Source: an uncultured Bacilli bacterium (GTDB lineage Bacteria > Bacillota_I > Bacilli_A > RF39 > UBA660). Taken from it: 52,440 bases of DNA. The translations under genes were made by a program, and so were the position numbers. The DNA is taken from NCBI GenBank assembly GCA_947629125.1, contig CANRCO010000001.1, positions 1 to 52,440 on the forward strand. The letters run 5' to 3'. Below, piece after piece: positions 1 through 52,440 of the stretch; position 1 is the first letter of the stretch, and each line of letters opens with the position of its first letter. Below the pieces are notes generated by a model. It was given only the letters and a program-made list of their open reading frames with translations, was not told where the DNA came from and searched no databases.

Positions 1-2
1 TA

Positions 3-34
3 ACAAAAAAGAAGTAAGAATAATAACTTACTTC
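3..34 (-). terminator. Candidate rho-independent terminator after the P-loop kinase gene
   Basis: Inverted repeat gaagtaag (11-18) / cttacttc (27-34) with an 8-nt loop. On the minus strand the hairpin is followed by TTTTTTGTTA. Confidence 0.45.
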
Positions 35-110
35 CTATCGTGGAAAGTTCCATTTACACAGAAATTTTTACACACTCTAAAAAACTCTAATCAATAATTT
101 TCATTACTCT

Positions 111-701
111 TTAATGAATCTTTTTTATTTGTTCTAATAACTTTTCAACTTGACTATCTAATTCTTGGTCAGTTTTAACTTCAAAAAATATTTTTTCTTT
201 AGGAAAAATTCTAGTTTTTAACTCTTCTAAATAACTATAATAACTTTCTGTAGTAGCACGAGAATAATTATCATCTTTTCCAAACTGACTTTGACGTTTC
301 TTAAGTCTTTCAATTATTAAACTTTGATTACATGTTAAGTTTATATAAAAGCAATTTATATTTAATTGTTGAGCCTTTTTAGTAATTATTTCATGTTGCC
401 GAATAGCATTTGCATCTAATATTACACTTGATTTATTTTTAATCAAATATTCTATTTGCAAATATGCTAAATTATGAACTAGTTCTTGATTCGTTGGATC
501 AAGACCTTTAGTTTCTAAAAATCTTCTTGTTCTATCGTTGGACACAATTGGAATATTTGCCTTTTTAGAAATAAGTTTAGCTAAATAGGATTTTCCATAA
601 CCATGACCACCAATTAAACAAATAATATATGGTTTTTCAAATACCGTAATTTTATAATCTTTAATTAATTCCTCTAATAAATTATTATAATCTATTTTCA
701 T
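111..701 (-). CDS. Small P-loop NTPase / predicted kinase (AAA_33- or zeta-toxin-like size and layout), substrate unknown
   Basis: 196-aa ORF with a TAA stop. Walker A-like GGHGYGKS lies about 30 aa from the N-terminus, followed by a nucleotide-kinase-sized body. Confidence 0.6.
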   Translation of the reverse strand: MKIDYNNLLEELIKDYKITVFEKPYIICLIGGHGYGKSYLAKLISKKANIPIVSNDRTRRFLETKGLDPTNQELVHNLAYLQIEYLIKNKSSVILDANAIRQHEIITKKAQQLNINCFYINLTCNQSLIIERLKKRQSQFGKDDNYSRATTESYYSYLEELKTRIFPKEKIFFEVKTDQELDSQVEKLLEQIKKIH

Positions 702-730
702 TAAATACCTCCATTTTTTAGGATTTTAAC

Positions 731-892
731 CTAAAGTTTTTCTTTATTCAAAGATAATGCTAATTTTTCAAATAATAGTGAATCTCGTTGTCTTTGTAAT
801 TTTCTTACACTCCAACGCGAATTAATAGTTCCAGAAGCTTTTAAACTGTTTTCAATTTATTTATCAATTAATCTTGATTTATAATGAGTCAT
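731..892 (-). pseudogene. Decayed gene remnant with an in-frame stop
   Basis: ATG at 890-892 gives MTHYKSRLIDK, then TAA (857-859). The same frame continues IENSLKASGTINSRWSVRKLQRQRDSLLFEKLALSLNKEKL*. The W-S-V-R-x-L-x-R-Q segment resembles the N-terminal domain of DUF1016/YhcG-type nucleases. The remnant is far too short to be functional. Confidence 0.35.
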
Positions 893-940
893 TTAGAATC
901 AACTACCTTTATAATAATTACATTAACTTGTTTTTTTCCA

Positions 941-1009
941 TTACATTGGATGATTTTTTTTGGTTTCATTGGATGAAATTTCTGATTTTCATTGGATGAT
1001 ATTTTTTAA
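941..1009. repeat. Three direct repeats with 23-bp period, core (T)TTCATTGGATGA
   Basis: cattggatga occurs at 944-953, 967-976 and 990-999. Copies 2 and 3 share tttcattggatga; copy 1 is ttacattggatga. A 23-bp period is not a multiple of 3. The repeats lie just 3' of the GT4 gene stop at 1012. Confidence 0.7.
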
Positions 1010-1011
1010 TT

Positions 1012-2085
1012 TTATTTAAATAATTTATCCCACAATTTTAATATTTTATCTTTATTATAAATATCTTTAATTTTTTTAGCATTAGTAGATAATTTCTTTC
1101 TTAAAGATTCATCTAATAATAATTCTTTCATAGCTAAAGCTAATTCTAATTCATTATTTTTAGCTACAATTATGCCATTTTCTTTATTAGAAATAATATC
1201 TTTTATTACTTCACAACAATTAGTACTAATACAAGGTAAAGATAAGTACATAGCTTCAAGTACTGCATTAGGCATCCCTTCATAATTGCTAGCTAAAACA
1301 AACATTTCAGCATCATATATTTTAGAATAAACATCTTTAACCCCACAATTAATAAATACCCTATCTTCTAAATGAAGTTTTTTAACTAAATCATCTAAAT
1401 CATTTTTTAATTTACCATTACCATAAATATTTAAAGTATAATTAGGAAATTCATTTGCTATTTTACTAAAAGCTTTAATTAAAAGTTGTTGATTCTTTTG
1501 TTTATTAAGACGCCCTACACTGACAATATCTTTTCTTCTTTTATAAACTTTTTTATGAAAATTTAATTCAATATAATTAGGAATAACAACTAATTTTTTC
1601 TTAAAACTACTTGGTAAAAATTCTTCATATGCAGCAGTTTGTAAAATAATCTTATCAGCTTTCTTATAATAATAATTACGAATTATTTTAGAACAAGGAA
1701 ACTCTTTACTAGGATGATTACGAATAGCAATCATAAATTTAATATTTTTAAAATATTTTTTTAATTTCATTAAACGAATAGATGGTTCAGGTAAAAAAGC
1801 TATTACAATATCCGGATTAATTTTTTCAATCACTTCTTTTAACTTAATAGTTCTTTTATTAGATATTTTAGTAACTAGTTTTTTTAAAAAAGATTCATTT
1901 ATTTTATTAGTTTTATCTAAATTAATTAAATTAACTTTACTATCTAATTCATAATAACATTTTTCATTATGATTAGTTACTATAGTAATACTATATTTAT
2001 TACAAAAATAATTAGCTAAATTAGCAATAACTCTTTCAGTACCACCATAAGTCATACCCATTGTATAAAATATAATCTTTTTCAT
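1012..2085 (-). CDS. Glycosyltransferase, GT4 (GT-B fold) family
   Basis: 357 aa. The N-terminal MGMTYGGTERV and the C-terminal EGMPNAVLEAM (E-x7-E) motif are typical of GT4 retaining glycosyltransferases. Confidence 0.85.
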   Translation of the reverse strand: MKKIIFYTMGMTYGGTERVIANLANYFCNKYSITIVTNHNEKCYYELDSKVNLINLDKTNKINESFLKKLVTKISNKRTIKLKEVIEKINPDIVIAFLPEPSIRLMKLKKYFKNIKFMIAIRNHPSKEFPCSKIIRNYYYKKADKIILQTAAYEEFLPSSFKKKLVVIPNYIELNFHKKVYKRRKDIVSVGRLNKQKNQQLLIKAFSKIANEFPNYTLNIYGNGKLKNDLDDLVKKLHLEDRVFINCGVKDVYSKIYDAEMFVLASNYEGMPNAVLEAMYLSLPCISTNCCEVIKDIISNKENGIIVAKNNELELALAMKELLLDESLRKKLSTNAKKIKDIYNKDKILKLWDKLFK

Positions 2086-2130
2086 AAACTACATCCTTTG
2101 TTTAATTATTATACTATAAATAATTTACTA

Positions 2131-2164
2131 ACAAAAGAAAAAGCAGTTTACTAAAACTACTTTT
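2131..2164 (-). terminator. Candidate terminator ending the three-gene secreted-protein operon
   Basis: Stem agcagttt (2142-2149) / aaactact (2154-2161) has one mismatch. On the minus strand it is followed by TTTTTCTTTTGT. It sits immediately after the stop at 2172. Confidence 0.45.
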
Positions 2165-2171
2165 AATTAAT

Positions 2172-3785
2172 TTATTCATCAAATATTATAAATGGGTCAT
2201 TTTTACTTCCATCGCCACTTATTATTTTAACATCAGGTTTCAAATACACCACCGGTTGAGCAATAAACTTTTTACAAGAATCATTATCATCATTACAATT
2301 ATAATATCCTTGAGAAACGTTAACATTACTTAACATAGAATTTTCTTCAGTATTGTTAGGTGCAGTAACTACATTCATATTAGTCCGAAGTGGACTATTA
2401 TAATCATATGAATATATTGAAGAAATTGTCCAACTTGCTCCTATATTTGAATTATTTTTATATAACCAATTATTATTATAGCATTCACTATCGACATAAC
2501 TATTTGTTAAACATTCATCTCTAGATTTTATTTTACTGCCTGAGGATGCAAATAAATAATCGCTAGGATACATTAAACCTACATAACCTATCCAAGTATC
2601 ATCAAATTTATCTTTTCGTTCTAAATTATAAATATTATTTGCATTAGTATTTGAAAGATAAATGGTTTCTTCATTTAATGAATTTATATAATATACTGAA
2701 CGTTCAATAATACTCTTACTTTTATCGTTAATTGTATTATATAATTCTGATATGCCTCTAGTTATAATATTACCATAAGAATCCCCTTTATCACTTGTTT
2801 TTAAAAATGTAAAATATACATCATAATTTATACCATTTAAATCCACTACTTCTAATGGATTTAAATATGCCATAAGTTGACTTTCGCGCCAATCATTCCA
2901 ATAATATTCTTTTTTTAAATGGTTTCGCATCTTATAAGATCGTTTGTTATCCCATTCTGATGTGCTTATAGGATTATCTCTGATTATTTTAAGTTTTCTT
3001 GTTCTATTATCAGAATCGGTTACAACTTTAACATTATTCATAACTCCAATGATTCGCCATAGTTCATTATTAAATAAAATATAATTATTAGGATCTGCTC
3101 CAATATAACGATAATTATGATCATCTGTTTCATCATCAATTATTTCACTTGATTTTTTTGATAAAGCTATAATTTTAGTAGTTGCGTTTTGAGGTTTTAT
3201 GGCTAGACCATATATGGATATTTTACCTTCATATACTTTTTCCATTTCACTTTCTGGTGTGTCTTCATCCATCCATATTCTTAAAATATGTTGTTTTGTT
3301 GAACCATTTTGACCAACAGGAGCTAAATAAGAACTTTTTAAAGTTCTTGTATCATAAGCTATTTTTTGACCTAATAGCGTAGGAGCAATATTATAATTTC
3401 CAATAGTATTGATTGGTTCATTATCAATTATTGCATTTAAATACTTTAAACTTAGATAACCATCTTGTGCGGTATCAGAAATATTTAAACTTTCTAAATT
3501 GATATTATATTCTACATAATTATTACATTTATTTGTTAAAGTAAACGTAAATCCTTTAGTATTTTTTCCTTCTTCATCTATCATTGGAAAGGCATCTTCT
3601 AATGTTATGGCATCTGTATTTTCTGTAAAATCTAATTCAATACAAGAGGAAGCAACATTATTTTGATTATTTTGATGTTTAGATACAGTCCAAAATGCAT
3701 ATGTACCACTTAATAATAAAATTGTAATTATTAATATAGAAGATAAAATAATTATATTCTTTTTATTTAAAATTTTTTCTTTCAT
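2172..3785 (-). CDS. Secreted two-domain protein, paralog A of a five-member family (function unknown)
   Basis: 537 aa. The N-terminal basic and hydrophobic segment ends in GTYAFWT, which resembles a SipW-cognate-type signal motif. Family motifs present: LWRIIGVMNN, GLMYPSDY, and a C-terminal PVVYLKPDVKIISGDGSKNDPF. The GGAGG RBS (3793-3797) overlaps the stop of the upstream paralog. Confidence 0.9.
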   Translation of the reverse strand: MKEKILNKKNIIILSSILIITILLLSGTYAFWTVSKHQNNQNNVASSCIELDFTENTDAITLEDAFPMIDEEGKNTKGFTFTLTNKCNNYVEYNINLESLNISDTAQDGYLSLKYLNAIIDNEPINTIGNYNIAPTLLGQKIAYDTRTLKSSYLAPVGQNGSTKQHILRIWMDEDTPESEMEKVYEGKISIYGLAIKPQNATTKIIALSKKSSEIIDDETDDHNYRYIGADPNNYILFNNELWRIIGVMNNVKVVTDSDNRTRKLKIIRDNPISTSEWDNKRSYKMRNHLKKEYYWNDWRESQLMAYLNPLEVVDLNGINYDVYFTFLKTSDKGDSYGNIITRGISELYNTINDKSKSIIERSVYYINSLNEETIYLSNTNANNIYNLERKDKFDDTWIGYVGLMYPSDYLFASSGSKIKSRDECLTNSYVDSECYNNNWLYKNNSNIGASWTISSIYSYDYNSPLRTNMNVVTAPNNTEENSMLSNVNVSQGYYNCNDDNDSCKKFIAQPVVYLKPDVKIISGDGSKNDPFIIFDE

Positions 3786-3796
3786 TTTTTTACCTC

Positions 3797-5497
3797 CTAT
3801 AAACTTATTTTAAATGGATTTTCTTTTGTTCCTGTTCCACTTATTATTTTGACATTAGATTTTAAATATAGTACAGGGCGAACACTAAAATAAGATTGGA
3901 ATATGTTACCATTAGGGAAGACTTCATTACAGGACATACGTGCAGCATCGTAAACTGATCCCGCATATGGATTTAACATCAGTTGACCTTCTGATAATGG
4001 ATCAAATAGCCAGTTATTCTCATAACAATCTTCTAAGTCGCTCCAATTATATAATTCTTTTTTTAAACATGTATCTTTTGTTATTTTTGTACCTCCACTT
4101 GTAGCATAACCATAATCACTTGGGTACATTAATCCGATATAACCTGTCCATGTTGATTTATTTCCTGTATAAATTGAACTACTACGTTCTTTTGTATAAT
4201 AATCTAAAGCTGTGGCGGGAGAATATTCATCATAAGAATTAAATCCTCCTAAATGCCACAAGACTTCACCTATATATTTTTTGCTTTCCGCATTCAAACC
4301 TTCTTTGCTAAAATCTAAGTATTCCCAGTTGTTTGAGAATGTATTATTTTCTTTATTATATTCATAAATATAGTTTTTTGTAGTAGTTGTTGACTTATTC
4401 CAAAATGCTTCGTTTAAAGTTTTATTTAAACTAGCTTCTTCCCAGTTGTTTTTGTATGTACAATTATTACATTCTACTTCTTGATCATTTGTGGTTTTAG
4501 CATCCCATGCAATTCTTCCTATATCTTCATCTCTTATTATTTTTAATCTTGGTTTATTGTCACTACTAGTAGTATATCCATCATTCATTACTCCGATAAT
4601 ACGCCATAAGATTGGGTCGCCTTTTTTATGTAGTTGAGTACATTGCTTATTATATTTTGTATTTTTACTACACTCTTCATAAGAATGATATTCTACTGTA
4701 TCCCTACATATATCTGTTGAATCATGTCCAATCCATATATCTGTTGGATATTCACCATTTTCAACATCTATATAATTATTAGGTGCTTTACCAATATAAC
4801 GAATGTTTTTATCTTTTGTATCATCATAGATTAATTCAGAAATAATTTTATCTTCTGCTAATATTTTAATGAAATCAGTTATTTTCATGTTATATACTAA
4901 TTTTGAAGAAGTATAACCATAAATTGAAATTTTACTTTTATAAAATTTATTCATTTCACTTTTAGAAGTGCTTTCATCTAACCAAATCTTTAAAGTATAT
5001 TCTTTAGATTTATTTGGTACTAATATATCTGTTTTTATCAATCTAGTATCATAGCTTTCATTATCAGGCAATTGAGTTTTTTGTAATTTTTGATTACTTA
5101 TCTTTATAATTCCTGTATCAGAATTATTACTATCATTAAGGTTTATTTTAATACTATCTATATCAAGCCTATTATTTTTTTCTACATCAGATAAACTTTC
5201 TAAATTTATATCATATTCAACTATTGAGTTACATGTATTAGTTATTTTAAATGCATATCCAGGATTATCTAAACCTTGATCATCGGTCATTGGTACTTCA
5301 CCAATTAAATTTATACCTTCTGATATATCTTGGTAATCGATATCAAGGCAACTTGTTCCGGCAACATTTTTATCTTTTTGTTTGTCAGTAGTAGTCCATA
5401 AAGAATAAGAAACACCTAAAATTAGAACTATTATAACAAGAAATATTAAAATTATTTTAGGTTTAGTTATTTTTTGTAAAATTTCTTTAAATTTCAT
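3797..5497 (-). CDS. Secreted two-domain protein, paralog B
   Basis: 566 aa. The signal-like N-terminus ends in VSYSLWTTTD. Family motifs present: ILWRIIGVMN, IGLMYPSDYGYATSGG, VRPVLYLKSNVKIISGTGTKENPF. The start lies 2 nt after the stop of paralog C, with GGAGG (5504-5508) inside the last codons of C. Confidence 0.9.
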   Translation of the reverse strand: MKFKEILQKITKPKIILIFLVIIVLILGVSYSLWTTTDKQKDKNVAGTSCLDIDYQDISEGINLIGEVPMTDDQGLDNPGYAFKITNTCNSIVEYDINLESLSDVEKNNRLDIDSIKINLNDSNNSDTGIIKISNQKLQKTQLPDNESYDTRLIKTDILVPNKSKEYTLKIWLDESTSKSEMNKFYKSKISIYGYTSSKLVYNMKITDFIKILAEDKIISELIYDDTKDKNIRYIGKAPNNYIDVENGEYPTDIWIGHDSTDICRDTVEYHSYEECSKNTKYNKQCTQLHKKGDPILWRIIGVMNDGYTTSSDNKPRLKIIRDEDIGRIAWDAKTTNDQEVECNNCTYKNNWEEASLNKTLNEAFWNKSTTTTKNYIYEYNKENNTFSNNWEYLDFSKEGLNAESKKYIGEVLWHLGGFNSYDEYSPATALDYYTKERSSSIYTGNKSTWTGYIGLMYPSDYGYATSGGTKITKDTCLKKELYNWSDLEDCYENNWLFDPLSEGQLMLNPYAGSVYDAARMSCNEVFPNGNIFQSYFSVRPVLYLKSNVKIISGTGTKENPFKISL

Positions 5498-5499
5498 TG

Positions 5500-7266
5500 T
5501 TAACCTCCTAATCCTATTTTAAATGGATTTTCTTTAGTTCCTGTTCCACTAATTATTTTAATATCAGGCTTTAAATACAAAACAGGGTGAACAAGATACG
5601 TATGATGTGTGACGCCGTAGTCCACGCCGCCACCATCATTAATATACGTCACGTAGTCACTGAAGCTAGTAAATGGAGAAATTGTCCATTGAAAAGCTCC
5701 TTCTCCTTGATATAACCAATCATTATCTCGACATCCTACATTTTCATCATAATAATACCAATCATCTAATGGAACAGACATGCAGGTTTCTAATGGTGTT
5801 GTATATTGTTTATTACTCCGTGTTTCTAGCCCAACTCCTCCAGCTGTTGCAAACCCGTAGTCACTAGGATACATTAAACCGATTTGTCCTATCCATTCTT
5901 TTTGATTTCCTGGATATACATAATCACTTCGCTCAATATTATAGAATAAATTTGATGTTAAATTACCATAATAATTTTCTTTGCTACTACTCCGATCCGG
6001 TCCACCTAAGTTATATTTTACAGTATCTATCATATTTCTATATTCTGATTTTATTCCTTTGTTAGTAAAATCTATTTTTTCATATTTAAGATTTATATCA
6101 CTAAATCCTTTTGTATACCATGATATTCTATTATATTCATTTGATTTTGCACTATTTAAATACGCTGTATTTAATAATTTTTGTAAGCTAGATTCTGCCC
6201 AATTATTATAATAATCTGGGGATTGTATACAATGTCCTGGTTCATCTTCACTACGTAATTCATCACAACGTCTATCCCATGATATTTGTCCTATACCATC
6301 AGCTCTTATTAATTTTATCCTTGTATTTTTATTGCCACTACCATCTTCAACATTATTCATTACTCCGATAATGCGCCATAAGATTGGGTCGCCTTGAGAA
6401 TGCATTTTTGTACATCTTTTATTATATTTTAAGTCATCTTCACATTCTTGTTCGTTTGGAAATTGTTTTACTCCACTAGTATAGCTAACACCATCAAATC
6501 CATACCATACATCAGTATCATATTGACCATCACCAAAATCAACATAGTTATTTGGATTTTTACCTATGTATCTTAAATTATGGTCCTCTGTTTCGTCTAA
6601 TCTTAATTCTGAATTAATACTTTTACCAACTAAGTTAGAAATAAAATCAGTAAATTTCATATTGTAAACAACATTTGGATTAAAATAACCATTGATTGTT
6701 ATTTTACTATTATGTAATTTATTCATTTCACTATTTGGAGCACTATAATCTAACCATATTTTTAAATTAAATTCACGTGAACTATTAGGCATAACAAAAG
6801 TAGAATCAATTAATCTAGTATCATAACTTTCACCTTCAGTTAATAATGTAGTAGCTTTATCATAATTATTTAAAGTTTTGGCAGTATAAGCCATCATATT
6901 AGTATCAGTTACTACAGCATCCAAATAATCTATGCTAGCTCTACTTTCATCTGGTACTTCTGTTAAACTTTCTAAATTGATATCAATTGCAACAATTTGG
7001 TCACAATTATTAGTTATTTTAAATGTATAACCTTCTTGATTAAGTCCATTTTCTATATTAGTTGGCTCTAAATTTTCTAAATTAATACCTTCATTAATAT
7101 CTTCATAATCAATATCTAAACAAGTTGCAGTTAATGTATTTTCATCTTTTTGATGAGTTGTTGTTGTCCATAATGCTAAAGATACTCCGCCAACTAAAAG
7201 AATTATTCCAAGACATATAACAATAATATATTTTTTCTTTTTACTTTTTATTTCATCATTGTTCAT
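5500..7266 (-). CDS. Secreted two-domain protein, paralog C
   Basis: 588 aa. The N-terminus contains KSKKKKYIIVICLGIILLVGGVSLALWTTTT. It carries the same family motifs (ILWRIIGVMNNVEDG, IGLMYPSDYGFATAGG, VHPVLYLKPDIKIISGTGTKENPF). Confidence 0.9.
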   Translation of the reverse strand: MNNDEIKSKKKKYIIVICLGIILLVGGVSLALWTTTTHQKDENTLTATCLDIDYEDINEGINLENLEPTNIENGLNQEGYTFKITNNCDQIVAIDINLESLTEVPDESRASIDYLDAVVTDTNMMAYTAKTLNNYDKATTLLTEGESYDTRLIDSTFVMPNSSREFNLKIWLDYSAPNSEMNKLHNSKITINGYFNPNVVYNMKFTDFISNLVGKSINSELRLDETEDHNLRYIGKNPNNYVDFGDGQYDTDVWYGFDGVSYTSGVKQFPNEQECEDDLKYNKRCTKMHSQGDPILWRIIGVMNNVEDGSGNKNTRIKLIRADGIGQISWDRRCDELRSEDEPGHCIQSPDYYNNWAESSLQKLLNTAYLNSAKSNEYNRISWYTKGFSDINLKYEKIDFTNKGIKSEYRNMIDTVKYNLGGPDRSSSKENYYGNLTSNLFYNIERSDYVYPGNQKEWIGQIGLMYPSDYGFATAGGVGLETRSNKQYTTPLETCMSVPLDDWYYYDENVGCRDNDWLYQGEGAFQWTISPFTSFSDYVTYINDGGGVDYGVTHHTYLVHPVLYLKPDIKIISGTGTKENPFKIGLGG

Positions 7267-7335
7267 TAGACGAACTCCTCTTTACTGCTAGTATTAACAA
7301 AAACGTTTGTTAAATACCTTTTTTACTCTAAATTA

Positions 7336-7364
7336 ATTATAAAATAATTATAGGGTATTTGCAA
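7336..7364 (-). promoter_or_regulatory. Candidate sigma-A-type promoter for the paralog C-B-A operon
   Basis: On the minus strand: TTGCAA (7359-7364), a 17-nt spacer, then TATAAT (7336-7341). It lies about 70 nt upstream of the ATG at 7266. TATAAT-like hexamers are frequent by chance in AT-rich DNA. Confidence 0.4.
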
Positions 7365-7383
7365 GTATCTTATTTAAAAATCC

Positions 7384-7412
7384 ATAAAAAAAGAAATGAT
7401 TTTTCATTTCTT
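7384..7412 (-). terminator. Candidate terminator after the ABC exporter gene (the hairpin contains its TGA stop)
   Basis: Inverted repeat agaaatga / tcatttct spans roughly 7392-7409. On the minus strand it is followed by TTTTTTTATGG. Confidence 0.5.
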
Positions 7413-9047
7413 TAAAACTAATTTTTTATTTTTTAGTGTATAGATTAAATCAGCATTAAGAGCCATTTTATTATCATGAGTTATCATAATAATTGTCATT
7501 TTATTTTTTAATTTAACTAGGACTTGAGCTATTTGTTCACTAGAAGTACTATCTAAACTACTAGTTATTTCATCTAAAAGTAATATTTTAGTTTTACTAA
7601 GTAATGCCCGAGCTATTGCTAAGCGTTGTTTTTCTCCCCCACTTAAAATACTAGCATCTTCACCAATAACAGTATCATAACCTTTTTCTAAAGATTTAAT
7701 TTTTTTATCTAGCCCAACTAATTTACATACTTTTTTTATATTATTAAAGTCTTCATCAATCATGCTTAAATTTTCTTTAATACTTAAATTAAAAATATAT
7801 GGTTGTTGGGTTACTAAAGCAATATTACTTCGAATACTTTCTTCATCTAACTCATTTAATAAAGCATTATCAATATAAATTTTACCAGCAGTTGGTGTAT
7901 ATAATTTAGTAATTAAATTAAATATTGTTGTTTTACCTATGCCACTTGGCCCAACTATTGCTACAAATGATTTAGCATTAATTTTTAAATTAACATCTTT
8001 TAAAATTAAATTATTATCATAACCAAAAGAAACATTTTCTAAAGTAACACTACCTTTCACATTTGTTAATTTTTTATCACCATAGTTTTCGATTTCATAA
8101 TCTAAAACGGAAAATATTCTTTTACTAGCTAAATTAAATTGGCTTAAATAAGTAATTAAAGTAGCAAACTTATTAGAAAAATTAAAGACATTAGTTTTAT
8201 ACATAAATATGATAATAAAATTAGCAGTACTTAATAATTTATATTTAATTAAAAAGATTGCTAAAAAAACCATTAATCCATAAAAAACTGATTCCATAAA
8301 ACGAGCTATTTTATTAGATACTTCTAAATAATAACTACTTTTATATTCTAGTTCTTCGATTTTTTCAAAATTATTATTAGTTTTTAAATCAAATTTATCT
8401 TTTAATTGTAAAGTTTTAATATCTTTATTACCTTTTAATATTTCACTTACTAAAGATGTATTATTATCATTTAATAATAAACTTTGATTATGATAATAAA
8501 TACTTTTTCTTATTCCATAATATCTTATTAAAATTGTACTAATAGATGCTATTAAATAATAGATACCAATTATATAATTTAAATAAAATATATATATTAA
8601 TACTCCAATATTACTTAATGCAATAAGTAAACTTTCTTTAATGTTATTTAAAAAGTTAGCTATACTACGAGTATCATTATTTAATTTATTTAAAATAGTT
8701 CCAGTTAAATTTTCATGAGTTTTAGCATAATTTAAATTTAAAATTTTATTAAAAACTTTTCTTTTTATATTTAAAACAAATTTTTTACGAAAAGTTAAAT
8801 AATTTTTTGCTAACCTTAGATTTAAAAATGTATTAAGTAGTTGTAAACAACCTCCGACTATTGCTAAAATAAATACTATTTTATAATTAGAAGCTAATAT
8901 TTTATTTATAATATTACCATTAATTGAAGGTGTTACTGCTCCTAATATAGCAATTATTAAACCAATTACAATTAAATAAATTATTTCTTTTTGACAATTA
9001 TTTAAAAACTTTATACATTTTTTTAAATTTAAATAAGTATCTTTCAT
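7404..9047 (-). CDS. ABC exporter, fused TMD-NBD half-transporter (MsbA/PglK-like); no C39 peptidase domain
   Basis: 547 aa. The hydrophobic N-terminal half is followed by Walker A GPSGIGKTT, signature LSGGEKQRLAIARAL and Walker B ILLLDEITSSLD. The start overlaps the stop of the upstream GT4 gene by 4 nt. Confidence 0.9.
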   Translation of the reverse strand: MKDTYLNLKKCIKFLNNCQKEIIYLIVIGLIIAILGAVTPSINGNIINKILASNYKIVFILAIVGGCLQLLNTFLNLRLAKNYLTFRKKFVLNIKRKVFNKILNLNYAKTHENLTGTILNKLNNDTRSIANFLNNIKESLLIALSNIGVLIYIFYLNYIIGIYYLIASISTILIRYYGIRKSIYYHNQSLLLNDNNTSLVSEILKGNKDIKTLQLKDKFDLKTNNNFEKIEELEYKSSYYLEVSNKIARFMESVFYGLMVFLAIFLIKYKLLSTANFIIIFMYKTNVFNFSNKFATLITYLSQFNLASKRIFSVLDYEIENYGDKKLTNVKGSVTLENVSFGYDNNLILKDVNLKINAKSFVAIVGPSGIGKTTIFNLITKLYTPTAGKIYIDNALLNELDEESIRSNIALVTQQPYIFNLSIKENLSMIDEDFNNIKKVCKLVGLDKKIKSLEKGYDTVIGEDASILSGGEKQRLAIARALLSKTKILLLDEITSSLDSTSSEQIAQVLVKLKNKMTIIMITHDNKMALNADLIYTLKNKKLVLKK

Positions 9048-10171
9048 TTTAATAAATCCTTATATATTTTAGTATATTGCGGTAATATTGTTTCAATATC
9101 ATAATTTTTAGCTATTTTTAAATTATCTTTACTTAGTTTACTAGCTAATTTTGGATTATTTTTTATCTTTTTAATAGCCAGAATTAATTTTTGTGGGTCA
9201 TTTATTGGAACTACTAACCCATTTTTATTATGTTTAATTAAATCATGGTTACCGCGACAATCTGTAACAATAATTGGTTTTTGTTTAGCCATTGCTTCCA
9301 TTATATTAAGTGGTAATCCTTCTTGTTTACTAACGGATAAAACTAGATTAGTTATTTCTAAAATGGCATTAATATCATTTCTAAATCCTAAAAATAAAAT
9401 CTTATCTTCTAAATGATATTTTTTAACTAATTTTTGGACTTGTCCATTTAAAATATCTTCTCCGACTAATAAAACTTTTATATTAGTTAAATCCATTTGA
9501 CGTAAAGTTTTAACTAAATATTTTTGTCTTTTACGTTTAGAAATTTCTGCTACATAAGTAATTACATAATCATTTTTTTTAATACCTAATTCTTTTTTCA
9601 AAGTATTTTTCTCTTTTAAAGTTAATTTATTATGAAAATTATTTTGATGATAGCCGATTCCTTTAATAAAATAAGTTTTTACTTTAAAATGTTTTTTACT
9701 AAAATTATAATCTTCTTTATTAATAGTTACTAAACAATCAGTATATTTAATTAAATATTTTTCAATAGGATAATAAAGTATCCAATTAATTAAAGGTGCT
9801 CCTTTAAAAAAATGTAAACCATGAACTGTATATAATACTTTAGAATGAACTTTGGCTTTAGCAACTGCTAAACGAGTGTTTACTCCACCCATTGGAGTAC
9901 TAGTTGATATTAAATCATATTGTTCTTGTTTTAAAATTTCTGCTAATTGTTTAATAGCTTTAAAATTACAAAATTTAAAAGGAGTCCTTGTTATCGGCAA
10001 AGCAAATTTTTTATCACAATTAGGAATTTTATTTTTTGTATTAGTTGCTACATGAACAATGTAACCATTATTTTTAAACCAGGCAATATAAGGTAAATAA
10101 CATAAGTTTATATGCATATCTGTATTAGCAACTATTAAAACTTTTTTTGCCAAAATAAACCCTCCTTTCAA
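9044..10171 (-). CDS. Glycosyltransferase, GT4 family
   Basis: 375 aa. Motif EGLPLNIMEAMAKQKPIIVTD (E-x7-E) with a GT-B-type layout. Confidence 0.85.
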   Translation of the reverse strand: MKGGFILAKKVLIVANTDMHINLCYLPYIAWFKNNGYIVHVATNTKNKIPNCDKKFALPITRTPFKFCNFKAIKQLAEILKQEQYDLISTSTPMGGVNTRLAVAKAKVHSKVLYTVHGLHFFKGAPLINWILYYPIEKYLIKYTDCLVTINKEDYNFSKKHFKVKTYFIKGIGYHQNNFHNKLTLKEKNTLKKELGIKKNDYVITYVAEISKRKRQKYLVKTLRQMDLTNIKVLLVGEDILNGQVQKLVKKYHLEDKILFLGFRNDINAILEITNLVLSVSKQEGLPLNIMEAMAKQKPIIVTDCRGNHDLIKHNKNGLVVPINDPQKLILAIKKIKNNPKLASKLSKDNLKIAKNYDIETILPQYTKIYKDLLK

Positions 10172-10173
10172 AT

Positions 10174-10899
10174 TTATTGTTTTATTATTTCTTTTTTTAA
10201 TTTTAAACTAATATCGTAACGTTTGCCTTTCATTAATTGAGCTTTTATTTTTGTTTTAGTACATAAATTTTTAATTATTTCCCCCATTGAATCAACCTTT
10301 TTATTTTCGTCAAATATTTCTAATAATATTTTTAAATCTTCCTTTTTTAACCAATAAAATGGCGGAATAGCATAATTGCTTCTAGGATGAATTGGTTTTT
10401 CTTCCATATTAATTATATAATTATTTTCATCTATTTCAATAACTCCTGTTTTTTGTAATTTAGATAACTCTGGCTCAAAATAATACATAATATATGATTC
10501 GTTATTTTTATTAAAATCATCAAAAATATATTTTAAAGAAAAATCTAATAAGTTATCTCCAGCTAAAACGAAAATATCATCATTAATTTTTAAATAATCA
10601 ATTGTTTTTATTAAAGCTGATACTGCTCCAACTTTATTTTCTTCACATGTTGAACCATCACTTACTATCGTAATTTTAGTTTCTAACTTTTTCTTTTGAT
10701 GCCATTTTTTAAAATCATCTAAAAAAGTATCATTAGTAATTATAATAAATTCATCAATATGATTAGTACTGCTAATAATATTATCCATAATATAATCTAA
10801 AATATATTTTTCTTTAATATTTAATAGAGCTTTAGATTTATGTAAAGTTAATGGATACAATCTTGTCGCATAACCACCAGCTAAAATTAAACATTTCAT
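10174..10899 (-). CDS. Sugar-1-phosphate nucleotidyltransferase (NTP_transferase family)
   Basis: 241 aa. The N-terminal MKCLILAGGYATRLYPLT matches the G-x-G-T-R-L pyrophosphorylase signature. Confidence 0.85.
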   Translation of the reverse strand: MKCLILAGGYATRLYPLTLHKSKALLNIKEKYILDYIMDNIISSTNHIDEFIIITNDTFLDDFKKWHQKKKLETKITIVSDGSTCEENKVGAVSALIKTIDYLKINDDIFVLAGDNLLDFSLKYIFDDFNKNNESYIMYYFEPELSKLQKTGVIEIDENNYIINMEEKPIHPRSNYAIPPFYWLKKEDLKILLEIFDENKKVDSMGEIIKNLCTKTKIKAQLMKGKRYDISLKLKKEIIKQ

Positions 10900-12038
10900 A
10901 AACCAACTCCATTATAAGTATTACAAAAATAAATTGCAAACTCTTTTTTATATTGGGGATATATTTTAAGATATTTTTCCGTAACAGTTTTTTTAATTAT
11001 ATCCTCTTTTTGAGGATCAATCAAAGCCATATAATAGCCATTAAATCCTGCTCCAGAAAATCTTCCCCCATAAACACCATCCAAATTAGTAACGATATCA
11101 TGTAAAGTTTCTAATTGCGCCGAACCAGTTTCATAATTTTCAATTGAGCTTTTTCCCGACTCAGTTATAAGTTTGCCAAAATTAATTAAATCGCCTTTAG
11201 TAAAATATTTTATTCCTTCTTGAACTCGATTTAATTCAGTATAAAAATGGGTAGCTCTTTTAATATGATTTATCGGAAAAATATTTTTATTTTTTAAAAA
11301 TATATCATAAGAAAATTTTCTTAAATATGCTTCTTGATATTCAATTGGAGAATTTTGCATTAAAGAATTCATTAAAAATGCTGTTGTTTTACATTCATCT
11401 ACGCGAATATTATAACTTGTAGTTGGTAAATTATGAGTAATTCCTGAAAAAATTAAACATATTTTAAAATTAAGATTATCATTTATTTTAATTAATTTAT
11501 GACTATTATCTAAAGGGTCAATACATAATAAATGATTTTTCTTACTATATATTTCGCAACTTGGATCTAATATCCCGACTTTCGTATTCATATATTTATT
11601 TTCTACAGTTACAACTAAATCAACTAAGTCTTTATTTTCTAATTTTAAATTATTTACTTTAGCTATAGCTAAAAGATAACATAAAATTATTGCAGAAGAT
11701 GAAGCAAGTCCCCCAATCGGAATCGTTTTATCAATATGAGCATTTATTCCATAAATAAGTTCATATTTTTCCTTTAAAGCCTTAATACTACCTATTAAAT
11801 AATCTGGCCATAACCCATTTGTTTTTGGAATATTTTTATAAGAAAAATCAGCTACACCATCAAAATTATCCGACGTAATAAAAAAAGAACCATCAGTTGT
11901 CTTGTTAAATTTTATTTTTAATCCCTTATCAATAGCAAAACCACATATTAAACCTAGTTGATGATCTATATGAGCTCCTAAAGGACAAACTCGAAAAGGG
12001 ACAAATATTTCGTATTTATAATTAAGTTGTTTTTTCAT
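10896..12038 (-). CDS. GHMP-family, galactokinase-like anomeric sugar kinase
   Basis: 380 aa. VPFRVCPLGAHIDHQLG resembles the galactokinase signature. PIGGLASSSA is the GHMP ATP-binding motif. The stop overlaps the start of the nucleotidyltransferase gene by 4 nt. Confidence 0.8.
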   Translation of the reverse strand: MKKQLNYKYEIFVPFRVCPLGAHIDHQLGLICGFAIDKGLKIKFNKTTDGSFFITSDNFDGVADFSYKNIPKTNGLWPDYLIGSIKALKEKYELIYGINAHIDKTIPIGGLASSSAIILCYLLAIAKVNNLKLENKDLVDLVVTVENKYMNTKVGILDPSCEIYSKKNHLLCIDPLDNSHKLIKINDNLNFKICLIFSGITHNLPTTSYNIRVDECKTTAFLMNSLMQNSPIEYQEAYLRKFSYDIFLKNKNIFPINHIKRATHFYTELNRVQEGIKYFTKGDLINFGKLITESGKSSIENYETGSAQLETLHDIVTNLDGVYGGRFSGAGFNGYYMALIDPQKEDIIKKTVTEKYLKIYPQYKKEFAIYFCNTYNGVGL

Positions 12039-12110
12039 TTTACTACACCTATGTTTAATTCCTATAAATTAATTATAAAGAATAAAATTTATTATTGCAA
12101 GTCTTATAAG

Positions 12111-13163
12111 TTACTTATTTTTAATAAAGCCAAAATAATTACACATACATCTTTTACTAGGACAGATAAATTCATCTTTAATTAACTTAATATCTTTTTT
12201 TAAAGCATTACCTACTACTGATAATTCATTACAAGAAACACAACGAGAAATAATTCCTAAATTATCAATTGAAATACTATTTACTCCGGAATCACAAAGC
12301 ATACCACAAGGATTAAAACCACCTTCAACATTTAAAGCTAAATCACTAGTATTGTAAAAATAAAATTCTTGATTTTTTTGGTTTGTTACCTTTAACCATT
12401 TTTGGTTATTTCTATTTAGTTTTTGTTTTAAAGTTGCAGAAATACTTTTATGATAATCACGAATAATTATATAAACAATAGAAGAAGCATATTTTTTATA
12501 TTTCTCATAAAATTCTTGATATTTTAAATAATCTGCATCTTCAACTAAAGGATAACCAATATTAATTTTGATATTATAATTTCTCTTAGCTAAAAAATTA
12601 ATAAAAGGTGCTATAATTTTATTTTCATATTTAGCTTTTTTTAATACTAAAGAATTTATTTTAGGATGTTTATTACGAATATATTTGATTTTTTCCATGA
12701 ATTCTTTTTGATTTGTATATTCTTGATAATAATTAGCGGATATATTTAAAATTCGATTATCTAATCCTTTAAAAATATTTGTTATATTTTTTAATTGTTC
12801 TTTAGATAAAGATAAATTAGTAGTAATATAATAATTAATAATTCCCTTAAATTTAACATTAGCTAAATTAGTTAAAATAGTTATAAAATCTTTTAAAATA
12901 GTTACTTCTCCTCCAATTAAATAAAGAGAAATAGTTTTATATTTATCATTTAATTCATTTTCAATAAATTTAATAATTTTAGTACATATTTTAGCTCTTA
13001 TTTGTGCTGATTCGCCTTTACTTTCTTCAATATGTTTGTTTTTATTGCCTTGAATACAAAAATCACAATAATAGTTACATAAACTAGTTAATTGCCAACG
13101 AATTGTATAGTTTTTATCTTTTCGTTTTAAATTTTCAATTGTTTTTATTTCTGAATTTTTCAT
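12111..13163 (-). CDS. Radical SAM enzyme with a Cys-rich SPASM/twitch-like C-terminal region (paralog 1)
   Basis: 350 aa. It has a CNYYCDFC (CxxxCxxC) cluster motif. The C-terminus CGMLCDSGVNSISIDNLGIISRCVSC...CPSKRCMC fits a C-x(9-15)-G-x4-C pattern plus extra Cys. Confidence 0.8.
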   Translation of the reverse strand: MKNSEIKTIENLKRKDKNYTIRWQLTSLCNYYCDFCIQGNKNKHIEESKGESAQIRAKICTKIIKFIENELNDKYKTISLYLIGGEVTILKDFITILTNLANVKFKGIINYYITTNLSLSKEQLKNITNIFKGLDNRILNISANYYQEYTNQKEFMEKIKYIRNKHPKINSLVLKKAKYENKIIAPFINFLAKRNYNIKINIGYPLVEDADYLKYQEFYEKYKKYASSIVYIIIRDYHKSISATLKQKLNRNNQKWLKVTNQKNQEFYFYNTSDLALNVEGGFNPCGMLCDSGVNSISIDNLGIISRCVSCNELSVVGNALKKDIKLIKDEFICPSKRCMCNYFGFIKNK

Positions 13164-13210
13164 ATTATCACTTCTAATTAAAAATTATAATATTTATTAT
13201 GAAAGGAGTC

Positions 13211-13243
13211 AACAAAACAAAAAAATTTTCTATTTCTAGAAAA
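13211..13243 (-). terminator. Weak AT-only hairpin plus T-run after the 177-aa ORF
   Basis: Stem ttttcta (13226-13232) / tagaaaa (13237-13243). On the minus strand it is followed by TTTTTTTGTTTTG. The stem is all A/T, so termination efficiency is doubtful. Confidence 0.3.
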
Positions 13244-13250
13244 ATTTTAA

Positions 13251-13784
13251 TTACTTTGTCAATTTTCTTACTTTTGCTTCAGTATCATTATTTACAATTG
13301 TAGCTGGTAAATAAGTAAAATCTGTCATACTAAGCAACCCATTTTCACCATTCATTTTTTGAACTTCAAGATAATTTTTATTATTATAAACAGTAATATT
13401 ATCACTTATATAATTATATATTCCCAGTGGAACTTCCTCTACTTTGGTATTAACATTAATTAAACCATATGTTATGCTAACTTGATCTTGCTTTCCATTA
13501 GGAAAATAATTAATTTTCATAATTTTACGATATTCTTGATTATTTTTTGCAAATATTGGATTATCACTAATTTTAGAATAACCTCTTTGTTTAATTACAC
13601 TAGTTAAATCAGTTGTTTCATCAATAGCTAAGTTGGAATATTCTTTTATAGAATTAGGATTTTTATAAGCTGTATAACAAGTAGTAGCTATCATTGCTCC
13701 AACTGCCAACGTACAAAGACAACCAGGTAAACATCCAGAAGATGCATATGTTTTACCATCATCATTATGCCAATTTTCTTTCAT
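13251..13784 (-). CDS. Hypothetical protein with an N-terminal Cys-rich hydrophobic segment
   Basis: 177 aa. The N-terminus contains SSGCLPGCLCTLAVGAMIATTCYTAY. I recognise no family. Confidence 0.6.
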   Translation of the reverse strand: MKENWHNDDGKTYASSGCLPGCLCTLAVGAMIATTCYTAYKNPNSIKEYSNLAIDETTDLTSVIKQRGYSKISDNPIFAKNNQEYRKIMKINYFPNGKQDQVSITYGLINVNTKVEEVPLGIYNYISDNITVYNNKNYLEVQKMNGENGLLSMTDFTYLPATIVNNDTEAKVRKLTK

Positions 13785-13845
13785 CTAATTTTCTCCTTTT
13801 AAAATTGCAAAACATATGCTAACAAAAAATACGCATTTTGTCAAA

Positions 13846-15009
13846 TTATTTTAAAATACTTTCCCATTTATTTAATATCTTATCTTTTGTAAAATCTTGA
13901 ACTCGTTTTTGACTAGCTAATTGATAATGTTTATATAACTTTTTATCATTTAAAAGTAATAAAATACTTTTAGCTATTTCTTTTTCTTCTTTAGTTAAAG
14001 CATCACCTGCTTCATATTTAACCCGATCACAAGTCGGAATTAAAATACCATAATCTCCTAAAGTTACTTTTTTAACAAATTTATCTAACTTTTTCTTAGG
14101 GGCTAAAATTTCTTTGGAACCACCTGGAGCATCTGTAGCAATAATTGGTAAATCACAAGCCATTGCTTCTAATAAAACATTAGGCATTCCTTCATAAAAA
14201 GAATTTAAAATATATATTTTAGCATTGTGCATATAACGATAAATATTATCAACAAAATCTAGTATTATGATATTTTTTTCTAAATGTAAATCTTTAACTA
14301 ATTTTAAATAATAATCTTTATATGGTCCGCGTCCAGTCAAAATTAATTTAGCGTTCTTCTTTTGTTCAACTACTTTACTAAAAGCTCTAATTAAATGCCA
14401 TTGTCCTTTTTGATAATTATATCGACCAGAAGAAATTATTACATCACCTTTAAAATATTTTCTATCTTCACTAGGTAAAGCTTCTTGTTTTTTTTCATTA
14501 ATATCTTCAATTTCACAAAAATTAGGAATTACAATATTTTTTTTAGGTTTAGAGTGAAAATTTTCAATTTGGTCCAACATAACTGATTCAGATACATTAA
14601 CTATTAAATCAACTTTCTTAATTATTTTTTTATATTTTTTAATTAATTTTGGAGAATACATCTCATCATTAGCTGAAATAAAATTTCTAACAGAAATTAT
14701 TACTTTATCTTTATATTTAGTTACATAATTATAAATATTATATTTAAGTATAAAACTAATTGTATAGTCTATTTTTAACTCTTTTTTTACTTTTCTTAAT
14801 TTCCATAAACCAATAAAATTTTTCTTTTTACTAGTTAGTTCAGGAATTTCAATTATATTAACATCGGGAATATAATCAGCATCTTTCATCGTTCTAACTA
14901 CTAAAGTAACATTATGTTTATCTTTTAGATTATTGCATAAATTATAAATTACTTTTTCTGCCCCACCTGTACGCATAGCACCTATCAAAAATAAAATATT
15001 TTTTTTCAT
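13846..15009 (-). CDS. Glycosyltransferase, GT4 family (paralog of 18231..19385)
   Basis: 387 aa. Motifs: GGAEKV at the N-terminus and EGMPNVLLEAMACDLPIIATDAPGGSKEIL. Confidence 0.85.
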   Translation of the reverse strand: MKKNILFLIGAMRTGGAEKVIYNLCNNLKDKHNVTLVVRTMKDADYIPDVNIIEIPELTSKKKNFIGLWKLRKVKKELKIDYTISFILKYNIYNYVTKYKDKVIISVRNFISANDEMYSPKLIKKYKKIIKKVDLIVNVSESVMLDQIENFHSKPKKNIVIPNFCEIEDINEKKQEALPSEDRKYFKGDVIISSGRYNYQKGQWHLIRAFSKVVEQKKNAKLILTGRGPYKDYYLKLVKDLHLEKNIIILDFVDNIYRYMHNAKIYILNSFYEGMPNVLLEAMACDLPIIATDAPGGSKEILAPKKKLDKFVKKVTLGDYGILIPTCDRVKYEAGDALTKEEKEIAKSILLLLNDKKLYKHYQLASQKRVQDFTKDKILNKWESILK

Positions 15010-16614
15010 TTAATCACCTACATTTTCTTTATACCACAATTGAAATAAATAATAAGACCATAAAACAACAGCTCGATCATAATCTTTATTAATTTCAAAA
15101 TCAATTATTAAATTCATTAAATTATTATAATCAAATAAATTTTGTTTTGCTATAAAATTTTTCGTTGATATTTTTTTGATATCATCTAACATAAATTTCT
15201 GAACCCAACTAATTAAAGGAATCCCAAACCCTTTTTTTTGATAATTAGCAAAATATTTCATCGGAATATTTTTAAATAAAATATTATCAAAGATAAGTTT
15301 ACCATGACCATGATGATATATCTTTTTTGTTTTTAATTTAAAAGTATCTAATATTAATTGTTCATTATAAAAAGGTGTATAAAACGCCATATTAATATTT
15401 TTTAAAGGATAAAAATACTTCATCCGATATTTTTCACTAACTGTATTATTTAAATCACCAAGACATGCTCGATATCTTTTATTTTTTAATTTTGGCAAAT
15501 CATAAACTTGTCCCTTAATTTTAACTAAATTATTGGAATACCGAAAACGACTTACAATATTTATTTGCGCCATTTGGTCAAAATTATGATATTTTCTTTG
15601 TCTAAAATATTTATTAAAAATTAATTTTAATCGACCTTTTAAATCAAATATTTTATACATTTCATTAGCTAAAAATATTGCATCACTACCTTCGCCCATT
15701 AAATAAAAATCATTTTTATCAGTTATATTATTAATTAAGTAATTTGTTGGAATAATTGAAGGGTCTGCAAATGGTTCTTCATATATTTTAGCTAAAGATT
15801 TAATAGTATCTTTAATTTTATTTTCTTTTAAAATAATAGTATGATGATTAGTTTTTAAAAACTTTGCAATTTTTTTCGCAGCAGGAGCTTCATCATTTTG
15901 ACTAGGAATAGATAAAGTATAAGTATTAATAGTTGGTAAATAACAATCTTGGGTCTTTTTAGCTAGAAGGACTGAATCTTTACCACTACTCAAAAACACC
16001 CCTACTTGGCTTTTCTTTTTGCCAACTTGAGCTACTAAATTATTTATTGTCTTTTCTAAATCGACATCATTATTTTTCAAAGTGTTTTTATATTCATTTG
16101 CTAAATTAAAATAATTTTTAATTTTAATATTTTTAAAATTATATTCTAATATGGAACCTTTAGGTACTTTATAGATATTTTCATAAATAGTAAATGGTTC
16201 ATAAATATAAGTATAACCTAAGTAATTAGCTAAAGCTTGTTTATTTATTTTTTTTACAATACTAGGTAATTTAGTAATCTCTTTTAAAGAATCACTAAAA
16301 ATTAACAATCTATTTTGGAAAGTATAAAACAAAGGATAACTCCCTAATTTATCTTTAATTAAAAATAAAGTTTCTTTATTTTTATCAAAAATTATCATAT
16401 TAAAATTACCAGTCAACTCATCAATAAATTTTAAATTGGTTTTAGTATATAAATCTAATAGAATATTTAATTCATTAACACTATTTATTTTATTTTTTTG
16501 TTTTAACTTTTCTAAATTAAAAATGGTTCCAATTAAATATATTTCAACATTATCATGACTTATTTTTTTTGGTAAATTTATTTTAAAGCTCTTATCTTTT
16601 TGTAAACTTATCAT
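15010..16614 (-). CDS. Asparagine synthetase (AsnB)-like ATP-dependent amidoligase lacking the N-terminal Cys nucleophile
   Basis: 534 aa. It begins MISLQKD rather than MCG. It keeps the AsnB-type GNFNMIIFDK..LFLIKDKLGSYPLFY segment and a PP-loop-like FLSSGKDS. Confidence 0.8.
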   Translation of the reverse strand: MISLQKDKSFKINLPKKISHDNVEIYLIGTIFNLEKLKQKNKINSVNELNILLDLYTKTNLKFIDELTGNFNMIIFDKNKETLFLIKDKLGSYPLFYTFQNRLLIFSDSLKEITKLPSIVKKINKQALANYLGYTYIYEPFTIYENIYKVPKGSILEYNFKNIKIKNYFNLANEYKNTLKNNDVDLEKTINNLVAQVGKKKSQVGVFLSSGKDSVLLAKKTQDCYLPTINTYTLSIPSQNDEAPAAKKIAKFLKTNHHTIILKENKIKDTIKSLAKIYEEPFADPSIIPTNYLINNITDKNDFYLMGEGSDAIFLANEMYKIFDLKGRLKLIFNKYFRQRKYHNFDQMAQINIVSRFRYSNNLVKIKGQVYDLPKLKNKRYRACLGDLNNTVSEKYRMKYFYPLKNINMAFYTPFYNEQLILDTFKLKTKKIYHHGHGKLIFDNILFKNIPMKYFANYQKKGFGIPLISWVQKFMLDDIKKISTKNFIAKQNLFDYNNLMNLIIDFEINKDYDRAVVLWSYYLFQLWYKENVGD

Positions 16615-18227
16615 GTTTTATCCCTCCATAAATCTTCTATATATTCTTGGTACCATAATTGAAAGATATAATAAGCAAAAATTATATTACATTCTCGGCG
16701 GTCTAAAGATTTATTTTGTAATTTTTTTAGAAGTTTTAAAAATTGTTTATCAAATAAATTTTGTTTTTTTAAAATTTCATAATTACTAAATTTTATAATA
16801 TCATTATAGAATATATTATACAAATATTTTTCTAAAGGAATACCAAAACCATTTTTCTTTTGATTTAAATAACTTTGGGGAATTTTTTGATAAACTATGT
16901 TTTTTAAAATATATTTAGTTATATTTTGATAATATTTAAATTTATGTTTTATTTGTAAGCTTTTTTGTACTACTATATTATCTACAAAAGGATGAGCTAA
17001 ATTTAAACCATAATAATTAGCTGGATTACTTACTTTATAAAATAAATTACAAGATAAAAAAGTTTTAATATCGTTTAACATAAACTTAATTTGCGAACTA
17101 AACTGATGGGGAATTACATTATAGATTTGAGATTTTAAAGGATAATATAATGCTAGTTGTCGATTAGATTTTAAATATGGATTATAAACAATGACATTTT
17201 TATTTTTTAAATGTTGAATTTTTTGACGCAAAATTGTCATTCGCTCACTTATATTCCATTCTTTGTAAACATTGGAACCACAAAATAATTGGTCAGCACC
17301 ATCACCAGTAAAGATTATATCCATATTTTTTACTTTACTGTTTAAAAATATAGTTGGAACCAATGACGGATCAGCAAATGGTTCACTATATATCTTAGGT
17401 ACTAATTTAATAATTTTTTCAACATCTTTATCAGTTATATAATATTCGTGATGCTTGGTCTTTAAATGCTTAGCAATTTTTTTACTACGTACTGCTTCAT
17501 TGCGTTCTTCTTCATTAAAACCAATTGTAAAGGTATGAACTTCTTTTTTAGCTTCTTTTAATAAAGCAGCTACTAAAGTAGAATCTACTCCTGCACTAAA
17601 AAAGACCCCAACTTTTTTATAGTTTTGCGATTGCATCTTAACAGCATCATATAAACTTTGTTCTAATTTTTGTTGAGCTAAATCATAATTTTTTAATTTA
17701 TTTTTATTGACTTTATATGCTTTTATTAAATCATAATATTGATTAAGTATAATTTGTTCATTAAATTTTAAAGCCATACCTGCTGGTAATTTTTTTACTT
17801 CTGTAAAAATAGTCATTGGTTCTAAAATATAATTATAACTTAAATAGTTAGCTAATTGTTGTCGGTCAATATTTAAATCAGTTTTATAATTATTTATAAT
17901 ATATTTCAAGTTATTAGAACAAATAAAATCTTGATTAATTAAAGTATAATATAGTCGTTTAGAGCCCATTTTATCTTTAACTATAATAATTTCTCCAGCA
18001 ATAATTAAAATAAGTAAAAAATTACCATTTAACAAATTAAATAATTTGTCTTGATAACGGTTATATAAATCAATTAATTTTGACTCAATAGATTTAGAAG
18101 AATTATCTAATTCATTTATATTATAAATATTACCAGCAATAAAGCAGTAATCTTTATTTATTTGTTTAACATTATTTTCAATAATTACTTTTATTTTATT
18201 TTTTCTTTTTATTACTGTAAATTCCAT
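16611..18227 (-). CDS. Asparagine synthetase (AsnB)-like enzyme lacking the N-terminal Cys nucleophile (second copy)
   Basis: 538 aa. It begins MEFTVIK. Motifs: GNFLLILIIAGEIIIVKDKMGSKRLYY and PP-loop FFSAGVDS. The stop overlaps the next gene start by 4 nt. Confidence 0.8.
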   Translation of the reverse strand: MEFTVIKRKNKIKVIIENNVKQINKDYCFIAGNIYNINELDNSSKSIESKLIDLYNRYQDKLFNLLNGNFLLILIIAGEIIIVKDKMGSKRLYYTLINQDFICSNNLKYIINNYKTDLNIDRQQLANYLSYNYILEPMTIFTEVKKLPAGMALKFNEQIILNQYYDLIKAYKVNKNKLKNYDLAQQKLEQSLYDAVKMQSQNYKKVGVFFSAGVDSTLVAALLKEAKKEVHTFTIGFNEEERNEAVRSKKIAKHLKTKHHEYYITDKDVEKIIKLVPKIYSEPFADPSLVPTIFLNSKVKNMDIIFTGDGADQLFCGSNVYKEWNISERMTILRQKIQHLKNKNVIVYNPYLKSNRQLALYYPLKSQIYNVIPHQFSSQIKFMLNDIKTFLSCNLFYKVSNPANYYGLNLAHPFVDNIVVQKSLQIKHKFKYYQNITKYILKNIVYQKIPQSYLNQKKNGFGIPLEKYLYNIFYNDIIKFSNYEILKKQNLFDKQFLKLLKKLQNKSLDRRECNIIFAYYIFQLWYQEYIEDLWRDKT

Positions 18228-18230
18228 CTT

Positions 18231-19385
18231 TTATTCCTCGATAATTTTTAACCAATCTTGCATAACTAAAATATTTGTAAAATCATTGATTCTAGTTAAG
18301 GATTTTTTGTGATATTCTTCATAAGTTTGTTTATTTTCTAACAATTCTATTATGGCCTTAGCTAATATTTTTTCATTTTTGGTAATTGTCTCAATTTCAT
18401 GTTCATTAATAAAACTAGGTATCAATAAACCATAATCACTTTTTGTTAATTTCGTTGTTATATTATTAAAATCATAAGTTTTACTTAAAATTTCTTTAGA
18501 ACCACCTGGAGCATCTGTAGCAATAACTGGCGTACCACAACTCATAGCTTCAATTATTACATTAGGAAATCCTTCATAATCACTAGCTAATATAAAACAT
18601 TTTGCCTTTTTTAAAAATTGATAAGGATTAGGATGAAATCCTAAAAAGAAAACATTATTCTCTAAATGATACTTTTTAACTAGCTCTTCTAAATATTCTT
18701 TTTGAGGTCCACGACTAAAAATAACTAAATGAGCATCTTTAACATTTTTTACAACCAAACTCATAGCTTTAATTATATGTTTATGTCCTTTATGAGGTAC
18801 TAATCTTGCTAAAGCAACTACTAAATGGTCATTAACAATTGGTTTATCTTCTTTACTAAAACGTTTTTTTACTTCTGTAGCGATTTCTTCCAAATTGCAA
18901 AAATTAGTTATAACTGCCACTTTTTCGGCAGCAGCATGATAATTATTTATTTGGTCATTTGCTACGCTATTCGAACAACAAACTATTTTATCGGCTTTTT
19001 TCAAAGATATTTTGTGTAAAATTGTGGGAATAAATCCCTCTTTTTTCGTTGATAAATGGTTACGAACAGAAATTATTACTTTATCTTTATATTTTGTAAT
19101 AGCATTAAAAAAATTAAAAACTGTAGTATAACTTATCGTTACATCAATTTTATATTCTTTTTTTAACTGACGAATTTTACGAATACCAAATATTTTTTTC
19201 TTTTTATTTTTTAAATCGGGTACTTCAATAATTGGCACAGTAGTTTCATAATCTTGATTACGTTTTGAAACTACTACTAATATTACGTTATGTTTTTTTT
19301 GTAATTCATTAGCTAACTTAATTATGGAATGCTCTGCTCCACCATTAGATAGATAACCAATAAGTAACATAATATTTTTTGCCAT
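18231..19385 (-). CDS. Glycosyltransferase, GT4 family (paralog of 13846..15009)
   Basis: 384 aa. Motifs: GGAEHS and EGFPNVIIEAMSCGTPVIATDAPGGSKEIL. Confidence 0.85.
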   Translation of the reverse strand: MAKNIMLLIGYLSNGGAEHSIIKLANELQKKHNVILVVVSKRNQDYETTVPIIEVPDLKNKKKKIFGIRKIRQLKKEYKIDVTISYTTVFNFFNAITKYKDKVIISVRNHLSTKKEGFIPTILHKISLKKADKIVCCSNSVANDQINNYHAAAEKVAVITNFCNLEEIATEVKKRFSKEDKPIVNDHLVVALARLVPHKGHKHIIKAMSLVVKNVKDAHLVIFSRGPQKEYLEELVKKYHLENNVFFLGFHPNPYQFLKKAKCFILASDYEGFPNVIIEAMSCGTPVIATDAPGGSKEILSKTYDFNNITTKLTKSDYGLLIPSFINEHEIETITKNEKILAKAIIELLENKQTYEEYHKKSLTRINDFTNILVMQDWLKIIEE

Positions 19386-19386
19386 A

Positions 19387-20445
19387 TTAAGACCTTCTTT
19401 CTATTAAAGTATAATAATCACAATTACATTTTGTAGCGGGACAAATAAACGGTTTAGAAATTAATTTTAAGTCATTATCTAAAATATTAGTAATTATAGT
19501 TTCTTTAGCACAACTTAAACAGCGTGAAACATCACCCATATTATTAATAGTGATACTATTCATTCCTGAATCACAATACATACCTTTTGGATTAAAAGTA
19601 TCTGATACTTTTATATTTATTTTACTTGTATTAGTAAAATAAATTTGTTCATTATTTTTTAAAGTAACTCTTATTTTTGGATAATTATTTTTATTTAATT
19701 TCTGTTTTAATTTAGAAGAAATACTTTTCTTATAATTACGAATAATTATATAGTTAATAGTATTAACATACTTTTTATAATGTTTTTTAAATTTTTTAAA
19801 TGCTTGATAATCTTCATCAGTAACTAAAGGATAACTTACTCCAATGTAAATATTGGAAATGTCTTTTTCCCATTTATTAATTAGTTTTTTTAATAATTTT
19901 ATTTTTTTAAATAAATAAGCATTATTAACAAATAATTGTTTTATTTTATTTTTAATTTGAAATATTTTTAATTTATCAATAAAATCTTGAGGTGTTGTAT
20001 ATTCTTTATAATAACTAGCTGTTAAATTAAGAAAACGATTATTTTTATTTTGAAAAATATCTTTTATTTTTTGTAAATTGTCTTTTGATGTTGATAAATT
20101 AGTGGTAATAAAAATTTTAATTATGCCCGGAAATTTAGAATTTACTAAATCATTTAATATTTTAGAAAAGTCCTTTAAAATAGTTATTTCTCCCCCAATA
20201 AGATATAAATAAATTTTTTGATATTTTTTACTTACTTCATTTTCTATAAATTTAATTAAATTAGCACATATGTGCTCGCGAATTTTCATTGATTCCTTTT
20301 TACTATCACTTAGATGTTTAGCTTTATTTCCTTGCACACAAAAATCACAACTATAATTACATAATTTAGTAATATTCCATCTAATTATATAAGTATTTTT
20401 ATCTATTCGTAAATTCTCAATTTTAATTATATCTTCATTTTTCAT
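19387..20445 (-). CDS. Radical SAM enzyme with a SPASM/twitch-like C-terminus (paralog 2)
   Basis: 352 aa. Motifs: CNYSCDFC and the C-terminal CDSGMNSITINNMGDVSRCLSC...CPATKCNC. By eye it is about half identical to 12111..13163. Confidence 0.8.
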   Translation of the reverse strand: MKNEDIIKIENLRIDKNTYIIRWNITKLCNYSCDFCVQGNKAKHLSDSKKESMKIREHICANLIKFIENEVSKKYQKIYLYLIGGEITILKDFSKILNDLVNSKFPGIIKIFITTNLSTSKDNLQKIKDIFQNKNNRFLNLTASYYKEYTTPQDFIDKLKIFQIKNKIKQLFVNNAYLFKKIKLLKKLINKWEKDISNIYIGVSYPLVTDEDYQAFKKFKKHYKKYVNTINYIIIRNYKKSISSKLKQKLNKNNYPKIRVTLKNNEQIYFTNTSKINIKVSDTFNPKGMYCDSGMNSITINNMGDVSRCLSCAKETIITNILDNDLKLISKPFICPATKCNCDYYTLIERRS

Positions 20446-20510
20446 AACAACCTCTAACTACATAAAAATATCATATCACAAAATTTTAGGTAAATAAATA
20501 AAGTATTCAT

Positions 20511-21806
20511 CTATTTTGAATACTTTTTATTTTCATTTAATAGCCCCATAACTATATAAAATAATGGTGCTACCATAATAACACTGATATTGAAGAAAGC
20601 TTGAATTAAATAAGCTAGAAAGGCCAGAAAATAAATGTAATTTTCTTTTCTATCTTCTTTATTTTTTATATATTTAATTATTGTAAATACTAGTAAACCT
20701 AAATAAGTAATTATAGAGAAAATACCTTCGGTAATAAATTTTTGTAAATATTCATTATGAGCTTTATCAAAACATTGTCCTTTTGAACCAATACCCACAC
20801 ATATATAATTACCCTCATTTATTAAAGAAAAATTATCAATACCCATACCAGTTAAATAATATTTTGGGGCATAAGAAAGTGTTTTTTTCCAAACATATAC
20901 ACGATAATTACCTGTTTCATCAGTGATACCTTTTTTAAATATATTTTTAATTTCAATGAAATTTTTATTCATGGTATAAGTAATACGATGGTTAGCAAAT
21001 TGGTCAAAAATTAATATTAACGCAATTAATAATCCTAAAGTAGATGACCCATATAGAACTACTTTTTTAATATTATTTTTATTTATTTTAGTTAACAATG
21101 TAATGAGAATAATTAATCCAGCTGCTAGATAACAACTAGTTGTATTACCAATAATTAAACCGTAACCAAATAACAATGTTAATAAACCATAAATTATACC
21201 ATGCTTTTTATCTTTTGCTTGAAGTAATTTACCATAAACTAACATCAAACACATTAAAATATAACTTGAATAAAAGTTGGGATTACTTAATGTGCCACTA
21301 GCAAATTTAAAATGAGCTGACCAATTATCACTACGGTCATAACCTAAAATATTTTCAATTCGCAATGTTTGAATTGTTCCTAATAAAATTTGATATATAC
21401 CACTAATTATAATCGTATAAAATATAACTTTTTTTTGGTCTTTATTTAATGTAGATGCTAATAAAAAGATAAAGTAATAACTTAATATAACTAATAACCC
21501 TTCAAAACGACCTTCAGCACCATATAAAGCCATTTTACCATCAAGGGCAAATTTATATGATATATAAGCAAATATAATTAATAATAAAATAAATAAATCT
21601 TTAAAATGGATTTTATCACGATTAATTATTTTATATGTTGTGTAAAAAAATAATGCACAAAAGCCAAAACAAAATAAGCCTAAAGAAAAATAATAATAAG
21701 AAAAGTCAAAGATAATTTTAATTGTTGTACCAACACTTAAATATGCCACTAATAGTATTATTAGTAGCATATTTATAAGGTCGTTCATTTTTTTTAAACG
21801 TTTCAT
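20511..21806 (-). CDS. Wzy_C / O-antigen ligase-family polytopic membrane protein (candidate O-oligosaccharyltransferase or polymerase)
   Basis: 431 aa with many hydrophobic helices. The segment KAHNEYLQKFITEGIFS matches the H-N-x-x-L-x4-E-x-G signature of WaaL, PilO/TfpO and PglL family proteins. Its ATG (21804-21806) overlaps the TAA (21806-21808) of the restored reading frame of the last pilin gene. Confidence 0.75.
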   Translation of the reverse strand: MKRLKKMNDLINMLLIILLVAYLSVGTTIKIIFDFSYYYFSLGLFCFGFCALFFYTTYKIINRDKIHFKDLFILLLIIFAYISYKFALDGKMALYGAEGRFEGLLVILSYYFIFLLASTLNKDQKKVIFYTIIISGIYQILLGTIQTLRIENILGYDRSDNWSAHFKFASGTLSNPNFYSSYILMCLMLVYGKLLQAKDKKHGIIYGLLTLLFGYGLIIGNTTSCYLAAGLIILITLLTKINKNNIKKVVLYGSSTLGLLIALILIFDQFANHRITYTMNKNFIEIKNIFKKGITDETGNYRVYVWKKTLSYAPKYYLTGMGIDNFSLINEGNYICVGIGSKGQCFDKAHNEYLQKFITEGIFSIITYLGLLVFTIIKYIKNKEDRKENYIYFLAFLAYLIQAFFNISVIMVAPLFYIVMGLLNENKKYSK

Positions 21807-22416
21807 TAATTTGATCCTGTTGAAATGCCAATGTCTGATGAAGTGCCTAAATTTTCCAAATCAAAATATTGTCTTAAACTATTATCAGAAGTAGCATATG
21901 CATAATTACATTCCTTACTTTTAAATACATTTAGACTTCCAAGATTATACATTGTAGAACCTGACCTTTCGCCGCCCTGCGAAATATAATTAACCGTTCG
22001 ATTATTTAATTTTACTACTTTACCAACGATTTTAGTATCATTATCATTGCTAGCATCTTCACCATCTATTGCTAATTTTGAATCAGATATAAAATATATT
22101 TTATTAATTTTTCCATTAGAATCTTTATTTATTTTTACTGAGCCAAAATAACCATCCTTAGCACTTTATCATAGTAGCCTAAATCAGCAAGATATTGCAT
22201 AGAAATAATTATATAATCATATTGATTTAATTCAGCTCTACTACTATAAGCAAGTTCTGCAGCTTTAACAAGAGCTCGACCATCATCAATTAATGATTTT
22301 CTTCGTGATTGGTCAAGAATTGGTAAAACACCAACTGCTGCTATCAACATAACAATTGCTAAAATGGTAATTACGGCTAGTAATTCGATTAGTGTAAATC
22401 CTTTTGTATTATTCAT
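21806..22416 (-). pseudogene. Type IV pilin-like gene 3, interrupted by a 1-nt frameshift near 22163
   Basis: The N-terminus MNNTKGFTLIELLAVITILAIVMLIAAVGV is intact. After ..LGYYDK the annotated frame stops at 22135. The -1-nt frame instead reads AKDGYFGSVKINKDSNGKINKIYFISD...ENLGTSSDIGISTGSN* down to 21806, parallel to DGYSGSVYIEYNGG in pilin 1. Confidence 0.7.
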
Positions 22417-22430
22417 TCTCAGCCTACTTC

Positions 22431-23027
22431 CTAATCACTTACAGTTGCAAGTTCAGTAACACTAGGAATACTTCCACTAGCACCAGAATTTGTAAAGAAT
22501 ACTAAACCAGTACTTTTCATTTTTACGCCAGTATGAGTTTTTAAATAATCATATAATTTTTGACCACCACTAACTGTACTTGTATAAGCTAAAAAGGCTG
22601 TATTATACTCTGCATCAGTCTTATCATCAGATTCTCTTCGTGAATAATCTGTATTATCACCTACTGAAAGCGGTTTTCTCTTATAACCATATGTACCATC
22701 ACTTATCGAAAAATGATATTCTACTTTTTTGCCATTTTTTTCAACATGAACAGCACCGCTATAACTAGATGATTGTTTATCATAGTAACCTAAATCACTT
22801 AAAAAATTTAAACTTAAAACCAAATCATCATACTTTCGCAAAGAAGAATTTTCAGTATAAGCAAGTTCTGCAGCTTTTACTAATTCTCTACCTTCATTTA
22901 ATAAAGATTTTGCTTTTGACTTTTCAATCATTGGCAATACACCAATTGCAGCAATAAGCATTACTATACCTAAAATAGTTATTACTGCTAATAATTCGAT
23001 TAATGTAAATCCTTTACTTTTTTTCAT
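22431..23027 (-). CDS. Type IV pilin / pseudopilin-like protein 2 (prepilin N-terminal cleavage/methylation motif)
   Basis: 198 aa. MKKSKGFTLIELLAVITILGIVMLIAAIGV has the G/FTLIE class III signal with Glu5. The C-terminal tail is Ser/Thr/Gly-rich (NSGASGSIPSVTELATVSD). Confidence 0.85.
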   Translation of the reverse strand: MKKSKGFTLIELLAVITILGIVMLIAAIGVLPMIEKSKAKSLLNEGRELVKAAELAYTENSSLRKYDDLVLSLNFLSDLGYYDKQSSSYSGAVHVEKNGKKVEYHFSISDGTYGYKRKPLSVGDNTDYSRRESDDKTDAEYNTAFLAYTSTVSGGQKLYDYLKTHTGVKMKSTGLVFFTNSGASGSIPSVTELATVSD

Positions 23028-23088
23028 TTTCTAACCTACTTTCCTATTTTTAAATTTACTATAATATTTAATAAAAAATAATAATATT

Positions 23089-23658
23089 TTATAATTTTTT
23101 ATTATAAATGCTTACTTTTTTACCACCTATGGTTATACTTTGACCTTCATTTATATTACTTGTTCCAGCATATGATGAATTACCACTGTAACAAACTGCT
23201 TCATAATGTTTTGCACTTTCTTTTATTGATTTAGATAAAACATAATCTTTAGCATTTTTATCTTGCATATTATTCATATTTTGCCAAGCAGTTGCTCCAC
23301 TTTTTGTTTCATAACCAATAGTACCTATTTCACTTTTTATTGTATATTTTTTAATTAATTCACCACCATTATATTCAATATAAACACTACCAGAATAGCC
23401 ATCTTCTATACCTTTATCAAAAAAATTTTTATCATGTAACCATTCTAAAGAAATACAAACATTTTTGCCAACCATTTGTTTATTATCAGAATATGCAAGT
23501 TCAGCAGCATGAACTAATGTTTTTCCTTCATCAAATAAAGCATCATTTTTTGATTTAGTCATTACTGGTATAACTCCAATTGCAGCAATAAGCATTACTA
23601 TACCTAAAATAGTTATTACCGCTAATAATTCAATTAAAGTAAAACCTTTTTTATTCAT
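23089..23658 (-). CDS. Type IV pilin / pseudopilin-like protein 1
   Basis: 189 aa. MNKKGFTLIELLAVITILGIVMLIAAIGV. The first ~55 aa are near-identical to pilins 2 and 3; the rest is divergent. Confidence 0.85.
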   Translation of the reverse strand: MNKKGFTLIELLAVITILGIVMLIAAIGVIPVMTKSKNDALFDEGKTLVHAAELAYSDNKQMVGKNVCISLEWLHDKNFFDKGIEDGYSGSVYIEYNGGELIKKYTIKSEIGTIGYETKSGATAWQNMNNMQDKNAKDYVLSKSIKESAKHYEAVCYSGNSSYAGTSNINEGQSITIGGKKVSIYNKKL

Positions 23659-23713
23659 TTTAAACCTACTCTCTATAAACAGATTAATATATTTAGATTA
23701 TTAAAACAATAAA

Positions 23714-23742
23714 AAAATATTTAATTTACAAAATGTTGTCAA
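23714..23742 (-). promoter_or_regulatory. Weak candidate promoter for the pilin / glycan operon
   Basis: On the minus strand: perfect TTGACA (23737-23742, overlapping the TGA stop of the DUF421 gene), a 17-nt spacer, then a poor -10 TATTTT (23714-23719). Confidence 0.25.
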
Positions 23743-24419
23743 TTAAGTTCATTTCGTCTAATTAAATAAATTTTATTTTTTTTATAGAAAGCATAGAAAA
23801 CATCTTTCGCTTGTAAATTTTTCTTATCTAATTCTTCTTGCAACCATTCAGTTGTTTTACCAATATGATACAAAGCTTTTTTTTGAATTAAACCATCTAA
23901 AATTAATGGCATAGGATAATTTGATTTTCGTCCCATAAACTTATATTTAAAAATTGATAATTTTCCATTAGGTTCTAAAAAAGCATATTCCACTTCTTCA
24001 ATATTACGAATTTCTTTTTGTCTTAAACTAAGAAGTAAATCATCCATAGTATAGCGTTGTTTAATTAATTCTGAATAATTTATTTTACCATTACTAATAA
24101 TTAAAGATGGCTTACCATCAAATAAAGTACGAAACTTACGTGACTTTAATGAAAAAAAACCTAATCCTAATTCTAGTACAACTAAAACAATAACAGGCAT
24201 AATAGTTAAATATATCGAATCTTTACTATTTTCAATACTAATTGCTACTAATTCAGCTATTAAGATAGAAACAATTAAATCAATAATTCCTAGTTGTCCT
24301 ACTTCTCTTTTACCCATTATTCGATAACATAAAGTTATAAAAAAGTAAAAAAATAATGTCCGATAAATAACAACAAATAATTGCATATAATCACCCAAAT
24401 ATATTATGGTTAAATTCAT
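23739..24419 (-). CDS. DUF421 (YetF-like) membrane protein
   Basis: 226 aa. MGKREVGQLGIIDLIVSILIAE matches the G-K-R-x4-L-x2-D motif typical of DUF421, followed by a soluble C-terminal half. The stop is TGA. Confidence 0.7.
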   Translation of the reverse strand: MNLTIIYLGDYMQLFVVIYRTLFFYFFITLCYRIMGKREVGQLGIIDLIVSILIAELVAISIENSKDSIYLTIMPVIVLVVLELGLGFFSLKSRKFRTLFDGKPSLIISNGKINYSELIKQRYTMDDLLLSLRQKEIRNIEEVEYAFLEPNGKLSIFKYKFMGRKSNYPMPLILDGLIQKKALYHIGKTTEWLQEELDKKNLQAKDVFYAFYKKNKIYLIRRNELN

Positions 24420-24459
24420 ATTATTTTAAACACTACCATATTATTTACTAGGTGATTTA

Positions 24460-24825
24460 ATGAAAAAGATACTTTTTTATTTAAAACAAATTGGATTTTA
24501 TCTAGGATTTATTTTAATTTTAGCTTTGTTTTTAAGTTTACTTAATTTATTAAATATTGGTAGCAATGTAACTAATGTTTTAGCAATAGCAGCTTTAATC
24601 GTTTACTTTTTAATTATGGGAATTATTCATGGTAAAAAAGCAGATAGTAAAGGTTTCTTAGTTGGTTTAAAAATTGGTTTAAGTAGCATTTTAATTTTAA
24701 TTATTATTGATTTAATTTTCTTCCGAGCTAAATTTAGTTTAATTCGTATTATATATTATTTAATTTTATTATTATCTTGTATTTTAGGAGGAACAATTGG
24801 TATCAATCATAAAAAAGAAAAATAA
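24460..24825 (+). CDS. Small four-helix membrane protein (resembles the TIGR04086 family, from memory)
   Basis: 121 aa and almost entirely hydrophobic. It has a central GIIHGKKADSKGFLVGLKIGL segment. Confidence 0.5.
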   Translation: MKKILFYLKQIGFYLGFILILALFLSLLNLLNIGSNVTNVLAIAALIVYFLIMGIIHGKKADSKGFLVGLKIGLSSILILIIIDLIFFRAKFSLIRIIYYLILLLSCILGGTIGINHKKEK

Positions 24826-24860
24826 CTAAAAAGTACTTAAGTTAAAGTACTTTTTAGTTA
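24823..24860. terminator. Bidirectional terminator between convergent genes
   Basis: Perfect 15-bp inverted repeat taactaaaaagtact (24823-24837) / agtactttttagtta (24846-24860) with an 8-nt loop. The arms contain both stop codons. Confidence 0.6.
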
Positions 24861-26303
24861 TTCATTATTTTCCAAGGATGGTCCTTCTTCTTTTAATAAA
24901 CCATAGTTTCTTAATACAATATTACCATCATCTTTTTTAATTTCATAAGTATAATATAACTGTTTAACTCGATTTATTAATTGAGATATATTATTTTTAT
25001 TAGCTTTTACAATAATCTGTTCATTATCAAAGTAATATTCTCGAATAATTTTATTTTTTAAATCTTGAATAATAGTTTTAGATATATAAGATAAATCGTA
25101 AGCAGTATTATATTGATTAATAGTAACTACATTATTATAATATTCTGGTTTTAAATTTAGAAAATGATTATCATATTTTAAATTTAGAATAATTTCATCA
25201 TCAGTTAAACTATCATCAATTTGATATTCAATCTCACTATAATCAAAATATATTTCACTATTCATATGATAATATGTTATGTGATTTTTTAAATTAACTA
25301 ATTCATTACTATCGGCTATTTTATAATTTCTTAATTCAATAAAGGTCAAACTTAAACCAATACTACCAATAATGATACAACTTAATAAAATTATAAATAT
25401 TCTTTTAACTTTATTTTGATGATTAACAATAAAATTATAAAAGATTTCCATAACTTGTACATTGAAAATTATTAAAGCCATAAACATAATAATTAAGCCG
25501 AAGACATTAACACCTTTAAATTGTAAGAAAATTAATAAAACTAAACTAATGATAAAAGCAATTAAACTAAAGACAAATAGAGTTAAAAAACAAGCAATAA
25601 TAAATTTAATAAAATAGATAACTAATTTAGATAATACGGCTAAAAAAGCAAATGGTCGATCATGTGGATCGCGAATAATTATTTTTTCTATTTTTTCAGA
25701 TGATTTTTTTATAGTTTTGGGAGTTGTATTATCTACTTCATTTCCATCATAATTAAATTCATAATAATTTAAATATCTTATTTTAAAGATATGAATTAAA
25801 ATAATTATGGCTAAAATAAAGGAAAGAATAAAATAAATTCCCTCACCAATATCTAAAATAATATTTTTAATATCATATGGTAAAAAAGCTAAAAAATTAG
25901 TCATTATATTGCTTAAAATACTACCAACAATCATACTGATAATTAAAAGTATTATAACTACTATAGCCATTTCAATTAAGCATTTAATAATACTTAAAAA
26001 TTTCATTTGACCAAACATATTAATACTTTTAGTAATAAAATCTAATAAACTATCAATATATTCATTTAAATGATTTTTAGTCTTATTCATTTTGGTAATA
26101 TCAGTTAATTCTTCATTAACTAAATCATCTAATGTACAGTTAAAGATTTTACACATAGTTACTAATTTATCCATTTCCGGATAGGCTTTATCACTTTCCC
26201 ATTTAGAAACTGATTGGCGACTAACACTTAACTTATCGGCTAGTTCTTCTTGCGATAAATGTATTTCTTTTCGCAATTTTTGTAATTTTGTTCCAAAACT
26301 CAT
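24858..26303 (-). CDS. Membrane-tethered XRE-family HTH regulator
   Basis: 481 aa. The N-terminus LSQEELADKLSVSRQSVSKWESDKAYPEMDKLVTMCKIFNCTLDDL is a classic HTH_3 motif. It is followed by several long hydrophobic helices and a ~170-aa C-terminal domain. It has a strong GGAGGTG RBS. Confidence 0.8.
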   Translation of the reverse strand: MSFGTKLQKLRKEIHLSQEELADKLSVSRQSVSKWESDKAYPEMDKLVTMCKIFNCTLDDLVNEELTDITKMNKTKNHLNEYIDSLLDFITKSINMFGQMKFLSIIKCLIEMAIVVIILLIISMIVGSILSNIMTNFLAFLPYDIKNIILDIGEGIYFILSFILAIIILIHIFKIRYLNYYEFNYDGNEVDNTTPKTIKKSSEKIEKIIIRDPHDRPFAFLAVLSKLVIYFIKFIIACFLTLFVFSLIAFIISLVLLIFLQFKGVNVFGLIIMFMALIIFNVQVMEIFYNFIVNHQNKVKRIFIILLSCIIIGSIGLSLTFIELRNYKIADSNELVNLKNHITYYHMNSEIYFDYSEIEYQIDDSLTDDEIILNLKYDNHFLNLKPEYYNNVVTINQYNTAYDLSYISKTIIQDLKNKIIREYYFDNEQIIVKANKNNISQLINRVKQLYYTYEIKKDDGNIVLRNYGLLKEEGPSLENNE

Positions 26304-26338
26304 TTTGCACCTCCAAGTTAAATTCTATATTAATTTAT

Positions 26339-26389
26339 GGTTGCATTCTACCAATTTTCAGCTGCTTTTTTGCCAACTTTAGGTTGCAT
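26339..26389 (-). promoter_or_regulatory. Extended -10 promoter plus two direct ATGCAACC repeats upstream of the XRE gene
   Basis: On the minus strand TGGTAGAAT lies at 26345-26353. ggttgcat occurs at 26339-26346 (abutting or overlapping the -10) and again at 26382-26389, 43 bp apart. Confidence 0.4.
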
Positions 26390-29300
26390 TTACCCTATTT
26401 TTTCCATTTTATTATCAATTATTGAATAAAGATATAAATTTATATTTTTAGTAGTTAAAGTAGAAATATAATTTTTATAACCTTGTAATTGTTTTAAATA
26501 ATTCTCATCAACTACATTTTGTAATTTATAATCAATAATATCAATATGATTAGAATATTCTAACATTAAATCAATTACGCCATGATATTCAACATCATTA
26601 GTTGTATATAAAAATTCATATTCTTGATAAACGTTAGCAGCTAAAATATCTTTTAATAAATCTTGTTTTAAAAATGCTTTAATTTTTTCTTTGATAAATT
26701 CATCAGTAATTAAAGATTCATCAAAATTTTGTAAATCTATCATTTCTAATACTTGATGAATTTTTAAACCTAACTGGATATTTTCTTGTTCTTTTTTACT
26801 AATAATTGATTTAATTTCTTTAGAAAAATGTTTTTGTTCCTGATATATAAATGGTAAATTAATTTCATTTACTTCTAAGTTAGTATTCTTTTCTTTATTA
26901 TACTCATTAGTTTTTAATAATTTATAATCTTTAGTTAAATTTAAAGTATCTATATTTACATTACTAATAAAATTGTTTAAATCTTTTTCTATCGAATAAA
27001 TAATATCGGCAAAAGAACGATATTTTAATCGATTATATAGTTGATAATTATCTGAACTATCTTTTTTATTATGTGGTAAAACAATAATCATTTTTTCTTT
27101 ACATCTAGTTAATGCTACATAAAATAATCTAATTTTTTCTGATATTTCTTCACGAAAATAATCTTGTTTAAATAATTCTTTAGTTAAAGTGGCATATAAA
27201 CCATTTTGATAATAAGGAATTACAAAACCATATTTTTTATTAAATAAAAATTTATCATTTAATTCTTTAATATTAAATTCTTTGTATAAACCACTATAAT
27301 AACAAATTGGATATTCTAAGCCTTTAGATTTATGAATAGTCATTATTTTAACACTATTATTATTTAATTCATCAATAGTATATTTTAAATCATTATCAGA
27401 ATTAATTATCTTTGTTAAATAATCAATTACATTAATATAATTATAACCTAAATTATCTAAATTAGTCGCTAACTCTAGTAGTTTTTTTAATCGTTTATTT
27501 CTTTTTACAACGTCCCCTACTAAAATTGTCTTTTGAATTATATTAGTAACATTAAAAATTTTTAAAAATAATTCATAATTAGTTAAATTATCTACATCAA
27601 TACTAATATTTTTTAAAGTATTATAAATAGGATTATTCGTAAATTCATTATTTTCAAACCAACTAAATATTTGTGGGTCTTTTATTTCAAAAAGATAACT
27701 TCGTGCAACACTTACTAAAGCATACCGAAATTCGCCATCATAAGTTTGAGTTTTAATTTTATTAAGTAATATTAAAATATTTTTGATAATACTTAAATCT
27801 TCGCTATCTTTAAAGGATTCATCTTGATATAAAGTTAAAGGAATATTAAAATATTCAAATATTTTTTTATATAAATTAAAAGTTGCAGACCTATCCATTA
27901 AGATAACAAAATCACTATAATTTACTTTTCTTAAACTTTTTAAATTTTTATCAAATATTAAATAATTGTTTTCTAATTTTTGTTTTATATCTTGCGCAAT
28001 TATAAATGCTTCAATTTCTTCTTTAGTAAAATTATTTTTTTCATAATCATACATCTTTATTTCTAAATTATTATTTTGGGTAGTTTTACCATCTTCTATA
28101 TAAATGTTATTACCAAAAATCATTTGATGTTCTTTTAAATAATCAGCTCCACCTAAAAAATCATCCATTATTTTATTAAAAATTAAATTAATATTATTTA
28201 GTACTTCTTCTCGAGAGCGAAAATTTTTTAGTAAATCTATTTTTATTCCTTCAATTTCTTGTTTATAACTATCATATTTACTTTTAAATAAATAAGGATT
28301 AGCATTACGAAAACGATAAATAGATTGTTTAATATCACCAACCATATAAACATTATGATTACTTATTAAATTAATAAAAGTTTCTTGAATATCATTAGTA
28401 TCTTGATATTCATCTATCATTATTTCTTTAAATTGTTGTTGTAATTCTTCTTTGACAAAAGAATTATTTTTAACTATGTCTATTGCCATTAAAGCTATAT
28501 CTTGAAAATCATATAATTCTTTAGTTAATTTTATTTTTTCATAACGATTAAAAAATTCATTGATAATATCAATAATTACTTGTACATTCTTTTTCGTACT
28601 ATTAATATTTTCTTTTATTTCAGAATAAGAACCATATATACTTAATTTTATTAAGTCTTCTTTAAGCGCATTTATTTGGTCTTTAATTTCTTTTTCTTCT
28701 GCACTTGCTTTGAATCTCGGCTTAACTAAACATGAAGAGTATGTTATAAATTCCTCTAAAGTTTGGGCATTTAAAATATTTTTTAAACTTTGATACATAA
28801 TTTCATAATTTTTAGAAGAAGCAACTACACTATAATCTTGTAATTTATTTACTAATTCATCTTGTTTTAACAAAAACAATTTTAAATATTCTTGTTTTAA
28901 TAAATCATAATAATCTAAGCTAAAGTATTTATTTAAATAATCTTGTAAAAAAGAGCGATAATCTCCTAGTTTTTCTAATTCTAAAATAAAATGTAATAAA
29001 GCATTTACCAAATCTTTATCATCTTTATTGCAATAATTATCAATTAAATTTAGAAAATTAGCATCTTTTTTTTGATAGAATTCTTCCATAATATTATTTA
29101 ATAATTCTTGTTTTTCTAAAATAATTATTGAACTATCAACTACTCTAATATCTGGAGTAATATTTAATAAATAATGATATTTTTTTACAATACTTAAAGA
29201 AAAAGAATCAAAAGTAGTTATATAAGCTATATCAATATTAGCTAACTCATCTTGGAATTTATTATTTTCTTTGATTTTAGCTCTTATTTCTTCTTTCATA

Positions 29301-29485
29301 TTTCGCGCTGCAGCATTAGTAAAAGTTAAAACTAATAAATCAGTTAAGTGCCAACCTTGATTTAATTTATGGATAACTCTTTCAGTTAAAACTGCAGTTT
29401 TACCACTACCGGCACCAGCACTAACAATTATATTATTGCCACTTTTAATAATTGCATCATTTTGTTCTTTAGTCCATTTAGGCAT
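26390..29485 (-). CDS. addA: ATP-dependent helicase/nuclease subunit A (AddA/RexA type)
   Basis: 1031 aa. It has a UvrD-like N-terminus with AGAGSGKT. It also has DEYQDT, helicase motifs, and a C-terminal PD-(D/E)XK-like GVIDLMLEY..IDIIDYKL. Confidence 0.9.
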   Translation of the reverse strand: MPKWTKEQNDAIIKSGNNIIVSAGAGSGKTAVLTERVIHKLNQGWHLTDLLVLTFTNAAARNMKEEIRAKIKENNKFQDELANIDIAYITTFDSFSLSIVKKYHYLLNITPDIRVVDSSIIILEKQELLNNIMEEFYQKKDANFLNLIDNYCNKDDKDLVNALLHFILELEKLGDYRSFLQDYLNKYFSLDYYDLLKQEYLKLFLLKQDELVNKLQDYSVVASSKNYEIMYQSLKNILNAQTLEEFITYSSCLVKPRFKASAEEKEIKDQINALKEDLIKLSIYGSYSEIKENINSTKKNVQVIIDIINEFFNRYEKIKLTKELYDFQDIALMAIDIVKNNSFVKEELQQQFKEIMIDEYQDTNDIQETFINLISNHNVYMVGDIKQSIYRFRNANPYLFKSKYDSYKQEIEGIKIDLLKNFRSREEVLNNINLIFNKIMDDFLGGADYLKEHQMIFGNNIYIEDGKTTQNNNLEIKMYDYEKNNFTKEEIEAFIIAQDIKQKLENNYLIFDKNLKSLRKVNYSDFVILMDRSATFNLYKKIFEYFNIPLTLYQDESFKDSEDLSIIKNILILLNKIKTQTYDGEFRYALVSVARSYLFEIKDPQIFSWFENNEFTNNPIYNTLKNISIDVDNLTNYELFLKIFNVTNIIQKTILVGDVVKRNKRLKKLLELATNLDNLGYNYINVIDYLTKIINSDNDLKYTIDELNNNSVKIMTIHKSKGLEYPICYYSGLYKEFNIKELNDKFLFNKKYGFVIPYYQNGLYATLTKELFKQDYFREEISEKIRLFYVALTRCKEKMIIVLPHNKKDSSDNYQLYNRLKYRSFADIIYSIEKDLNNFISNVNIDTLNLTKDYKLLKTNEYNKEKNTNLEVNEINLPFIYQEQKHFSKEIKSIISKKEQENIQLGLKIHQVLEMIDLQNFDESLITDEFIKEKIKAFLKQDLLKDILAANVYQEYEFLYTTNDVEYHGVIDLMLEYSNHIDIIDYKLQNVVDENYLKQLQGYKNYISTLTTKNINLYLYSIIDNKMEKIG

Positions 29486-29500
29486 TTTATTACTCCTTTC

Positions 29501-31837
29501 TTAATTAGTTTGATTATTCATAAATTCTAAATTTTTATATTCGGTTAATTCAACTGTATCCTTTTCACTTTTAAAACAAATATCATTATAAGTACAATTT
29601 TTACAACCTTCACAATTTTTACCAATTTGTTTAGGATTAATTTGAAATTCTGCAGCCATTATATTTTTAAATCCTTCTTTTATTTGTTTATCGACTAAAT
29701 TAATTAAATTATTAATCGTTAATTCATCTATTACTTTACTATTTGAATAAAATTCTTTAGAATTTGTTTGTTTTAAACTTTGAATCATTTTACTATCGCT
29801 ATAAGTACTATCTAACTTTTTTAAAATATCTACATTATTAATACTATAACCTTGTAATTTTAAATTGTTTTTCTTATTAGTTATTAAATCTTCTTTTGGT
29901 TTTAATAAACCATTATTTTTTAAAACATTTTGTAAATAAAAACCTGCTATATGGTGATTTTGAAATTTTGGATGATGTTTAACTAAATATAAATAAATTG
30001 GTAATTGCATCCCTATTCCATAAATTGTATTATTTAAATTAATATTCGGATTACCTGTTTTATAATCAATAATTGCTAAACTATCTTCATCATATTTAAT
30101 TTTATCAATATATCCTTTAAAGTTATTATTTTCATATGGAATATTTATTCCTTCTTCCCTTAAAGTTGATTTTAACTGGCTATATTCATCTTGATTTTTA
30201 ATTTCATTAATGATAAAAATTAATTCTTTTTTTAGTTTTTCTAAAAAGAACATTTCTTTAGCAGTAAACTTTCTATTTACTAAACTTAAGGCTTGATGCC
30301 AACTAGTATCCATATTAAAATCATCTTGATAGATATCTTTTAAAACACTATGATAAATATTACCAATATCTAAAATAAATTTATCAGTAAAAACATTTAA
30401 TTTTAAAATATTATTTAAATAATAACGAAATTGACATCGATTATAATTATCTAAACTACTATAAGATAATGTTAGATGATTTTTTAAGTATTTATTTAAA
30501 TTAATTGGATTAATTTTATGATAAGAATTATCATATTTTAAATAATTATTATTAGGATATTTTCCTAATAATAAATCTAAATTAGGATTAATTATATTAT
30601 ATTTATTATAATCATCTAAAAAAATAGCTAACTTTAGTTCATTATATAAATGACTATTAGTATATATATCATTATCTATCTTTTTAATCGGATAATTTAA
30701 ATTAGTAAAAATATTACTTAGAAATAATGGGCCATTTTCATCAGTAGTTTTATAAGATATTATTAAGTTTTTATTGTTTTGTAATTGTTTTTGATAAATT
30801 ACTAAATTATTTTGATTAATTTCTTTAGAAGTAAATAAACCTAATATTTGTTTTTGTTTATCGTTAAGATAATCTTCATCTTTTTTAATTTTAGGAAAAC
30901 TATTTTGATTAACACCCAAAACAAATAAATAATCATCATTAGTTAAATTATTATTAATAAATTCAATTTCATTTACTGCTATTTGATATTTTTTTATTGT
31001 TTGTTTAGTATTTTTTAAATCATCAATAATCATATCTTTAACTAAGTTGTAATTATCAGTCCAACTATAACGATTACAAATATTTATTATTTTATTATAA
31101 ATATCTTCAGCATCGACACTTTTAATTTGTTTTCTAACTATATCTAAAGTTTTTTTAATATCTGCTTGATAATGTAATATAAATTGTTGAACAATATTAG
31201 TACTATAAATTGTGGTATTTTCTTGTAAATTTACAGGTATATGATAAATAAAACTATATTTTTTAATTAAATTACGATAAGTATCATTTAAATTTGTTAA
31301 ATAAATATGTTTAATATCGACATTTTGTTTTAATAATTCACATATTTTATTAAAGATAAAAATTACTTCTTCTTCAGCTGTAGAAGCTTCATAAATTTCA
31401 TGAGTATAATTATTATTTAACTCTTCACTCATAAAACTTACTTTGGTAATAGTTTTTAATTTACTAATAATATTTTGCCAAAAAGAGTTATAAGGTTTAT
31501 TTTCCAAAATAATTTCATATTTTTTTAAATTATTAGAAAACAATGGATTAAAAATTAATAAATTATTATTAATTAAATCATTTTTTATAGCATATAACTG
31601 ATTTAATTTATAATCAGAATACTCTTTAGATTCAACATATATTAAATTATCTAAATAGATTTTAGCAATTTTTTTAATAACATTATATTTTTGCATAACA
31701 TAATAAATAGTTTGTTCATCATAATTAAAAATATATTCTTTTAAAAATTCTTGATATGTCATTATTTTAACATTAATCAATTGTTGAATTTTTTTTAAAT
31801 ATGTATTTTTTTGTTCTGTTAATATGAGTTTTTTCAT
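29501..31837 (-). CDS. addB: Helicase/nuclease subunit B (AddB type), compact form
   Basis: 778 aa. The C-terminal nuclease has GYIDKIKY..IIDYKTG. The Fe-S staple cysteines are present (NRCQFRYYL upstream plus CKNCTYNDIC, C-x2-C-x5-C). No Walker A is visible at the N-terminus. Confidence 0.8.
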   Translation of the reverse strand: MKKLILTEQKNTYLKKIQQLINVKIMTYQEFLKEYIFNYDEQTIYYVMQKYNVIKKIAKIYLDNLIYVESKEYSDYKLNQLYAIKNDLINNNLLIFNPLFSNNLKKYEIILENKPYNSFWQNIISKLKTITKVSFMSEELNNNYTHEIYEASTAEEEVIFIFNKICELLKQNVDIKHIYLTNLNDTYRNLIKKYSFIYHIPVNLQENTTIYSTNIVQQFILHYQADIKKTLDIVRKQIKSVDAEDIYNKIINICNRYSWTDNYNLVKDMIIDDLKNTKQTIKKYQIAVNEIEFINNNLTNDDYLFVLGVNQNSFPKIKKDEDYLNDKQKQILGLFTSKEINQNNLVIYQKQLQNNKNLIISYKTTDENGPLFLSNIFTNLNYPIKKIDNDIYTNSHLYNELKLAIFLDDYNKYNIINPNLDLLLGKYPNNNYLKYDNSYHKINPINLNKYLKNHLTLSYSSLDNYNRCQFRYYLNNILKLNVFTDKFILDIGNIYHSVLKDIYQDDFNMDTSWHQALSLVNRKFTAKEMFFLEKLKKELIFIINEIKNQDEYSQLKSTLREEGINIPYENNNFKGYIDKIKYDEDSLAIIDYKTGNPNINLNNTIYGIGMQLPIYLYLVKHHPKFQNHHIAGFYLQNVLKNNGLLKPKEDLITNKKNNLKLQGYSINNVDILKKLDSTYSDSKMIQSLKQTNSKEFYSNSKVIDELTINNLINLVDKQIKEGFKNIMAAEFQINPKQIGKNCEGCKNCTYNDICFKSEKDTVELTEYKNLEFMNNQTN

Positions 31838-31892
31838 TTAATACCACCATACTTATATTTATAACATACATTTGTATGTTTGTCTATTTAAC

Positions 31893-31918
31893 CAAAGAAA
31901 AAAAGCAAAAATTGCTTT
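31893..31918 (-). terminator. Candidate terminator after the 1421-aa gene
   Basis: Stem aaagcaa / ttgcttt lies at about 31902-31918. On the minus strand it is followed by TTTTTTCTTTGG. It overlaps the stop codon. Confidence 0.45.
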
Positions 31919-34900
31919 ATTTCCATGAAGGACCTACGCCTTCGGCTATATGACAATTAGATTTATTATTAACATTACAGTTATTTAGCCATAAATTAAA
32001 TTTAAGTTTTTCATTAGTTTCATATTTATAATTACTTACATATTTACCAATTTCATTTAAAAATTCACTAGTGCATATAGCTTTTTTATAAATTACCAAA
32101 TCTGGATTGTTTTTATCACTTTCATTAGCTTTACGCCAATCAATTACATCGCCACTTTCATTATAACTAACTGCAATATCCATACAATTTAATTCAGTAT
32201 CTTGATTGGATTTACGAATATTTTCAATAGCATTTGCATCTAAAGTAAAGGAATATTCTGGTTCTTTTGAGTATGTATATTCTTCACCACTTTGTTTAGC
32301 TTTTTTAGTTATTTGTTCTTGCATCTTATCATATTTGTAACTATTAAAATAGGTTGAATATTTATTAATACCATTTGGTGATGGATTATTTAAAGATACC
32401 ACACTAAATTTAACATTTAAATCAGTTTTAGTGCTACTATAAGTACAAGCTAAAGATGATACGCAACCAACTTCACAACTAGGACATACTTCTAATGAAT
32501 CATCATTATCATTTTTACAAACATTACTACTTTCATCATAGTTATCTTTACAACAACTCTTGCCACTTTTATCAACTTTCAAATCTGTACTACAACAAAC
32601 ATTGTTTTTAGAATCAGTAGCATAAATATTGGTTGCACAATCATCACTACTATCAGAGCTCGTATTAAAATTACAAAGTGGTGCATCATCTTTACAACAT
32701 TCTTTATTATCACAACAAGCACCATTTTTATCCATACTTAATTCACAAATGCCACAAGTATTATTTTCTTTTATTAAATCTACATCACAAGATTTAGCAT
32801 AATTACTATAATTTATTTCAATTGGAGAATAATAATTTTTACTTGTTCGATAATAACGATTATTTATTTTATAATAATCATAATAACTATCTTTACAACA
32901 TGTTAATTTTTCTTTTGTTGTATCAGAACATTCTCTAGTTTTTTCATTATATAATTCTATACAACATTCTTGTCCATACCGATCTGTTTTTTTAGATGCA
33001 CATGGTTTTTTCTCGCATTTATAATTATTGGCATAATAAACATCACTACAACATGTCTCACCACTAGCATCTTCAACTGTGTAACTTCCTTTTTTACATG
33101 GACCATCACCAGTATCTCTTTCATTAACATCGCTAATTGTATAAGTACATACATACTCATATGATTCTTGTATAGCATTGTTTTTATTACTTATTAATCG
33201 GCCAGTTTCATTGGTATCATAAAATTTACCTAAATTATCAATATGTAATTTAAAGTAATGTTCACTACCATTTTCAACATCGGCAGATACTGGTAAACCA
33301 TCTATTAAATCTTCTTCCGTAGTTGTACTATCAGCTAAAGTTGGTTTATCATTTTTTATTGTGAAATACTTAGTTGGACTATATAAAGCTGTAGTATTTT
33401 GAGTTAATTTAACATAATTATTTTTAATTATTTTAATATCACTTATACTACTGAAATCTGTAGCACAATTAGTACAATCAATATTTTTTAAATTTTCTAA
33501 ATATAAATCATGTTTTATTTTATAACTGTTATCAGTGTACTCTTTTTCTTCTAATGAACCATTTGTACAACTGCTAAATCGCATTTCTACAGACCTAGTA
33601 TCCAAAGGTGCATTACACTCCCATAATTTTACAGTATTTTGCGTTGTTTGTTTATCCATTAAGTCTGTTTTGTTTTTAATAACATCAAAATAATCATCTT
33701 CATATTCATAAGTTACATCTGGCATTATTATACCTTTAGTTTCACCGTCATTATTTTCATCACTAATATAATCATTCGCCCAATCAACACATGATGTAGC
33801 TTGAGTTTTTAAATTTTTAAGATAATTTAATGAACCAGTATAATTATCTGTAATATTTTCATATCCAAAAACTTTACCATCAAAATAATCTCTTAATACC
33901 TCTAAATCTGCTACTACAGCATCATATTCAGAGCCTTTTAATATATTATTAAGTTTTCCATCACCAGCTATATGTTGTTTGCCCATTCCCATATAATAAT
34001 AAATATCAAAATCATCTGTTTTTTTACTACAACTTATATTATTACTCCTTTTATTATAGCTACATTCATCATATTCAATATCATTATAAATTACACAATA
34101 ACGTCCTTTATCACAACTTTTACCAGTTGAGGAAAAAACTTTATTTAGAACATTATAAAGATTATAATATTCGACAAATTCTTCAATTTCATTATCTAAA
34201 TCTTCATCGCTAATTTTATCACTATCAACTTTTTCATAACAAGTCATTGTTCCTGAAATTTTTACTAAATATTTTCGATTTTTATATAAATAGTTATAAG
34301 CTTTTGCAGTATCTCTTTTCGATAAATTATAATTAAATTTATAATCTTCTTTACAATAAACAGTACAATAATTATTATTTTTAAAGCCTTTTAAAACATA
34401 AGAATTACCATTTTCATCAGTAGCTTCTTTTTCTTTTTGAATAAAACATGTATATGGATTACTTGGCCCAGTAATAGTACTTGTAGAATAACTATTAGAA
34501 CATTGAGTTGCTAAAGAGTTTTCTGTTTTACAACTTCCAGCACAATATTCTTTATAAGCATAATTATCTTCTTCAAAATATTTACTATTTTCATAAGTTG
34601 AGCAACAACCATTAGAAAAGAAATTTTGAGCTGAAACTTGTTTACCATTTAGTTTATATTTATAATTTGAACTATCACCTTCAATTAAACATTGATTAGC
34701 TAAATAGGGAAATTGAAATTCAAAATTATAATTTTTAGTTGCAGCACCACCGGTAAAATTAACTATCATTCTAGCGGAATTTACTAGTACTTCATCAGTA
34801 GCAACATTAGCATTTTGATTTAAAACTAATAAACGATTGTTATCATTTTTATTAATATAAGGAATACTTATATATCCAGTATATTTTTTACCAGCATAAT

Positions 34901-36182
34901 TACTAATATCTCCTTTGATTGTAATTGTATAAGTTATTTTTGTTGTATTTTTATCTTTATCTGTAGTTCTTCTCGTTTCTTCTATTTCACAAGTAAATTT
35001 ACTATTATTATCATTTTTATCTGAACAATCAATAGTTGGTATAGCATTATCATCAATGGTAATAATACCATTATCATATGAAAGAACATAAGTTGTTTTA
35101 GCTTCAAAATTTGATAATTCATAGTTACTTACAGTATAAGAACCATCACTCTTTTTGCTACTAGTGTTGCTGCCATTTTGCGTAAATGTCCAATAAGAAT
35201 CATCAACTTCATTGCCAGTTCTATCAACAAATTTGCTTTTAATTTCCGCTGGATTTAATTTAAGAAAATAAACATCATCGGCATATTTATGTGCTGTTTG
35301 AAACATTTGAAAAGCCGTTTTTAAATAATCATCGTATCCGGTGTGAGGAATTGTTGGGTCACTACAAAATATCCAACCACTTTCACTATCAAGAGCATAA
35401 CTTTTTTTACTACAATCGAAATTTGGAGTAGCATGTTGTTGAACTGTGTAATTACCATATAATTTTCTAAAATCCATAAAAGCTTCATGACGTTTATAAT
35501 AACTTATATTAGGAGAAGTATTACATAAAGCTTTTTCACCATTTGTACCACAATCTACAGCATAATCATCAAGTTGCCCAACATCATAATAATATGCTAA
35601 AAATCTTGTAGCTAATTCAGCTACTATATTATCAGCTTCTTTATCAGCATTTTCTCTTTTCATAATTGCAGCATAAGTATTATTATCACCAATAAAACCA
35701 TATAAATAATACATTGCTAAATCAAAACGTCGAACATTTTCATATTTTCCAACTGGATCATAATTTGTAGGGTCTAATTCTCTGGTACACCACCATTTAT
35801 CAACATTAGTTACATTTGCAGAGTTATTTTTTAATATCGCCTTCCCTGGGTCAATATTACTAGCATATAGTTCATTACCACTATTTCTATCATTATAACG
35901 AAATTTTACAAAATCATATTGATAAATAGGAGATGCTTCATAAGCTCCATTCTTTTTTAATATTCCAGGAGTATATGCTCCATTATATTGTAAAATATTA
36001 TGTTTAACAGTATCAAAAGTATCATTAGCACCTTTATTAATAATTCCTGTAGAATAAGTAAGATAAAAAGGGTCCGGATAATGTTCACAAACGCTACCTT
36101 CACCCAAAGCTTTTACAGAATTTAAACCTATAAAAAGCATTAGAAATGTTAATATAAATAATTTATTATATATTTTTTTCAT
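31917..36182 (-). CDS. Large secreted Cys-rich protein with CC-containing repeats (function unknown)
   Basis: 1421 aa. Sec-type signal MKKIYNKLFILTFLMLFIGLNSVKALG. There is no LPXTG motif and no C-terminal TM. Dozens of Cys are concentrated near the C-terminus. Confidence 0.9.
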   Translation of the reverse strand: MKKIYNKLFILTFLMLFIGLNSVKALGEGSVCEHYPDPFYLTYSTGIINKGANDTFDTVKHNILQYNGAYTPGILKKNGAYEASPIYQYDFVKFRYNDRNSGNELYASNIDPGKAILKNNSANVTNVDKWWCTRELDPTNYDPVGKYENVRRFDLAMYYLYGFIGDNNTYAAIMKRENADKEADNIVAELATRFLAYYYDVGQLDDYAVDCGTNGEKALCNTSPNISYYKRHEAFMDFRKLYGNYTVQQHATPNFDCSKKSYALDSESGWIFCSDPTIPHTGYDDYLKTAFQMFQTAHKYADDVYFLKLNPAEIKSKFVDRTGNEVDDSYWTFTQNGSNTSSKKSDGSYTVSNYELSNFEAKTTYVLSYDNGIITIDDNAIPTIDCSDKNDNNSKFTCEIEETRRTTDKDKNTTKITYTITIKGDISNYAGKKYTGYISIPYINKNDNNRLLVLNQNANVATDEVLVNSARMIVNFTGGAATKNYNFEFQFPYLANQCLIEGDSSNYKYKLNGKQVSAQNFFSNGCCSTYENSKYFEEDNYAYKEYCAGSCKTENSLATQCSNSYSTSTITGPSNPYTCFIQKEKEATDENGNSYVLKGFKNNNYCTVYCKEDYKFNYNLSKRDTAKAYNYLYKNRKYLVKISGTMTCYEKVDSDKISDEDLDNEIEEFVEYYNLYNVLNKVFSSTGKSCDKGRYCVIYNDIEYDECSYNKRSNNISCSKKTDDFDIYYYMGMGKQHIAGDGKLNNILKGSEYDAVVADLEVLRDYFDGKVFGYENITDNYTGSLNYLKNLKTQATSCVDWANDYISDENNDGETKGIIMPDVTYEYEDDYFDVIKNKTDLMDKQTTQNTVKLWECNAPLDTRSVEMRFSSCTNGSLEEKEYTDNSYKIKHDLYLENLKNIDCTNCATDFSSISDIKIIKNNYVKLTQNTTALYSPTKYFTIKNDKPTLADSTTTEEDLIDGLPVSADVENGSEHYFKLHIDNLGKFYDTNETGRLISNKNNAIQESYEYVCTYTISDVNERDTGDGPCKKGSYTVEDASGETCCSDVYYANNYKCEKKPCASKKTDRYGQECCIELYNEKTRECSDTTKEKLTCCKDSYYDYYKINNRYYRTSKNYYSPIEINYSNYAKSCDVDLIKENNTCGICELSMDKNGACCDNKECCKDDAPLCNFNTSSDSSDDCATNIYATDSKNNVCCSTDLKVDKSGKSCCKDNYDESSNVCKNDNDDSLEVCPSCEVGCVSSLACTYSSTKTDLNVKFSVVSLNNPSPNGINKYSTYFNSYKYDKMQEQITKKAKQSGEEYTYSKEPEYSFTLDANAIENIRKSNQDTELNCMDIAVSYNESGDVIDWRKANESDKNNPDLVIYKKAICTSEFLNEIGKYVSNYKYETNEKLKFNLWLNNCNVNNKSNCHIAEGVGPSWK

Positions 36183-36191
36183 GAACCCACC

Positions 36192-36908
36192 CTATTTTTT
36201 CTTTCTTTTCATTCGCTTACGAATAACAATTATTGTGATTACTAAAATTATAACAACTAAACTGATTATTCCAATTAAAATATATTTAAAGTTATTAGCT
36301 TGTTTTTGTTCTTTTGTTGTTTTATCTTTTTGCTGTTCATCTTTATATTCATTAACTTTATTAAAAAATGTATCTTCATCAAAATCGCTAGTTACATAAC
36401 GATTACAATAATATAACTTATCTAATAAGCCATCACAAATAATATAACTAGAATTAACATTATATTTAGGAGTTGTTAAATATAGTGTTTTTAAATTATT
36501 TATTTGACAACTATCAGTACTTAAAGAAATGTTAAATGTATAAGTATTTACTTTATTTTGAGAAAGAAAATTTAAATCATAAATTTTTGTAGATATTTTT
36601 CCTTGATTGTTTCTATCATAACTAAATAATTCATTGTGATTATTTTTTTCAGAACGCATAGTAACTACCATACCTTCACTTAAATTTTCAATTGTTATAT
36701 TTAATACACGATTTTTGGCATAAATAACCTCATCATCAACTTGAGAAATAATTGTATTTAAATCATCTTCAATTGTTATATCATAATTAACTTTAACTTT
36801 ATTTACTAAAGCATCATATTTAACTTTATCGCTATTAGAACACTCCGCATAAGCTACTATCGGTAAAAAAATAAAAAGTAAAATAAGTAAACTATATCGT
36901 TGTTTCAT
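36192..36908 (-). CDS. Signal-peptide protein with a C-terminal TM anchor and basic tail; partner of the 1421-aa protein
   Basis: 238 aa. N-terminus MKQRYSLLILLFIFLPIVAYA. C-terminus IGIISLVVIILVITIIVIRKRMKRKKK. Its stop lies 9 nt upstream of the next start. Confidence 0.8.
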   Translation of the reverse strand: MKQRYSLLILLFIFLPIVAYAECSNSDKVKYDALVNKVKVNYDITIEDDLNTIISQVDDEVIYAKNRVLNITIENLSEGMVVTMRSEKNNHNELFSYDRNNQGKISTKIYDLNFLSQNKVNTYTFNISLSTDSCQINNLKTLYLTTPKYNVNSSYIICDGLLDKLYYCNRYVTSDFDEDTFFNKVNEYKDEQQKDKTTKEQKQANNFKYILIGIISLVVIILVITIIVIRKRMKRKKK

Positions 36909-37022
36909 TTTATCCTCCTACCTTATAAAATAATTATACAACAAAACTTTATTAAAAGGTAGAAAAAATACGAAAAAATGCTAATTTATGATATGATAAA
37001 TGAATAAGAAAGGAATCTTTTT

Positions 37023-38135
37023 ATGGAAATAATCGGAATAATTTGTGAATATAATCCTTTTCATAATGGTCATATTTACCATTTAAAAAAAATTAAAGAA
37101 ATGTATCCTCATTCTTTAATAATTTTAGTAATGAGTGGTTATTTTACTCAAAGAGGAGAAATATCTTTATTAACTAAAGAACAAAAAGCTAAAATTGCCC
37201 TAAATAATAATATTGATATCGTAATTGAATTACCAACTTTATTAACTGTTCAAAGTGCCGATATATTTGCAAAAAATGCTCTATATTTATTAAATAAATT
37301 AAAGGTTAATAAAATTATTTTTGGTAGTGAATGTAATGATGTAAAAAAATTAGAAAACATAGTTGATATCGAATTAAATGACCCCGAGTATAATAATCGA
37401 ATTAAAAAGTATTTAGCCGAAGGCTATAATTACCCAACTAGCATGAGTAAAGCTTTAAATACTAAAAGTATCACTACTCCCAATGATTTACTAGGAATTT
37501 CTTACATTAAAGAAATTAAAAAAAATAATTATGACATTAAATATGAAACAATTAAAAGAACTAGTAATTTCCACGATTTAAGTTCAAATGATTTAATAAT
37601 TAGTGCTAGTAATATACGCAGTAAATTAATAGATAAAAAAGATATTAAACCTTATTTACCTAGCGAATCTTTAAATAATTTAGTAACTATTAACCAAGAT
37701 ATATTTTTTACTCTTTTAAAGTATAATATTATAACCAATTCTAATTTAGCTAATAATTTAATCGTTGATGAAGGTATTCATAATAAATTAATTAAATGTG
37801 TAAATAAAGCTTCTTCTTTAACTGAACTAACTGATTTAATTAAAAGTAAACGATACACTTATAATCGAATTAATCGTATGTATATTCATATTCTTTTAAA
37901 TATATTAAAAAGTGATATAACAACAATTGATTATCTAAAAATCTTAGGTTTTAATACCCAAGGTAAAAAATATTTAAATAAACTAAAAAAAGAATTAGAT
38001 ATTAGTTTAATACCTAATTATGATTCAAAAATATATCAAACAGAATTAAAATCTAGTTTAATTTATGATTTAATAACTAATGCAAATACTTATCAATATG
38101 AAAAGCAAAATAAACCAATTATTTTTGACATTTAG
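37023..38135 (+). CDS. tmcAL: tRNA(Met) cytidine acetate ligase (TmcAL, UPF0348/YlbM family)
   Basis: 370 aa. GIICEYNPFHNGHIYHLKKIKE is the characteristic nucleotidyltransferase HxGH-type N-terminus of this family. Confidence 0.8.
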   Translation: MEIIGIICEYNPFHNGHIYHLKKIKEMYPHSLIILVMSGYFTQRGEISLLTKEQKAKIALNNNIDIVIELPTLLTVQSADIFAKNALYLLNKLKVNKIIFGSECNDVKKLENIVDIELNDPEYNNRIKKYLAEGYNYPTSMSKALNTKSITTPNDLLGISYIKEIKKNNYDIKYETIKRTSNFHDLSSNDLIISASNIRSKLIDKKDIKPYLPSESLNNLVTINQDIFFTLLKYNIITNSNLANNLIVDEGIHNKLIKCVNKASSLTELTDLIKSKRYTYNRINRMYIHILLNILKSDITTIDYLKILGFNTQGKKYLNKLKKELDISLIPNYDSKIYQTELKSSLIYDLITNANTYQYEKQNKPIIFDI

Positions 38136-38937
38136 GACAAAAGTATGTACTTCGTCCATTAACTTTTATTCTTTTAATTAAACTACCACACACTAAACAT
38201 GGTTCATTTTCTCTTTTATGAACTTGTAAATAAGCTTGAAAACGTCCAGTTACTCCAAGACTAGAAGTATAACTCTTTATAGTAGTTCCACCCATTTCAA
38301 TAGCTTTTTTAATTATTTTTTTACTAGACTCAATAATATTAGCACAATCTTCTTTAGTTATATCACTACCCTTTTTCAACGGATTAATTCGACTTGCAAA
38401 TAAAACTTCATCAGCATAAATATTACCCAAACCACTAATGATTGTTTGGTCTAGTAATAAAGTTTTTATCGGTAACTGTTTATTTTTAAATTTATTTAAG
38501 AGATATTCAGGCGTTAATTTTTCACTAAAGGGTTCATACCCTTGTTTTTTAATAGCTTCAACATTTAAATAATCTTCTTTTTTTACTAAATTCATTCGCC
38601 CAAATTTACGCGTATCATGGTAACGTAAATCACTACCATCATTAAAAGTAATTATAATGTGTTCATGCTTTTCAATCTTTTCATCTTTATTTTTTAAAAA
38701 GTATTTACCTTCCATACGTAAATGACTAAGCAAACAATAATCATTTAAATCAAAAATTAACCATTTACCAATTCGTCCAATATCAATAAATTCGCGCCCA
38801 ATTAAAATATTTTTAAAATCTTTAATATCTGATTCAATCATTTTAGGATAAAGAATTTCAACATTAACAATTTTTTTATGTAAAATTCTTTGTTTTAAAG
38901 TATTTCTTACCGTTTCTACTTCCGCAATTTCTGGCAT
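38119..38937 (-). CDS. mutM: Formamidopyrimidine-DNA glycosylase
   Basis: 272 aa. It has the MPEIAEVETV N-terminus with catalytic Pro2/Glu3 and a C-terminal zinc finger CLVCGS..FCPKC. Confidence 0.95.
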   Translation of the reverse strand: MPEIAEVETVRNTLKQRILHKKIVNVEILYPKMIESDIKDFKNILIGREFIDIGRIGKWLIFDLNDYCLLSHLRMEGKYFLKNKDEKIEKHEHIIITFNDGSDLRYHDTRKFGRMNLVKKEDYLNVEAIKKQGYEPFSEKLTPEYLLNKFKNKQLPIKTLLLDQTIISGLGNIYADEVLFASRINPLKKGSDITKEDCANIIESSKKIIKKAIEMGGTTIKSYTSSLGVTGRFQAYLQVHKRENEPCLVCGSLIKRIKVNGRSTYFCPKCQK

Positions 38938-38946
38938 AATATCCTC

Positions 38947-41526
38947 CTATTTAGCTAAGTACCAGTTAATACCTGTATCAATACTTATTTTTAAAGGTAC
39001 TTTTAAATTTACAATATTTTCCATGACTTCTTTAGCAATATGAGCAACTTTAGCTTGTTCTTCTTTTAAAACATCAAATATTAATTCATCATGAACTTGT
39101 AATATCATAATTGATTTAATATTTTCTTGTTTAAATCTTTTATCAATCTCAATCATAGCCATCTTAATAATATCAGCACTAGTTCCTTGAATTGGTGTAT
39201 TAAGCGCTATTCTTTCACCTTGTTGACGCACCATATAATTTTGATTATACAATTCATCTATTTTTCTTTTTCGATTAAATAAAGTTGTAACATAACCTAA
39301 TTCATAAGCCTGTTTAATAGTTGAATCCATATAATTTTTAACCCCGGGATAAAGTTCTAAATATTTATCAATAAATTTTTTAGCTTCTTTCGGATTTATT
39401 TCTAAATTTTCACCTAAACCAAAACCACTAATTCCATAAATTATTCCAAATATAACTGCTTTAGCAGTACTACGCATTTTTTTATCAACTAAATCTTCGC
39501 TAATACCATGAATATCAGCAGCTACTTTCGTATGAATATCTTGGTCATTTTTAAAAGCTGCAATTAATTCTTTACTTTCCGATACATGAGCTAAAATACG
39601 TAGTTCAATTTGAGAATAATCAATACACATAATCAAATCATTTCGAGGAATAAAAGCTTCTCTTATTTTTTTACCTTCATCTTTACGAGTTGGAATATTT
39701 TGTAAATTTGGTTCAGTAGAACTTAACCTACCAGTTCTAGTGTAGTTTTGTTTAAATATAGTATGTATATAATTATTATCATCGACATAATTTTTTAAAC
39801 CATCAACATAAGTACTTAATAATTTTGTGTTTTCTCGATATTCTAATACTTTTCTAATAATTGGATGAACATTAATTAATTTTTGCAAAGTTTTAATATC
39901 AGTTTTATAACCTTTTTTATTGTGTTTACCTTGACCTAAAGCTAATTTATCAAAGATAACTTCTCCTAATTGTTTTGGACTAGCAATATTAAATTCACAA
40001 CCGGCATAAGTATATATTTCTTGTTGTAAAATAGCTATCTTTTCTAATAATTGCACTTTCATTTCATCTAATTTATTAGTTTCTACTTTTAAACCAGCTA
40101 TTTCCATATTAGCTAAAACACGAATTAAAGGCATTTCCACATCAAAATATAAATCTAATACTTTATCTTCTTTTAATTTATTAATATAAAAATCATAAGT
40201 ATCTAAAATATATTGACTTTTTAATGCTATTTCTTTTTCTAATTTACTAGTTAAAACAAAATTAGTTTTCTTTAAATCAGTTAAAAAAGTAACATCATAA
40301 TTATCTGGTTTCATTAAATAAGCAATATCATCTTTTAAATTATAATTTAATAAATCAATAGCATTCATTAAATCAAAAGAAACTTTAGGTAATTTAACAT
40401 CTAACTTATTTAATAAAACAATCGCCTTTTTTAAATCATACGTATATATCTTTTCATAATTTAAATTATTAACAACATCTTTTATTAATTCCGGTACAAC
40501 AAAATAACTGTTATTTTTATCAGATATACCCATACCTACAATATTACCAAAATGATAATTTTCATTATCACATTCTAAATAAAAAGAAATAGGACTTTCT
40601 AATTTTAAATTGTTAGCATTAGTTAAAATTGTATAATTAAATTCTCTTTGTTCAACGTGTTTGGCAATATCTATATTTTTTAATAATGAATAAAATTCTA
40701 ATTCTTCATAAATTTTAATTAATTCTTCATTTATTTGTGGTTCATATTTTAAATCTTCCAAATCAAGATTTAAAGGAACTTCTTTATAAATTGTAGCAAT
40801 GTCTTTACTCATAAAAGCATTATCGCGGTCAGTAATTAATTTTTCTTTTACTTTTCCACTAATTTTATCAATATTGTCATAAATATTTTCTAAAGTATCA
40901 TATTCTTTTAATAACTTTAAAGCAGTTTTTTCACCAATTCCTTTAACTCCCGGAATATTATCTGAAGAATCTCCCGCTAAAGCTTTTAAATCTATTACGC
41001 GAATTGGTTTTATCCCGTAATCTTGTTCAAAGGTTTCTGGATTATATCTTATGTAATCATGAGATTTTAGTAATTTAATATCAACTTCATCACTTAATAA
41101 TTGTAATAAATCTTTATCACTTGAAATAATTGTTGCTATAAAATCGGGGTCAACTTCCGATTGGTGAGCTAATGTACCAATTATATCATCTGCTTCATAT
41201 GGTTCTAATTCTAAAGATTTAATTCCCATTGCTTTTAATATTTTTTTAGCATAAGGAAATTGCATTATTAATTCATTAGGAGTTTCAACCCGACCATCTT
41301 TATAAAAATCATATTTTTCTTTACGAAAATTTTTTCCTATATCAAAAGCAACTGCAATATAATTAGGTTTTTCTTCGGCAATTATCTTATTCATCATTGT
41401 TACAAAACCATAAATAGCATTAGTTGGAAAGCCTTTAGAGTTTTTCATCATATTACCACTATAAGCAGTTGCATAATAACTACGAAATACTAAGTTATTC
41501 CCATCAACTAAAATAAGCTTATTCAT
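38947..41526 (-). CDS. polA: DNA polymerase I
   Basis: 859 aa. It has a 5'-nuclease N-terminus (LILVDGNNLVFRSYYA). Polymerase motifs include DYSQIELRILAH, the RSTAKAVIFGIIYG segment and QVHDELIF. Confidence 0.95.
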   Translation of the reverse strand: MNKLILVDGNNLVFRSYYATAYSGNMMKNSKGFPTNAIYGFVTMMNKIIAEEKPNYIAVAFDIGKNFRKEKYDFYKDGRVETPNELIMQFPYAKKILKAMGIKSLELEPYEADDIIGTLAHQSEVDPDFIATIISSDKDLLQLLSDEVDIKLLKSHDYIRYNPETFEQDYGIKPIRVIDLKALAGDSSDNIPGVKGIGEKTALKLLKEYDTLENIYDNIDKISGKVKEKLITDRDNAFMSKDIATIYKEVPLNLDLEDLKYEPQINEELIKIYEELEFYSLLKNIDIAKHVEQREFNYTILTNANNLKLESPISFYLECDNENYHFGNIVGMGISDKNNSYFVVPELIKDVVNNLNYEKIYTYDLKKAIVLLNKLDVKLPKVSFDLMNAIDLLNYNLKDDIAYLMKPDNYDVTFLTDLKKTNFVLTSKLEKEIALKSQYILDTYDFYINKLKEDKVLDLYFDVEMPLIRVLANMEIAGLKVETNKLDEMKVQLLEKIAILQQEIYTYAGCEFNIASPKQLGEVIFDKLALGQGKHNKKGYKTDIKTLQKLINVHPIIRKVLEYRENTKLLSTYVDGLKNYVDDNNYIHTIFKQNYTRTGRLSSTEPNLQNIPTRKDEGKKIREAFIPRNDLIMCIDYSQIELRILAHVSESKELIAAFKNDQDIHTKVAADIHGISEDLVDKKMRSTAKAVIFGIIYGISGFGLGENLEINPKEAKKFIDKYLELYPGVKNYMDSTIKQAYELGYVTTLFNRKRKIDELYNQNYMVRQQGERIALNTPIQGTSADIIKMAMIEIDKRFKQENIKSIMILQVHDELIFDVLKEEQAKVAHIAKEVMENIVNLKVPLKISIDTGINWYLAK

Positions 41527-41578
41527 TTTTTACCACCTATAACTAGTATAACACAGATTTGCCAAGAGAAAAAAATTT

Positions 41579-43238
41579 TTAAATAGATAATTGAAATGGA
41601 GCTTCTTTAGAACCATCACCTGCAGTAATTTTGACATTTGATTTTAGATATAAAACCGGTCGCACTAGAAAACTATTCGAATTAGCGAAAACATAACCTA
41701 CATGACCATCATAATCTACACGATAGGCAGAATACCCTAAATCCGCAGATGGAGTTATCATCCATTGTTCATATTTTTCATTCCATAACCAATCTTTTAT
41801 ATAGCATTTTTCTAAGGTATTCATATAATTATATAATGTTGTATTTAAACATTCTTCCCTTGTTTTAGTTTCACCACCGTTTGTTGCAAATCCATAATCA
41901 CTTGGATACATTAAACCAATATAGCCTGTCCAAGTTATTAGTCTTGATAATCCATTACTACTATAAATATTCTTACTTCGTTCTACATCATAATATTGTT
42001 TTGCTATTAGCATTTGATAATCGTATTCACTATTATCGTGTTTATTTGGACCTCCTAAATAGAATAGAGCTTTATCAATGTATTTTTTACTCTCATCAGT
42101 TAAACCATTACTACTAAAATCACTTTGTTCTTCTGTAAAATTGGTTTTAGTTGCTTGAGCTGGCTTATAGCCTTTTGTTCTATTAAAATAACTTCCTATT
42201 CCTTTATAGATTGTTTGACTTTTTCCATCTTTTGCTACTGTTACTGCTCCATCTTCACTTATTGAATAGTTTGATTTATCTGTTTCTTTCCAATTCTCTT
42301 GTACTACATCTTTAGGATTTAGCATCATCATGAGTTGACTATCTGTCCAATCATTACTTCCATTATTGTTTGTTGAAGAACCTACTCCGTTTTGTTTACT
42401 ATCCCATTTAAATTCTCCTAATAATTCTGCTCTTATTAGTTTAACACGACTTTCTTTTTTGTCTTTACCATCTTCGACATTATTCATTATTCCAATAATA
42501 AGCCATTTCTCTCCATTGAAGTCAACATAGTTGTTTGGGTCTGCTCCGATATATCTCAAGTTGTTATCGCTTGTTTCATCATAAGCTAATTCTTCATTAT
42601 CTTCACTGATGATTCTAATGTAATCACTTGCTAGTATATTCTCTCTTTTGATACTATCTATCTCTATTTTACTTTCAAAGGTATTATTTTGTTCTAATTC
42701 ATTAAAACTAGTATTTTCATCTAGCCAGATTTTTAAATTTAATTGCTTACTATTATTAGCATCTATTTTTACTGTTGTTAAATGTTTGCCTATATTATAA
42801 TCTTTATTTGTTGTTTCTCTATCTAATAAATTATTTAAATTATTTGGTTCAATTATTTTTTGATTGTTATATAGTAATGTTGCTCTAATATTCTTTTCAT
42901 TTAATGTATTGTTTTTATTTATATCTAAGTTTACTTCCACATATTCTTCATGATTACAATTATTTTGAATTGTAAATGTATAACCTTCTTGTTTTAAACC
43001 ATCAACATCTGGTGTTTGGTAGGCATTCTCTATATTTATATTTGTTCCTTCAGTTACATCTAGTTTTAAACACCCACTACTTATTTTATTTATACTTGTT
43101 TGTTCTTGTGTTGTACTCCATAGGGCATAACTTATTCCACTTATTATTAGTACTCCTACTAATACTCCCAAACAAGCTAATATCTTCGGGTACTTTTGTT
43201 TATTAAAATACCCCCCCCCGATTTACGTTATGATTCAT
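41579..43238 (-). CDS. Secreted two-domain protein, paralog D; the ATG (43236-43238) is out of frame with the body because of a C9 tract
   Basis: The ORF as sequenced is 41579..43171 with a TTG-initiated call. The upstream ATG frame reads MNHNVNRGGVF*. With one C fewer it reads MNHNVNRGGYFNKQKYPKILACLGVLVGVLIISGISYALWSTTQ..., a complete signal peptide like the other paralogs. Family motifs present: IIGIMNNVEDG, IGLMYPSDYGFATNGG, VRPVLYLKSNVKITAGDGSKEAPF. Confidence 0.8.
43211..43219. repeat. Homopolymeric tract C9 (G9 on the coding strand)
   Basis: It is read directly: positions 43211-43220 are ccccccccc followed by g. I noticed no other G/C run longer than 5 anywhere in the window. Confidence 0.95.
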
Positions 43239-43264
43239 AGTTTCTTACCTCTCTATCTTTTTTT

Positions 43265-43292
43265 ATTATAACAAAATATTACTTTATAGCAA
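43265..43292 (-). promoter_or_regulatory. Candidate promoter with extended -10 for paralog D
   Basis: On the minus strand: TTGCTA (43287-43292), a 16-nt spacer ending in TGT, then TATAAT (43265-43270), giving TGTTATAAT. The RBS AGAGAGG lies 8-9 nt before the ATG at 43238. Confidence 0.5.
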
Positions 43293-43337
43293 AGAAAAAA
43301 TAAAGAACTTTTGACATCTTTTGTCGAAGCTCTTTAC
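43293..43337 (-). terminator. Candidate terminator insulating paralog D from the upstream remnant
   Basis: An imperfect long hairpin has outer stem aaagaactt / aagctcttt and inner stem gaca / tgtc (43302-43335). On the minus strand it is followed by ATTTTTTCTTTG. Confidence 0.45.
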
Positions 43338-43346
43338 TTTAATTTT

Positions 43347-43898
43347 TTAATCTATTATATCCAAATGACTACCTATATCGTTTGAATTTGGTAATTTATT
43401 TTGTATTTCTTTTGCCAATTTATCAAGTATTTTATACTCACTAACTCCAACTGGCTTATTAATAAATTTCAATGTATAATCTACTATTTTATTACTTTTA
43501 AAATACTATCTGACCATCCTTCTTCAAGGCATTTATGCATATACCATTTACGTATTTCCTTATCTTTAACTTTTTGCATTAAAGTAATGTTTCCAAGGTA
43601 ATTGTGCAACCAGTTGCACAAATTCATCATTATCATACTTATATTCATTATAAAAAGATTTCATGTATTTCAAATTACGAACCGAAAATCCTTTTAAATT
43701 GGGAAAAGATATTTTTAACTCCATTGCAACATTATCAATAAATTTATTTCCCCAATTACTATTTTCTTCTAAAGTTTTACCAATATTATAATATAAATTA
43801 ACCAACTTTTTATTTGCATCATGCATAATTTCAAACTGTGTGTTAATTATTGTATTTTTAATACTATTTGCTACTTCTTGAAATGATTTGTCTATCAT
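43347..43898 (-). pseudogene. DUF1016 / YhcG-type PD-(D/E)XK nuclease pseudogene (frameshifts plus internal deletion)
   Basis: The 110-aa ORF carries WGNKFIDNVAMELKISFPNLKGFSVRNLKYMKSFY...VQLVAQLPWKHY, the DUF1016 N-terminal domain pattern. A second frame continues KVKDKEIRKWYMHKCLEEGWSDSIL. A third frame reads VDYTLKFINKPVGVSEYKILDK...LPNSNDI, like the extreme C-terminus of the family. The ~150-aa nuclease core is absent. Confidence 0.6.
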
Positions 43899-44102
43899 GA
43901 TGTATCTCCTTTGTATGATATATTATAACAAATAAGTAATAAATTTTGTATCAATTACATAAATATTTCCTAAAAATTAATTCAAAGTTTTGAGTTAATA
44001 TCTATAAAACCTTATAAAACTTAGTAATACACAAAAATGAAAGAGTTTCTGCTATCTTTTCAAAGTTTTGGTTTAAAATTCTGCAGTAAGGTTGTAATAA
44101 TT

Positions 44103-44171
44103 ATGAAAGAAAAATATTTCTATCAAATTATTATCTTATTTTTATTATTAATAATTATAATTTTTAAATGA
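44103..44171 (+). CDS. Speculative 22-aa hydrophobic peptide ORF (MKEKYFYQIIILFLLLIIIIFK)
   Basis: ATG at 44103 and TGA at 44169-44171. A weak AAGG lies about 12 nt upstream. The same frame stays open back to an ATG at 44037 (44 aa). Such I/L/F/K ORFs arise easily by chance in AT-rich DNA. Confidence 0.2.
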   Translation: MKEKYFYQIIILFLLLIIIIFK

Positions 44172-44199
44172 GAAAACCACCTAATTTAGTTTAGGTGGT
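44166..44199 (-). terminator. Candidate lon terminator
   Basis: 9-bp stem accacctaa (44176-44184) / ttaggtggt (44191-44199). On the minus strand it is followed by TTTCTCATTT. Confidence 0.45.
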
Positions 44200-44203
44200 A
44201 CAC

Positions 44204-44250
44204 AACGTAGTCACCTGAGCTTATCTCAGCTGTTTCTACGTTTTTATTAT
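44204..44250 (+). terminator. Compound GC-richer hairpin plus T-run on the plus strand
   Basis: Outer stem aacgtag (44204-44210) / ctacgtt (44236-44242) and inner stem ctgag (44215-44219) / ctcag (44225-44229), followed by TTTTTATTAT. Confidence 0.4.
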
Positions 44251-44307
44251 ATGTTATTTTCATTTTTTTATCAACAGTAAATTAAATCAAATTTTTATAC
44301 TGTTAAC

Positions 44308-46623
44308 TTATCTATTAAATATATCGTTATATATTTCTACATAATTATTTACTTCAATAATTTCAATATTATTTTTAATTTCTTCTGGTACTTCATCTAA
44401 ATCAGAATGATTTGACTGAGGAATATAAACTTTTTTAATATGAGAATTATAAGCTCCAATTAATTTTTCTTTTAAACCTCCGATTTTCATTACTTTACCC
44501 TTTAGCGAAATTTCACCTGTCATCGCAATTGTATTAGGAACAATCTTATTTAAAGCTAAACTAATTAATGTTGTTGTAATTGCTATACCTGCACTAGGTC
44601 CATCTTTTTTAATAGCTCCTTCAGCAAAATGTAAATGTATATCTTTATTATCAAAGAAATCTTTCTTTATTTTATATTTTTGGGCATTAGCTTTAAGATA
44701 ACTCAAAGCTACTTTAATACTTTCTTCTAATACCTTACCTAAATTACCAGTTAAAATTATTTTACCTTTACCAGAATAAATACATGTTTCAATTAATAAA
44801 ACACTACCTCCAACTGGCGTATAAGCTAGGCCATTAGCAATTCCCGCATCAACAAAAGTTTCATTTTCTTTAACTAAATATTTTTCATTACCTAAATACT
44901 TAACTACTTTTTCTTTAGTTATAATCACTTTATTTTTTTCTTTAAATTCATTACTAGTAACAATTTTTCTAACAATAGTTTTTAATAATCTTTCTAATTC
45001 TCTTACACCAGCTTCTTTAGTATAATCATTAATTGTTTTTTCAATAGCATCACCTTTAAAAACAATTTCGTTTTTATTAACTAAATAATCATGATATATT
45101 TTAGGAATTAAATGTTTTTTGGCTATATCCATTTTTTCAAAAATTGTATAACTAGATAATTCAATTATTTCTAAACGGTCTAATAATGCTGGAGGAATAT
45201 TATCTTTTTCATTAGCTGTTAAAATAAAGAATACATGCGATAAATCAAAAGATTCCTCAATATAATTATCAATAAACATACTATTTTGTTCAGGGTCTAA
45301 AATATCTAATAAAGCACTAGCTGGATCACCATGATAATCTTTAACCATTTTATCTACTTCATCAATTAAAAACACGGGATTAGCTGTTCCACATTTTTTT
45401 ATTCCTTGAATTATTTTACCAGGACTAGCTCCAATATAAGTTTTACGATGCCCTAATAATTCACTAGTATCACTTAAACCTCCAACACTCATTTTATAAA
45501 ATTCTTTATTTAAACTTTTAGCAATAGCAATAGCTAAAGATGTTTTACCAACTCCACTTGGCCCTACTAAACAAATTATTGGACTTTTAACATGAGGATT
45601 TCTTAAATTAATACCCACATGTTCAATAATTCTCTCTTTTATTTTTTCTAAACCATAATGACTTTTATCCAAACTAATTTTTATCTTATTTATATTTTTT
45701 TCATCTTTACTATATGTTTTCCAAGGTAAGTTTAAAACCCAATCTAAATAATTATAAATAATTGTTGATTCAGGGCTAATTTCACTAGTAAATTCATATT
45801 TTTTAATTTCATTATAGAATTTTTGTCTAGTTTTAGTATTTATTTTTAATTTATCTAATTTTTTAAAGTATGATTCAATTTCTTGGTCTTTAAAATCAAC
45901 TTCACCCAATTCTTTTTTTAATTGCTTCATTTTCTCTTTTAAAATGAAATCTTTTTGGGTTTGTTCTAATTCATCTCTTAAAGCATCTTCTAATTTATCA
46001 TCTAAAGCAATAACTTCTAATTCAACATTTAAATCTTGAATTAAATTTTTAGCACGAATTATAGCATTTATTTCTTGCATATAATTTAATTTTTTCTCAA
46101 ATGATAATGGTAAGAAATTAGTTATTGTATCAGTTAAAACATCTAAATCTTGTAAATCTTTAACTTTATTTAAAATACTATTAGGTATTGTAGAAGATGA
46201 TTTAATATATCTATCTAAAACTTCATTTAATTTTTTAATATTTGCTTGTTGTTCTACTATATTATATTTAGGAAGAGTAATATCTTTAATGGAACACTGT
46301 AATATTCTATTATCATTTTTTAACGAAAAATAATTATCAATAGCTACTCTTTTTAAACCTTTTATTTTTATTGATATTTTACCATCAGGTAATTCTATTT
46401 TACTTTTTAATTTACCAATAACTCCTATTACAGGTAAATCATTGATATCAGGTTCTTCTTCCATTTGGTCTTTGGGACAAATAATTAATAATTTCCCATT
46501 ATATTCTTTAAAAGATAGAGCCAATATTTTTTTACTTAGAGCATTACTAAGTTCGATTTTCAATTCTTGATTCGGTAAGAGAACTAAGTTTTTAAGTAAC
46601 ATTACAGGTAAGATATAATTCAA
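44308..46623 (-). CDS. lon: ATP-dependent Lon protease (LonA)
   Basis: 771 aa. It has a LON N-domain, Walker A GPSGVGKTS and the protease Ser motif DGPSAGIA. A TTG start is preceded by a strong GGGAGGTG RBS. Confidence 0.95.
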   Translation of the reverse strand: MNYILPVMLLKNLVLLPNQELKIELSNALSKKILALSFKEYNGKLLIICPKDQMEEEPDINDLPVIGVIGKLKSKIELPDGKISIKIKGLKRVAIDNYFSLKNDNRILQCSIKDITLPKYNIVEQQANIKKLNEVLDRYIKSSSTIPNSILNKVKDLQDLDVLTDTITNFLPLSFEKKLNYMQEINAIIRAKNLIQDLNVELEVIALDDKLEDALRDELEQTQKDFILKEKMKQLKKELGEVDFKDQEIESYFKKLDKLKINTKTRQKFYNEIKKYEFTSEISPESTIIYNYLDWVLNLPWKTYSKDEKNINKIKISLDKSHYGLEKIKERIIEHVGINLRNPHVKSPIICLVGPSGVGKTSLAIAIAKSLNKEFYKMSVGGLSDTSELLGHRKTYIGASPGKIIQGIKKCGTANPVFLIDEVDKMVKDYHGDPASALLDILDPEQNSMFIDNYIEESFDLSHVFFILTANEKDNIPPALLDRLEIIELSSYTIFEKMDIAKKHLIPKIYHDYLVNKNEIVFKGDAIEKTINDYTKEAGVRELERLLKTIVRKIVTSNEFKEKNKVIITKEKVVKYLGNEKYLVKENETFVDAGIANGLAYTPVGGSVLLIETCIYSGKGKIILTGNLGKVLEESIKVALSYLKANAQKYKIKKDFFDNKDIHLHFAEGAIKKDGPSAGIAITTTLISLALNKIVPNTIAMTGEISLKGKVMKIGGLKEKLIGAYNSHIKKVYIPQSNHSDLDEVPEEIKNNIEIIEVNNYVEIYNDIFNR

Positions 46624-46659
46624 AGTAGTTCACCTCCCAGTTGTTAAAAGTTATTATAA

Positions 46660-46695
46660 TGACAAAAAGCATTTTTGTAAATGCTTTTTTTTATT
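46660..46695 (-). terminator. Candidate terminator between the carbamoyltransferase cassette and lon
   Basis: 8-bp stem aagcattt (46667-46674) / aaatgctt (46679-46686), flanked by A-runs and T-runs on both sides. Confidence 0.5.
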
Positions 46696-46710
46696 TTTTT
46701 AGCTATTTCA

Positions 46711-47319
46711 TTAAAATAAAGTATATAACATTGGTGCTACTACACTAGAAGTAACAAAATAGAATATTACTCCTAAAAGAATGAAAATTAATATAGTAGG
46801 AATTAACATATATTCTTTAGAATTAATAAAGTATGAAATAACTTGATTAATGATTTTAAATTTATTAATTGAAGTATTTTTTTGATTAACATTTAAATAA
46901 GCAACTTCTTTATTAGTAAATTGTTTAAATTTAATTTTACTCTTATCGTTCCAGGAATAAAAACCATATTTTTTTTGATATTTTTGTCTATTAAACAACC
47001 CAATCGGTATTATTAAAACTAAATAAATTATACTTAAAATAACTAAAAAACAACATAAGAATATTTTATTAACTAAATATTTAAAAATTTTATTAGGATA
47101 ATATAAAACATAAGGAAAAATAAGTCCTAACAAAAAAATACCTAAACCAATGGCCATTAAAATGATAATATATTTATCATTACTAGCATTAATCGTTAAA
47201 AATTTTAATAAGGATACTAATATAATTATCAAACCAATAGTTTGGCCAAAAATTACACATTCTTTTAAATTTTCTTTTTCTTTTCTTGCATTTACTGAAT
47301 TTAGATAATTATTAGTCAA
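46711..47319 (-). CDS. Membrane protein resembling an SxtJ-like plus DUF5989-like fusion
   Basis: 202 aa. The N-terminal half has FGQTIGLIIILVSLL...IIPIGLFNRQ, an SxtJ-like layout. The C-terminal helix ends in APMLYTLF, like the P-F-I-Y-T-L-F end of DUF5989. Recognition is from memory only. The start overlaps the carbamoyltransferase stop by 8 nt. Confidence 0.5.
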   Translation of the reverse strand: MTNNYLNSVNARKEKENLKECVIFGQTIGLIIILVSLLKFLTINASNDKYIIILMAIGLGIFLLGLIFPYVLYYPNKIFKYLVNKIFLCCFLVILSIIYLVLIIPIGLFNRQKYQKKYGFYSWNDKSKIKFKQFTNKEVAYLNVNQKNTSINKFKIINQVISYFINSKEYMLIPTILIFILLGVIFYFVTSSVVAPMLYTLF

Positions 47320-49126
47320 GTTTAAATTTCACCACTTTTCCTTTATAATTTTTTTGTTCATCTTTTTTAAATAGTCGATTACCAATTACTAAATAATCAA
47401 TATCAGTATTCATAAAACATTTATAGGCATCAATTACATTATTGACAATTGGTTCACCACGAACATTAAATGAAGTATTAATCAATAAACCGATACCAGA
47501 TAATTTTTTATAGTTTTTTAAAACATCATAAATAAATTTATATTGCTTTTGATTTATAGTTTGCACCCGTGAAGAATAATCAATATGAGTAACTGCTGGA
47601 ATTATTGATCGCTTCTGTTTGATTATATCTAACATGTTATCATTTTTTATTTGAGGTGTTTTTAATCGATGTTCTTTTTTAACATAATAAGTCATTAACA
47701 TATATAAAGATTTGGTATCCATATCAAAATACTTTTTGGCATCACTTTCTAAAACGATGGGAGCAAATGGTCGAAAGCTTTCGCGTTTTTTTACTTTTAA
47801 ATTCATTTTAACTTGCATATTTTCATCAATGGCACTACCTAAAATACTTCTATTACCTAAAGCTCGCGGACCAAATTCACTACGACCTCTAGCTATAGCT
47901 ACAATTTTACCATCGTTAAGTAATTGAGCTACTTTTTTAGCTAAGGTATCTTCATCATAAACAGTATATTTAGCTTGGAATTTTTTTAATATTTTATCAT
48001 CTAATTTACTAGTATTATTTATCATAGGACCTAAATAAGCATACTGCATTGAATCATTTAAATTAACAGTTCTATCTTCTTTTAAAATACTATAGTAATA
48101 CCATAGAGCTGCTCCTAGGGAAGCACCGGCATCACTTCCCGCGGGTTGAATCCAAATATTTTTAAATATTTTACTTTTTTGTAATTTACCCATTGATACA
48201 ACATTTAAACTAACTCCACCAGCTAATACTAAATTATCTAATTTAGTTATCTTTTTGACATATTTAGCCATTTTTAAAATTATTTCATCTGTAACTTGTT
48301 GAATACTACAAGCTAAATCCATAATATCTTGAGTAATTTTAGTTTCTGGTTTACGTCTTTTAATATTAAATAGTTTTTCAAAGTTTCTATTAGTCATTGT
48401 TAAACCTTTAGTATAATTAAAATATTTTTGGTTTAATATAATAGAACCATCTTCGTTAATATGAATTAATTTATCTTTAATTAGTTTAACATACTTAGGT
48501 TTACCATAAGGAGCTAAACCCATCATTTTATATTCGCCACTATTAATTTTAAAACCGGTAAAATAGGTAAATGCTGAATATAATAAACCAACAGAATTAG
48601 GATAAGTTATTTCTTTAAGTAATTTTATTTGATTATCTTTACCAATACCAATTGTAGTTGACGAAAATTCCCCCACACCATCAATTGTTAAAATAGCTGC
48701 TTGTTGAAAATTAGATGGATAAAAAGCACTAGCAGCATGAGCCATATGATGATCACAAAAAATTATTGGCATTTTTACTCCTAATTCTTTATTTATTTTG
48801 GCTTCTAAAAACAAATCCTGAGTTAGTTGTTTGGGCATAGATTTTAAATAAGATGTAATGCCAAAAGGTACTGTAGCATGATAATTAATTAATAACCTAG
48901 CAAATTTTTTTAAATAATTTTCATAATAAACAACATAATCAACTTCATTTATAGTAATATTCAAGCAATCTAAACAATAATTAATAGCATGATGAGGAAA
49001 CGAATTATCGCCTTTTTTTCTAGTAAACCGTTCTTCTTGGACTGCAGCTATAATTTCTCCATCTTTAATGATTGTCGCTGCTGAATCATGATAAAAAGCT
49101 GATATACCTAAAATAATTTTACTCAT
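47312..49126 (-). CDS. Carbamoyltransferase (NodU/CmcH/TobZ family)
   Basis: 604 aa. The N-terminus ILGISAFYHDSAATIIKDGEIIAAVQEERFTRKK is the family hallmark. Confidence 0.9.
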   Translation of the reverse strand: MSKIILGISAFYHDSAATIIKDGEIIAAVQEERFTRKKGDNSFPHHAINYCLDCLNITINEVDYVVYYENYLKKFARLLINYHATVPFGITSYLKSMPKQLTQDLFLEAKINKELGVKMPIIFCDHHMAHAASAFYPSNFQQAAILTIDGVGEFSSTTIGIGKDNQIKLLKEITYPNSVGLLYSAFTYFTGFKINSGEYKMMGLAPYGKPKYVKLIKDKLIHINEDGSIILNQKYFNYTKGLTMTNRNFEKLFNIKRRKPETKITQDIMDLACSIQQVTDEIILKMAKYVKKITKLDNLVLAGGVSLNVVSMGKLQKSKIFKNIWIQPAGSDAGASLGAALWYYYSILKEDRTVNLNDSMQYAYLGPMINNTSKLDDKILKKFQAKYTVYDEDTLAKKVAQLLNDGKIVAIARGRSEFGPRALGNRSILGSAIDENMQVKMNLKVKKRESFRPFAPIVLESDAKKYFDMDTKSLYMLMTYYVKKEHRLKTPQIKNDNMLDIIKQKRSIIPAVTHIDYSSRVQTINQKQYKFIYDVLKNYKKLSGIGLLINTSFNVRGEPIVNNVIDAYKCFMNTDIDYLVIGNRLFKKDEQKNYKGKVVKFKLD

Positions 49127-49139
49127 ATGTATTAACTCC

Positions 49140-50579
49140 TTATTTAGATATTTTTATTAACATTGTACTTTCTAAAGTATTATTTTTTGTTTTGGCAGCA
49201 ATATTAATGGAAGTAACTTTCTTATGATTATTAATTATAAATGTTTTATTGTCATTACAACTTTTACCAATTTTAAACATTTGTTGGGAATCATAGCCAA
49301 GTAAATCATCAATATAAGTTAAATATAATGATACACATTTAACTGAAGCAGCTGTTTTTACAGTAATTTTCGATAACTCAACAGGAAATTCTAAATTTAA
49401 TTTTAGATAACTTTTATTTATAGGCAACCGTAACATTTGAAATTTATCTTTGGGATAATTTATTTGATAATAGCTATAATCTTCAGTTTGTTTAATTAAT
49501 ATTGGTTCTATAGAGCTTGGTATATAATCATTAATTGATACTTTATAATCAATTTGTTTCGAATATTTTTTACCTAAAGATGATTTATAATTTTTTTCTA
49601 AAATATTAGCCAAATATTGGGCATAATATTTTGTATAAAAAGTTCCAGGATGAGAATTAGTTAAATTAATTTTGGTATTTTTTTCATAAACCGTTGGATT
49701 TTGTTGATAAATATTTCTTAAATAATTAACAGTATTATAAGTAGTAATTTGAGACTTTTTAAATAAATCAAGTACTTTATATCTTTCATCAACATTTTCA
49801 CTTAATTTATTTGGTAAAGTAACAACAAAAGATGGAATGTTTAGAGAATTTAAATATTTACCTAATGGCTGAACAGCTACTTCATCATACTTTTTACTCC
49901 AATAATCATTTACAATGATATCATAACGTCTTTCCTCACTTTGAGAATATTTTTCATTTAATGAATCATTAATTTTATATGTTATATTAGGAAATATTCT
50001 ATTAATTTTTTTTAAAATAGCATTTTTCTTAAAATAATTTTTATCACTTTGACTAGGAACTAAAGGCTTCCCTTTTTTATCATCAAGTTCAGGATCATTC
50101 ATAACATAACCCATTATAATTAAATCAGGATTTATTTCTTTTATCATATTAGTATCAGTTAAAAATTTTAATTCATCATATGTTGAAGCGCCAAATTTAC
50201 CAACAGCATAAATGGTAGCATCATAATATCCTCTATTATATAACTCTAATTGTAGCTGACGAAAATAAGTATCATTTATATTTGTATAACCACTACCTTG
50301 TAAATAAGAATCACCAATTATTAATATTCTTTTTTCATTTTTAGTAAGTTTAGTTTCAGAATAATCTAAATAAGGATAATCTAAAGTTAAATCTAATTTA
50401 TCTTTTCGAACATTTAAAATTTTGTCATTTTCTTTTTGCCAATTTGAGTATTTTGGTATAATAATTTCTATTATCAGACAAGTTAAAAATAATAATAAAA
50501 TTAAAAAAATAGAATATATAATTCCATATAAAGGTAAAATTCTATGTTTACTAAATTTTTTCATATGCTTCACTTTCAC
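49140..50579 (-). CDS. Membrane-anchored SGNH/GDSL-type hydrolase-like protein
   Basis: 479 aa. It has an N-terminal TM helix and ILIIGDSYLQGSG (block I GDS). The C-terminal ~150 aa have no family I recognise. Confidence 0.6.
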   Translation of the reverse strand: MKVKHMKKFSKHRILPLYGIIYSIFLILLLFLTCLIIEIIIPKYSNWQKENDKILNVRKDKLDLTLDYPYLDYSETKLTKNEKRILIIGDSYLQGSGYTNINDTYFRQLQLELYNRGYYDATIYAVGKFGASTYDELKFLTDTNMIKEINPDLIIMGYVMNDPELDDKKGKPLVPSQSDKNYFKKNAILKKINRIFPNITYKINDSLNEKYSQSEERRYDIIVNDYWSKKYDEVAVQPLGKYLNSLNIPSFVVTLPNKLSENVDERYKVLDLFKKSQITTYNTVNYLRNIYQQNPTVYEKNTKINLTNSHPGTFYTKYYAQYLANILEKNYKSSLGKKYSKQIDYKVSINDYIPSSIEPILIKQTEDYSYYQINYPKDKFQMLRLPINKSYLKLNLEFPVELSKITVKTAASVKCVSLYLTYIDDLLGYDSQQMFKIGKSCNDNKTFIINNHKKVTSINIAAKTKNNTLESTMLIKISK

Positions 50580-51152
50580 TTAATCTTTTGATCTATTTAC
50601 AGAAAGACTATTTAAATAATTTTTATGTTTTAATAAAAAATAATCATTACTATATATACGATGTTCTTCTGGTATATAATAAATATCATAACCAGTTTGT
50701 TCTAAATAGTATTTTAAATCTTTTTGCATTAAAGATTTATCAAGAACTTTTTTATTATTTTCAATTTTATAAAATTTACATATTTTAATTAAAAAGTCTT
50801 CTTCTGTCATATAACCAAAATCTAAAGGAACATCTTGCATACTTAAATTATCAATAATTTCAGATATATAGTTATATGCTTGTAACCCAGTTGCATAAAT
50901 TCTTATACTATTATTTAAATTACTAAAATAAAAATGTTTATTTTCTAACTGGGCGTTATGTATTTTAAGGCGATTTTCTTCTGATAAATATAAAAAACTG
51001 ATACTTGTATAATTATCTTTTTGATTATGAATTACTCTACCTATAAAAATATTCTTTTTTAAAAATTCTAAATAATATAAAGCATCAACTGAAGTTATAT
51101 TTTTACGAATTTCATTCTCATTTTTAGTATTATATTTATCAGCATAATACAT
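50580..51152 (-). CDS. Hypothetical protein
   Basis: 190-aa ORF abutting the SGNH gene, with no intergenic gap. I recognise no motif. Confidence 0.55.
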   Translation of the reverse strand: MYYADKYNTKNENEIRKNITSVDALYYLEFLKKNIFIGRVIHNQKDNYTSISFLYLSEENRLKIHNAQLENKHFYFSNLNNSIRIYATGLQAYNYISEIIDNLSMQDVPLDFGYMTEEDFLIKICKFYKIENNKKVLDKSLMQKDLKYYLEQTGYDIYYIPEEHRIYSNDYFLLKHKNYLNSLSVNRSKD

Positions 51153-51175
51153 AAAAAATCACCTGCTAATTCTAA

Positions 51176-51251
51176 TGGTAGTCTGTACGGGGTTTGAACC
51201 CGTGTATATATGCTTGAGAGGCATACGTGTTAACCACTTCACCAACAGACC
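51176..51251 (-). tRNA. tRNA-Glu (anticodon CUC)
   Basis: The minus-strand sequence is GGTCTGTTGGTGAAGTGGTTAACACGTATGCCTCTCAAGCATATATACACGGGTTCAAACCCCGTACAGACTACCA. It folds as a cloverleaf. The acceptor is 7 bp with G1-U72. The anticodon stem is TATGC/GCATA with loop C-T-CTC-A-A. The T arm is ACGGG-TTCAAAC-CCCGT, and CCA is encoded. The overall sequence is very similar to Bacillus-type tRNA-Glu. Confidence 0.8.
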
Positions 51252-51308
51252 AAATATCTATAAAAGATATTATTATTTTACCATTATCTAAAAATTTTTA
51301 CAATAGAT

Positions 51309-52440
51309 TCAAATCATTAATTTAAAAGGATCTTCTTTAGTACCTGTTCCACCCATTATTCTTACATTTGGTTTTAAATATATTACAGGTCTAACAAGGT
51401 ATGAATAATTTAATTCATAATCAAAACCACCAGTATTAGAAATCCTAACAACTCCACCATCTGTATATGCTGTAATTGTCCATTGATATACATCTTCAAT
51501 ATACAACCAATCATTATCTCGACAACCTAAATATTCATTTAAATTCCAATTATATACAGGTGTATTCATACAAGTTTCAAGTAAAGTTATATATTGCTTT
51601 TCACTCCAAGTGTCTATACCAATACCACCACTGGTTGCATAACCGTAGTCACTGGGATATATTAAACCAATTTGTCCTATCCATTCAGTTGGATGATTTG
51701 TACTTACATTATTACTTCGTTCGACATTATATAATAAATTTGGTGTCAATTTTCTATAATAATTTTCTTTACTACTACTATAATCTACTTCGCCTAATTT
51801 ATATTTTATAGTATCTATCATATCTCTATATTCTGCTTTTATTCCTGTTTTTGTAAAATCTATTTTTTCGAATTTTCTATTATGAAATCCCATCAATTGA
51901 TTAGTCCAACGATTATAATCAGTTGATTTTACACTGTTTAAATATGCATCATTTAATAATTTTTTTAAACTAGAATTTTCCCAATTATTATCATATGAAT
52001 AATCTCCTATACAATTTTCTTGTGTCTCATCAAATTGATTGCTAAGACATTTATTATCCCAAGATATTTGACCTATTCCATCATCTTTAATTAATTTAAT
52101 TCGAGCAGATTTAGTACCATTAGAATCTTCAACATTATTCATAACTCCGATAATGCGCCATAAAATTTTATCCCCTTGAGAATGAATTTTTATACAAATT
52201 TTATTTATAGAATCATCTTCACAAGCTTCTTTTGTAGAATATTCTTTAGTTTCTCCAATAAAACCAGTATATTCAAAACCATACCATAAATCACTATCAT
52301 AAGTGCCATCACCAAAATCAACATAATTGTTTGGATTTTTTCCTATGTATCTTAAATTATTATCAGTTGTTCCATCATATCTTAATTCTGAATTTGTACT
52401 TGATTTTTCTAATTCAGTTATTTTAGCTACTGCAGTTGGG
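51309..52440 (-). CDS. Secreted two-domain protein, paralog E (5' end lies beyond the window)
   Basis: The frame stays open from 52142 up to 52440. It reads ..LRYIGKNPNNYVDFGDGTYDSDLWYGFE...HSQGDKILWRIIGVMNNVEDSNG.., so the ORF-track Met at 52142 is internal. The closest relative is paralog C. Motifs present: IGLIYPSDYGYATSGG, VRPVIYLKPNVRIMGGTGTKEDPF. Confidence 0.9.
   Translation of the reverse strand, partial: PTAVAKITELEKSSTNSELRYDGTTDNNLRYIGKNPNNYVDFGDGTYDSDLWYGFEYTGFIGETKEYSTKEACEDDSINKICIKIHSQGDKILWRIIGVMNNVEDSNGTKSARIKLIKDDGIGQISWDNKCLSNQFDETQENCIGDYSYDNNWENSSLKKLLNDAYLNSVKSTDYNRWTNQLMGFHNRKFEKIDFTKTGIKAEYRDMIDTIKYKLGEVDYSSSKENYYRKLTPNLLYNVERSNNVSTNHPTEWIGQIGLIYPSDYGYATSGGIGIDTWSEKQYITLLETCMNTPVYNWNLNEYLGCRDNDWLYIEDVYQWTITAYTDGGVVRISNTGGFDYELNYSYLVRPVIYLKPNVRIMGGTGTKEDPFKLMI

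Follow-up and report, generated by a model that had tools for sequence, protein, structure and literature searches.

The N-terminal domain of the Thomasclavelia ramosa IgA peptidase (IgAse) is annotated as DUF6273 (PMC12402451). It is an enlarged C-type-lectin-like domain that resembles Legionella Lcl and lacks the Ca2+/sugar loop. It is dispensable for catalysis, and its function is unassigned (PMC12237041). DUF6273 also serves as a receptor-binding domain in phage proteins that are diversified by diversity-generating retroelements (DGRs) (PMC10743442). Homopolymer frameshifts have been reported in DUF285 genes (PMC2824730). Here, we describe a family of predicted lectin-like proteins represented by five gene copies in a 52,440-nucleotide stretch of DNA (the window) from an uncultured Bacilli bacterium. 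We consider it reasonably probable that they are exported or surface-held binding proteins of an often phase-variable family, and that three of the genes form an operon of old, non-enzymatic paralogues.

Genes A, B and C are co-oriented on the minus strand at positions 2172-7266 of the window and encode proteins of 588, 566 and 537 aa. The product of gene A (5500..7266), identical to the database homologue P0006, has a leader, a predicted jelly-roll N-terminal domain (N-domain), a Cys-rich insert and a DUF6273-like lectin domain. Gene B (3797..5497) was the copy chosen for structure modelling. Gene C (2172..3785) has the architecture of A and B but is without the Cys-rich insert. Only 2 nt (CA) lie between the stop codon of A and the ATG of B, and 11 nt between B and C. 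The GGAGG ribosome-binding site of gene B (5504..5508, minus strand) is contained within the last codons of A (TTA GGA GGT TAA), and that of gene C (3793..3797, minus strand) overlaps the TAG stop of B. The ORF coordinates and the sequence thus agree with the initial annotation, which described a tandem triplet with 2- and 11-nt gaps and a GGAGG in each preceding stop region. All of the motifs it quoted as shared by the three proteins are present in the alignment, which contains G-x-S-Y-A-L-W, GY.F.ITN.C, INLESL, IWLDE, LWRIIGVMNN, GLMYPSDYG and a C-terminal VRPVLYLK..VKIISGTGTKENPF. The 137-nt gap upstream of A holds a candidate sigma-70-type promoter, TTGCAA-17-TATAAT (7336..7364, minus strand). 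Promoter-like sites occur in the region at chance number, so this weak candidate is singled out by its position. No terminator-like site was found around the triplet, and a search there for an invertible promoter or other repeats returned only the paralogy repeats. The triplet is embedded in a glycan-synthesis cluster: it is flanked by GT1 genes on either side, and genes for an ABC exporter, a nucleotidyl transferase, a GHMP kinase and a radical SAM enzyme are also present. A different family member is located between pheST and tgt, without glycan genes. Since that member lies among housekeeping genes, a conserved gene neighbourhood is not seen.

The window contains two further paralogues, which makes up the five copies counted in the initial annotation. 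Paralogue D (41579..43238, minus strand) begins at an ATG at 43238-43236 that is preceded by the ribosome-binding site AGAGAGG, and its frame is broken by a G9 tract. Its listed ORF (41579..43171, 530 aa) is a restart at TTG 43171. The 5' part of paralogue E (51309..52440, minus strand) lies past the window end; E leaves the window in frame and is therefore not a pseudogene. It is nearest to A, with 58% identity in the C-terminal domain (C-domain). Compared domain by domain, the window paralogues share 29-58% identity, and direct repeats in the DNA recur at a spacing of ~1.7 kb. The copies are deeply diverged, which argues for an old array and against a recent amplification. Among the five copies, dN (0.31-0.75) and dS (0.67-1.15) are saturated and compositionally biased, hence uninformative.

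Each protein begins with a Sec-type leader that ends in G-x-S-Y-A-x-W. The motif G-x-[ST]-[YF]-A-x-[WF] is present in 66 of 77 homologues, whose leaders have a median of 3 K/R, an uncharged run of ~21 residues and small residues at -3 and -1. In gene B, the leader comprises residues ~1-33, with putative cleavage after S-Y-S at 30-32. An uncharged run of ~21 residues could span the membrane, so both a secreted and a membrane-anchored protein are possible. None of the 77 homologues has an LPxTG/SPxTG sortase motif, and no other wall anchor was found. The proteins terminate in G-x-G-T-K-E-x-P-F-x-I, and the Cys counts of their mature parts are even, with conserved pairs.

The initial annotation likened the leader to the SipW/TasA type. 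This likeness held weakly for the leader itself and was not significant beyond it. TIGR04088 (SipW-cognate signal peptide) matches 6 of the 77 homologues (best E 3e-4) and no window copy, and the TasA model matches 2 of the 77. An hhalign comparison with a TasA alignment placed residues 1-85 of the family against TasA 1-77 (probability 68%, E 4.7e-5). At the level of sequence, these matches suggest a weak likeness to TasA/SipW leaders. With the leader removed, the N-domain profile showed no significant similarity to the TasA profile (E 0.27), and PF12389 (TasA/camelysin) was unmatched by the window proteins and the homologues. No linked sipW-like gene was detected by tblastn in the window or within ~10 kb of 78 loci (best E 0.33). 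The search space was the window plus 1.07 Mb of flanks, and the query was a Bacillus subtilis SipW sequence, which scores 238 bits against NF046067.

The N-domain of gene B (residues 44-204; 4886..5368, minus strand) is modelled as a jelly-roll beta-sandwich with a conserved Cys pair, C50 and C89. No Pfam model matches it. The AF2 model of the N-domain has a pLDDT of 88.5, and its fold matches are weak, with every TM-score below 0.5. Closest among them are carbohydrate-binding modules, toxin receptor-binding domains and a pilin, the archaeal TasA-like bundling pilin 7ueg (prob 0.99, TM 0.41); TasA is absent from the top 50 matches. Segment 29-46 of gene B has a pLDDT below 50, yet it is conserved as strongly as the folded domains. 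The N-module is also found fused to DUF285/LRR and FGE-like heads.

Residues 205-566 of gene B (3800..4885, minus strand) are predicted to form neck helices and an enlarged C-type-lectin-like domain of a divergent DUF6273 type. The AF2 model of gene B has a pLDDT of 87.1 and a pTM of 0.81. In a Foldseek search of the PDB, the best fold match of the C-domain was 9qa6, the T. ramosa IgAse (prob 1.0, E 2e-6, 303 columns), with a sequence identity of 16%. From the aligned length, the secondary structure and the Pfam link, we infer that the match falls on the IgAse N-terminal domain. In the viral structure library, phage DUF6273 proteins take ranks 3, 6 and 16. PF19789 (DUF6273) matches 15 of the 77 homologues (best E 1e-7), and its model positions 20-86 and 105-172 are colinear with the C-domain. 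Scores above the gathering score of 23.5 bits were obtained for P0007 (32.4 bits), P0055 (26.5 bits) and P0085 (23.9 bits). The window copies gave no match to PF19789 or, for copy E only, an E of 0.23. Because the window copies fall below the cut-off and their homologues match, they are outlying relatives of DUF6273 and not members by the curated cut-off. As modelled, the C-domain is a DUF6273/C-type-lectin-like fold, enlarged as in the sole solved DUF6273 member, the IgAse N-terminal domain. The DUF6273/DUF1566-type C-terminal fold that had been suggested from sequence patterns is borne out by the homologue matches, the 9qa6 match and the phage DUF6273 proteins. Copies A, B and E lack the canonical Ca2+/sugar motifs EPN/QPD and WND, which are only sporadic in the 77 homologues. 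Variability in the C-domain of gene B is highest at residues ~501-540, and the terminal strand VRPVLYLK is conserved.

The G9 homopolymer of paralogue D occupies codons 7-9 (43211..43219, minus strand) and is a candidate slipped-strand on/off switch. A tract of G8 or G11 would restore the full leader (MNHNVNRGGYFNKQKYPKILACLGVLVG...). No other G/C run in the window reaches a length of 6. The triplet A-C has no such run, so the putative phase variation would belong to its relatives and not to A, B and C themselves. Within 1.07 Mb of family-gene flanks there are 29 G8-G10 tracts, all on the gene strand, against a chance expectation of ~0.2 that we estimated from base composition. Such tracts are otherwise essentially absent from these ~25% GC genomes. 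A tract is found at most 400 nt upstream in 15 of 81 N-terminally complete members. The tracts are sited either 18-24 nt past the ATG or straight after a TTGACA -35 box and ahead of TATAAT, and none of the intragenic ones is in frame as assembled. From locus to locus the tract is G8, G9 or G10 long, and its length differs between homologous promoters (G9 at L060, G10 at L056 and L067). Two metagenome pattern scans for allelic copies found nothing, and length polymorphism of a tract inside one population was not observed. Many members may be switched by poly-G slippage, and the family is most likely often phase-variable.

Searches of Pfam and NCBIfam with the window proteins gave nothing significant, and a profile search of PDB sequences with full-length and N-domain alignments gave nothing even at E 10. 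The family is therefore uncharacterised, as the initial annotation had it. No enzyme signature was found by sequence or fold (Pfam, NCBIfam, PDB profile, structure matches), and no defence-system match was obtained. Most of the invariant positions are aromatic, Gly, Pro or Cys, as is typical of a structural core. The databases hold more than 3,000 homologues. Together with the identities among the paralogues and the direct repeats, this shows that the likeness of the copies is not due to chance. Representative clusters at 50% identity number 14,712, 9,168 and 3,634 at E≤1e-3, 1e-10 and 1e-30, respectively, which puts the family at 9,168 clusters or more. Species-representative genomes, all of them gut MAGs, contain at least 563 loci. 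There are several family loci per genome and arrays of 2-3 genes, and members are scattered across many contexts. The carriers are uncultured gut Bacilli/"Tenericutes" MAGs with small low-GC genomes, labelled as such or as Mycoplasma sp. CAG:956. In one protein, which also has Listeria-Bacteroides repeats, the C-domain is multiplied.

The leader, the even Cys counts, the lack of catalytic matches, the arrays, the DUF285/LRR heads and the poly-G tracts fit the earlier suggestion of an expanded family of adhesin- or lectin-like surface or secreted proteins. The analysis establishes the gene layout, the predicted folds, the family size, the absence of enzyme signatures and the poly-G association; export, cleavage, surface location, ligand binding and actual switching are part of our proposal. 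A, B and C would be transcribed as one operon, as their tight spacing and internal ribosome-binding sites suggest. The basic and hydrophobic leader would route each protein through the Sec pathway, and would then be either cleaved at the conserved S-Y-A|x-W or retained as a membrane anchor. At the cell surface or after secretion, the disulfide-containing jelly-roll may serve as a stalk or a second binding module, and the enlarged C-type-lectin-like (DUF6273-type) head may bind the ligand. The ligand would most likely be a glycan or protein presented by host mucus, food particles, other microbes or phage, with specificity set by the poorly conserved segment just ahead of the last strand. We know of no DUF6273 domain for which a ligand is known. 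Many family members, paralogue D included, would be toggled on and off by poly-G slippage, and the triplet, which is without a switch, would be expressed from an ordinary promoter. On/off switches of this kind are typical of variable surface adhesins, and a large multi-copy family with poly-G slippage would supply a repertoire of surface adhesins or antigens that vary.

Other explanations account for parts of these data. The proteins may be TasA-like fibre subunits, in which the N-terminal segment (LWTTTDKQKDKNV in B) is inserted after leader cleavage as a donor strand into the next jelly-roll, and the tandem paralogues assemble jointly into surface fibres bearing lectin heads. In the hhalign comparison, the family segment aligns with the donor strand of TasA, residues 28-38 (PMC9674648), and the conservation of the poorly modelled segment 29-46 is consistent with such a role, as are the TIGR04088 and TasA model matches among the homologues. 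The pilin 7ueg (PMC9245690) is among the N-domain fold matches, and paralogous subunits also occur in TasA-type operons (PMC9674648, PMC11580942). We nevertheless regard this arrangement as fairly unlikely, since the similarity disappears with the leader, PF12389 is unmatched, TasA is outside the top 50 folds, no TM-score reaches 0.5 and no sipW-like gene is linked. A head of ~360 residues per subunit is also without precedent in TasA fibres. An improbable variant is that the N-module, comprising the TasA/SipW-like leader, the conserved but 'disordered' segment and the jelly-roll, is a donor-strand-exchange unit of fibres that uncultured gut Bacilli build from interchangeable subunits with lectin-like, LRR or FGE-like heads, and whose composition is set by the poly-G switches. 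If true, the product would be an adhesive pilus, both modular and phase-variable, of an undescribed kind. The glycan-synthesis cluster around the triplet would fit an envelope role, in which the lectin head binds the cell's own surface polysaccharide made by the cluster and thereby holds the protein or organises the glycan; the lack of a sortase motif or alternative wall anchor would suit it. This role is unlikely, because the context is unconserved (the member between pheST and tgt has no glycan genes), members are scattered and in tandem arrays in many contexts, and poly-G switching suits externally selected proteins better than structural ones.

Catalysis is a further option, given that the C-type-lectin-like fold is common to FGE-sulfatase-type enzymes and one long relative has a weak FGE-sulfatase match (E 7e-5). 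Secreted enzymes, for example FGE-like or glycan-modifying ones of a catalytic family too divergent to recognise, are very unlikely: catalytic families are unmatched by sequence or fold, the invariant residues are of the structural-core type, and the nearest relative of solved structure is an accessory domain without a catalytic role (PMC12237041). Phages use DUF6273 domains for receptor binding (PMC10743442), and phage DUF6273 proteins score among the best in the viral structure library, which would fit prophage-derived receptor-binding (tail fibre) proteins. This origin is largely refuted and extremely improbable. A tblastn search of 50,697 phage genomes returned nothing and PHROGs gave a marginal match of ~50 residues only; the proteins carry Sec-type leaders, and around their genes lie chromosomal housekeeping or glycan genes and no phage genes.

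As phase-variable lectin-like binding proteins, the family would be a good candidate for how its carriers attach, evade IgA or evade phage. These bacteria are frequent gut inhabitants of humans and animals; they are represented here by MAGs only, and their surfaces are little understood. With the family, the orphan DUF6273 has a second cellular setting in addition to the IgA peptidase. The poly-G tracts may be simple markers for surface variation in vivo, traceable in metagenomic reads without cultivation.

Among known systems, the T. ramosa IgA peptidase (IgAse/ThomasA, 9QA6) provides the closest comparison for the C-domain through its DUF6273 N-terminal domain. Both domains are about twice the normal C-type-lectin-like size and are without the canonical Ca2+/sugar loop, and the IgAse domain is likewise part of a surface protein that a low-GC gut Firmicute secretes (PMC12237041, PMC12402451). 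There the domain precedes a metallopeptidase, whereas here it is a C-terminal head with no enzyme attached. The C-terminal domain of Legionella Lcl (DUF1566, 8Q4E), a C-type-lectin-like adhesin head, is the nearest structural relative of the IgAse domain (PMC12237041). Lcl was not recovered among the top fold matches of the C-domain, so the link to it is second-hand. The phage DUF6273 'tentaclins' and other DGR targets belong to the same superfamily, and there the domain is a recognition head with a variable surface patch (PMC10743442). Those proteins are structural components of phages and are diversified by means of a retroelement, whereas the family described here is chromosomal, has leaders and would owe its variability to paralogy and poly-G switching; no reverse transcriptase is present near the window genes. 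The TasA/CalY/BsaA fibre proteins are weakly similar in pattern over the leader plus some 50 residues at the start of the mature protein, and they share a jelly-roll and paralogous genes in one operon. Unlike them, the family here has no significant similarity past the leader, no linked sipW, no PF12389 and an extra 360-residue head. The phase-variable families of Mollicutes (Mycoplasma agalactiae Drp/DUF285, Vpma) are likewise multi-copy surface genes, scattered or arrayed in small low-GC genomes. As in this family, homopolymer tracts lie either in the promoter spacer, which is the position in M. hyorhinis Vlp, or in the 5' part of the coding region. The family described here differs from them in having poly-G and not poly-A, no lipobox and other domains, and the DUF285 heads fused to its N-module provide a link to the Mollicutes Drp/DUF285 proteins.

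The three adjacent genes A (7266..5500), B (5497..3797) and C (3785..2172) are on the minus strand and encode proteins of 588, 566 and 537 aa. From stop to start, A and B are 2 nt apart and B and C 11 nt, and a GGAGG is found within the last codons of A, with a second overlapping the TAG stop of B, a layout that the initial annotation had described correctly. Because the gaps are so short and GGAGG occurs at the upstream stops, the sequence makes it almost certain that A, B and C are co-transcribed and translationally coupled. The 137 nt preceding A contain a plausible candidate promoter (TTGCAA-17-TATAAT, 7364..7336, minus strand); the frequency of promoter-like sites around the triplet is no higher than chance. 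Two further minus-strand paralogues are present in the window, D (41579..43238) and E (51309..52440), the latter with a reading frame that stays open past the window end. Every motif listed initially for the triplet is common to all five copies. Judged by their sequences, the copies are old duplicates, with identities of 31-48% in the N-domain, which follows the leader, and 29-58% in the C-domain. The nearest paralogue of A is E, not its neighbours B and C, and DNA repeats with ~1.7 kb spacing reflect paralogy only. A tRNA-Glu(CTC) gene (51176-51251, minus) is located immediately downstream of E. A 110-aa ORF directly upstream of D (43566-43898, minus), whose sole match is to the DUF1016 (YhcG-type nuclease) N-terminal domain, is probably a truncated remnant.

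The five proteins had no match among Pfam and NCBIfam models, and with a family profile of 77 homologous sequences the PDB sequences gave no hit up to E 10, in keeping with the description of the family as uncharacterised. The 77-sequence alignment yielded a confident AlphaFold2 model of B (pLDDT 87.1, pTM 0.81). In it, the leader forms a long N-terminal helix, residues 29-46 are modelled with low confidence, and an all-beta domain (~50-195) and two short helices lead to a mixed alpha/beta C-terminal domain of ~360 residues. Among PDB folds, the C-domain is best matched by the Thomasclavelia ramosa IgA peptidase, 9qa6 (prob 1.0, E 2e-6, 303 columns, 16% identity). Residues 31-322 of this peptidase, its N-terminal domain, are annotated DUF6273 (PMC12402451). 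It has been described as a C-type-lectin-like domain of unusual size, with a relationship to the C-terminal domain of Legionella Lcl; the canonical Ca2+/sugar loop is missing from it, and catalysis does not depend on the domain (PMC12237041). PF19789 is matched by 15 of the 77 homologues, three of which exceed the gathering score, and its halves align colinearly on the C-domain, flanking a large insertion. The C-domain also finds phage DUF6273 proteins among its top matches in a viral structure library. In phages, DUF6273 serves as the hypervariable receptor-binding head of certain proteins that diversity-generating retroelements (DGRs) target (PMC10743442). Since the 9qa6, PF19789 and phage matches agree, the DUF6273/DUF1566-type fold first suggested for the C-terminus was correct, and the window proteins are outlying relatives missed by the curated model. 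The least conserved C-domain stretch, B residues ~501-540, directly precedes the invariant terminal strand VRPVLYLK. C-type-lectin-fold binding proteins, for example DGR targets such as Mtd, usually vary just before the terminal strand, and by analogy residues ~501-540 would be this variable site.

Modelled alone, the N-domain is a jelly-roll beta-sandwich (pLDDT 88.5) that no Pfam model covers. Its structural neighbours are only weak (TM 0.37-0.48) and include AvmM, family-3 carbohydrate-binding modules, the diphtheria toxin receptor-binding domain and 7ueg, a TasA-like archaeal bundling pilin. Both domains have conserved Cys pairs, and the Cys count of the mature part is even in every complete copy. 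No LPXTG motif was found in the 77 homologues, and the EPN/QPD+WND motifs are absent from A, B and E and only sporadic among the homologues.

The family is large. A word-indexed search returned upwards of 3,182 relatives, none with a designation beyond 'hypothetical protein [Bacilli bacterium]', and an exhaustive profile search of representative clusters gave 14,712 (E<=1e-3), 9,168 (E<=1e-10) and 3,634 (E<=1e-30). Relatives are encoded at no fewer than 563 loci in species-representative genomes. The source MAGs are all from the gut (human, rabbit, chicken, mouse and ruminant) and are labelled uncultured Bacilli/Tenericutes, Mycoplasma sp. CAG:956, Candidatus Ventrenecus and Candidatus Caccenecus. 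Several family loci per genome are common, as are tandem pairs and triplets; the A-C triplet is therefore typical of its family. Modules are exchangeable between proteins: in some arrays, neighbouring genes carry the same leader and jelly-roll fused to DUF285/leucine-rich-repeat (LRR) heads or to one that gives a weak FGE-sulfatase-like match, and the lectin-like domain occurs in up to seven copies, together with Listeria-Bacteroides repeats, in a protein of 2,446 aa. Among related loci from other genomes (L-numbers), L045 404-2878 and 3000-5219 and L005 14233-16281 have only the leader and jelly-roll in common, with DUF285/LRR heads, and L009 5898-9905 combines them with ~470-residue C-terminal regions without a Pfam match.

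Paralogue D contains a G9 tract (43211-43219, minus; codons 7-9), the only G/C run >=6 in the 52-kb window (23% GC). In this state the frame is broken after codon 9 and stops after 11 codons, and G8 or G11 restores the full leader (MNHNVNRGGYFNKQKYPKILACLGVLVG...), making the tract a candidate phase-variation switch. Three D-like homologues in other assemblies are also called from an internal start. The triplet has no poly-G tract. Across 78 related loci with their 1.07 Mb of flanks, 29 G8-G10 tracts are found, all on the family-gene strand and none on the opposite one; our estimate from base composition for chance alone is ~0.2. By our own count, about two-thirds mark the 5' end of a gene with the family N-module or C-domain, and 15 of 81 N-terminally complete members have a tract no more than 400 nt before the leader motif. 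Two arrangements recur, both classical layouts of slipped-strand contingency loci. In one, the tract is 18-24 nt past an ATG with a good upstream ribosome-binding site (L010, L017, L044, three consecutive genes of L045, L048 and D); none of the intragenic tracts is in frame in the assemblies. In the other, it directly follows a TTGACA-type -35 box, 7-10 nt before TATAAT (L008, L027, L043 and L062). G10 tracts between TTGACA and TATAAT boxes lie upstream of family genes at L008 9739-9748, L027 9811-9820, L043 8538-8547, L062 3019-3028 and L002 589-598. As assembled, the spacers counted from the sequences are 19-22 nt, and these look like promoter-spacer phase switches caught at the 'off' length. 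Two metagenome pattern scans for allelic copies with other tract lengths gave no match. Outside the family, too, genes are preceded or interrupted by poly-G tracts (L001 2402-2410 and 13722-13729, L045 8383-8392, L048 8438-8447, L043 1697-1706), so these genomes seem to use poly-G contingency loci more widely. One such ORF is Abi-like by eye, one resembles a DUF1016/YhcG-type nuclease, and others encode leader-bearing proteins with a Y-A-x-F-T/E-E motif.

The leader, present in 66 of the 77 homologues, has a median of 3 K/R followed by a ~21-residue uncharged run ending G-x-[ST]-[YF]-A-x-[WF], which places small residues at -3/-1 of a possible cleavage site. Predicted export is well founded, and the leader may be cleaved or may anchor the protein in the membrane. 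The SipW/TasA-type resemblance first proposed for it is weak. Of the 77 homologues, 6 match TIGR04088 (best E 3e-4) and 2 match the TasA model, and in a profile-profile comparison with the TasA alignment (A4), family residues 1-85 pair with TasA 1-77 at 68% probability. The similarity to TasA is gone once the leader is removed from the profile. No sipW-like gene was found in the window or in the 1.07 Mb flanking the 78 related loci, using a probe sequence that scores 238 bits against the SipW model. The likeness to SipW-dependent leaders thus appears genuine, yet slight.

The main rival that would alter the picture is a TasA-like fibre assembled by donor-strand exchange. Following the putative cleavage site, a segment that is conserved, although modelled as disordered, aligns with the TasA donor strand (PMC9674648), but the remaining evidence for TasA homology fails and we regard such a fibre as improbable. 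On balance, the family proteins probably are exported or surface-held putative binding proteins that serve as adhesins or antigens in a variable repertoire, much as the initial annotation had suggested. The features that together indicate this are the export leader, the disulfide-bonded beta-sandwich with a lectin-fold head, the lack of any catalytic signature, heads that swap with LRR modules, many diverged copies in each genome and recurrent candidate homopolymer switches. A cryptic enzyme is less likely. Binding of the cell's own polysaccharide is also less likely; gene context is variable, with the triplet inside a surface-glycan synthesis cluster and another member between pheST and tgt. 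A phage origin of the genes is likewise less likely, and no phage relatives were found: PHROGs yielded just a marginal ~50-residue match, and tblastn against 50,697 phage genomes nothing.

The glycan cluster (12111-20445, minus) has an internal duplication, with paralogous pairs recognised by eye: radical-SAM genes (12111-13163 / 19387-20445), glycosyltransferases (13846-15009 / 18231-19385) and asparagine-synthase-like genes (15010-16614 / 16611-18227). Two adjacent minus-strand genes (22431-23027 and 23089-23658) carry a type IV pilin/pseudopilin N-terminal methylation motif (KGFTLIELLAVITILGI), the former matching Pfam N_methyl (E 1.3e-9) and the latter assigned by eye. A very Cys-rich 1,421-aa protein with a signal peptide (31917-36182, minus) adjoins a 238-aa protein (36192-36908, minus) with a signal peptide, a C-terminal membrane anchor and no meaningful Pfam match; the two may form another surface structure.

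The architecture, family size, host clade and poly-G device are new here, and the searched literature contained nothing on this family. A familiar parallel is provided by the Mollicutes, which combine multi-copy surface protein families, small low-GC genomes and homopolymer tracts at gene 5' ends; in Mycoplasma agalactiae, homopolymer frameshifts have been reported in DUF285 genes (PMC2824730).

Follow-up and report, generated by a model that had tools for sequence, protein, structure and literature searches.

Three pilus-subunit genes are followed at once by the gene of a WaaL-like sugar-chain transferase and a 12-gene cassette for sugar assembly and export, which raises the question of whether this machinery attaches a glycan to the pilins themselves. 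The arrangement is found in a stretch of 52,440 nucleotides (the window) from an uncultured low-GC Bacilli, a gut bacterium. Judging from sequence comparisons, we regard it as an even call that the block serves to O-glycosylate surface proteins by way of a lipid-linked glycan and a Wzy_C oligosaccharyltransferase, with the pilins as likely acceptors. An ORF check of the window places all block genes on the minus strand, in the layout that had been described earlier. The first genes of the block are as follows.

23089..23658, minus strand: type IV pilin-like gene 1, 189 aa (PF07963, 35 bits; TIGR02532)
22431..23027, minus strand: type IV pilin-like gene 2, 198 aa (PF07963, 37.6 bits; alignment)
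21806..22416, minus strand: type IV pilin-like gene 3, frameshifted (PF07963, 37.7 bits on the N-terminal ORF)
20511..21806, minus strand: Wzy_C / WaaL-fold membrane glycan transferase, 431 aa, a candidate O-oligosaccharyltransferase (PF04932, 53.6 bits)

The earlier note had counted three pilin genes, and all three ORFs indeed carry an N_methyl domain (PF07963; 35-38 bits against a cut-off of 21 bits), but the third gene is broken by a 1-nt frameshift in the assembly. The assembly gives an ORF of just 93 aa (22135-22416), with the remainder of the gene in another frame. The break lies at the AAA run at 22165-22167, where one added A restores a protein of 203 aa that ends ...LGTSSDIGISTGSN at 21806. 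The intergenic gaps of -4 to 87 nt previously given for the block hold with this repaired gene, but not with the ORFs as written. The TAA stop codon of the repaired gene shares one nucleotide with the ATG of the Wzy_C gene (TAATG); as read from the sequence, translation of Wzy_C is coupled to that of a pilin. Pilin 1 begins with MNKKG followed by FTLIELLAVITILGIV..., ends ...IYNKKL, and is 43-48% identical to the pilins of a type IV pilus (T4P) locus (L007). The tail of pilin 2 is rich in Ser, Gly and Thr (...NSGASGSIPSVTELATVSD). None of the window pilins has the C-terminal Ser or Thr residue that is found in the substrates of TfpO and TfpM.

The proposed assignment of the 431-aa protein to the Wzy_C family is borne out by its PF04932 score, which exceeds the cut-off of 31.7 bits (domain at residues 209-368). 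Its predicted topology has 12 TM segments with both the N- and C-termini in, and an outward loop of 91 aa (271-361) holds KAHNEYLQKFITEG. Among 55 aligned homologues, R302, W306, D324, K348, H350 and N351 of this loop are invariant and E352 is invariant or near-invariant. The equivalent His is needed in TfpM, PglS and WaaL (PMC9829042, PMC12800693). An HMM comparison matches the protein to CmWaaL (7TPG) at an E value of 1.3e-13, with the R and AHN aligned. Similarly, 7TPG is the sole significant Foldseek match (TM 0.57-0.60) for the AF2 model (pLDDT 90.9). On its sequence and predicted model, this is a true WaaL/O-OTase-fold Wzy_C protein. The Wzy_C domain is common to polymerases and ligases (PMC12645811), and the fold and motifs cannot tell O-OTases from ligases with non-protein acceptors. 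A role as a Wzy polymerase is argued against by the absence of Wzx and Wzz while an ABC exporter is present, and a lipid A-core acceptor is ruled out because the organism is of the monoderm type.

Downstream of the transferase gene, the window contains the following features.

19387..20445, minus strand: radical SAM enzyme 1 (PF04055, 37.6 bits)
18231..19385, minus strand: GT4 glycosyltransferase (b) (PF00534, 121 bits)
16611..18227, minus strand: AsnB-like ATP-dependent amide synthetase 1 (PF00733, 196 bits)
15010..16614, minus strand: AsnB-like amide synthetase 2 (PF00733, 99 bits)
13846..15009, minus strand: GT4 glycosyltransferase (c) (PF00534, 108 bits; orthologues 58-73% identical)
13251..13784, minus strand: 177-aa orphan with one N-terminal hydrophobic, Cys-rich segment
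12111..13163, minus strand: radical SAM enzyme 2 (PF04055, 27.0 bits, below the Pfam cut-off of 29.5)
10896..12038, minus strand: galactokinase-like GHMP anomeric sugar kinase (PF00288, 52 bits)
10174..10899, minus strand: sugar-1-phosphate nucleotidyltransferase (NTP_transferase; PF00483, 108 bits)
9044..10171, minus strand: GT4 glycosyltransferase (d) (PF00534, 115 bits)
7404..9047, minus strand: fused TMD-NBD ABC half-transporter of MsbA/PglK architecture (PF00664 and PF00005)
7382..7412, minus strand: possible terminator, a weak A/U-rich hairpin and U-run (-7.1 kcal/mol, z -1.5)
2172..7266, minus strand: three tandem secreted paralogs of 588, 566 and 537 aa (homology, AF2/Foldseek, synteny)
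1012..2085, minus strand: GT4 glycosyltransferase (e) (PF00534, 128 bits)

Pfam and NCBIfam agree with the gene list of the earlier note, comprising three prepilin-type proteins, the 431-aa Wzy_C protein, two radical SAM enzymes, three GT4 enzymes, two AsnB-like proteins, the galactokinase-like kinase, the nucleotidyltransferase and the MsbA/PglK-like ABC half-transporter. Radical SAM enzyme 1 has a CNYSCDFC motif and a Cys-rich C-terminal twitch/SPASM-like region, matches NCBIfam models (STM4011, twitch, viperin) weakly, and has no match among PDB sequences. Its gene is kept directly after Wzy_C in loci L003, L005, L012, L016, L088 and L089. Enzyme 2, which is parallel in sequence and gives the same weak NCBIfam matches, is by this comparison a clear paralog. 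The AsnB-like proteins start MEFTV... and MISLQ..., and neither has the catalytic Cys at its N-terminus, which leaves the first with a degenerate glutaminase domain; their PP-loops read SAGVDS (retained in the first) and SSGKDS. The kinase matches galactokinase models at 145-175 bits, under their cut-offs (top PDB match 2cz9, E 4e-28), and its gene shares a 4-nt overlap with that of the nucleotidyltransferase. There is no Pfam or NCBIfam match for the 177-aa orphan, nor any tblastn match in the related loci L001-L086.

Orthologues of GT4 (b) in related cassettes are 52-73% identical, and GT4 (d) is always partnered there with the ABC gene (L006, L012, L069), whose orthologues in these loci are 47-55% identical. 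The ABC gene and GT4 (e) adjoin in L006 and L012, and both lie within the L069 cluster. Since its orthologue directly follows the ABC gene in related cassettes, GT4 (e) probably belongs to the same pathway, and the cassette probably reaches as far as this fourth GT4 at 1012-2085. Equivalogs of PglK, PglH and PglJ were rejected because the scores are far under the cut-offs and indicate superfamily-level matches only: the ABC protein reaches 180 bits against 1000 for PglK (240 against 602 for MsbA), while PglJ and PglH, the top NCBIfam models for GT4 (b) and GT4 (e), give 137 against 500 and 158 against 600 bits. The ABC half-transporter is nevertheless a candidate flippase or exporter of a lipid-linked glycan, as judged from its sequence.

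As had been claimed, the window lacks a priming transferase, Wzx, a prepilin peptidase and a pilus ATPase: there are no Bac_transf/WecA-type, Wzx, prepilin-peptidase or T2SSE/T2SSF domains among its 38 scanned ORFs of at least 80 aa, nor any Wzz or LCP-type genes. A terminator and fresh promoter had also been placed after the ABC gene. A weak hairpin and U-run is present there, overlapping the ABC stop codon, but a terminator scanner did not call it, and promoter-like sites in the window are no commoner than in shuffled sequence (162 versus 160.9).

We propose that the block works as follows. A free sugar would be activated by the kinase and nucleotidyltransferase, the carrier would be primed by a transferase encoded beyond the window, and the four GT4 enzymes would assemble an oligosaccharide on polyprenyl-(pyro)phosphate at the inner membrane face. 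The two radical SAM paralogs may modify the sugars, and the two Cys-less AsnB-like enzymes may amidate glycan carboxyl groups. The ABC half-transporter would then carry the lipid-linked glycan to the outer face, where the 431-aa protein, using the invariant Arg/His site of its large external loop, would transfer it en bloc onto side-chain hydroxyls in exported proteins. The pilins, whose genes lie directly upstream, would be the most likely acceptors, probably through C-terminal tails rich in Ser, Thr and Gly, and the secreted paralogs whose genes interrupt the cassette may receive the glycan as well. The block resembles S-layer glycosylation clusters of Gram-positive bacteria, which have the same combination of a Wzy_C O-OTase, an ABC exporter and an AsnB homologue (PMC2943079).

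Pilin adjacency recurs across the Wzy_C family. A pilin gene lies within 500 nt of Wzy_C in 6 of 80 species-representative GTDB loci (0.76 pilins per 10 kb near Wzy_C versus ~0.1 further out) and in 15 of 78 loci of an independent metagenome set (2.12 versus 0.00-0.10 per 10 kb in the flanks, or ~30-fold). These adjacent pilin genes are all on the same strand, and the examples, all from uncultured MAGs or metagenome contigs, span at least five clades and several architectures. Three pilin-linked clades are apparently uniform in this linkage, and the donor modules differ among such clades (GtrB/GtrA; GT2 with Wzx; the GT4/ABC cassette). Fusions of Wzy_C to Bac_transf, GT4, GT2 or LicD occur in the family, and PglC-like genes lie within ~1.5 kb of Wzy_C in 13 loci; the priming-transferase fusions and PglC-like neighbours tie the family to lipid-linked glycans. 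The Gram-negative enzymes TfpO, TfpM and PglS are marked by gene adjacency to their substrates (PMC12645811, PMC9829042), and the pilin adjacency seen across the Wzy_C family is a genetic signature of the same kind.

The window's own clade offers a different picture, in which pilins occur only at the window and at one sister paralog within a pilus locus. About 13 distinct close relatives (44-57% identity) carry a Wzy_C-led cassette with no nearby pilin gene, at varied chromosomal sites, which argues that the cassette is not dedicated to pilins. Such a distribution resembles that of a mobile polysaccharide cassette, and one relative's cassette adjoins a YfhO-type cell-wall glycosylation gene. 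Perhaps the cassette makes a cell-surface glycopolymer (a capsule, secondary cell-wall polymer or lipid-anchored glycan), with Wzy_C, whose domain also serves polymerases and ligases, polymerising it or ligating it to a non-protein acceptor, and with the pilins, one of them frameshifted, as an accident of insertion. We consider this explanation unlikely, though a serious contender. Wzx, Wzz and LCP-type genes are absent from the window, an external polymerase would be needless given the ABC exporter, and the invariant His/Arg loop is typical for ligases and OTases. Chance is also hard to credit for an 8- to 30-fold same-strand pilin enrichment in at least five clades. Moreover, the window protein is closest within its clade to a pair of paralogs in the MAG RGIG4822. 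One copy heads a glycan cassette; the other is flanked by pilin genes in a locus for T4P machinery, where further dedicated glycan genes are missing and the murG homologue is likely housekeeping.

The three secreted paralogs interrupt the cassette, their genes lying after the ABC gene and before the final GT4 gene. Each has an N-terminal anchor or signal ending G-x-x-Y/L-A/S-[LF]-W, a beta-sandwich and a divergent DUF6273 domain. There is no Pfam match for any of them at E<0.01, but the homologue P0127 passes PF19789 at 32 bits, and the top Foldseek match of the AF2 model (pLDDT 85.8) is the T. ramosa IgAse, which has DUF6273 as its N-terminal domain. In L012 paralog genes immediately precede Wzy_C, in L069 they immediately follow it, and this tie to the cassette in three genomes makes them equally good acceptor candidates, as the earlier note had allowed in naming them an alternative target. 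Similarly, L007 has modular pilins that carry DUF6273, and a 1205-aa secreted protein and a modular pilin of L105, which both end in RP[VL]..I as DUF6273 C-termini do (an assignment by motif only), are each followed by a Wzy_C gene. Given the missing pilins in most close relatives, the block might glycosylate mainly these paralogs, or a broad exported set through a general PglL-like O-OTase, with pilins minor acceptors at most. This version of protein O-glycosylation seems distinctly improbable to us. The family has >3000 homologues, with five copies in the window, so chance adjacency is far likelier than for pilins; the hairpin and a separate promoter-like site lie between the paralogs and the ABC gene; and two whole Wzy_C clades partner with small pilins that lack DUF6273. 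By sequence, the paralogs may be either alternative acceptors or an unrelated insertion.

It is very hard to believe that the radical SAM, AsnB-like and ABC genes instead mature and export a RiPP-like peptide natural product, as the twitch/SPASM-like ends, the Cys-less AsnB homologues with weak lasso-cyclase matches (65-84 bits versus 525) and the bacteriocin-type ABC matches might hint, because four GT4 genes, a sugar kinase, a nucleotidyltransferase and Wzy_C are interleaved and co-conserved with them in related cassettes, no precursor-peptide ORF, leader peptidase (a C39 domain is missing from the ABC protein) or lasso B-protein was found, and an AsnB homologue is normal in the P. alvei S-layer glycan cluster (PMC2943079).

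The original proposal of pilin O-glycosylation therefore stands in part. It is weakened by the pilin-less cassettes of the clade, the frameshift in pilin 3, the lack of a Ser/Thr end, the superfamily-level scores against the Pgl models, the equal standing of the DUF6273 paralogs as acceptors and the absence of priming-transferase, prepilin-peptidase and pilus-ATPase genes from the window, and it is favoured by the WaaL fold, the apparent coupling to a pilin gene, the ties to lipid-linked glycans and the family-wide pilin enrichment. As a genomic pattern, pilin adjacency across the Wzy_C family suggests that these Gram-positive-type bacteria glycosylate their pili.

With genes for AddAB, PolA, MutM, Lon, YetF and TmcAL, the window represents a piece of chromosome from a Firmicutes-type organism. 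Its GC content is about 23% and nearly all of its genes lie on the minus strand. Relatives of its Wzy_C protein are found in uncultured 'Bacilli bacterium' metagenome-assembled genomes (MAGs) from rabbit and ruminant guts. An earlier note had listed the genes running from 23658 down to 7404, and this list is borne out by Pfam and NCBIfam once it is corrected to read as follows.

23089-23658, minus strand: prepilin-type protein (pilin 1)
22431-23027, minus strand: prepilin-type protein (pilin 2)
21806-22416, minus strand: prepilin-type protein (pilin 3, frameshifted)
20511-21806, minus strand: Wzy_C protein of 431 aa
19387-20445, minus strand: radical SAM enzyme (rSAM1)
between rSAM1 and the AsnB-like pair, minus strand: GT4 protein
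15010-18227, minus strand: two AsnB-like proteins
from there down to 7404, minus strand, in order: GT4 protein, 177-aa orphan, radical SAM enzyme, galactokinase-like GHMP kinase, sugar-1-P nucleotidyltransferase, GT4 protein, fused ABC half-transporter

Gaps of -4 to 87 nt had been reported within this block, which is accurate with pilin 3 repaired and inaccurate for the sequence as assembled. A terminator had also been placed after the ABC gene. There is a hairpin at this position, but it is weak and A/U-rich (-7.1 kcal/mol, z -1.5, folded separately), and the terminator scanner did not detect it. As for the fresh promoter proposed after the same gene, promoter-like matches are without weight in A+T-rich DNA; the promoter scan of the window is uninformative because it returned 162 matches versus 161 in shuffled sequence, the DNA being 23% GC. 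A tRNA-Glu is the sole RNA match in the Rfam scan of the window. As recorded previously, domains of a priming phosphoglycosyltransferase, Wzx, a prepilin peptidase or a pilus ATPase occur in 0 of the 38 scanned window ORFs (at least 80 aa), nor does any scanned ORF carry a Bac_transf or an S-layer-type domain.

The PF07963 and TIGR02532 models match all three pilins (Pfam and NCBIfam), PF07963 being one of the HMM checks proposed earlier, and a class III signal peptide is thereby indicated for each. By these matches all three qualify as type IV pilins, which are defined by a short basic leader, a G|FTLxE cleavage and methylation motif, and a hydrophobic alpha1-N segment. As assembled, pilin 3 is a 93-aa ORF (22135-22416) with the rest of the gene in another frame (21806-22160), and lengthening the AAA run at 22165-22167 by a single A yields an intact 203-aa pilin whose TAA stop codon overlaps the ATG of the Wzy_C gene. 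The frameshift could be an assembly or sequencing error, a pseudogene or an on/off switch. Phase variation was considered, but a run as short as A3/A4 gives no ground for it. The three pilins end in ...NKKL, ...TVSD and ...TGSN, so that none carries the C-terminal Ser/Thr acceptor of the TfpO/TfpM type. In other clades, the last residue of the Wzy_C-adjacent pilins is K, N, E, Y or similar.

The 431-aa protein scores as Wzy_C (PF04932, residues 209-368) at 53.6 bits versus a gathering score of 31.7, and no PglL_A or Wzy_C_2 domain was found in it with Pfam. In an alignment of 55 homologues, R302, W306, D324, K348, H350 and N351 are invariant and E352 is nearly so. A profile search of the PDB returned the WaaL ligase of Cupriavidus metallidurans as its sole match (E 1.3e-13), with the Arg and the His of the AHN motif aligned. 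An AF2 model of the protein (pLDDT 90.9, pTM 0.92) gave WaaL (7TPG) as the only Foldseek match at E<=0.001 (E 2.6e-5, prob 1.00, TM 0.57-0.60), at 12% identity in the structural alignment. The model has 12 membrane helices and a 91-residue loop (271-361) that holds the invariant residues. From the alternation of short K/R-rich loops, this loop is predicted to face the outside of the cell, which agrees with the extracytoplasmic loop that had been put forward for checking. TfpM and PglS depend for activity on the His equivalent to H350, the residue that has been proposed to act as catalytic base of WaaL; for the Arg residues, binding of the lipid-carrier pyrophosphate has been proposed (PMC9829042, PMC12800693). 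Modelled fold and motifs show a ligase/OTase-type enzyme (OTase, oligosaccharyltransferase) and leave its acceptor undefined.

Evidence bearing on the acceptor comes from gene neighbourhoods across the family. Class III signal motifs were scanned in all loci fetched around Wzy_C homologues (L-numbers below; P-numbers are homologue proteins), and the matches were binned by distance to the Wzy_C gene. Among 80 loci from GTDB species representatives, six pilin genes lie within 500 nt of Wzy_C (0.76 versus 0.09-0.20 per 10 kb farther away), all six of them upstream and on the same strand. Among 78 metagenome loci there are 15 such genes (2.12 versus 0.00-0.10 per 10 kb, about 30-fold), all on the same strand as Wzy_C and located upstream in some loci and downstream in others. 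The metagenome set consists of homologues with 25-40% identity from a JGI scan and includes the duplicates L105 = L106 and L136 = L066. That scan returned no close relatives (identity at most 40%), and the set served solely as an independent test of adjacency in distant clades. A close link between an O-OTase gene and its substrate gene is a known signature of TfpO, TfpM and PglS (PMC12645811).

In a tree of 159 homologues, pilin-adjacent genes appear in at least five groups, three of which look uniformly pilin-linked where flanks are visible. The pilin-linked loci have the following architectures.

ValS, pilin, Wzy_C; some loci add a GtrB-like GT2, GtrA, a GDSL protein and a second pilin
ValS, Wzy_C, pilin, GT2, GtrA
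modular pilin, Wzy_C, GT2, further genes, epimerase, Wzx
pilin with a Thr/Ala/Pro-rich tail, GT2, Wzy_C
two tandem units (L105), with a protein ending in RP[VL]..I, one of them a pilin, before each Wzy_C

The RP[VL]..I motif is seen at the C-termini of DUF6273 proteins, and the L105 proteins are assigned by this motif only. In L105 (Ga0247608_10000002, 1707-11829), a 1205-aa secreted protein, Wzy_C and GT2 are followed by a 426-aa modular pilin and a second Wzy_C, and both proteins upstream of Wzy_C end in G[VI]RP..I plus a short Ser-rich tail. A Wzx-like gene, judged from N-terminal sequence only, is present in the distant pilin-linked clusters L117 and L033. The family also includes Rosetta-stone fusions of Wzy_C with Bac_transf (a priming phosphoglycosyltransferase), GT4, GT2 or LicD (L069 10001-12349; L019 9971-12055; P0075, P0081, P0083, P0101, P0102 and P0112-P0114), and PglC-like genes lie within about 1.5 kb of Wzy_C in 13 loci. 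These fusions and neighbours tie the Wzy_C family to lipid-linked glycan synthesis.

Our reading of the block, a sequence-based judgement for which we see an even chance, is that of a candidate system for protein O-glycosylation, with the adjacent pilins as the likeliest acceptors of the glycan handled by the WaaL-fold enzyme. The GT4 proteins would build the glycan, the AsnB-like and radical SAM enzymes would tailor it, and the ABC protein would export it. The WaaL-fold enzyme would then move it onto exported proteins, foremost the adjacent pilins. Pilin glycosylation as put forward in the earlier note is partly supported, by the family-wide pilin linkage and the WaaL fold, but genomic comparison also counts against it, as the cassette is free of pilins in most close relatives.

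Homologues with 44-57% identity head similar cassettes (radical SAM, GT4s, AsnB-like, kinase, nucleotidyltransferase and ABC genes) at varying chromosomal sites, following ParB plus a 489-aa protein, Rpe, SpoIIP or InfB, and there are no pilin genes near any of these. This indicates that the cassette as such is not dedicated to pilins. One possibility is that it makes a surface glycopolymer and that its adjacency to pilins is accidental, which we consider rather unlikely. A Wzx/Wzy-dependent polymerase is recognized by a Wzx flippase and a chain-length regulator beside the Wzy-like protein, and neither is encoded within the window. In one close relative (L090, 7296-9809), a YfhO-family gene (GT-C, cell-wall glycopolymer glycosylation) is convergent to the Wzy_C gene.

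In a neighbour-joining tree, the Wzy_C protein of the window is sister to a pair of paralogs on one contig of MAG RGIG4822 (JAFUTX010000013). The first copy lies between pilin genes in a pilus locus (L007 = L001, 1800-13700) with TadE, a ParA-like ATPase, T2SSE, two T2SSF and five N_methyl proteins, of which two are large modular pilins. Its only other glycan-type gene is a murG homologue adjoining ftsQ. The pilins of the window are homologous to those of L007 (35-54% identical; 35-48% when aligned over the full length, up to 42-55% in tblastn local segments). The L007 locus is Tad-like and interleaved with murG-ftsQ, and its pilins are long and of the GFTLVE type rather than the Flp type; the two modular pilins span 458-504 aa, at least one with a DUF6273-type module. 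The second copy, 20 kb away, is fused to GT4 and located inside a glycan cassette, followed by three genes of the DUF6273-type paralog family. This pair resembles the pilin-specific TfpO and general PglL of Acinetobacter (PMC9829042).

The DUF6273-type secreted proteins have five copies in the window.

5500-7266, minus strand: paralog
3797-5497, minus strand: paralog
2172-3785, minus strand: paralog
41579-43171: paralog
51309-52440: paralog, running off the window end, not a truncated copy

In loci L006 and L012 the ABC gene directly precedes an orthologue of the GT4 gene at 1012-2085, and L069 has both in one cluster. Therefore, the pathway in the window probably continues as far as 1012, with an apparent insertion inside it that comprises the three paralog genes at 2172-7266. 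In this family, an N-terminal anchor or signal that ends in G-x-x-Y/L-A/S-[LF]-W is combined with a beta-sandwich and with a divergent DUF6273 domain; a homologue with 43% identity passes PF19789. An AF2 model (pLDDT 85.8) has as its best fold match the T. ramosa IgA peptidase, N-terminal domain DUF6273. DUF6273 or general protein targets in place of pilins would accord with paralog genes flanking the cassette in three genomes and with modular pilins that carry the same module. However, gut metagenomes hold over 3000 homologues of this multi-copy family, making chance adjacency to the cassette much likelier than for pilins, and we regard such targets as quite improbable substitutes. DUF6273 paralogs as additional acceptors of the glycan are plausible. 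A TasA/SipW-like reading of the paralog signal and beta-sandwich was also tried and is faint, as Foldseek matched 7UEG, a Pyrobaculum bundling pilin, with prob 0.97 but TM 0.15/0.36, and Pfam and NCBIfam gave no match in its support.

That the rSAM, AsnB and ABC genes form a RiPP-like cluster is highly improbable and we reject it, because these genes are co-conserved with the GT4, kinase and nucleotidyltransferase genes, and both a precursor and a peptidase are missing. Both AsnB-like proteins keep the PP-loop (ATP pyrophosphatase loop) and lack the N-terminal catalytic Cys, which suggests ATP-dependent amide synthetases that use ammonia or an amine, with amide formation proceeding without glutamine, rather than glutamine amidotransferases. 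A sequence search of the PDB with rSAM1 gave no match, leaving the radical SAM enzymes without an assigned function. The presence of two Cys-less AsnB proteins and two radical SAM paralogs hints at an uncommon amidated or otherwise modified glycan. In L005 (12343-15949) and L088 (4338-7981), downstream of the radical SAM gene, two arylsulfotransferase-domain genes (one also with LRR_5) stand in place of the AsnB pair, hinting at a sulfated variant.

Three other regions of the window deserve mention. At 46711-50579, some 25 kb from the cassette, a NodU/CmcH-type carbamoyltransferase gene lies between those for an SxtJ/DUF5989 membrane protein and a familyless 479-aa membrane-anchored protein, a set that may function as a module in the O-carbamoylation of a surface glycan. 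The stretch 31917-36908 encodes a 1421-aa secreted protein rich in Cys and, next to it, a 238-aa protein with a C-terminal membrane anchor; Pfam and NCBIfam assign no confident family to either. Remnants of a DUF1016 (YhcG-type nuclease) gene with several stops occupy 43172-44307, where only a 110-aa N-terminal ORF (43566-43898) is intact.

Returning to protein O-glycosylation, the closest parallels are the pilin-specific Wzy_C enzymes TfpO (PilO; P. aeruginosa 1244 and Acinetobacter) and TfpM (Moraxellaceae), a class for which the window enzyme is a candidate. Shared features are the single Wzy_C domain and the size (431 aa versus 420-470 aa; PMC9829042), the position directly downstream of a co-oriented pilin gene, here frameshifted as assembled, and the conserved His in an external loop. 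Unlike those of the Proteobacteria, the window enzyme belongs to a monoderm low-GC Bacilli host, its pilins lack the defining C-terminal Ser/Thr, and it is joined at the operon level to a cassette of its own for glycan assembly and export, whereas TfpO and TfpM borrow O-antigen or capsule units. PglL and PglS (Neisseria and Acinetobacter; general or ComP-specific) share the Wzy_C core with its catalytic His/Arg, have pilins among their substrates and may use internal rather than C-terminal acceptor sites. They are 520-620 aa long with PglL_A/Wzy_C_2 periplasmic domains, in contrast to 431 aa and PF04932 only (PMC12645811, PMC9829042).

The slg clusters of Geobacillus stearothermophilus and Paenibacillus alvei (WsaB/WsfB) are likewise Gram-positive and combine a Wzy_C O-OTase with glycosyltransferases and an ABC exporter, to which the P. 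alvei cluster adds an AsnB (asparagine-synthase) homologue; in these systems the glycan is built intracellularly on a lipid carrier and its transfer takes place outside the cell (PMC2943079). These clusters encode a two-component Wzm/Wzt ABC-2 exporter and a WbaP-type primer, whereas the window has a fused MsbA-like half-transporter (ABC_membrane plus ABC_tran) and no primer. Their target is the S-layer protein, whereas the adjacent candidates here are pilins and DUF6273 proteins, and no TPR element is seen here. An MsbA-architecture half-transporter and GT4s are also shared with the Pgl system of C. jejuni, where they serve a protein-destined lipid-linked oligosaccharide. The matches fall far below the NCBIfam equivalog cut-offs (PglK 180 versus 1000, PglH 158 versus 600, PglJ 137 versus 500) and, by these scores, are at the superfamily level only. 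The transferase of C. jejuni, PglB, is an STT3-type N-OTase, whereas that of the window is a candidate WaaL-fold O-OTase. WaaL itself (7TPG/7TPJ) is the sole solved structure that matches by both profile and fold, but monoderms have no lipid A-core, the acceptor of WaaL.

The characterised classes of pilin-acting O-OTase (PglL, PglS, TfpO and TfpM) are, to our knowledge, all Gram-negative, and the only Gram-positive O-OTases that we know of act on S-layers. A pilin-linked Wzy_C enzyme from Firmicutes was not described in any paper retrieved by a limited literature search, which is not proof of novelty. The type IV pilus biology of monoderms is a young field, and known roles of pilin glycosylation include phage defence, adhesion and immune masking. 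We tentatively propose, with slightly less than even confidence, that gut monoderm Bacilli carry widespread, so far unrecognised pilin-linked Wzy_C O-OTases in at least five clades with at least three donor pathways, that glycosylation of type IV pili (including modular DUF6273 pilins) is common in Gram-positive gut bacteria, and that the window is the most complete single-operon version, with substrate, transferase, glycan assembly and exporter. The putative donor pathways would be the GT4/AsnB/radical SAM/ABC cassette, a GtrB/GtrA polyprenyl-monophosphate-sugar route and a GT2/Wzx route. If this is true, pilin glycosylation would reach into the abundant uncultured Bacilli of the gut, a clear substrate-enzyme pair would be open to test, and bioconjugate engineering would gain small O-OTases (about 430 aa) whose acceptor tails and donor specificities are new.

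Follow-up and report, generated by a model that had tools for sequence, protein, structure and literature searches.

The segment 12111-20445 is the core of a single-strand surface-glycan operon of ~21 kb (about 1012-21806) from a very A+T-rich, uncultured gut member of the Bacilli, and its mirrored gene order stems from the shuffling of ancient paralogous genes rather than from duplication of a three-gene module. Within the window (the whole stretch of 52,440 nucleotides that was analysed), this surface-sugar operon is ordinary but for one part, a small and so far undescribed family of radical SAM (rSAM) enzymes that is confined almost wholly to such sugar operons. We consider it probable that the locus is one shuffled glycan operon of ancient paralogs whose products tailor uronic acids, the functions of the enzymes being deduced from sequence. 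In minus-strand order, the genes are:

20511..21806, minus strand: Wzy_C, opening the operon; multi-pass membrane protein that resembles O-antigen ligases/polymerases (53.6 bits against Pfam Wzy_C, cutoff 31.7)
19387..20445, minus strand: rSAM1, radical SAM enzyme whose Cys-rich C-terminus is SPASM/twitch-like (Pfam Radical_SAM 37.6 bits)
18231..19385, minus strand: GT4_1, orthogroup 1 (Pfam Glycos_transf_1 and Glyco_transf_4)
16611..18227, minus strand: AsnB1, predicted AsnB-like adenylating amide ligase without glutaminase nucleophile (Pfam Asn_synthase 196 bits)
15010..16614, minus strand: AsnB2, the second predicted amide ligase of AsnB-like type, of ancient divergence (Asn_synthase 99 bits, plus GATase_7)
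13846..15009, minus strand: GT4_2, orthogroup 2 (Pfam Glycos_transf_1 and Glyco_transf_4)
13251..13784, minus strand: predicted orphan ORF of 177 aa with one TM-like hydrophobic segment at about residue 18
12111..13163, minus strand: rSAM2, second, deep-branching member of the rSAM1 family (Pfam Radical_SAM)
10896..12038, minus strand: galactokinase-like GHMP sugar-1-kinase (Pfam GHMP_kinases_N)
10174..10899, minus strand: sugar-1-phosphate nucleotidyltransferase (Pfam NTP_transferase 108 bits; orthologs in related loci L009, L012 and L076)
9044..10171, minus strand: GTx, GT4 of the Glyco_trans_4_2 type (Pfam)
7404..9047, minus strand: MsbA/PglK-like ABC exporter with fused TMD-NBD, candidate flippase for a lipid-linked glycan (Pfam ABC_membrane and ABC_tran)
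2172..7266, minus strand: three paralogous secreted/anchored proteins (537, 566 and 588 aa) with an N-terminal hydrophobic anchor
1012..2085, minus strand: G3, PglH-like, last GT4 of the operon (Pfam; top NCBIfam match PglH, 158 vs 600 bits)

The six paired reading frames all lie on the minus strand where an earlier, sequence-only reading had placed them, and run rSAM–GT4–AsnB-like–AsnB-like–GT4–orphan–rSAM, i.e. A-B-C-C'-B'-(o)-A'. The palindrome that it described is real, yet as a pattern it is statistically unremarkable, because AABBCC has 90 distinct arrangements, of which 6 (6.7%) are palindromic by chance. Operon genes are tightly packed on the same strand, and no intrinsic terminators were predicted in its minus-strand intergenic gaps. 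BLASTP supports the three paralogous pairs: rSAM1 and rSAM2, noted earlier as roughly half identical, share 50% identity (355 aa, E 1e-121), the two GT4 enzymes 44% (387 aa, E 2e-105) and the two AsnB-like proteins 32% (526 aa, E 2e-69). The motifs picked out by eye are visible in the alignments, IRW..T.LCNY.CDFC.QGNK.KH and YLIGGE.TILKDF for the rSAM pair and KYKDKVIISVRN and IATDAPGGSKEIL for the GT4 pair. No trace of a recent repeat was found at the DNA level among the three pairs; the rSAM pair alone retains 72-74% DNA identity over 170-300 nt, in a genome of 78% A+T.

The neighbouring genes bear out the glycan setting that had been claimed. The sole PDB sequence match of the Wzy_C protein, which has about 9 hydrophobic segments, is the WaaL-like ligase 7tpg (E 4e-6), and its orthologs (50-54%) immediately precede the rSAM gene in L002, L009 and L012; those in L007 and L076 are close by. 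The kinase scores 160-175 bits against galactokinase models (below cutoffs), matches PDB galactokinases at E 4e-28 and has orthologs at 54-65% in L007, L009, L012 and L076. Orthologs of GTx (55-57%; L007, L009, L074, L076) always adjoin the ABC exporter gene, whose own orthologs reach 47-53% (L007, L009, L011, L074, L076) and whose product scores 240 bits against MsbA and 180 bits against PglK, each below cutoff. G3 has orthologs at 43-51% in L007, L009, L011 and L076. The secreted paralogs are 31-43% identical to each other and match no Pfam or NCBIfam model; in L007, a weak homolog of theirs immediately precedes Wzy_C. The orphan ORF has neither a Pfam/NCBIfam match nor a homolog in any related locus. 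Neither an initiating phosphoglycosyltransferase nor a UDP-sugar dehydrogenase was found in the operon.

Could the operon serve protein O-glycosylation? The Wzy_C protein would then be a PglL/WsaB-type oligosaccharyltransferase that transfers the flipped glycan to proteins from within the operon or its immediate vicinity, with the secreted paralogs (2172-7266) and/or three pilin-like proteins (22135-23658) as acceptor candidates. This is a narrower form of the explanation preferred here and does not contradict it. It is suggested by the combination of Wzy_C, an MsbA/PglK-type exporter and GT4 enzymes whose top, sub-threshold NCBIfam matches are PglJ (GT4_1, 137 vs 500 bits), PglH and PglK, by candidate substrates encoded within the operon and directly upstream of it, and by what precedes Wzy_C elsewhere: the secreted-protein homolog in L007 and unannotated 486-489-aa proteins in L002 and L008. 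However, the Pgl-model scores are all far under their cutoffs, the pilin neighbourhood is not kept in other loci, and a Wzy_C match alone fits ligase, polymerase and oligosaccharyltransferase alike. We therefore regard this role as rather unlikely.

The origin of the pairs is best judged from related loci of uncultured Bacilli, in which separate orthologs, at 45-73% identity, exist for each of the two GT4 and the two AsnB-like genes. GT4_1 has orthologs at 73% (L002), 68% (L076), 65% (L009), 61% (L012) and 54% (L007), and GT4_2 at 73% (L001/L002), 69% (L009), 67% (L076) and 63% (L012); the corresponding values are 57% (L002) and 45% (L007) for AsnB1, and 54% (L002), 53% (L076) and 48% (L009) for AsnB2. 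Each of these four clades was recovered in 100/100 bootstraps. Ortholog identities exceed those between the window paralogs (e.g. 54-73% vs 44% for GT4_1, 45-57% vs 32% for AsnB1). Similarly, rSAM1 is 56% identical to the homolog P0002 vs 50% to rSAM2, which itself is 46-51% identical to every other family member. The pairs thus appear to be ancient paralogs from separate orthologous lineages that were not made in this locus.

The sequence-only reading had proposed a twice-repeated trio of rSAM, GT4 and AsnB-like genes, each trio installing and tailoring one residue, which would require a duplicated module with one copy internally rearranged. The packing of three pairs into 8.3 kb would suit such an event, as would the GT4 type 1 gene directly following rSAM1 in the window, L002, L007 and L009, and the rSAM-GT4-AsnB-AsnB-GT4 order, which recurs only in L002 (the L001/L002 contigs stop right after GT4 type 2, so that a second rSAM there is possible). 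The window copies, however, are not each other's closest relatives, an outcome that the reading itself had named as refuting it, being sisters in 0/100 (GT4), 0/100 (AsnB-like) and 2/100 (rSAM, the placement of rSAM2 being poorly resolved) bootstraps, and their unequal divergences (50, 44 and 32%) misfit a single event. Moreover, related loci carry one rSAM, 3-4 GT4 and 0-1 AsnB-like genes, and the GT4_2-type gene immediately follows the GT4_1 type in L009, L012 and L076, with no AsnB or rSAM gene between them. This proposal is highly improbable, and the notion of a repeated one-residue module is not supported.

Gene shuffling, which we favour, agrees with a gene set that is shared by L002, L007, L009, L012 and L076 in differing orders and copy numbers: Wzy_C, rSAM, the two GT4 types, the galactokinase-like kinase, the nucleotidyltransferase, an AsnB-like gene, further GT4s and the MsbA/PglK-like exporter. 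Copy numbers vary independently, with a ratio of 1 rSAM : 4 GT4 : 1 AsnB in L009 and L076. The mirror would have arisen in two steps: the widely conserved, adjacent GT4 type 1/type 2 pair was split by two adjacent AsnB-like genes, and the genome of the window then came to carry an extra rSAM gene (with the orphan ORF) downstream. The split GT4 pair is seen in the window and in one related genome.

The rSAM family comprises 34 clusters among 5.8 billion proteins, and no curated model describes it. Eight cysteines are invariant across 34 homologs, C29/C33/C36 and C291, C309, C335, C340 and C342, the last five being of the SPASM/twitch type; rSAM2 carries the same set. The window rSAMs do not match Pfam SPASM, rSAM1 reaches no NCBIfam model (top, the STM4011 family at 50 vs 200 bits), and a PDB sequence search returned viperin only (E 0.2). 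By its predicted structure (AF2, pLDDT 88.7), rSAM1 falls among the SPASM/twitch enzymes: the top Foldseek matches are EpeE, MoaA, SuiB and BlsE (TM 0.41-0.46), with TigE also among the top. The highest TM-score is that to BlsE, an enzyme whose substrate is a glucuronic-acid nucleoside.

About 16 of the 20 distinct rSAM loci with usable flanks have a glycan context. The most constant neighbour is Wzy_C, not the AsnB-like gene: it is directly beside the rSAM gene in L002, L005, L009 and L012, and a short way off in L007, L011, L075 and L076. The visible part of L011, L012, L074 and the higher-GC group has no AsnB-like gene. A UDP-glucose/GDP-mannose dehydrogenase-family gene adjoins rSAM in L005, L017 and L074/L027 and is also present in L075; beta-helix genes of the pectate-lyase/chondroitinase-B-like kind are found in L005, L011, L018, L019, L021, L025 and L075, and SDR epimerase genes also recur. 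A fusion in one family member adds a domain that has a weak GT-A-like match. For the members in L010, L013 and L029, no glycan locus is visible around the gene.

The AsnB-like proteins were rightly called Cys-less. Neither has a Cys directly after the initial Met, and each start is immediately preceded by an in-frame stop codon. They align to the asparagine synthase model from about its position 70-75 onward, and none of their orthologs has an N-terminal Cys. Their PP-loops read SAGVDS (AsnB1) and SSGKDS (AsnB2). Judging from their sequences, they most resemble WbpS-type uronamide-forming enzymes, though far below the family cutoff (TIGR03108, top NCBIfam match of both; 205 and 175 vs 817 bits); the best PDB match of AsnB2 is the hydroxyamidotransferase 7ylz. 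Curated-model scores of the rSAM, AsnB-like and GT4 proteins are all far under family cutoffs. A RiPP cluster would use the AsnB-like proteins as lasso- or beta-lactam-synthetase-type cyclases (lasso cyclases are among the Cys-less AsnB homologs), the rSAMs as maturases akin to the peptide-modifying EpeE, SuiB and TigE, the orphan as precursor and, for export, the ABC protein, which scores against bacteriocin exporters too. This reading is scarcely credible, since the lasso cyclase scores (65 and 84 bits) are far under the cutoff of 525, leader peptidase and B protein are absent, the 177-aa orphan is unconserved, so far no conserved short ORF has been seen beside rSAM across loci, and the conserved partners are carbohydrate genes (Wzy_C, GT4s, sugar kinase, nucleotidyltransferase, UDP-sugar dehydrogenase).

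For the shuffled glycan operon, we hypothesize that the galactokinase-like kinase and the nucleotidyltransferase activate sugars, from which five GT4 enzymes would assemble a lipid-linked oligosaccharide on the cytoplasmic side of the membrane. Both AsnB-like enzymes, with intact PP-loops, may activate the carboxylates of sugars (uronic acids) by adenylation and turn them into amides. Because the nucleophilic Cys is missing, glutamine cannot be the nitrogen donor, and free ammonia or another amine would supply the amide nitrogen. The two rSAMs may abstract hydrogen from a sugar (for epimerisation, dehydration/decarboxylation or oxidation), most likely on a nucleotide-linked uronic acid. The exporter would flip the product, and the Wzy_C protein would ligate or polymerise it outside the membrane. 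The earlier idea of uronic acids and their amidation gains indirect support from the dehydrogenase, SDR epimerase and beta-helix genes near rSAM homologs and from the TIGR03108 matches; as the operon itself lacks a UDP-sugar dehydrogenase, this link is borrowed from related loci. Paralogy, Cys loss and glycan setting all stand. As that reading also held, the gene combination belongs to no characterised pathway in the curated family models or the searched literature.

Several known systems are comparable in part. The TIGR03108 (eps_aminotran_1) members WbpS, WbqG and PGN_1234 are AsnB-fold, glycan-locus-encoded proteins that convert a sugar carboxylate to an amide, and genetic evidence shows that they are required for uronamide formation (PMC7468200). 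The window proteins share their PP-loop ATP-pyrophosphatase motif, but their N-termini are shorter by about 50-70 residues, the nucleophilic Cys among them. With SPASM/twitch enzymes, of which BlsE, MoaA and SpeY/BtrN act on sugars or nucleotides and EpeE and SuiB on peptides, the window rSAMs share a CxxxCxxC core and a C-terminal Cys-rich CX12GX4C-type motif. The similarity is limited, however (TM only 0.41-0.46, identity 11-16%), and the window rSAMs belong to a cell-surface glycan operon and not to an antibiotic, cofactor or RiPP cluster. The top curated model for the window rSAMs and their next tier of relatives is the STM4011 family (NF038073), for which the searched literature describes no function; at 46-50 bits vs a cutoff of 200, the window proteins are not members. 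The operon as a whole resembles the Campylobacter-type Pgl pathway and Gram-positive S-layer glycosylation (slg) clusters in combining PglH/PglJ-type GT4s, a PglK/MsbA-type flippase-like ABC exporter, a Wzy_C-family enzyme and nucleotide-sugar genes. Unlike Pgl, it lacks PglB, a PglC-type initiating enzyme and bacillosamine genes, and its equivalog scores are far under cutoffs. To the Pgl and slg plan it adds the rSAM and Cys-less AsnB-like genes.

Every ORF between 1012 and 23658 of the window (G+C ~22%) lies on the minus strand, and the genes are arranged as listed here.

Genes of the minus-strand run, in the direction of transcription
23658-22135, minus strand, three pilin-like genes, the first in the direction of transcription
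20511-21806, minus strand, Wzy_C (O-antigen ligase/polymerase-like)
19387-20445, minus strand, radical SAM protein rSAM1
18231-19385, minus strand, glycosyltransferase GT4_1
16611-18227, minus strand, AsnB-like protein AsnB1
15010-16614, minus strand, AsnB-like protein AsnB2
13846-15009, minus strand, glycosyltransferase GT4_2
13251-13784, minus strand, orphan ORF of 177 aa
12111-13163, minus strand, radical SAM protein rSAM2
10896-12038, minus strand, galactokinase-like GHMP kinase
10174-10899, minus strand, nucleotidyltransferase
9044-10171, minus strand, GTx, a GT4 of the Glyco_trans_4_2 type
7404-9047, minus strand, ABC exporter
2172-7266, minus strand, three unannotated paralogs
1012-2085, minus strand, G3, the last GT4

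A scan of 900-20800 for promoters and terminators returned 176 promoter-like sites (180 expected) and 2 terminator-like sites (3 expected); these counts are uninformative, apart from the lack of any terminator in the minus-strand gaps. Outside this run, a 1421-aa ORF without a Pfam match (31917-36182, minus strand) adjoins an AddAB-like helicase/nuclease pair (26390-31837).

The sequence-only reading had described the genes from rSAM1 to rSAM2 as three paralog pairs in mirrored order, and had interpreted them as a trio of rSAM, GT4 and AsnB-like genes repeated twice. All motifs quoted there are seen in the BLASTP alignments of the pairs, which are 50% (rSAM), 44% (GT4) and 32% (AsnB-like) identical with E-values of 1e-121 to 2e-69; since these alignments and the Pfam family labels agree, the mirror at 12111-20445 is correct as an observation. 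As a pattern it is not rare: by simple counting, 6 of the 90 distinct arrangements of the type AABBCC are palindromic. Glycan loci keep their gene content while the order shuffles freely, and the mirrored order is uninformative on mechanism. The mirror is therefore real but incidental.

The repeated module did not survive a phylogenetic comparison. In bootstrapped neighbour-joining trees, scored as unrooted splits, the two window copies were sisters in 0/100 (GT4), 0/100 (AsnB-like) and 2/100 (rSAM) replicates, while both GT4 orthogroups and both AsnB orthogroups were recovered in 100/100. A clade of rSAM1 and P0002, its ortholog in the related locus L002, without rSAM2 was found in 85/100 bootstraps, and rSAM2 forms a deep, poorly resolved branch with 46-51% identity to all other members. 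Orthologs, assigned on the basis of BLAST identities, are closer than the partner within the window: GT4_1 is 73, 68, 65, 61 and 54% identical to its orthologs vs. 44% to GT4_2, and AsnB1 is 57 and 45% identical to its orthologs vs. 32% to AsnB2. The corresponding values are 73, 69, 67 and 63% for GT4_2 and 54, 53 and 48% for AsnB2. A comparison at the DNA level revealed no recent repeat, which rules out a recent duplication. A segmental duplication of a three-gene module is also rejected, because the copies are not closest relatives, the pair identities are uneven (44, 32 and 50%) and closer orthologs exist elsewhere. Taken together, the sister bootstraps, the closer orthologs and the lack of a recent DNA repeat lead to the outcome that the sequence-only reading had itself named as speaking against it, namely that the paralogs are not each other's closest relatives.

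We retrieved the neighbourhoods of thirteen rSAM family members, and six loci, including the window, share one gene set in different orders.

Gene orders in the window and related loci (W, Wzy_C; R, rSAM; G1 and G2, GT4 types 1 and 2; A1 and A2, AsnB-like types 1 and 2; K, kinase; N, nucleotidyltransferase; Gx, GTx; G3, PglH-like last GT4)
Window: W-R-G1-A1-A2-G2-orphan-R-K-N-Gx-ABC-(3 secreted)-G3
L002: W-R-G1-A1-A2-G2, followed by the contig end
L009: W-R-G1-G2-K-N-A2-Gx-ABC-G3
L012: W-R-(two arylsulfotransferase-like genes)-G1-G2-?-?-K-N
L007: W-DUF6020-R-G1-K-Gx-ABC-G3-A1
L076: W-(YfhO, opposite strand)-G1-G2-K-A2-R-N-Gx-ABC-G3

In a scan of genome contigs the sole locus was L001, whose gene order and identities match those of L002. 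The simplest history begins with an old adjacent G1-G2 pair, as in L009, L012 and L076; in the lineage leading to the window and L002, two AsnB-like genes side by side came to separate this pair, and the window additionally carries a second rSAM and the orphan ORF. This orphan (13251-13784, minus strand), located between GT4_2 and rSAM2, is Cys-rich and hydrophobic at its N-terminus (...SSGCLPGCLCTLAVGAMIATTCY...), has no homolog beyond this organism's own assemblies, and may thus have arrived together with rSAM2. In L012, two arylsulfotransferase-like genes, one with LRR_5 repeats, separate the rSAM from the GT4 pair (5952-9558), which hints at glycan sulfation in that organism.

Among ~20 distinct rSAM loci with usable flanks, ~16 are glycan loci; a glycan context was not seen around the rSAM in L010, L013, L022 and L029. 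Wzy_C directly adjoins the rSAM in L002, L005, L009 and L012, where the stop codon of one gene often overlaps the start codon of the next, and lies near it in L007, L011, L075 and L076, while GT4 and GT2 genes are recurrent neighbours. A gene of the UDP-glucose/GDP-mannose-dehydrogenase family directly adjoins the rSAM in L005, L017 and L074/L027 and is present in L075; in L005 and L017 it is accompanied by an SDR epimerase. Right-handed beta-helix proteins of the pectate-lyase/chondroitinase-B type occur in seven loci (L005, L011, L018, L019, L021, L025 and L075), multi-pass membrane proteins of 534-550 aa in L018, L019 and L025, ABC-2/Wzt in L021 and YfhO in L015 and L076. An MBOAT acyltransferase is annotated in L005 and L025, and similar 481-aa ORFs in L019, L028 and L031 are putative MBOAT genes, judged in L019 and L028 by size and position. 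Of the 12 low-G+C loci, 7 have AsnB-like genes alongside the rSAM, and BLAST found none in the higher-G+C loci, whose rSAMs are 30-46% identical (scan of metagenome contigs). From this census of neighbours, the rSAM is linked to glycan assembly, often to uronic-acid genes, rather than to a fixed trio with GT4 and AsnB.

Two rSAMs also flank the UDP-sugar dehydrogenase and SDR epimerase genes of L005 (6685-11107), and two stand directly in tandem in L074 (3518-5552), where the second copy shares 40% identity with rSAM1/rSAM2. Because these arrangements differ, doubling of the rSAM occurred more than once. In three higher-G+C loci (L019 3555-7742, L025 7642-10004 and L028 128-2527) the rSAM lies downstream of an annotated (L025) or putative (L019 and L028) MBOAT acyltransferase and upstream of beta-helix proteins, a layout that may recall alginate-type acetylation/epimerisation machinery. 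L019 also carries several ~300-aa single-pass proteins without a Pfam match upstream of the rSAM, and the beta-helix protein of L025 carries a fused CheR-type methyltransferase.

The CxxxCxxC motif of the family (C29/C33/C36) is invariant in 34 homologs. According to PF04055, rSAM1 is a member of the radical SAM superfamily (37.6 bits, cutoff 29.5), and rSAM2, with the same motif, scores slightly under the cutoff at 27.0 bits. Five C-terminal cysteines are invariant as well (C291-X12-G-X4-C309, C335, C340 and C342), and C312 is present in 29/34 sequences; this spacing is of the CX9-15GX4C kind known from SPASM/twitch auxiliary-cluster domains, which makes the rSAMs candidate members of that subclass. 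An AlphaFold model from the 34-sequence alignment (pLDDT 88.7, pTM 0.86) gave SPASM/twitch proteins as top Foldseek matches, namely EpeE, MoaA, SuiB, BlsE, TigE and SpeY, with TM-scores of only 0.41-0.46 and identities of 11-16%. Pfam SPASM had no match in the window rSAMs. Scores stayed far below the cutoffs of the STM4011 family (NF038073; 50.1/45.9 bits vs. 200), viperin (34.6/29.8 vs. 180) and MoaA (~27 vs. 284), the latter two alignments being limited to the N-terminal core. Searching PDB sequences with the rSAM profile returned viperin alone (E 0.2), and the literature search yielded nothing relevant to this family.

The family is small: a search of 5.8 billion proteins gave 34 clusters at E<=1e-3. 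Against 1.84 billion representatives, the profile gave 57 matches below 1e-30, of which ~40 are full-length with at least 260 bits. As the scores then fall to ~117 bits, the family is well delimited; the next tier of matches is likewise without assignment. One member from the representative library, P0083 (588 aa, 208 bits), carries an additional N-terminal domain of ~260 aa with no PDB match, whose sole match is a sub-threshold one to the GT-A-like GT_PLOD (22 vs. 27 bits); its sequence may hint at a fusion with a GT-A-like domain.

Both AsnB-like proteins belong to the AsnB-fold adenylating class (PF00733 synthetase domain, 196/99 bits vs. a cutoff of 21) and keep the PP-loop SxGxDS as SAGVDS and SSGKDS. 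That they are Cys-less, as noted from the sequence, holds: ~50-70 N-terminal residues including the nucleophilic cysteine are missing, likewise in all orthologs. The proteins start with MEFTV... and MISLQ... rather than Met-Cys, stop codons directly upstream exclude longer ORFs, and the alignment to TIGR01536, the glutamine-hydrolysing asparagine synthetase, begins at model position ~71-75 and scores 202.9/155.3 bits vs. a cutoff of 267. The best NCBIfam match of both is TIGR03108 (205/175 bits vs. a cutoff of 817), which includes WbpS, WbqG and PGN_1234, three proteins genetically required for the conversion of uronic acid to uronamide (PMC7468200). With scores under 817 bits and the glutaminase cysteine absent, the window proteins fall outside this family, and their resemblance to WbpS-type uronamide amidotransferases is functional only.

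GT4_1 and GT4_2 are GT4 enzymes by Pfam (121/108 bits and 58/43 bits; Glyco_transf_4 and Glycos_transf_1 domains) and score 137/135 vs. 500 bits for the PglJ equivalog; the best matches of the operon GT4s are PglJ and PglH, below threshold. The kinase belongs to the galactokinase family, and the ABC protein matches MsbA best (240 bits) and also PglK (180 bits).

From gene content, motifs and associations, which are observed, we infer the following steps, substrates and reaction types included. The kinase and nucleotidyltransferase would activate a sugar, and the five GT4s would assemble a lipid-linked oligosaccharide. The two AsnB-like proteins may amidate uronic-acid carboxylates at the expense of ATP, with ammonia or another amine as donor because glutamine hydrolysis is impossible. 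The rSAMs would abstract a hydrogen from the sugar, leading to epimerisation, diol dehydration/decarboxylation or oxidation. Radical precedents comprise epimerisation, diol dehydration/decarboxylation in BlsE and oxidation in BtrN/SpeY. The ABC exporter would flip the product, and Wzy_C would ligate or polymerise it.

We tentatively hypothesize, and regard it as possible rather than probable, that the rSAMs are an undescribed SPASM/twitch-like radical family dedicated to cell-surface glycan assembly, acting together with Wzy_C-type enzymes on uronic-acid sugars (e.g. a UDP-uronic acid or uronamide that would undergo radical C-epimerisation or diol dehydration/decarboxylation). Here, two diverged rSAMs and two glutaminase-less AsnB-type ligases would give rise to two uronamide residues that differ in their tailoring and whose amide nitrogen may come from an amine other than ammonia; the glycan bearing them may decorate co-encoded secreted proteins or pilins.

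Protein O-glycosylation would be compatible with the locus: Wzy_C might serve as a PglL/WsaB-like transferase, with either the three secreted paralogs or the pilins as candidate acceptors. The Wzy_C protein (PF04932, 53.6 bits vs. a cutoff of 31.7; ~9 hydrophobic segments) has the WaaL-like ligase 7tpg as its sole PDB match (E 4e-6), and the PF04932 match leaves ligase, polymerase and oligosaccharyltransferase roles undistinguished. The paralogs at 2172-7266 (minus strand; 537, 566 and 588 aa; 31-43% identical), located between the ABC exporter and the last GT4, are possible glycan acceptors. Each has a hydrophobic anchor at the N-terminus, then a ...LWTTT / ...FWTVS motif, and ends in a conserved ...PVLYLKP.VKIISG.G..., with no match in Pfam or NCBIfam. 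In L007 a weak homolog immediately precedes Wzy_C, and a short match exists to a DUF6273 protein in L011. A SipW/TasA-type signal peptide on these paralogs was considered and discarded, as no NCBIfam or Pfam model supports it. The three prepilin-type genes (22135-23658, minus strand; N-terminal methylation motif KGFTLIELL) immediately precede the Wzy_C gene, an adjacency not conserved in the related loci. The third of them (22135-22416), which encodes 93 aa, looks from its sequence like a truncated copy of the 198-aa protein, with 64% identity over the first 84 residues of the latter. A RiPP or lasso-peptide cluster is unlikely, since the gene partners are carbohydrate genes and a conserved precursor is absent: neither precursor peptides nor B-protein proteases neighbour these genes in the window or related loci, and the AsnB-like proteins reach 65/84 bits vs. 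the cutoff of 525 for the lasso-peptide cyclase NF033535.

The rSAMs belong to a compact family without curated model or literature, found almost only in surface-glycan operons of gut/rumen-type bacteria. Radical chemistry is rare in polysaccharide assembly, and the family is therefore a candidate for a new sugar-tailoring reaction. Most makers of uronamides or uronic-acid amino-acid amides in bacterial glycans are unassigned, and the AsnB-type enzymes without glutaminase are candidates for this role. As a Wzy_C/ABC/GT4 surface-glycan operon the locus is of an already known type; it departs from the usual glycan operons in its undescribed, glycan-locus-bound rSAM family and its glutaminase-less AsnB-type ligases.

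Follow-up and report, generated by a model that had tools for sequence, protein, structure and literature searches.

A poly-G tract in the signal-peptide region of a secreted-protein gene marks a candidate slipped-strand contingency locus in an uncultured Bacilli bacterium

Does the run of nine G residues at the 5′ end of the gene that we call paralog D act as a reversible switch, or does it mark a gene that has been lost, misread or expressed by some other route? The question arises because a start codon with recognisable expression signals and a long, undamaged coding body lie on either side of this run, and with nine residues the two are not in the same reading frame. Homopolymer-driven phase variation has been documented mainly in a few cultured pathogens, and the DNA studied here comes from an uncultured Bacilli bacterium. 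We examined the locus within a 52,440-nt stretch (contig CANRCO010000001.1, positions 1 to 52,440), referred to throughout as the window. The elements that bear on the question are listed here from the promoter side towards the 3′ end of the gene.

43265-43292, minus strand: sigma-70-type promoter match, TTGCTA, 16-nt spacer, TGtTATAAT (10/12 matches, with the extended -10 TG)
43248-43254, minus strand: Shine-Dalgarno-like AGAGAGG, read directly, the GAGG ending 9 nt before the ATG
43236-43238, minus strand: ATG, proposed start of the full-length (ON) frame; the homologous start in the in-frame relative P0002 is MNYNINRGGYF
43204-43238, minus strand: 11-codon leader ORF with its TAA (43206-43204), MNHNVNRGGVF*, the product of the ATG frame with G9 (OFF)
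43211-43219, minus strand (C9 on the plus strand): G9 homopolymer, the proposed slippage tract, at codons 7-9 of the ATG frame
43172-43210, minus strand: segment from the tract to the TTG; read in the body frame it gives YFNKQKYPKILAC, which forms the signal peptide's basic n-region
41579-43171, minus strand: 530-codon body of paralog D, opening at an internal TTG and ending at the stop; its translation is that of database protein P0001

On the minus strand these elements follow one another in the order TTGCTA-(16 nt)-TGTTATAAT-...-AGAGAGG-TAAGAAACT-ATG AAT CAT AAC GTA AAT C GGGGGGGGG, after which the sequence continues TAT TTT AAT AAA CAA AAG TAC CCG AAG ATA TTA GCT TGT TTG GGA. The run of nine C at 43211-43219, G9 on the coding strand, was present exactly as the initial annotation of this locus had described it when the sequence was read directly. 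Its distance from the start codon had been given as seven codons after the ATG; the ATG position stands, but the spacing is slightly loose, the tract beginning at the second base of codon 7 (nt 20 of the ATG ORF, 19 nt past the ATG). The AGAGAGG reported as a ribosome-binding site was likewise read directly upstream of the ATG. The extended -10 promoter that had been claimed is also there, although a promoter scan of the region returned 23 sites against 21.7 in shuffles; promoter-like sites are therefore no commoner than chance would give, and we treat 43265-43292 as a consensus match only.

Translation reproduced the 11-codon product MNHNVNRGGVF* that had been predicted for nine residues. A frame computation over tract lengths 7-12 agreed with the claim that 8 or 11 residues restore a continuous frame, returning an ORF of 552 aa for G8 and 553 aa for G11; G7, G9, G10 and G12 gave products of 11-20 aa. 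The 530-aa body does open at an internal TTG (43171-43169), as had been proposed, this being the first canonical start in the body frame, and no Shine-Dalgarno sequence precedes it. The YFNKQKYPKILAC segment is translated only with G8 or G11, and the same peptide is in frame in P0002. Changes of +/-1 in the tract gate the translation of an otherwise intact secreted-protein gene, and the tract length present in the window, G9, is out of frame, in keeping with the description of this copy as currently OFF. Paralog D carries no second inactivating lesion: promoter match, RBS and 530-codon body are all present, and the body is uninterrupted despite the very frequent stop codons of this genome. For a control design, the recoded counterpart of G8 is GGAGGTGG.

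The tract stands out sharply from its surroundings. The GC content of the window is 23.6%, and a run count upheld the assertion that no G/C run in the 52 kb apart from C9/G9 exceeds 5, the runners-up being six C5 runs and no G5 run. In dinucleotide-preserving shuffles the G8 pattern has an expectation of 0.01 per shuffle, and the observed count was reached in 0/100. Codon usage across the window ORFs points the same way, CGG making up 4.1% of Arg codons and GGG 6.8% of Gly codons, which puts the probability of CGG GGG GGG given Arg-Gly-Gly at approximately 1.9e-4, and of the 40 Gly-Gly dipeptides that the count found in minus-strand ORFs, not one is encoded by GGGGGG. Taken together, the rarity of such runs, the shuffle expectation and the codon-usage odds argue that the tract is no by-product of coding; it exceeds what base composition and codon usage would predict and is strongly non-random. 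G/C homopolymers of about 7-8 residues or longer were counted as hypermutable simple-sequence repeat (SSR) loci, a class that includes the G9 run, and no other simple-sequence repeats of note were found elsewhere in the window.

The A/T homopolymers of the window bear on whether the run itself is real. There are 22 A8/T8 runs, 20 of them inside ORFs, and none of the 20 breaks its frame, indicating that the assembly is free of systematic homopolymer indels; the G9 run is probably not an assembly artefact.

A second sequence of the locus was obtained by looking up the 110-aa ORF just upstream of D, which led to ENA contig L002 (ERZ27249158, NODE_34050, 1,579 bp, coverage 2.26). Between the 3′ end of lon and the tract, a stretch that takes in the promoter and the ATG, this contig matches the window at every base; the tract is G9 in both sequences compared, with no variation in length. 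At approximately 2x coverage, L002 perhaps contains reads shared with the NCBI assembly (possibly a co-assembly); it therefore corroborates G9 and counts as neither an independent confirmation nor a population sample. Another ENA contig, L003 (ERZ27249167, coverage 1.87), places the same strain at approximately 2x in sibling samples.

The identity between L002 and the window extends over 1,449 bases and ends approximately 60 nt downstream of the tract. Beyond that point the last 49 codons of L002 equal those of another database protein, P0003, exactly, while other family members differ from it at 4-9 of the 37 positions compared. Either the assembler crossed between two loci with an identical leader, towards which we lean because of the 2x coverage, or gene conversion has placed a P0003-type body at the lon-linked locus in a fraction of the cells. 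Were the contig chimeric, the body at the P0003 locus would have to be preceded, in its own frame, by the same post-tract leader. On both readings the leader and tract are linked, in the OFF configuration, with a further member of the family.

P0003 belongs to a group of eight database proteins (P0002-P0008 and P0121) whose N-terminal ~270 residues are ~90% identical to D and whose C-terminal halves are divergent and mosaic. P0002 is annotated from a near-identical in-frame leader, MNYNINRGGYFNKQKYPK; its start, MNYNINRGGYFNKQKYPKMLACLG, contains the same leader, Arg-Gly-Gly and basic n-region, all in frame. The other seven are truncated at their N-termini, with intact bodies of 487-550 aa. 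The annotated start of P0003, P0005, P0006, P0007 and P0121 is the same TTG as that of the window ORF, and P0004 and P0008 start 2-3 codons past it, which speaks against a dedicated role of the TTG as a conserved start. Since an in-frame upstream ATG does get called, as in P0002, the truncated starts are most simply explained by an ATG that is out of frame. From protein start sites alone, we infer that the truncated relatives are cut short by G tracts of their own.

With D included, this nine-member family thus comprises one in-frame annotation and eight that start just past the tract position. One in-frame and eight out-of-frame copies are compatible with random tract lengths, for which two-thirds would be expected out of frame and the probability of at least eight of nine is ~0.14 by our own calculation. 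The relatives were found only in NCBI. For the PolA of the contig, no relative exceeds 66% identity, and it is the sole member of its 90% cluster; the similar proteins are therefore most simply paralogs from the same assembly, and they probably lie on other contigs of one genome.

Searches for further copies returned little. A scan of genome contigs for the relatives' DNA gave only L001, a rumen Bacilli locus with 30% identity; two scans of JGI metagenomes, by protein profile and by degenerate DNA pattern (G6+YFNKQKYP), gave no matches; a scan of viral contigs for the family was empty; and exact look-ups of hypothetical ON forms found them absent from the collection. A protein search with the N-terminal 240 aa missed even the known relatives and is uninformative.

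The window holds further, more distant copies of the gene and a decayed neighbour of D, as follows.

2172-3785: paralog A
3797-5497: paralog B
5500-7266: paralog C
51309 onward, past the window end: fifth copy
43347-43898, minus strand: decayed DUF1016 (YhcG-like) gene, PF17761 E 5e-25 over the N-terminal part only, also translated in three frames

The tandem paralogs A, B and C and the fifth copy have 65-72% DNA identity, and among the in-window paralogs we found no near-identical DNA repeats of the kind that recent gene conversion would leave. The restored frame of D had been said to reproduce the signal-peptide architecture of four other paralogs. That count is too high: the N-termini of three other paralogs (A, B and C) are visible, and the fifth copy extends past the window end, which hides its signal peptide. 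The DUF1016 gene, directly upstream of D, is disrupted by a frameshift and by an internal deletion; we treat it as context lying outside the proposed switch.

The reading that we favour, with a probability of roughly 0.6, is that the D locus is a slipped-strand (SSR) contingency locus that is currently OFF. Under this reading, slipped-strand mispairing during replication would alter the G9 tract by +/-1. At 3n+2 residues (G8 or G11), translation initiated at the ATG nearest the promoter would pass through the basic n-region NRGGYFNKQKYPK and the hydrophobic core into the 530-aa body, yielding a secreted or surface protein with a beta-sandwich and a DUF6273-like domain. With G9, the ATG frame would end after 11 codons and the body would be reachable only via the internal TTG, with no Shine-Dalgarno sequence and no charged n-region, leaving the gene OFF or strongly reduced. 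The tract would be expected to be both hypermutable and reversible. At least nine close relatives would then have a common 5′ half and differing 3′ halves and be mostly out of frame, and the out-of-frame majority suggests that the population probably expresses a subset at a time. The initial annotation's view of D as a phase-variable copy in the OFF state is thus plausible and partly supported, with the family-level evidence strengthening it, and we infer with good support that D merits the label phase-variable. The slippage mechanism itself is already known, and D would add a further case.

Three other accounts of the same sequence deserve weighing. D might be a pseudogene fixed by a +1 insertion in an ancestral G8 that encoded Arg-Gly-Gly, with a run that is perhaps slippery and under no selection for switching, which we judge unlikely. 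The observation of G9 in both sequences of the locus fits such a loss, as does the truncated annotation of most relatives, possibly a family in decay, and the clearly decayed DUF1016 gene next door demonstrates that gene decay does occur here. However, neither the 530-codon body of D nor the bodies of the seven truncated relatives contain a second lesion, and the promoter match and RBS of D are intact. Eight copies independently disabled at one position and otherwise intact are what reversible switching predicts and decay does not, and the Arg-Gly-Gly whose improbable codons form the tract in D recurs as a peptide in P0002, where it is in frame. A different and quite improbable possibility is that most molecules in truth carry G8 and the gene is simply intact, the ninth G being a consensus error of sequencing or assembly. 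Nine-residue runs are error-prone on most platforms and the gene is one base away from being intact, but L002 also reads G9 (though its reads are perhaps shared), all 20 ORF-internal A8/T8 runs are in frame, and the truncation signature is repeated in seven relatives. A true G8 would still be hypermutable, so a miscall would alter the current state of the element and not its nature.

The remaining account, which we regard as the least probable of all, supposes a stable G9 that is overcome by transcriptional slippage or +1 ribosomal frameshifting, or a leader ORF followed by reinitiation at the TTG. Long homopolymers are known slippage sites for polymerases and ribosomes. Eight of the nine family members are out of frame or truncated, which could perhaps be their normal state, and the leader stop lies close to the TTG (~32 nt upstream of it). 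Of the features expected for +1 frameshifting, the slippery G run is present, and the out-of-frame layout is frequent in the relatives, though not universal, P0002 being in frame. No stimulator is evident for frameshifting, however, the run being followed by an ordinary GUA with no adjacent stop and no Shine-Dalgarno-like element noted. Reinitiation is disfavoured by the TTG, which has no Shine-Dalgarno sequence and is not the annotated start of P0004 and P0008, and by its product, which would lack the basic n-region present in every distant homologue. The existence of an in-frame DNA state in P0002 argues against any such RNA- or ribosome-level route.

Other types of switch were also considered. 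An inverton was excluded: only short, imperfect AT-rich inverted matches were present in 42900-44400, and no inverted repeats flank the promoter. A diversity-generating retroelement (DGR), an idea prompted by the DUF6273 literature, is unsupported: among the ORFs of the window, a minority of which were scanned against family libraries, no reverse transcriptase was recognised, and the window contains no near-identical template/variable repeat pair.

Slipped-strand switching of D could be part of a larger arrangement, in which nine or more copies in one genome all have a poly-G-gated leader and exchange bodies by recombination. We offer this extension tentatively and hold it to be doubtful. Each copy would then consist of a conserved 5′ module and a divergent DUF6273-like 3′ module, and L002 would represent a junction of the lon-linked leader and G9 with the body of P0003. 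If true, this would amount to antigenic or adhesin variation that couples ON/OFF switching with cassette shuffling, resembling opa/pilC plus pilS, in a commensal Gram-positive-type gut bacterium.

Known contingency loci offer close parallels for the proposed switch. In Neisseria, pilC carries a poly-G run in its signal-peptide coding region and opa carries CTCTT repeats in the leader-peptide region; as in these genes, the repeat of D lies inside the segment that encodes the signal peptide, and repeat number sets the frame. Like opa, D belongs to a family of several genes, whose copies might each switch on their own. Unlike the Neisseria loci, D resides in a Gram-positive-type host and encodes an unrelated protein, and the opa repeat is a pentamer.

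The genome of Campylobacter jejuni has ~30% GC. D resembles the polyG/C loci of this species in lying in an AT-rich genome from which G/C homopolymers are otherwise absent, in having its tract in the 5′ coding part of a surface-related gene and in the likelihood of several tract-bearing genes per genome in the Bacilli organism. Nine, the length of the tract in D, is also the modal polyG/C length in C. jejuni, and measurements on a G8 and a G9 tract of that species gave high rates of switching (PMC3401435). SSR mutation rates in general are 100 to 10,000 times basal (PMC11868660). The Bacilli host is an unrelated, uncultured low-GC organism, and switching is measured in C. jejuni and proposed for D; the product of D is a secreted beta-sandwich and DUF6273-like protein and not a glycan-modifying enzyme.

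The nearest precedent for the annotation pattern is nanH3 of Gardnerella, in which a poly-C tract of 8-14 residues adjoins the signal-peptide region and length heterogeneity has been shown experimentally (bioRxiv 10.1101/2020.09.16.300947). At out-of-frame lengths, automated annotation of nanH3 starts downstream and the signal peptide is lost (bioRxiv 10.1101/2020.09.16.300947), the same signature of a downstream start and no signal peptide that P0001 and its relatives display. The two differ in that the nanH3 tract comes after the signal peptide, ~100 nt into the ORF, whereas that of D lies in the n-region, 19 nt past the ATG. Moreover, nanH3 is a single gene with demonstrated length heterogeneity, whereas D belongs to a gene family and has G9 in both locus sequences. 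If our reading of D is true, it flags a systematic annotation error that yields truncated proteins without signal peptides, and it extends contingency loci to commensal Gram-positive-type bacteria, here the uncultured and extremely AT-rich Bacilli of gut or rumen type.

Finally, we considered what the gated gene encodes. The signal-peptide h-region, which carries a G-I-S-Y-A-L-W motif, lies in the body together with a beta-sandwich N-domain and a DUF6273-like C-domain, and D is predicted to be a secreted or surface two-domain protein of this composition. An AlphaFold model built with 50 homologues has a pLDDT of 86.6, and a fold search with it returned a sole significant PDB match, 9qa6 (E 6.7e-7, 356 columns), the entry for the Thomasclavelia ramosa IgA peptidase. 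The N-terminal domain of this peptidase, ThomasA, is DUF6273, and D may match that N-terminal part of 9qa6, as this domain assignment and the weak PF19789 matches in the family suggest. The structural match suggests a relation of D to DUF6273 that amounts to remote homology only. Neither PF19789 (DUF6273) nor any other Pfam family matched D at E <= 1, nor was there an NCBIfam match or a PDB sequence match; weak PF19789 matches were seen in 17/50 family members, the best with E 6e-4. In the model and the fold search, the first 200 residues fold as a beta-sandwich whose structural neighbours are generic only. A G-x-S-Y-A-L-W motif presumably recalls the TasA/camelysin proteins, but identification of D as a SipW-processed fibre protein of that type was not supported, the match of the N-domain model to the TasA-like AbpA (7ueg) having E 7.5e-3 and a TM of ~0.3, with no Pfam, NCBIfam or PDB sequence match.

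DUF6273 (PF19789) also occurs in papers on hypervariable or DGR-targeted proteins, such as the phage 'tentaclins', in the parts of this literature available to us. Unlike the DGR-targeted tentaclins, D has no reverse transcriptase or DGR in its window. It resembles ThomasA in the match of its model to 9qa6 and differs from it in being without a peptidase domain. More than 100 distant homologues of D uniformly begin with a normal Met, a Lys/Arg-rich n-region, a hydrophobic core and a G-x-S-Y-[AS]-x-W motif. The family to which D belongs has at least 1,592 database members, and switching of the kind proposed here, if true, would provide a handle on the function of this very large and uncharacterised group of secreted proteins.

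Alignment of L002 (ENA ERZ27249158), a contig of the same strain with about 2x coverage, to the paralog D leader revealed a mosaic. L002:1-1579 corresponds to window positions 44600-43020, and its first 1,449 nt are identical to the window (100 %), a stretch that spans the 3' end of lon, the DUF1016 remnant, the promoter, the ATG and the G9 tract. Beyond this point, L002 carries the exact N-terminal sequence of P0003, a close database relative of D, with 12 differences from the window in the last 130 nt. The switch to P0003 sequence reflects either true recombination among members of the family or an assembly chimera formed across a leader that they share.

A second subfamily in NCBI/ENA (P0012, P0013, P0018, P0019, P0023, P0026, P0027, P0074 and P0106) has the C-terminal part of D in common (about 52 % identity across 64 % of the query). 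The N-terminus of these proteins is unlike that of D, consisting of MSSLKKFDYRIKDNRKRNIF followed by a transmembrane segment; hence, judging from these sequences, the DUF6273-like C-terminal module seems to have been paired with different leaders across subfamilies.

The DUF1016 remnant lies between lon and paralog D:

43347-43898, - strand, decayed DUF1016/YhcG-like gene, N-terminal 110 aa intact (PF17761)

The intact portion is followed by a frameshift near 'WKHYFNAKS*', past which come a KVKDKEIRKWYMHKCLEEGWSDSILK fragment read in a different frame, then an internal deletion and finally a remnant of the C-terminal part.

A difference from the window was also observed in paralog B, one of the tandem D-family copies, in L003, which derives from another ENA sample (ERZ27249167, coverage 1.87). 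Comparison of L003:2494-2530 with window 5035-4977 revealed one mismatch and a deletion of ~22 nt, without an associated homopolymer, that splits the gene into two ORFs. This deletion may be genuine, or it may be an artefact of the low coverage.

Several genes in the window carry A8 runs on the coding strand, 3-62 nt downstream of their start codons:

14999-15006, A8
16563-16570, A8
21788-21795, A8
31789-31796, A8
37085-37092, A8

All of these 5'-end runs are in frame. Our reading of the translations places a glycosyltransferase-like ORF (13846-15009) among the genes bearing them, together with a multi-pass membrane ORF (20511-21806). In this AT-rich genome, an A8 tract could likewise be prone to slippage where it lies at the 5' end of a cell-surface gene.

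A duplicated gene module occupies 12111-20445. Positions 19394-20476 match 12114-13193 (69 % identity), and further pairs comprise 18486-19232 with 14104-14856 and 17353-17483 with 15746-15876. From their translations, the ORFs look radical-SAM-like, glycosyltransferase-like and asparagine-synthase-like, and together they resemble a surface-polysaccharide-type cassette that is present twice, in diverged form.

Other putatively secreted, pilin-like and tRNA genes were as follows:

22245-23658, - strand, two tandem type IV pilin/pseudopilin-like genes with KGFTLIELLAVITILGIVMLIAA N-termini
31917-36182, - strand, 1,421-aa ORF whose N-terminus resembles a signal peptide and whose C-terminal half is very Cys-rich
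36192-36908, next after the 1,421-aa ORF, 238-aa ORF that combines a signal peptide with a transmembrane anchor at the C-terminus
51176-51251, - strand, tRNA-Glu (anticodon CTC), the single tRNA called by ARAGORN

The 1,421-aa ORF returned no match in Pfam. A third segment related to the pilin/pseudopilin-like pair is located at 22245-22433, and a prepilin N-methylation domain (PF07963) is present in one D-family relative, P0020. The tRNA-Glu gene is positioned directly downstream of the fifth paralog, which runs from 51309 past the window end.
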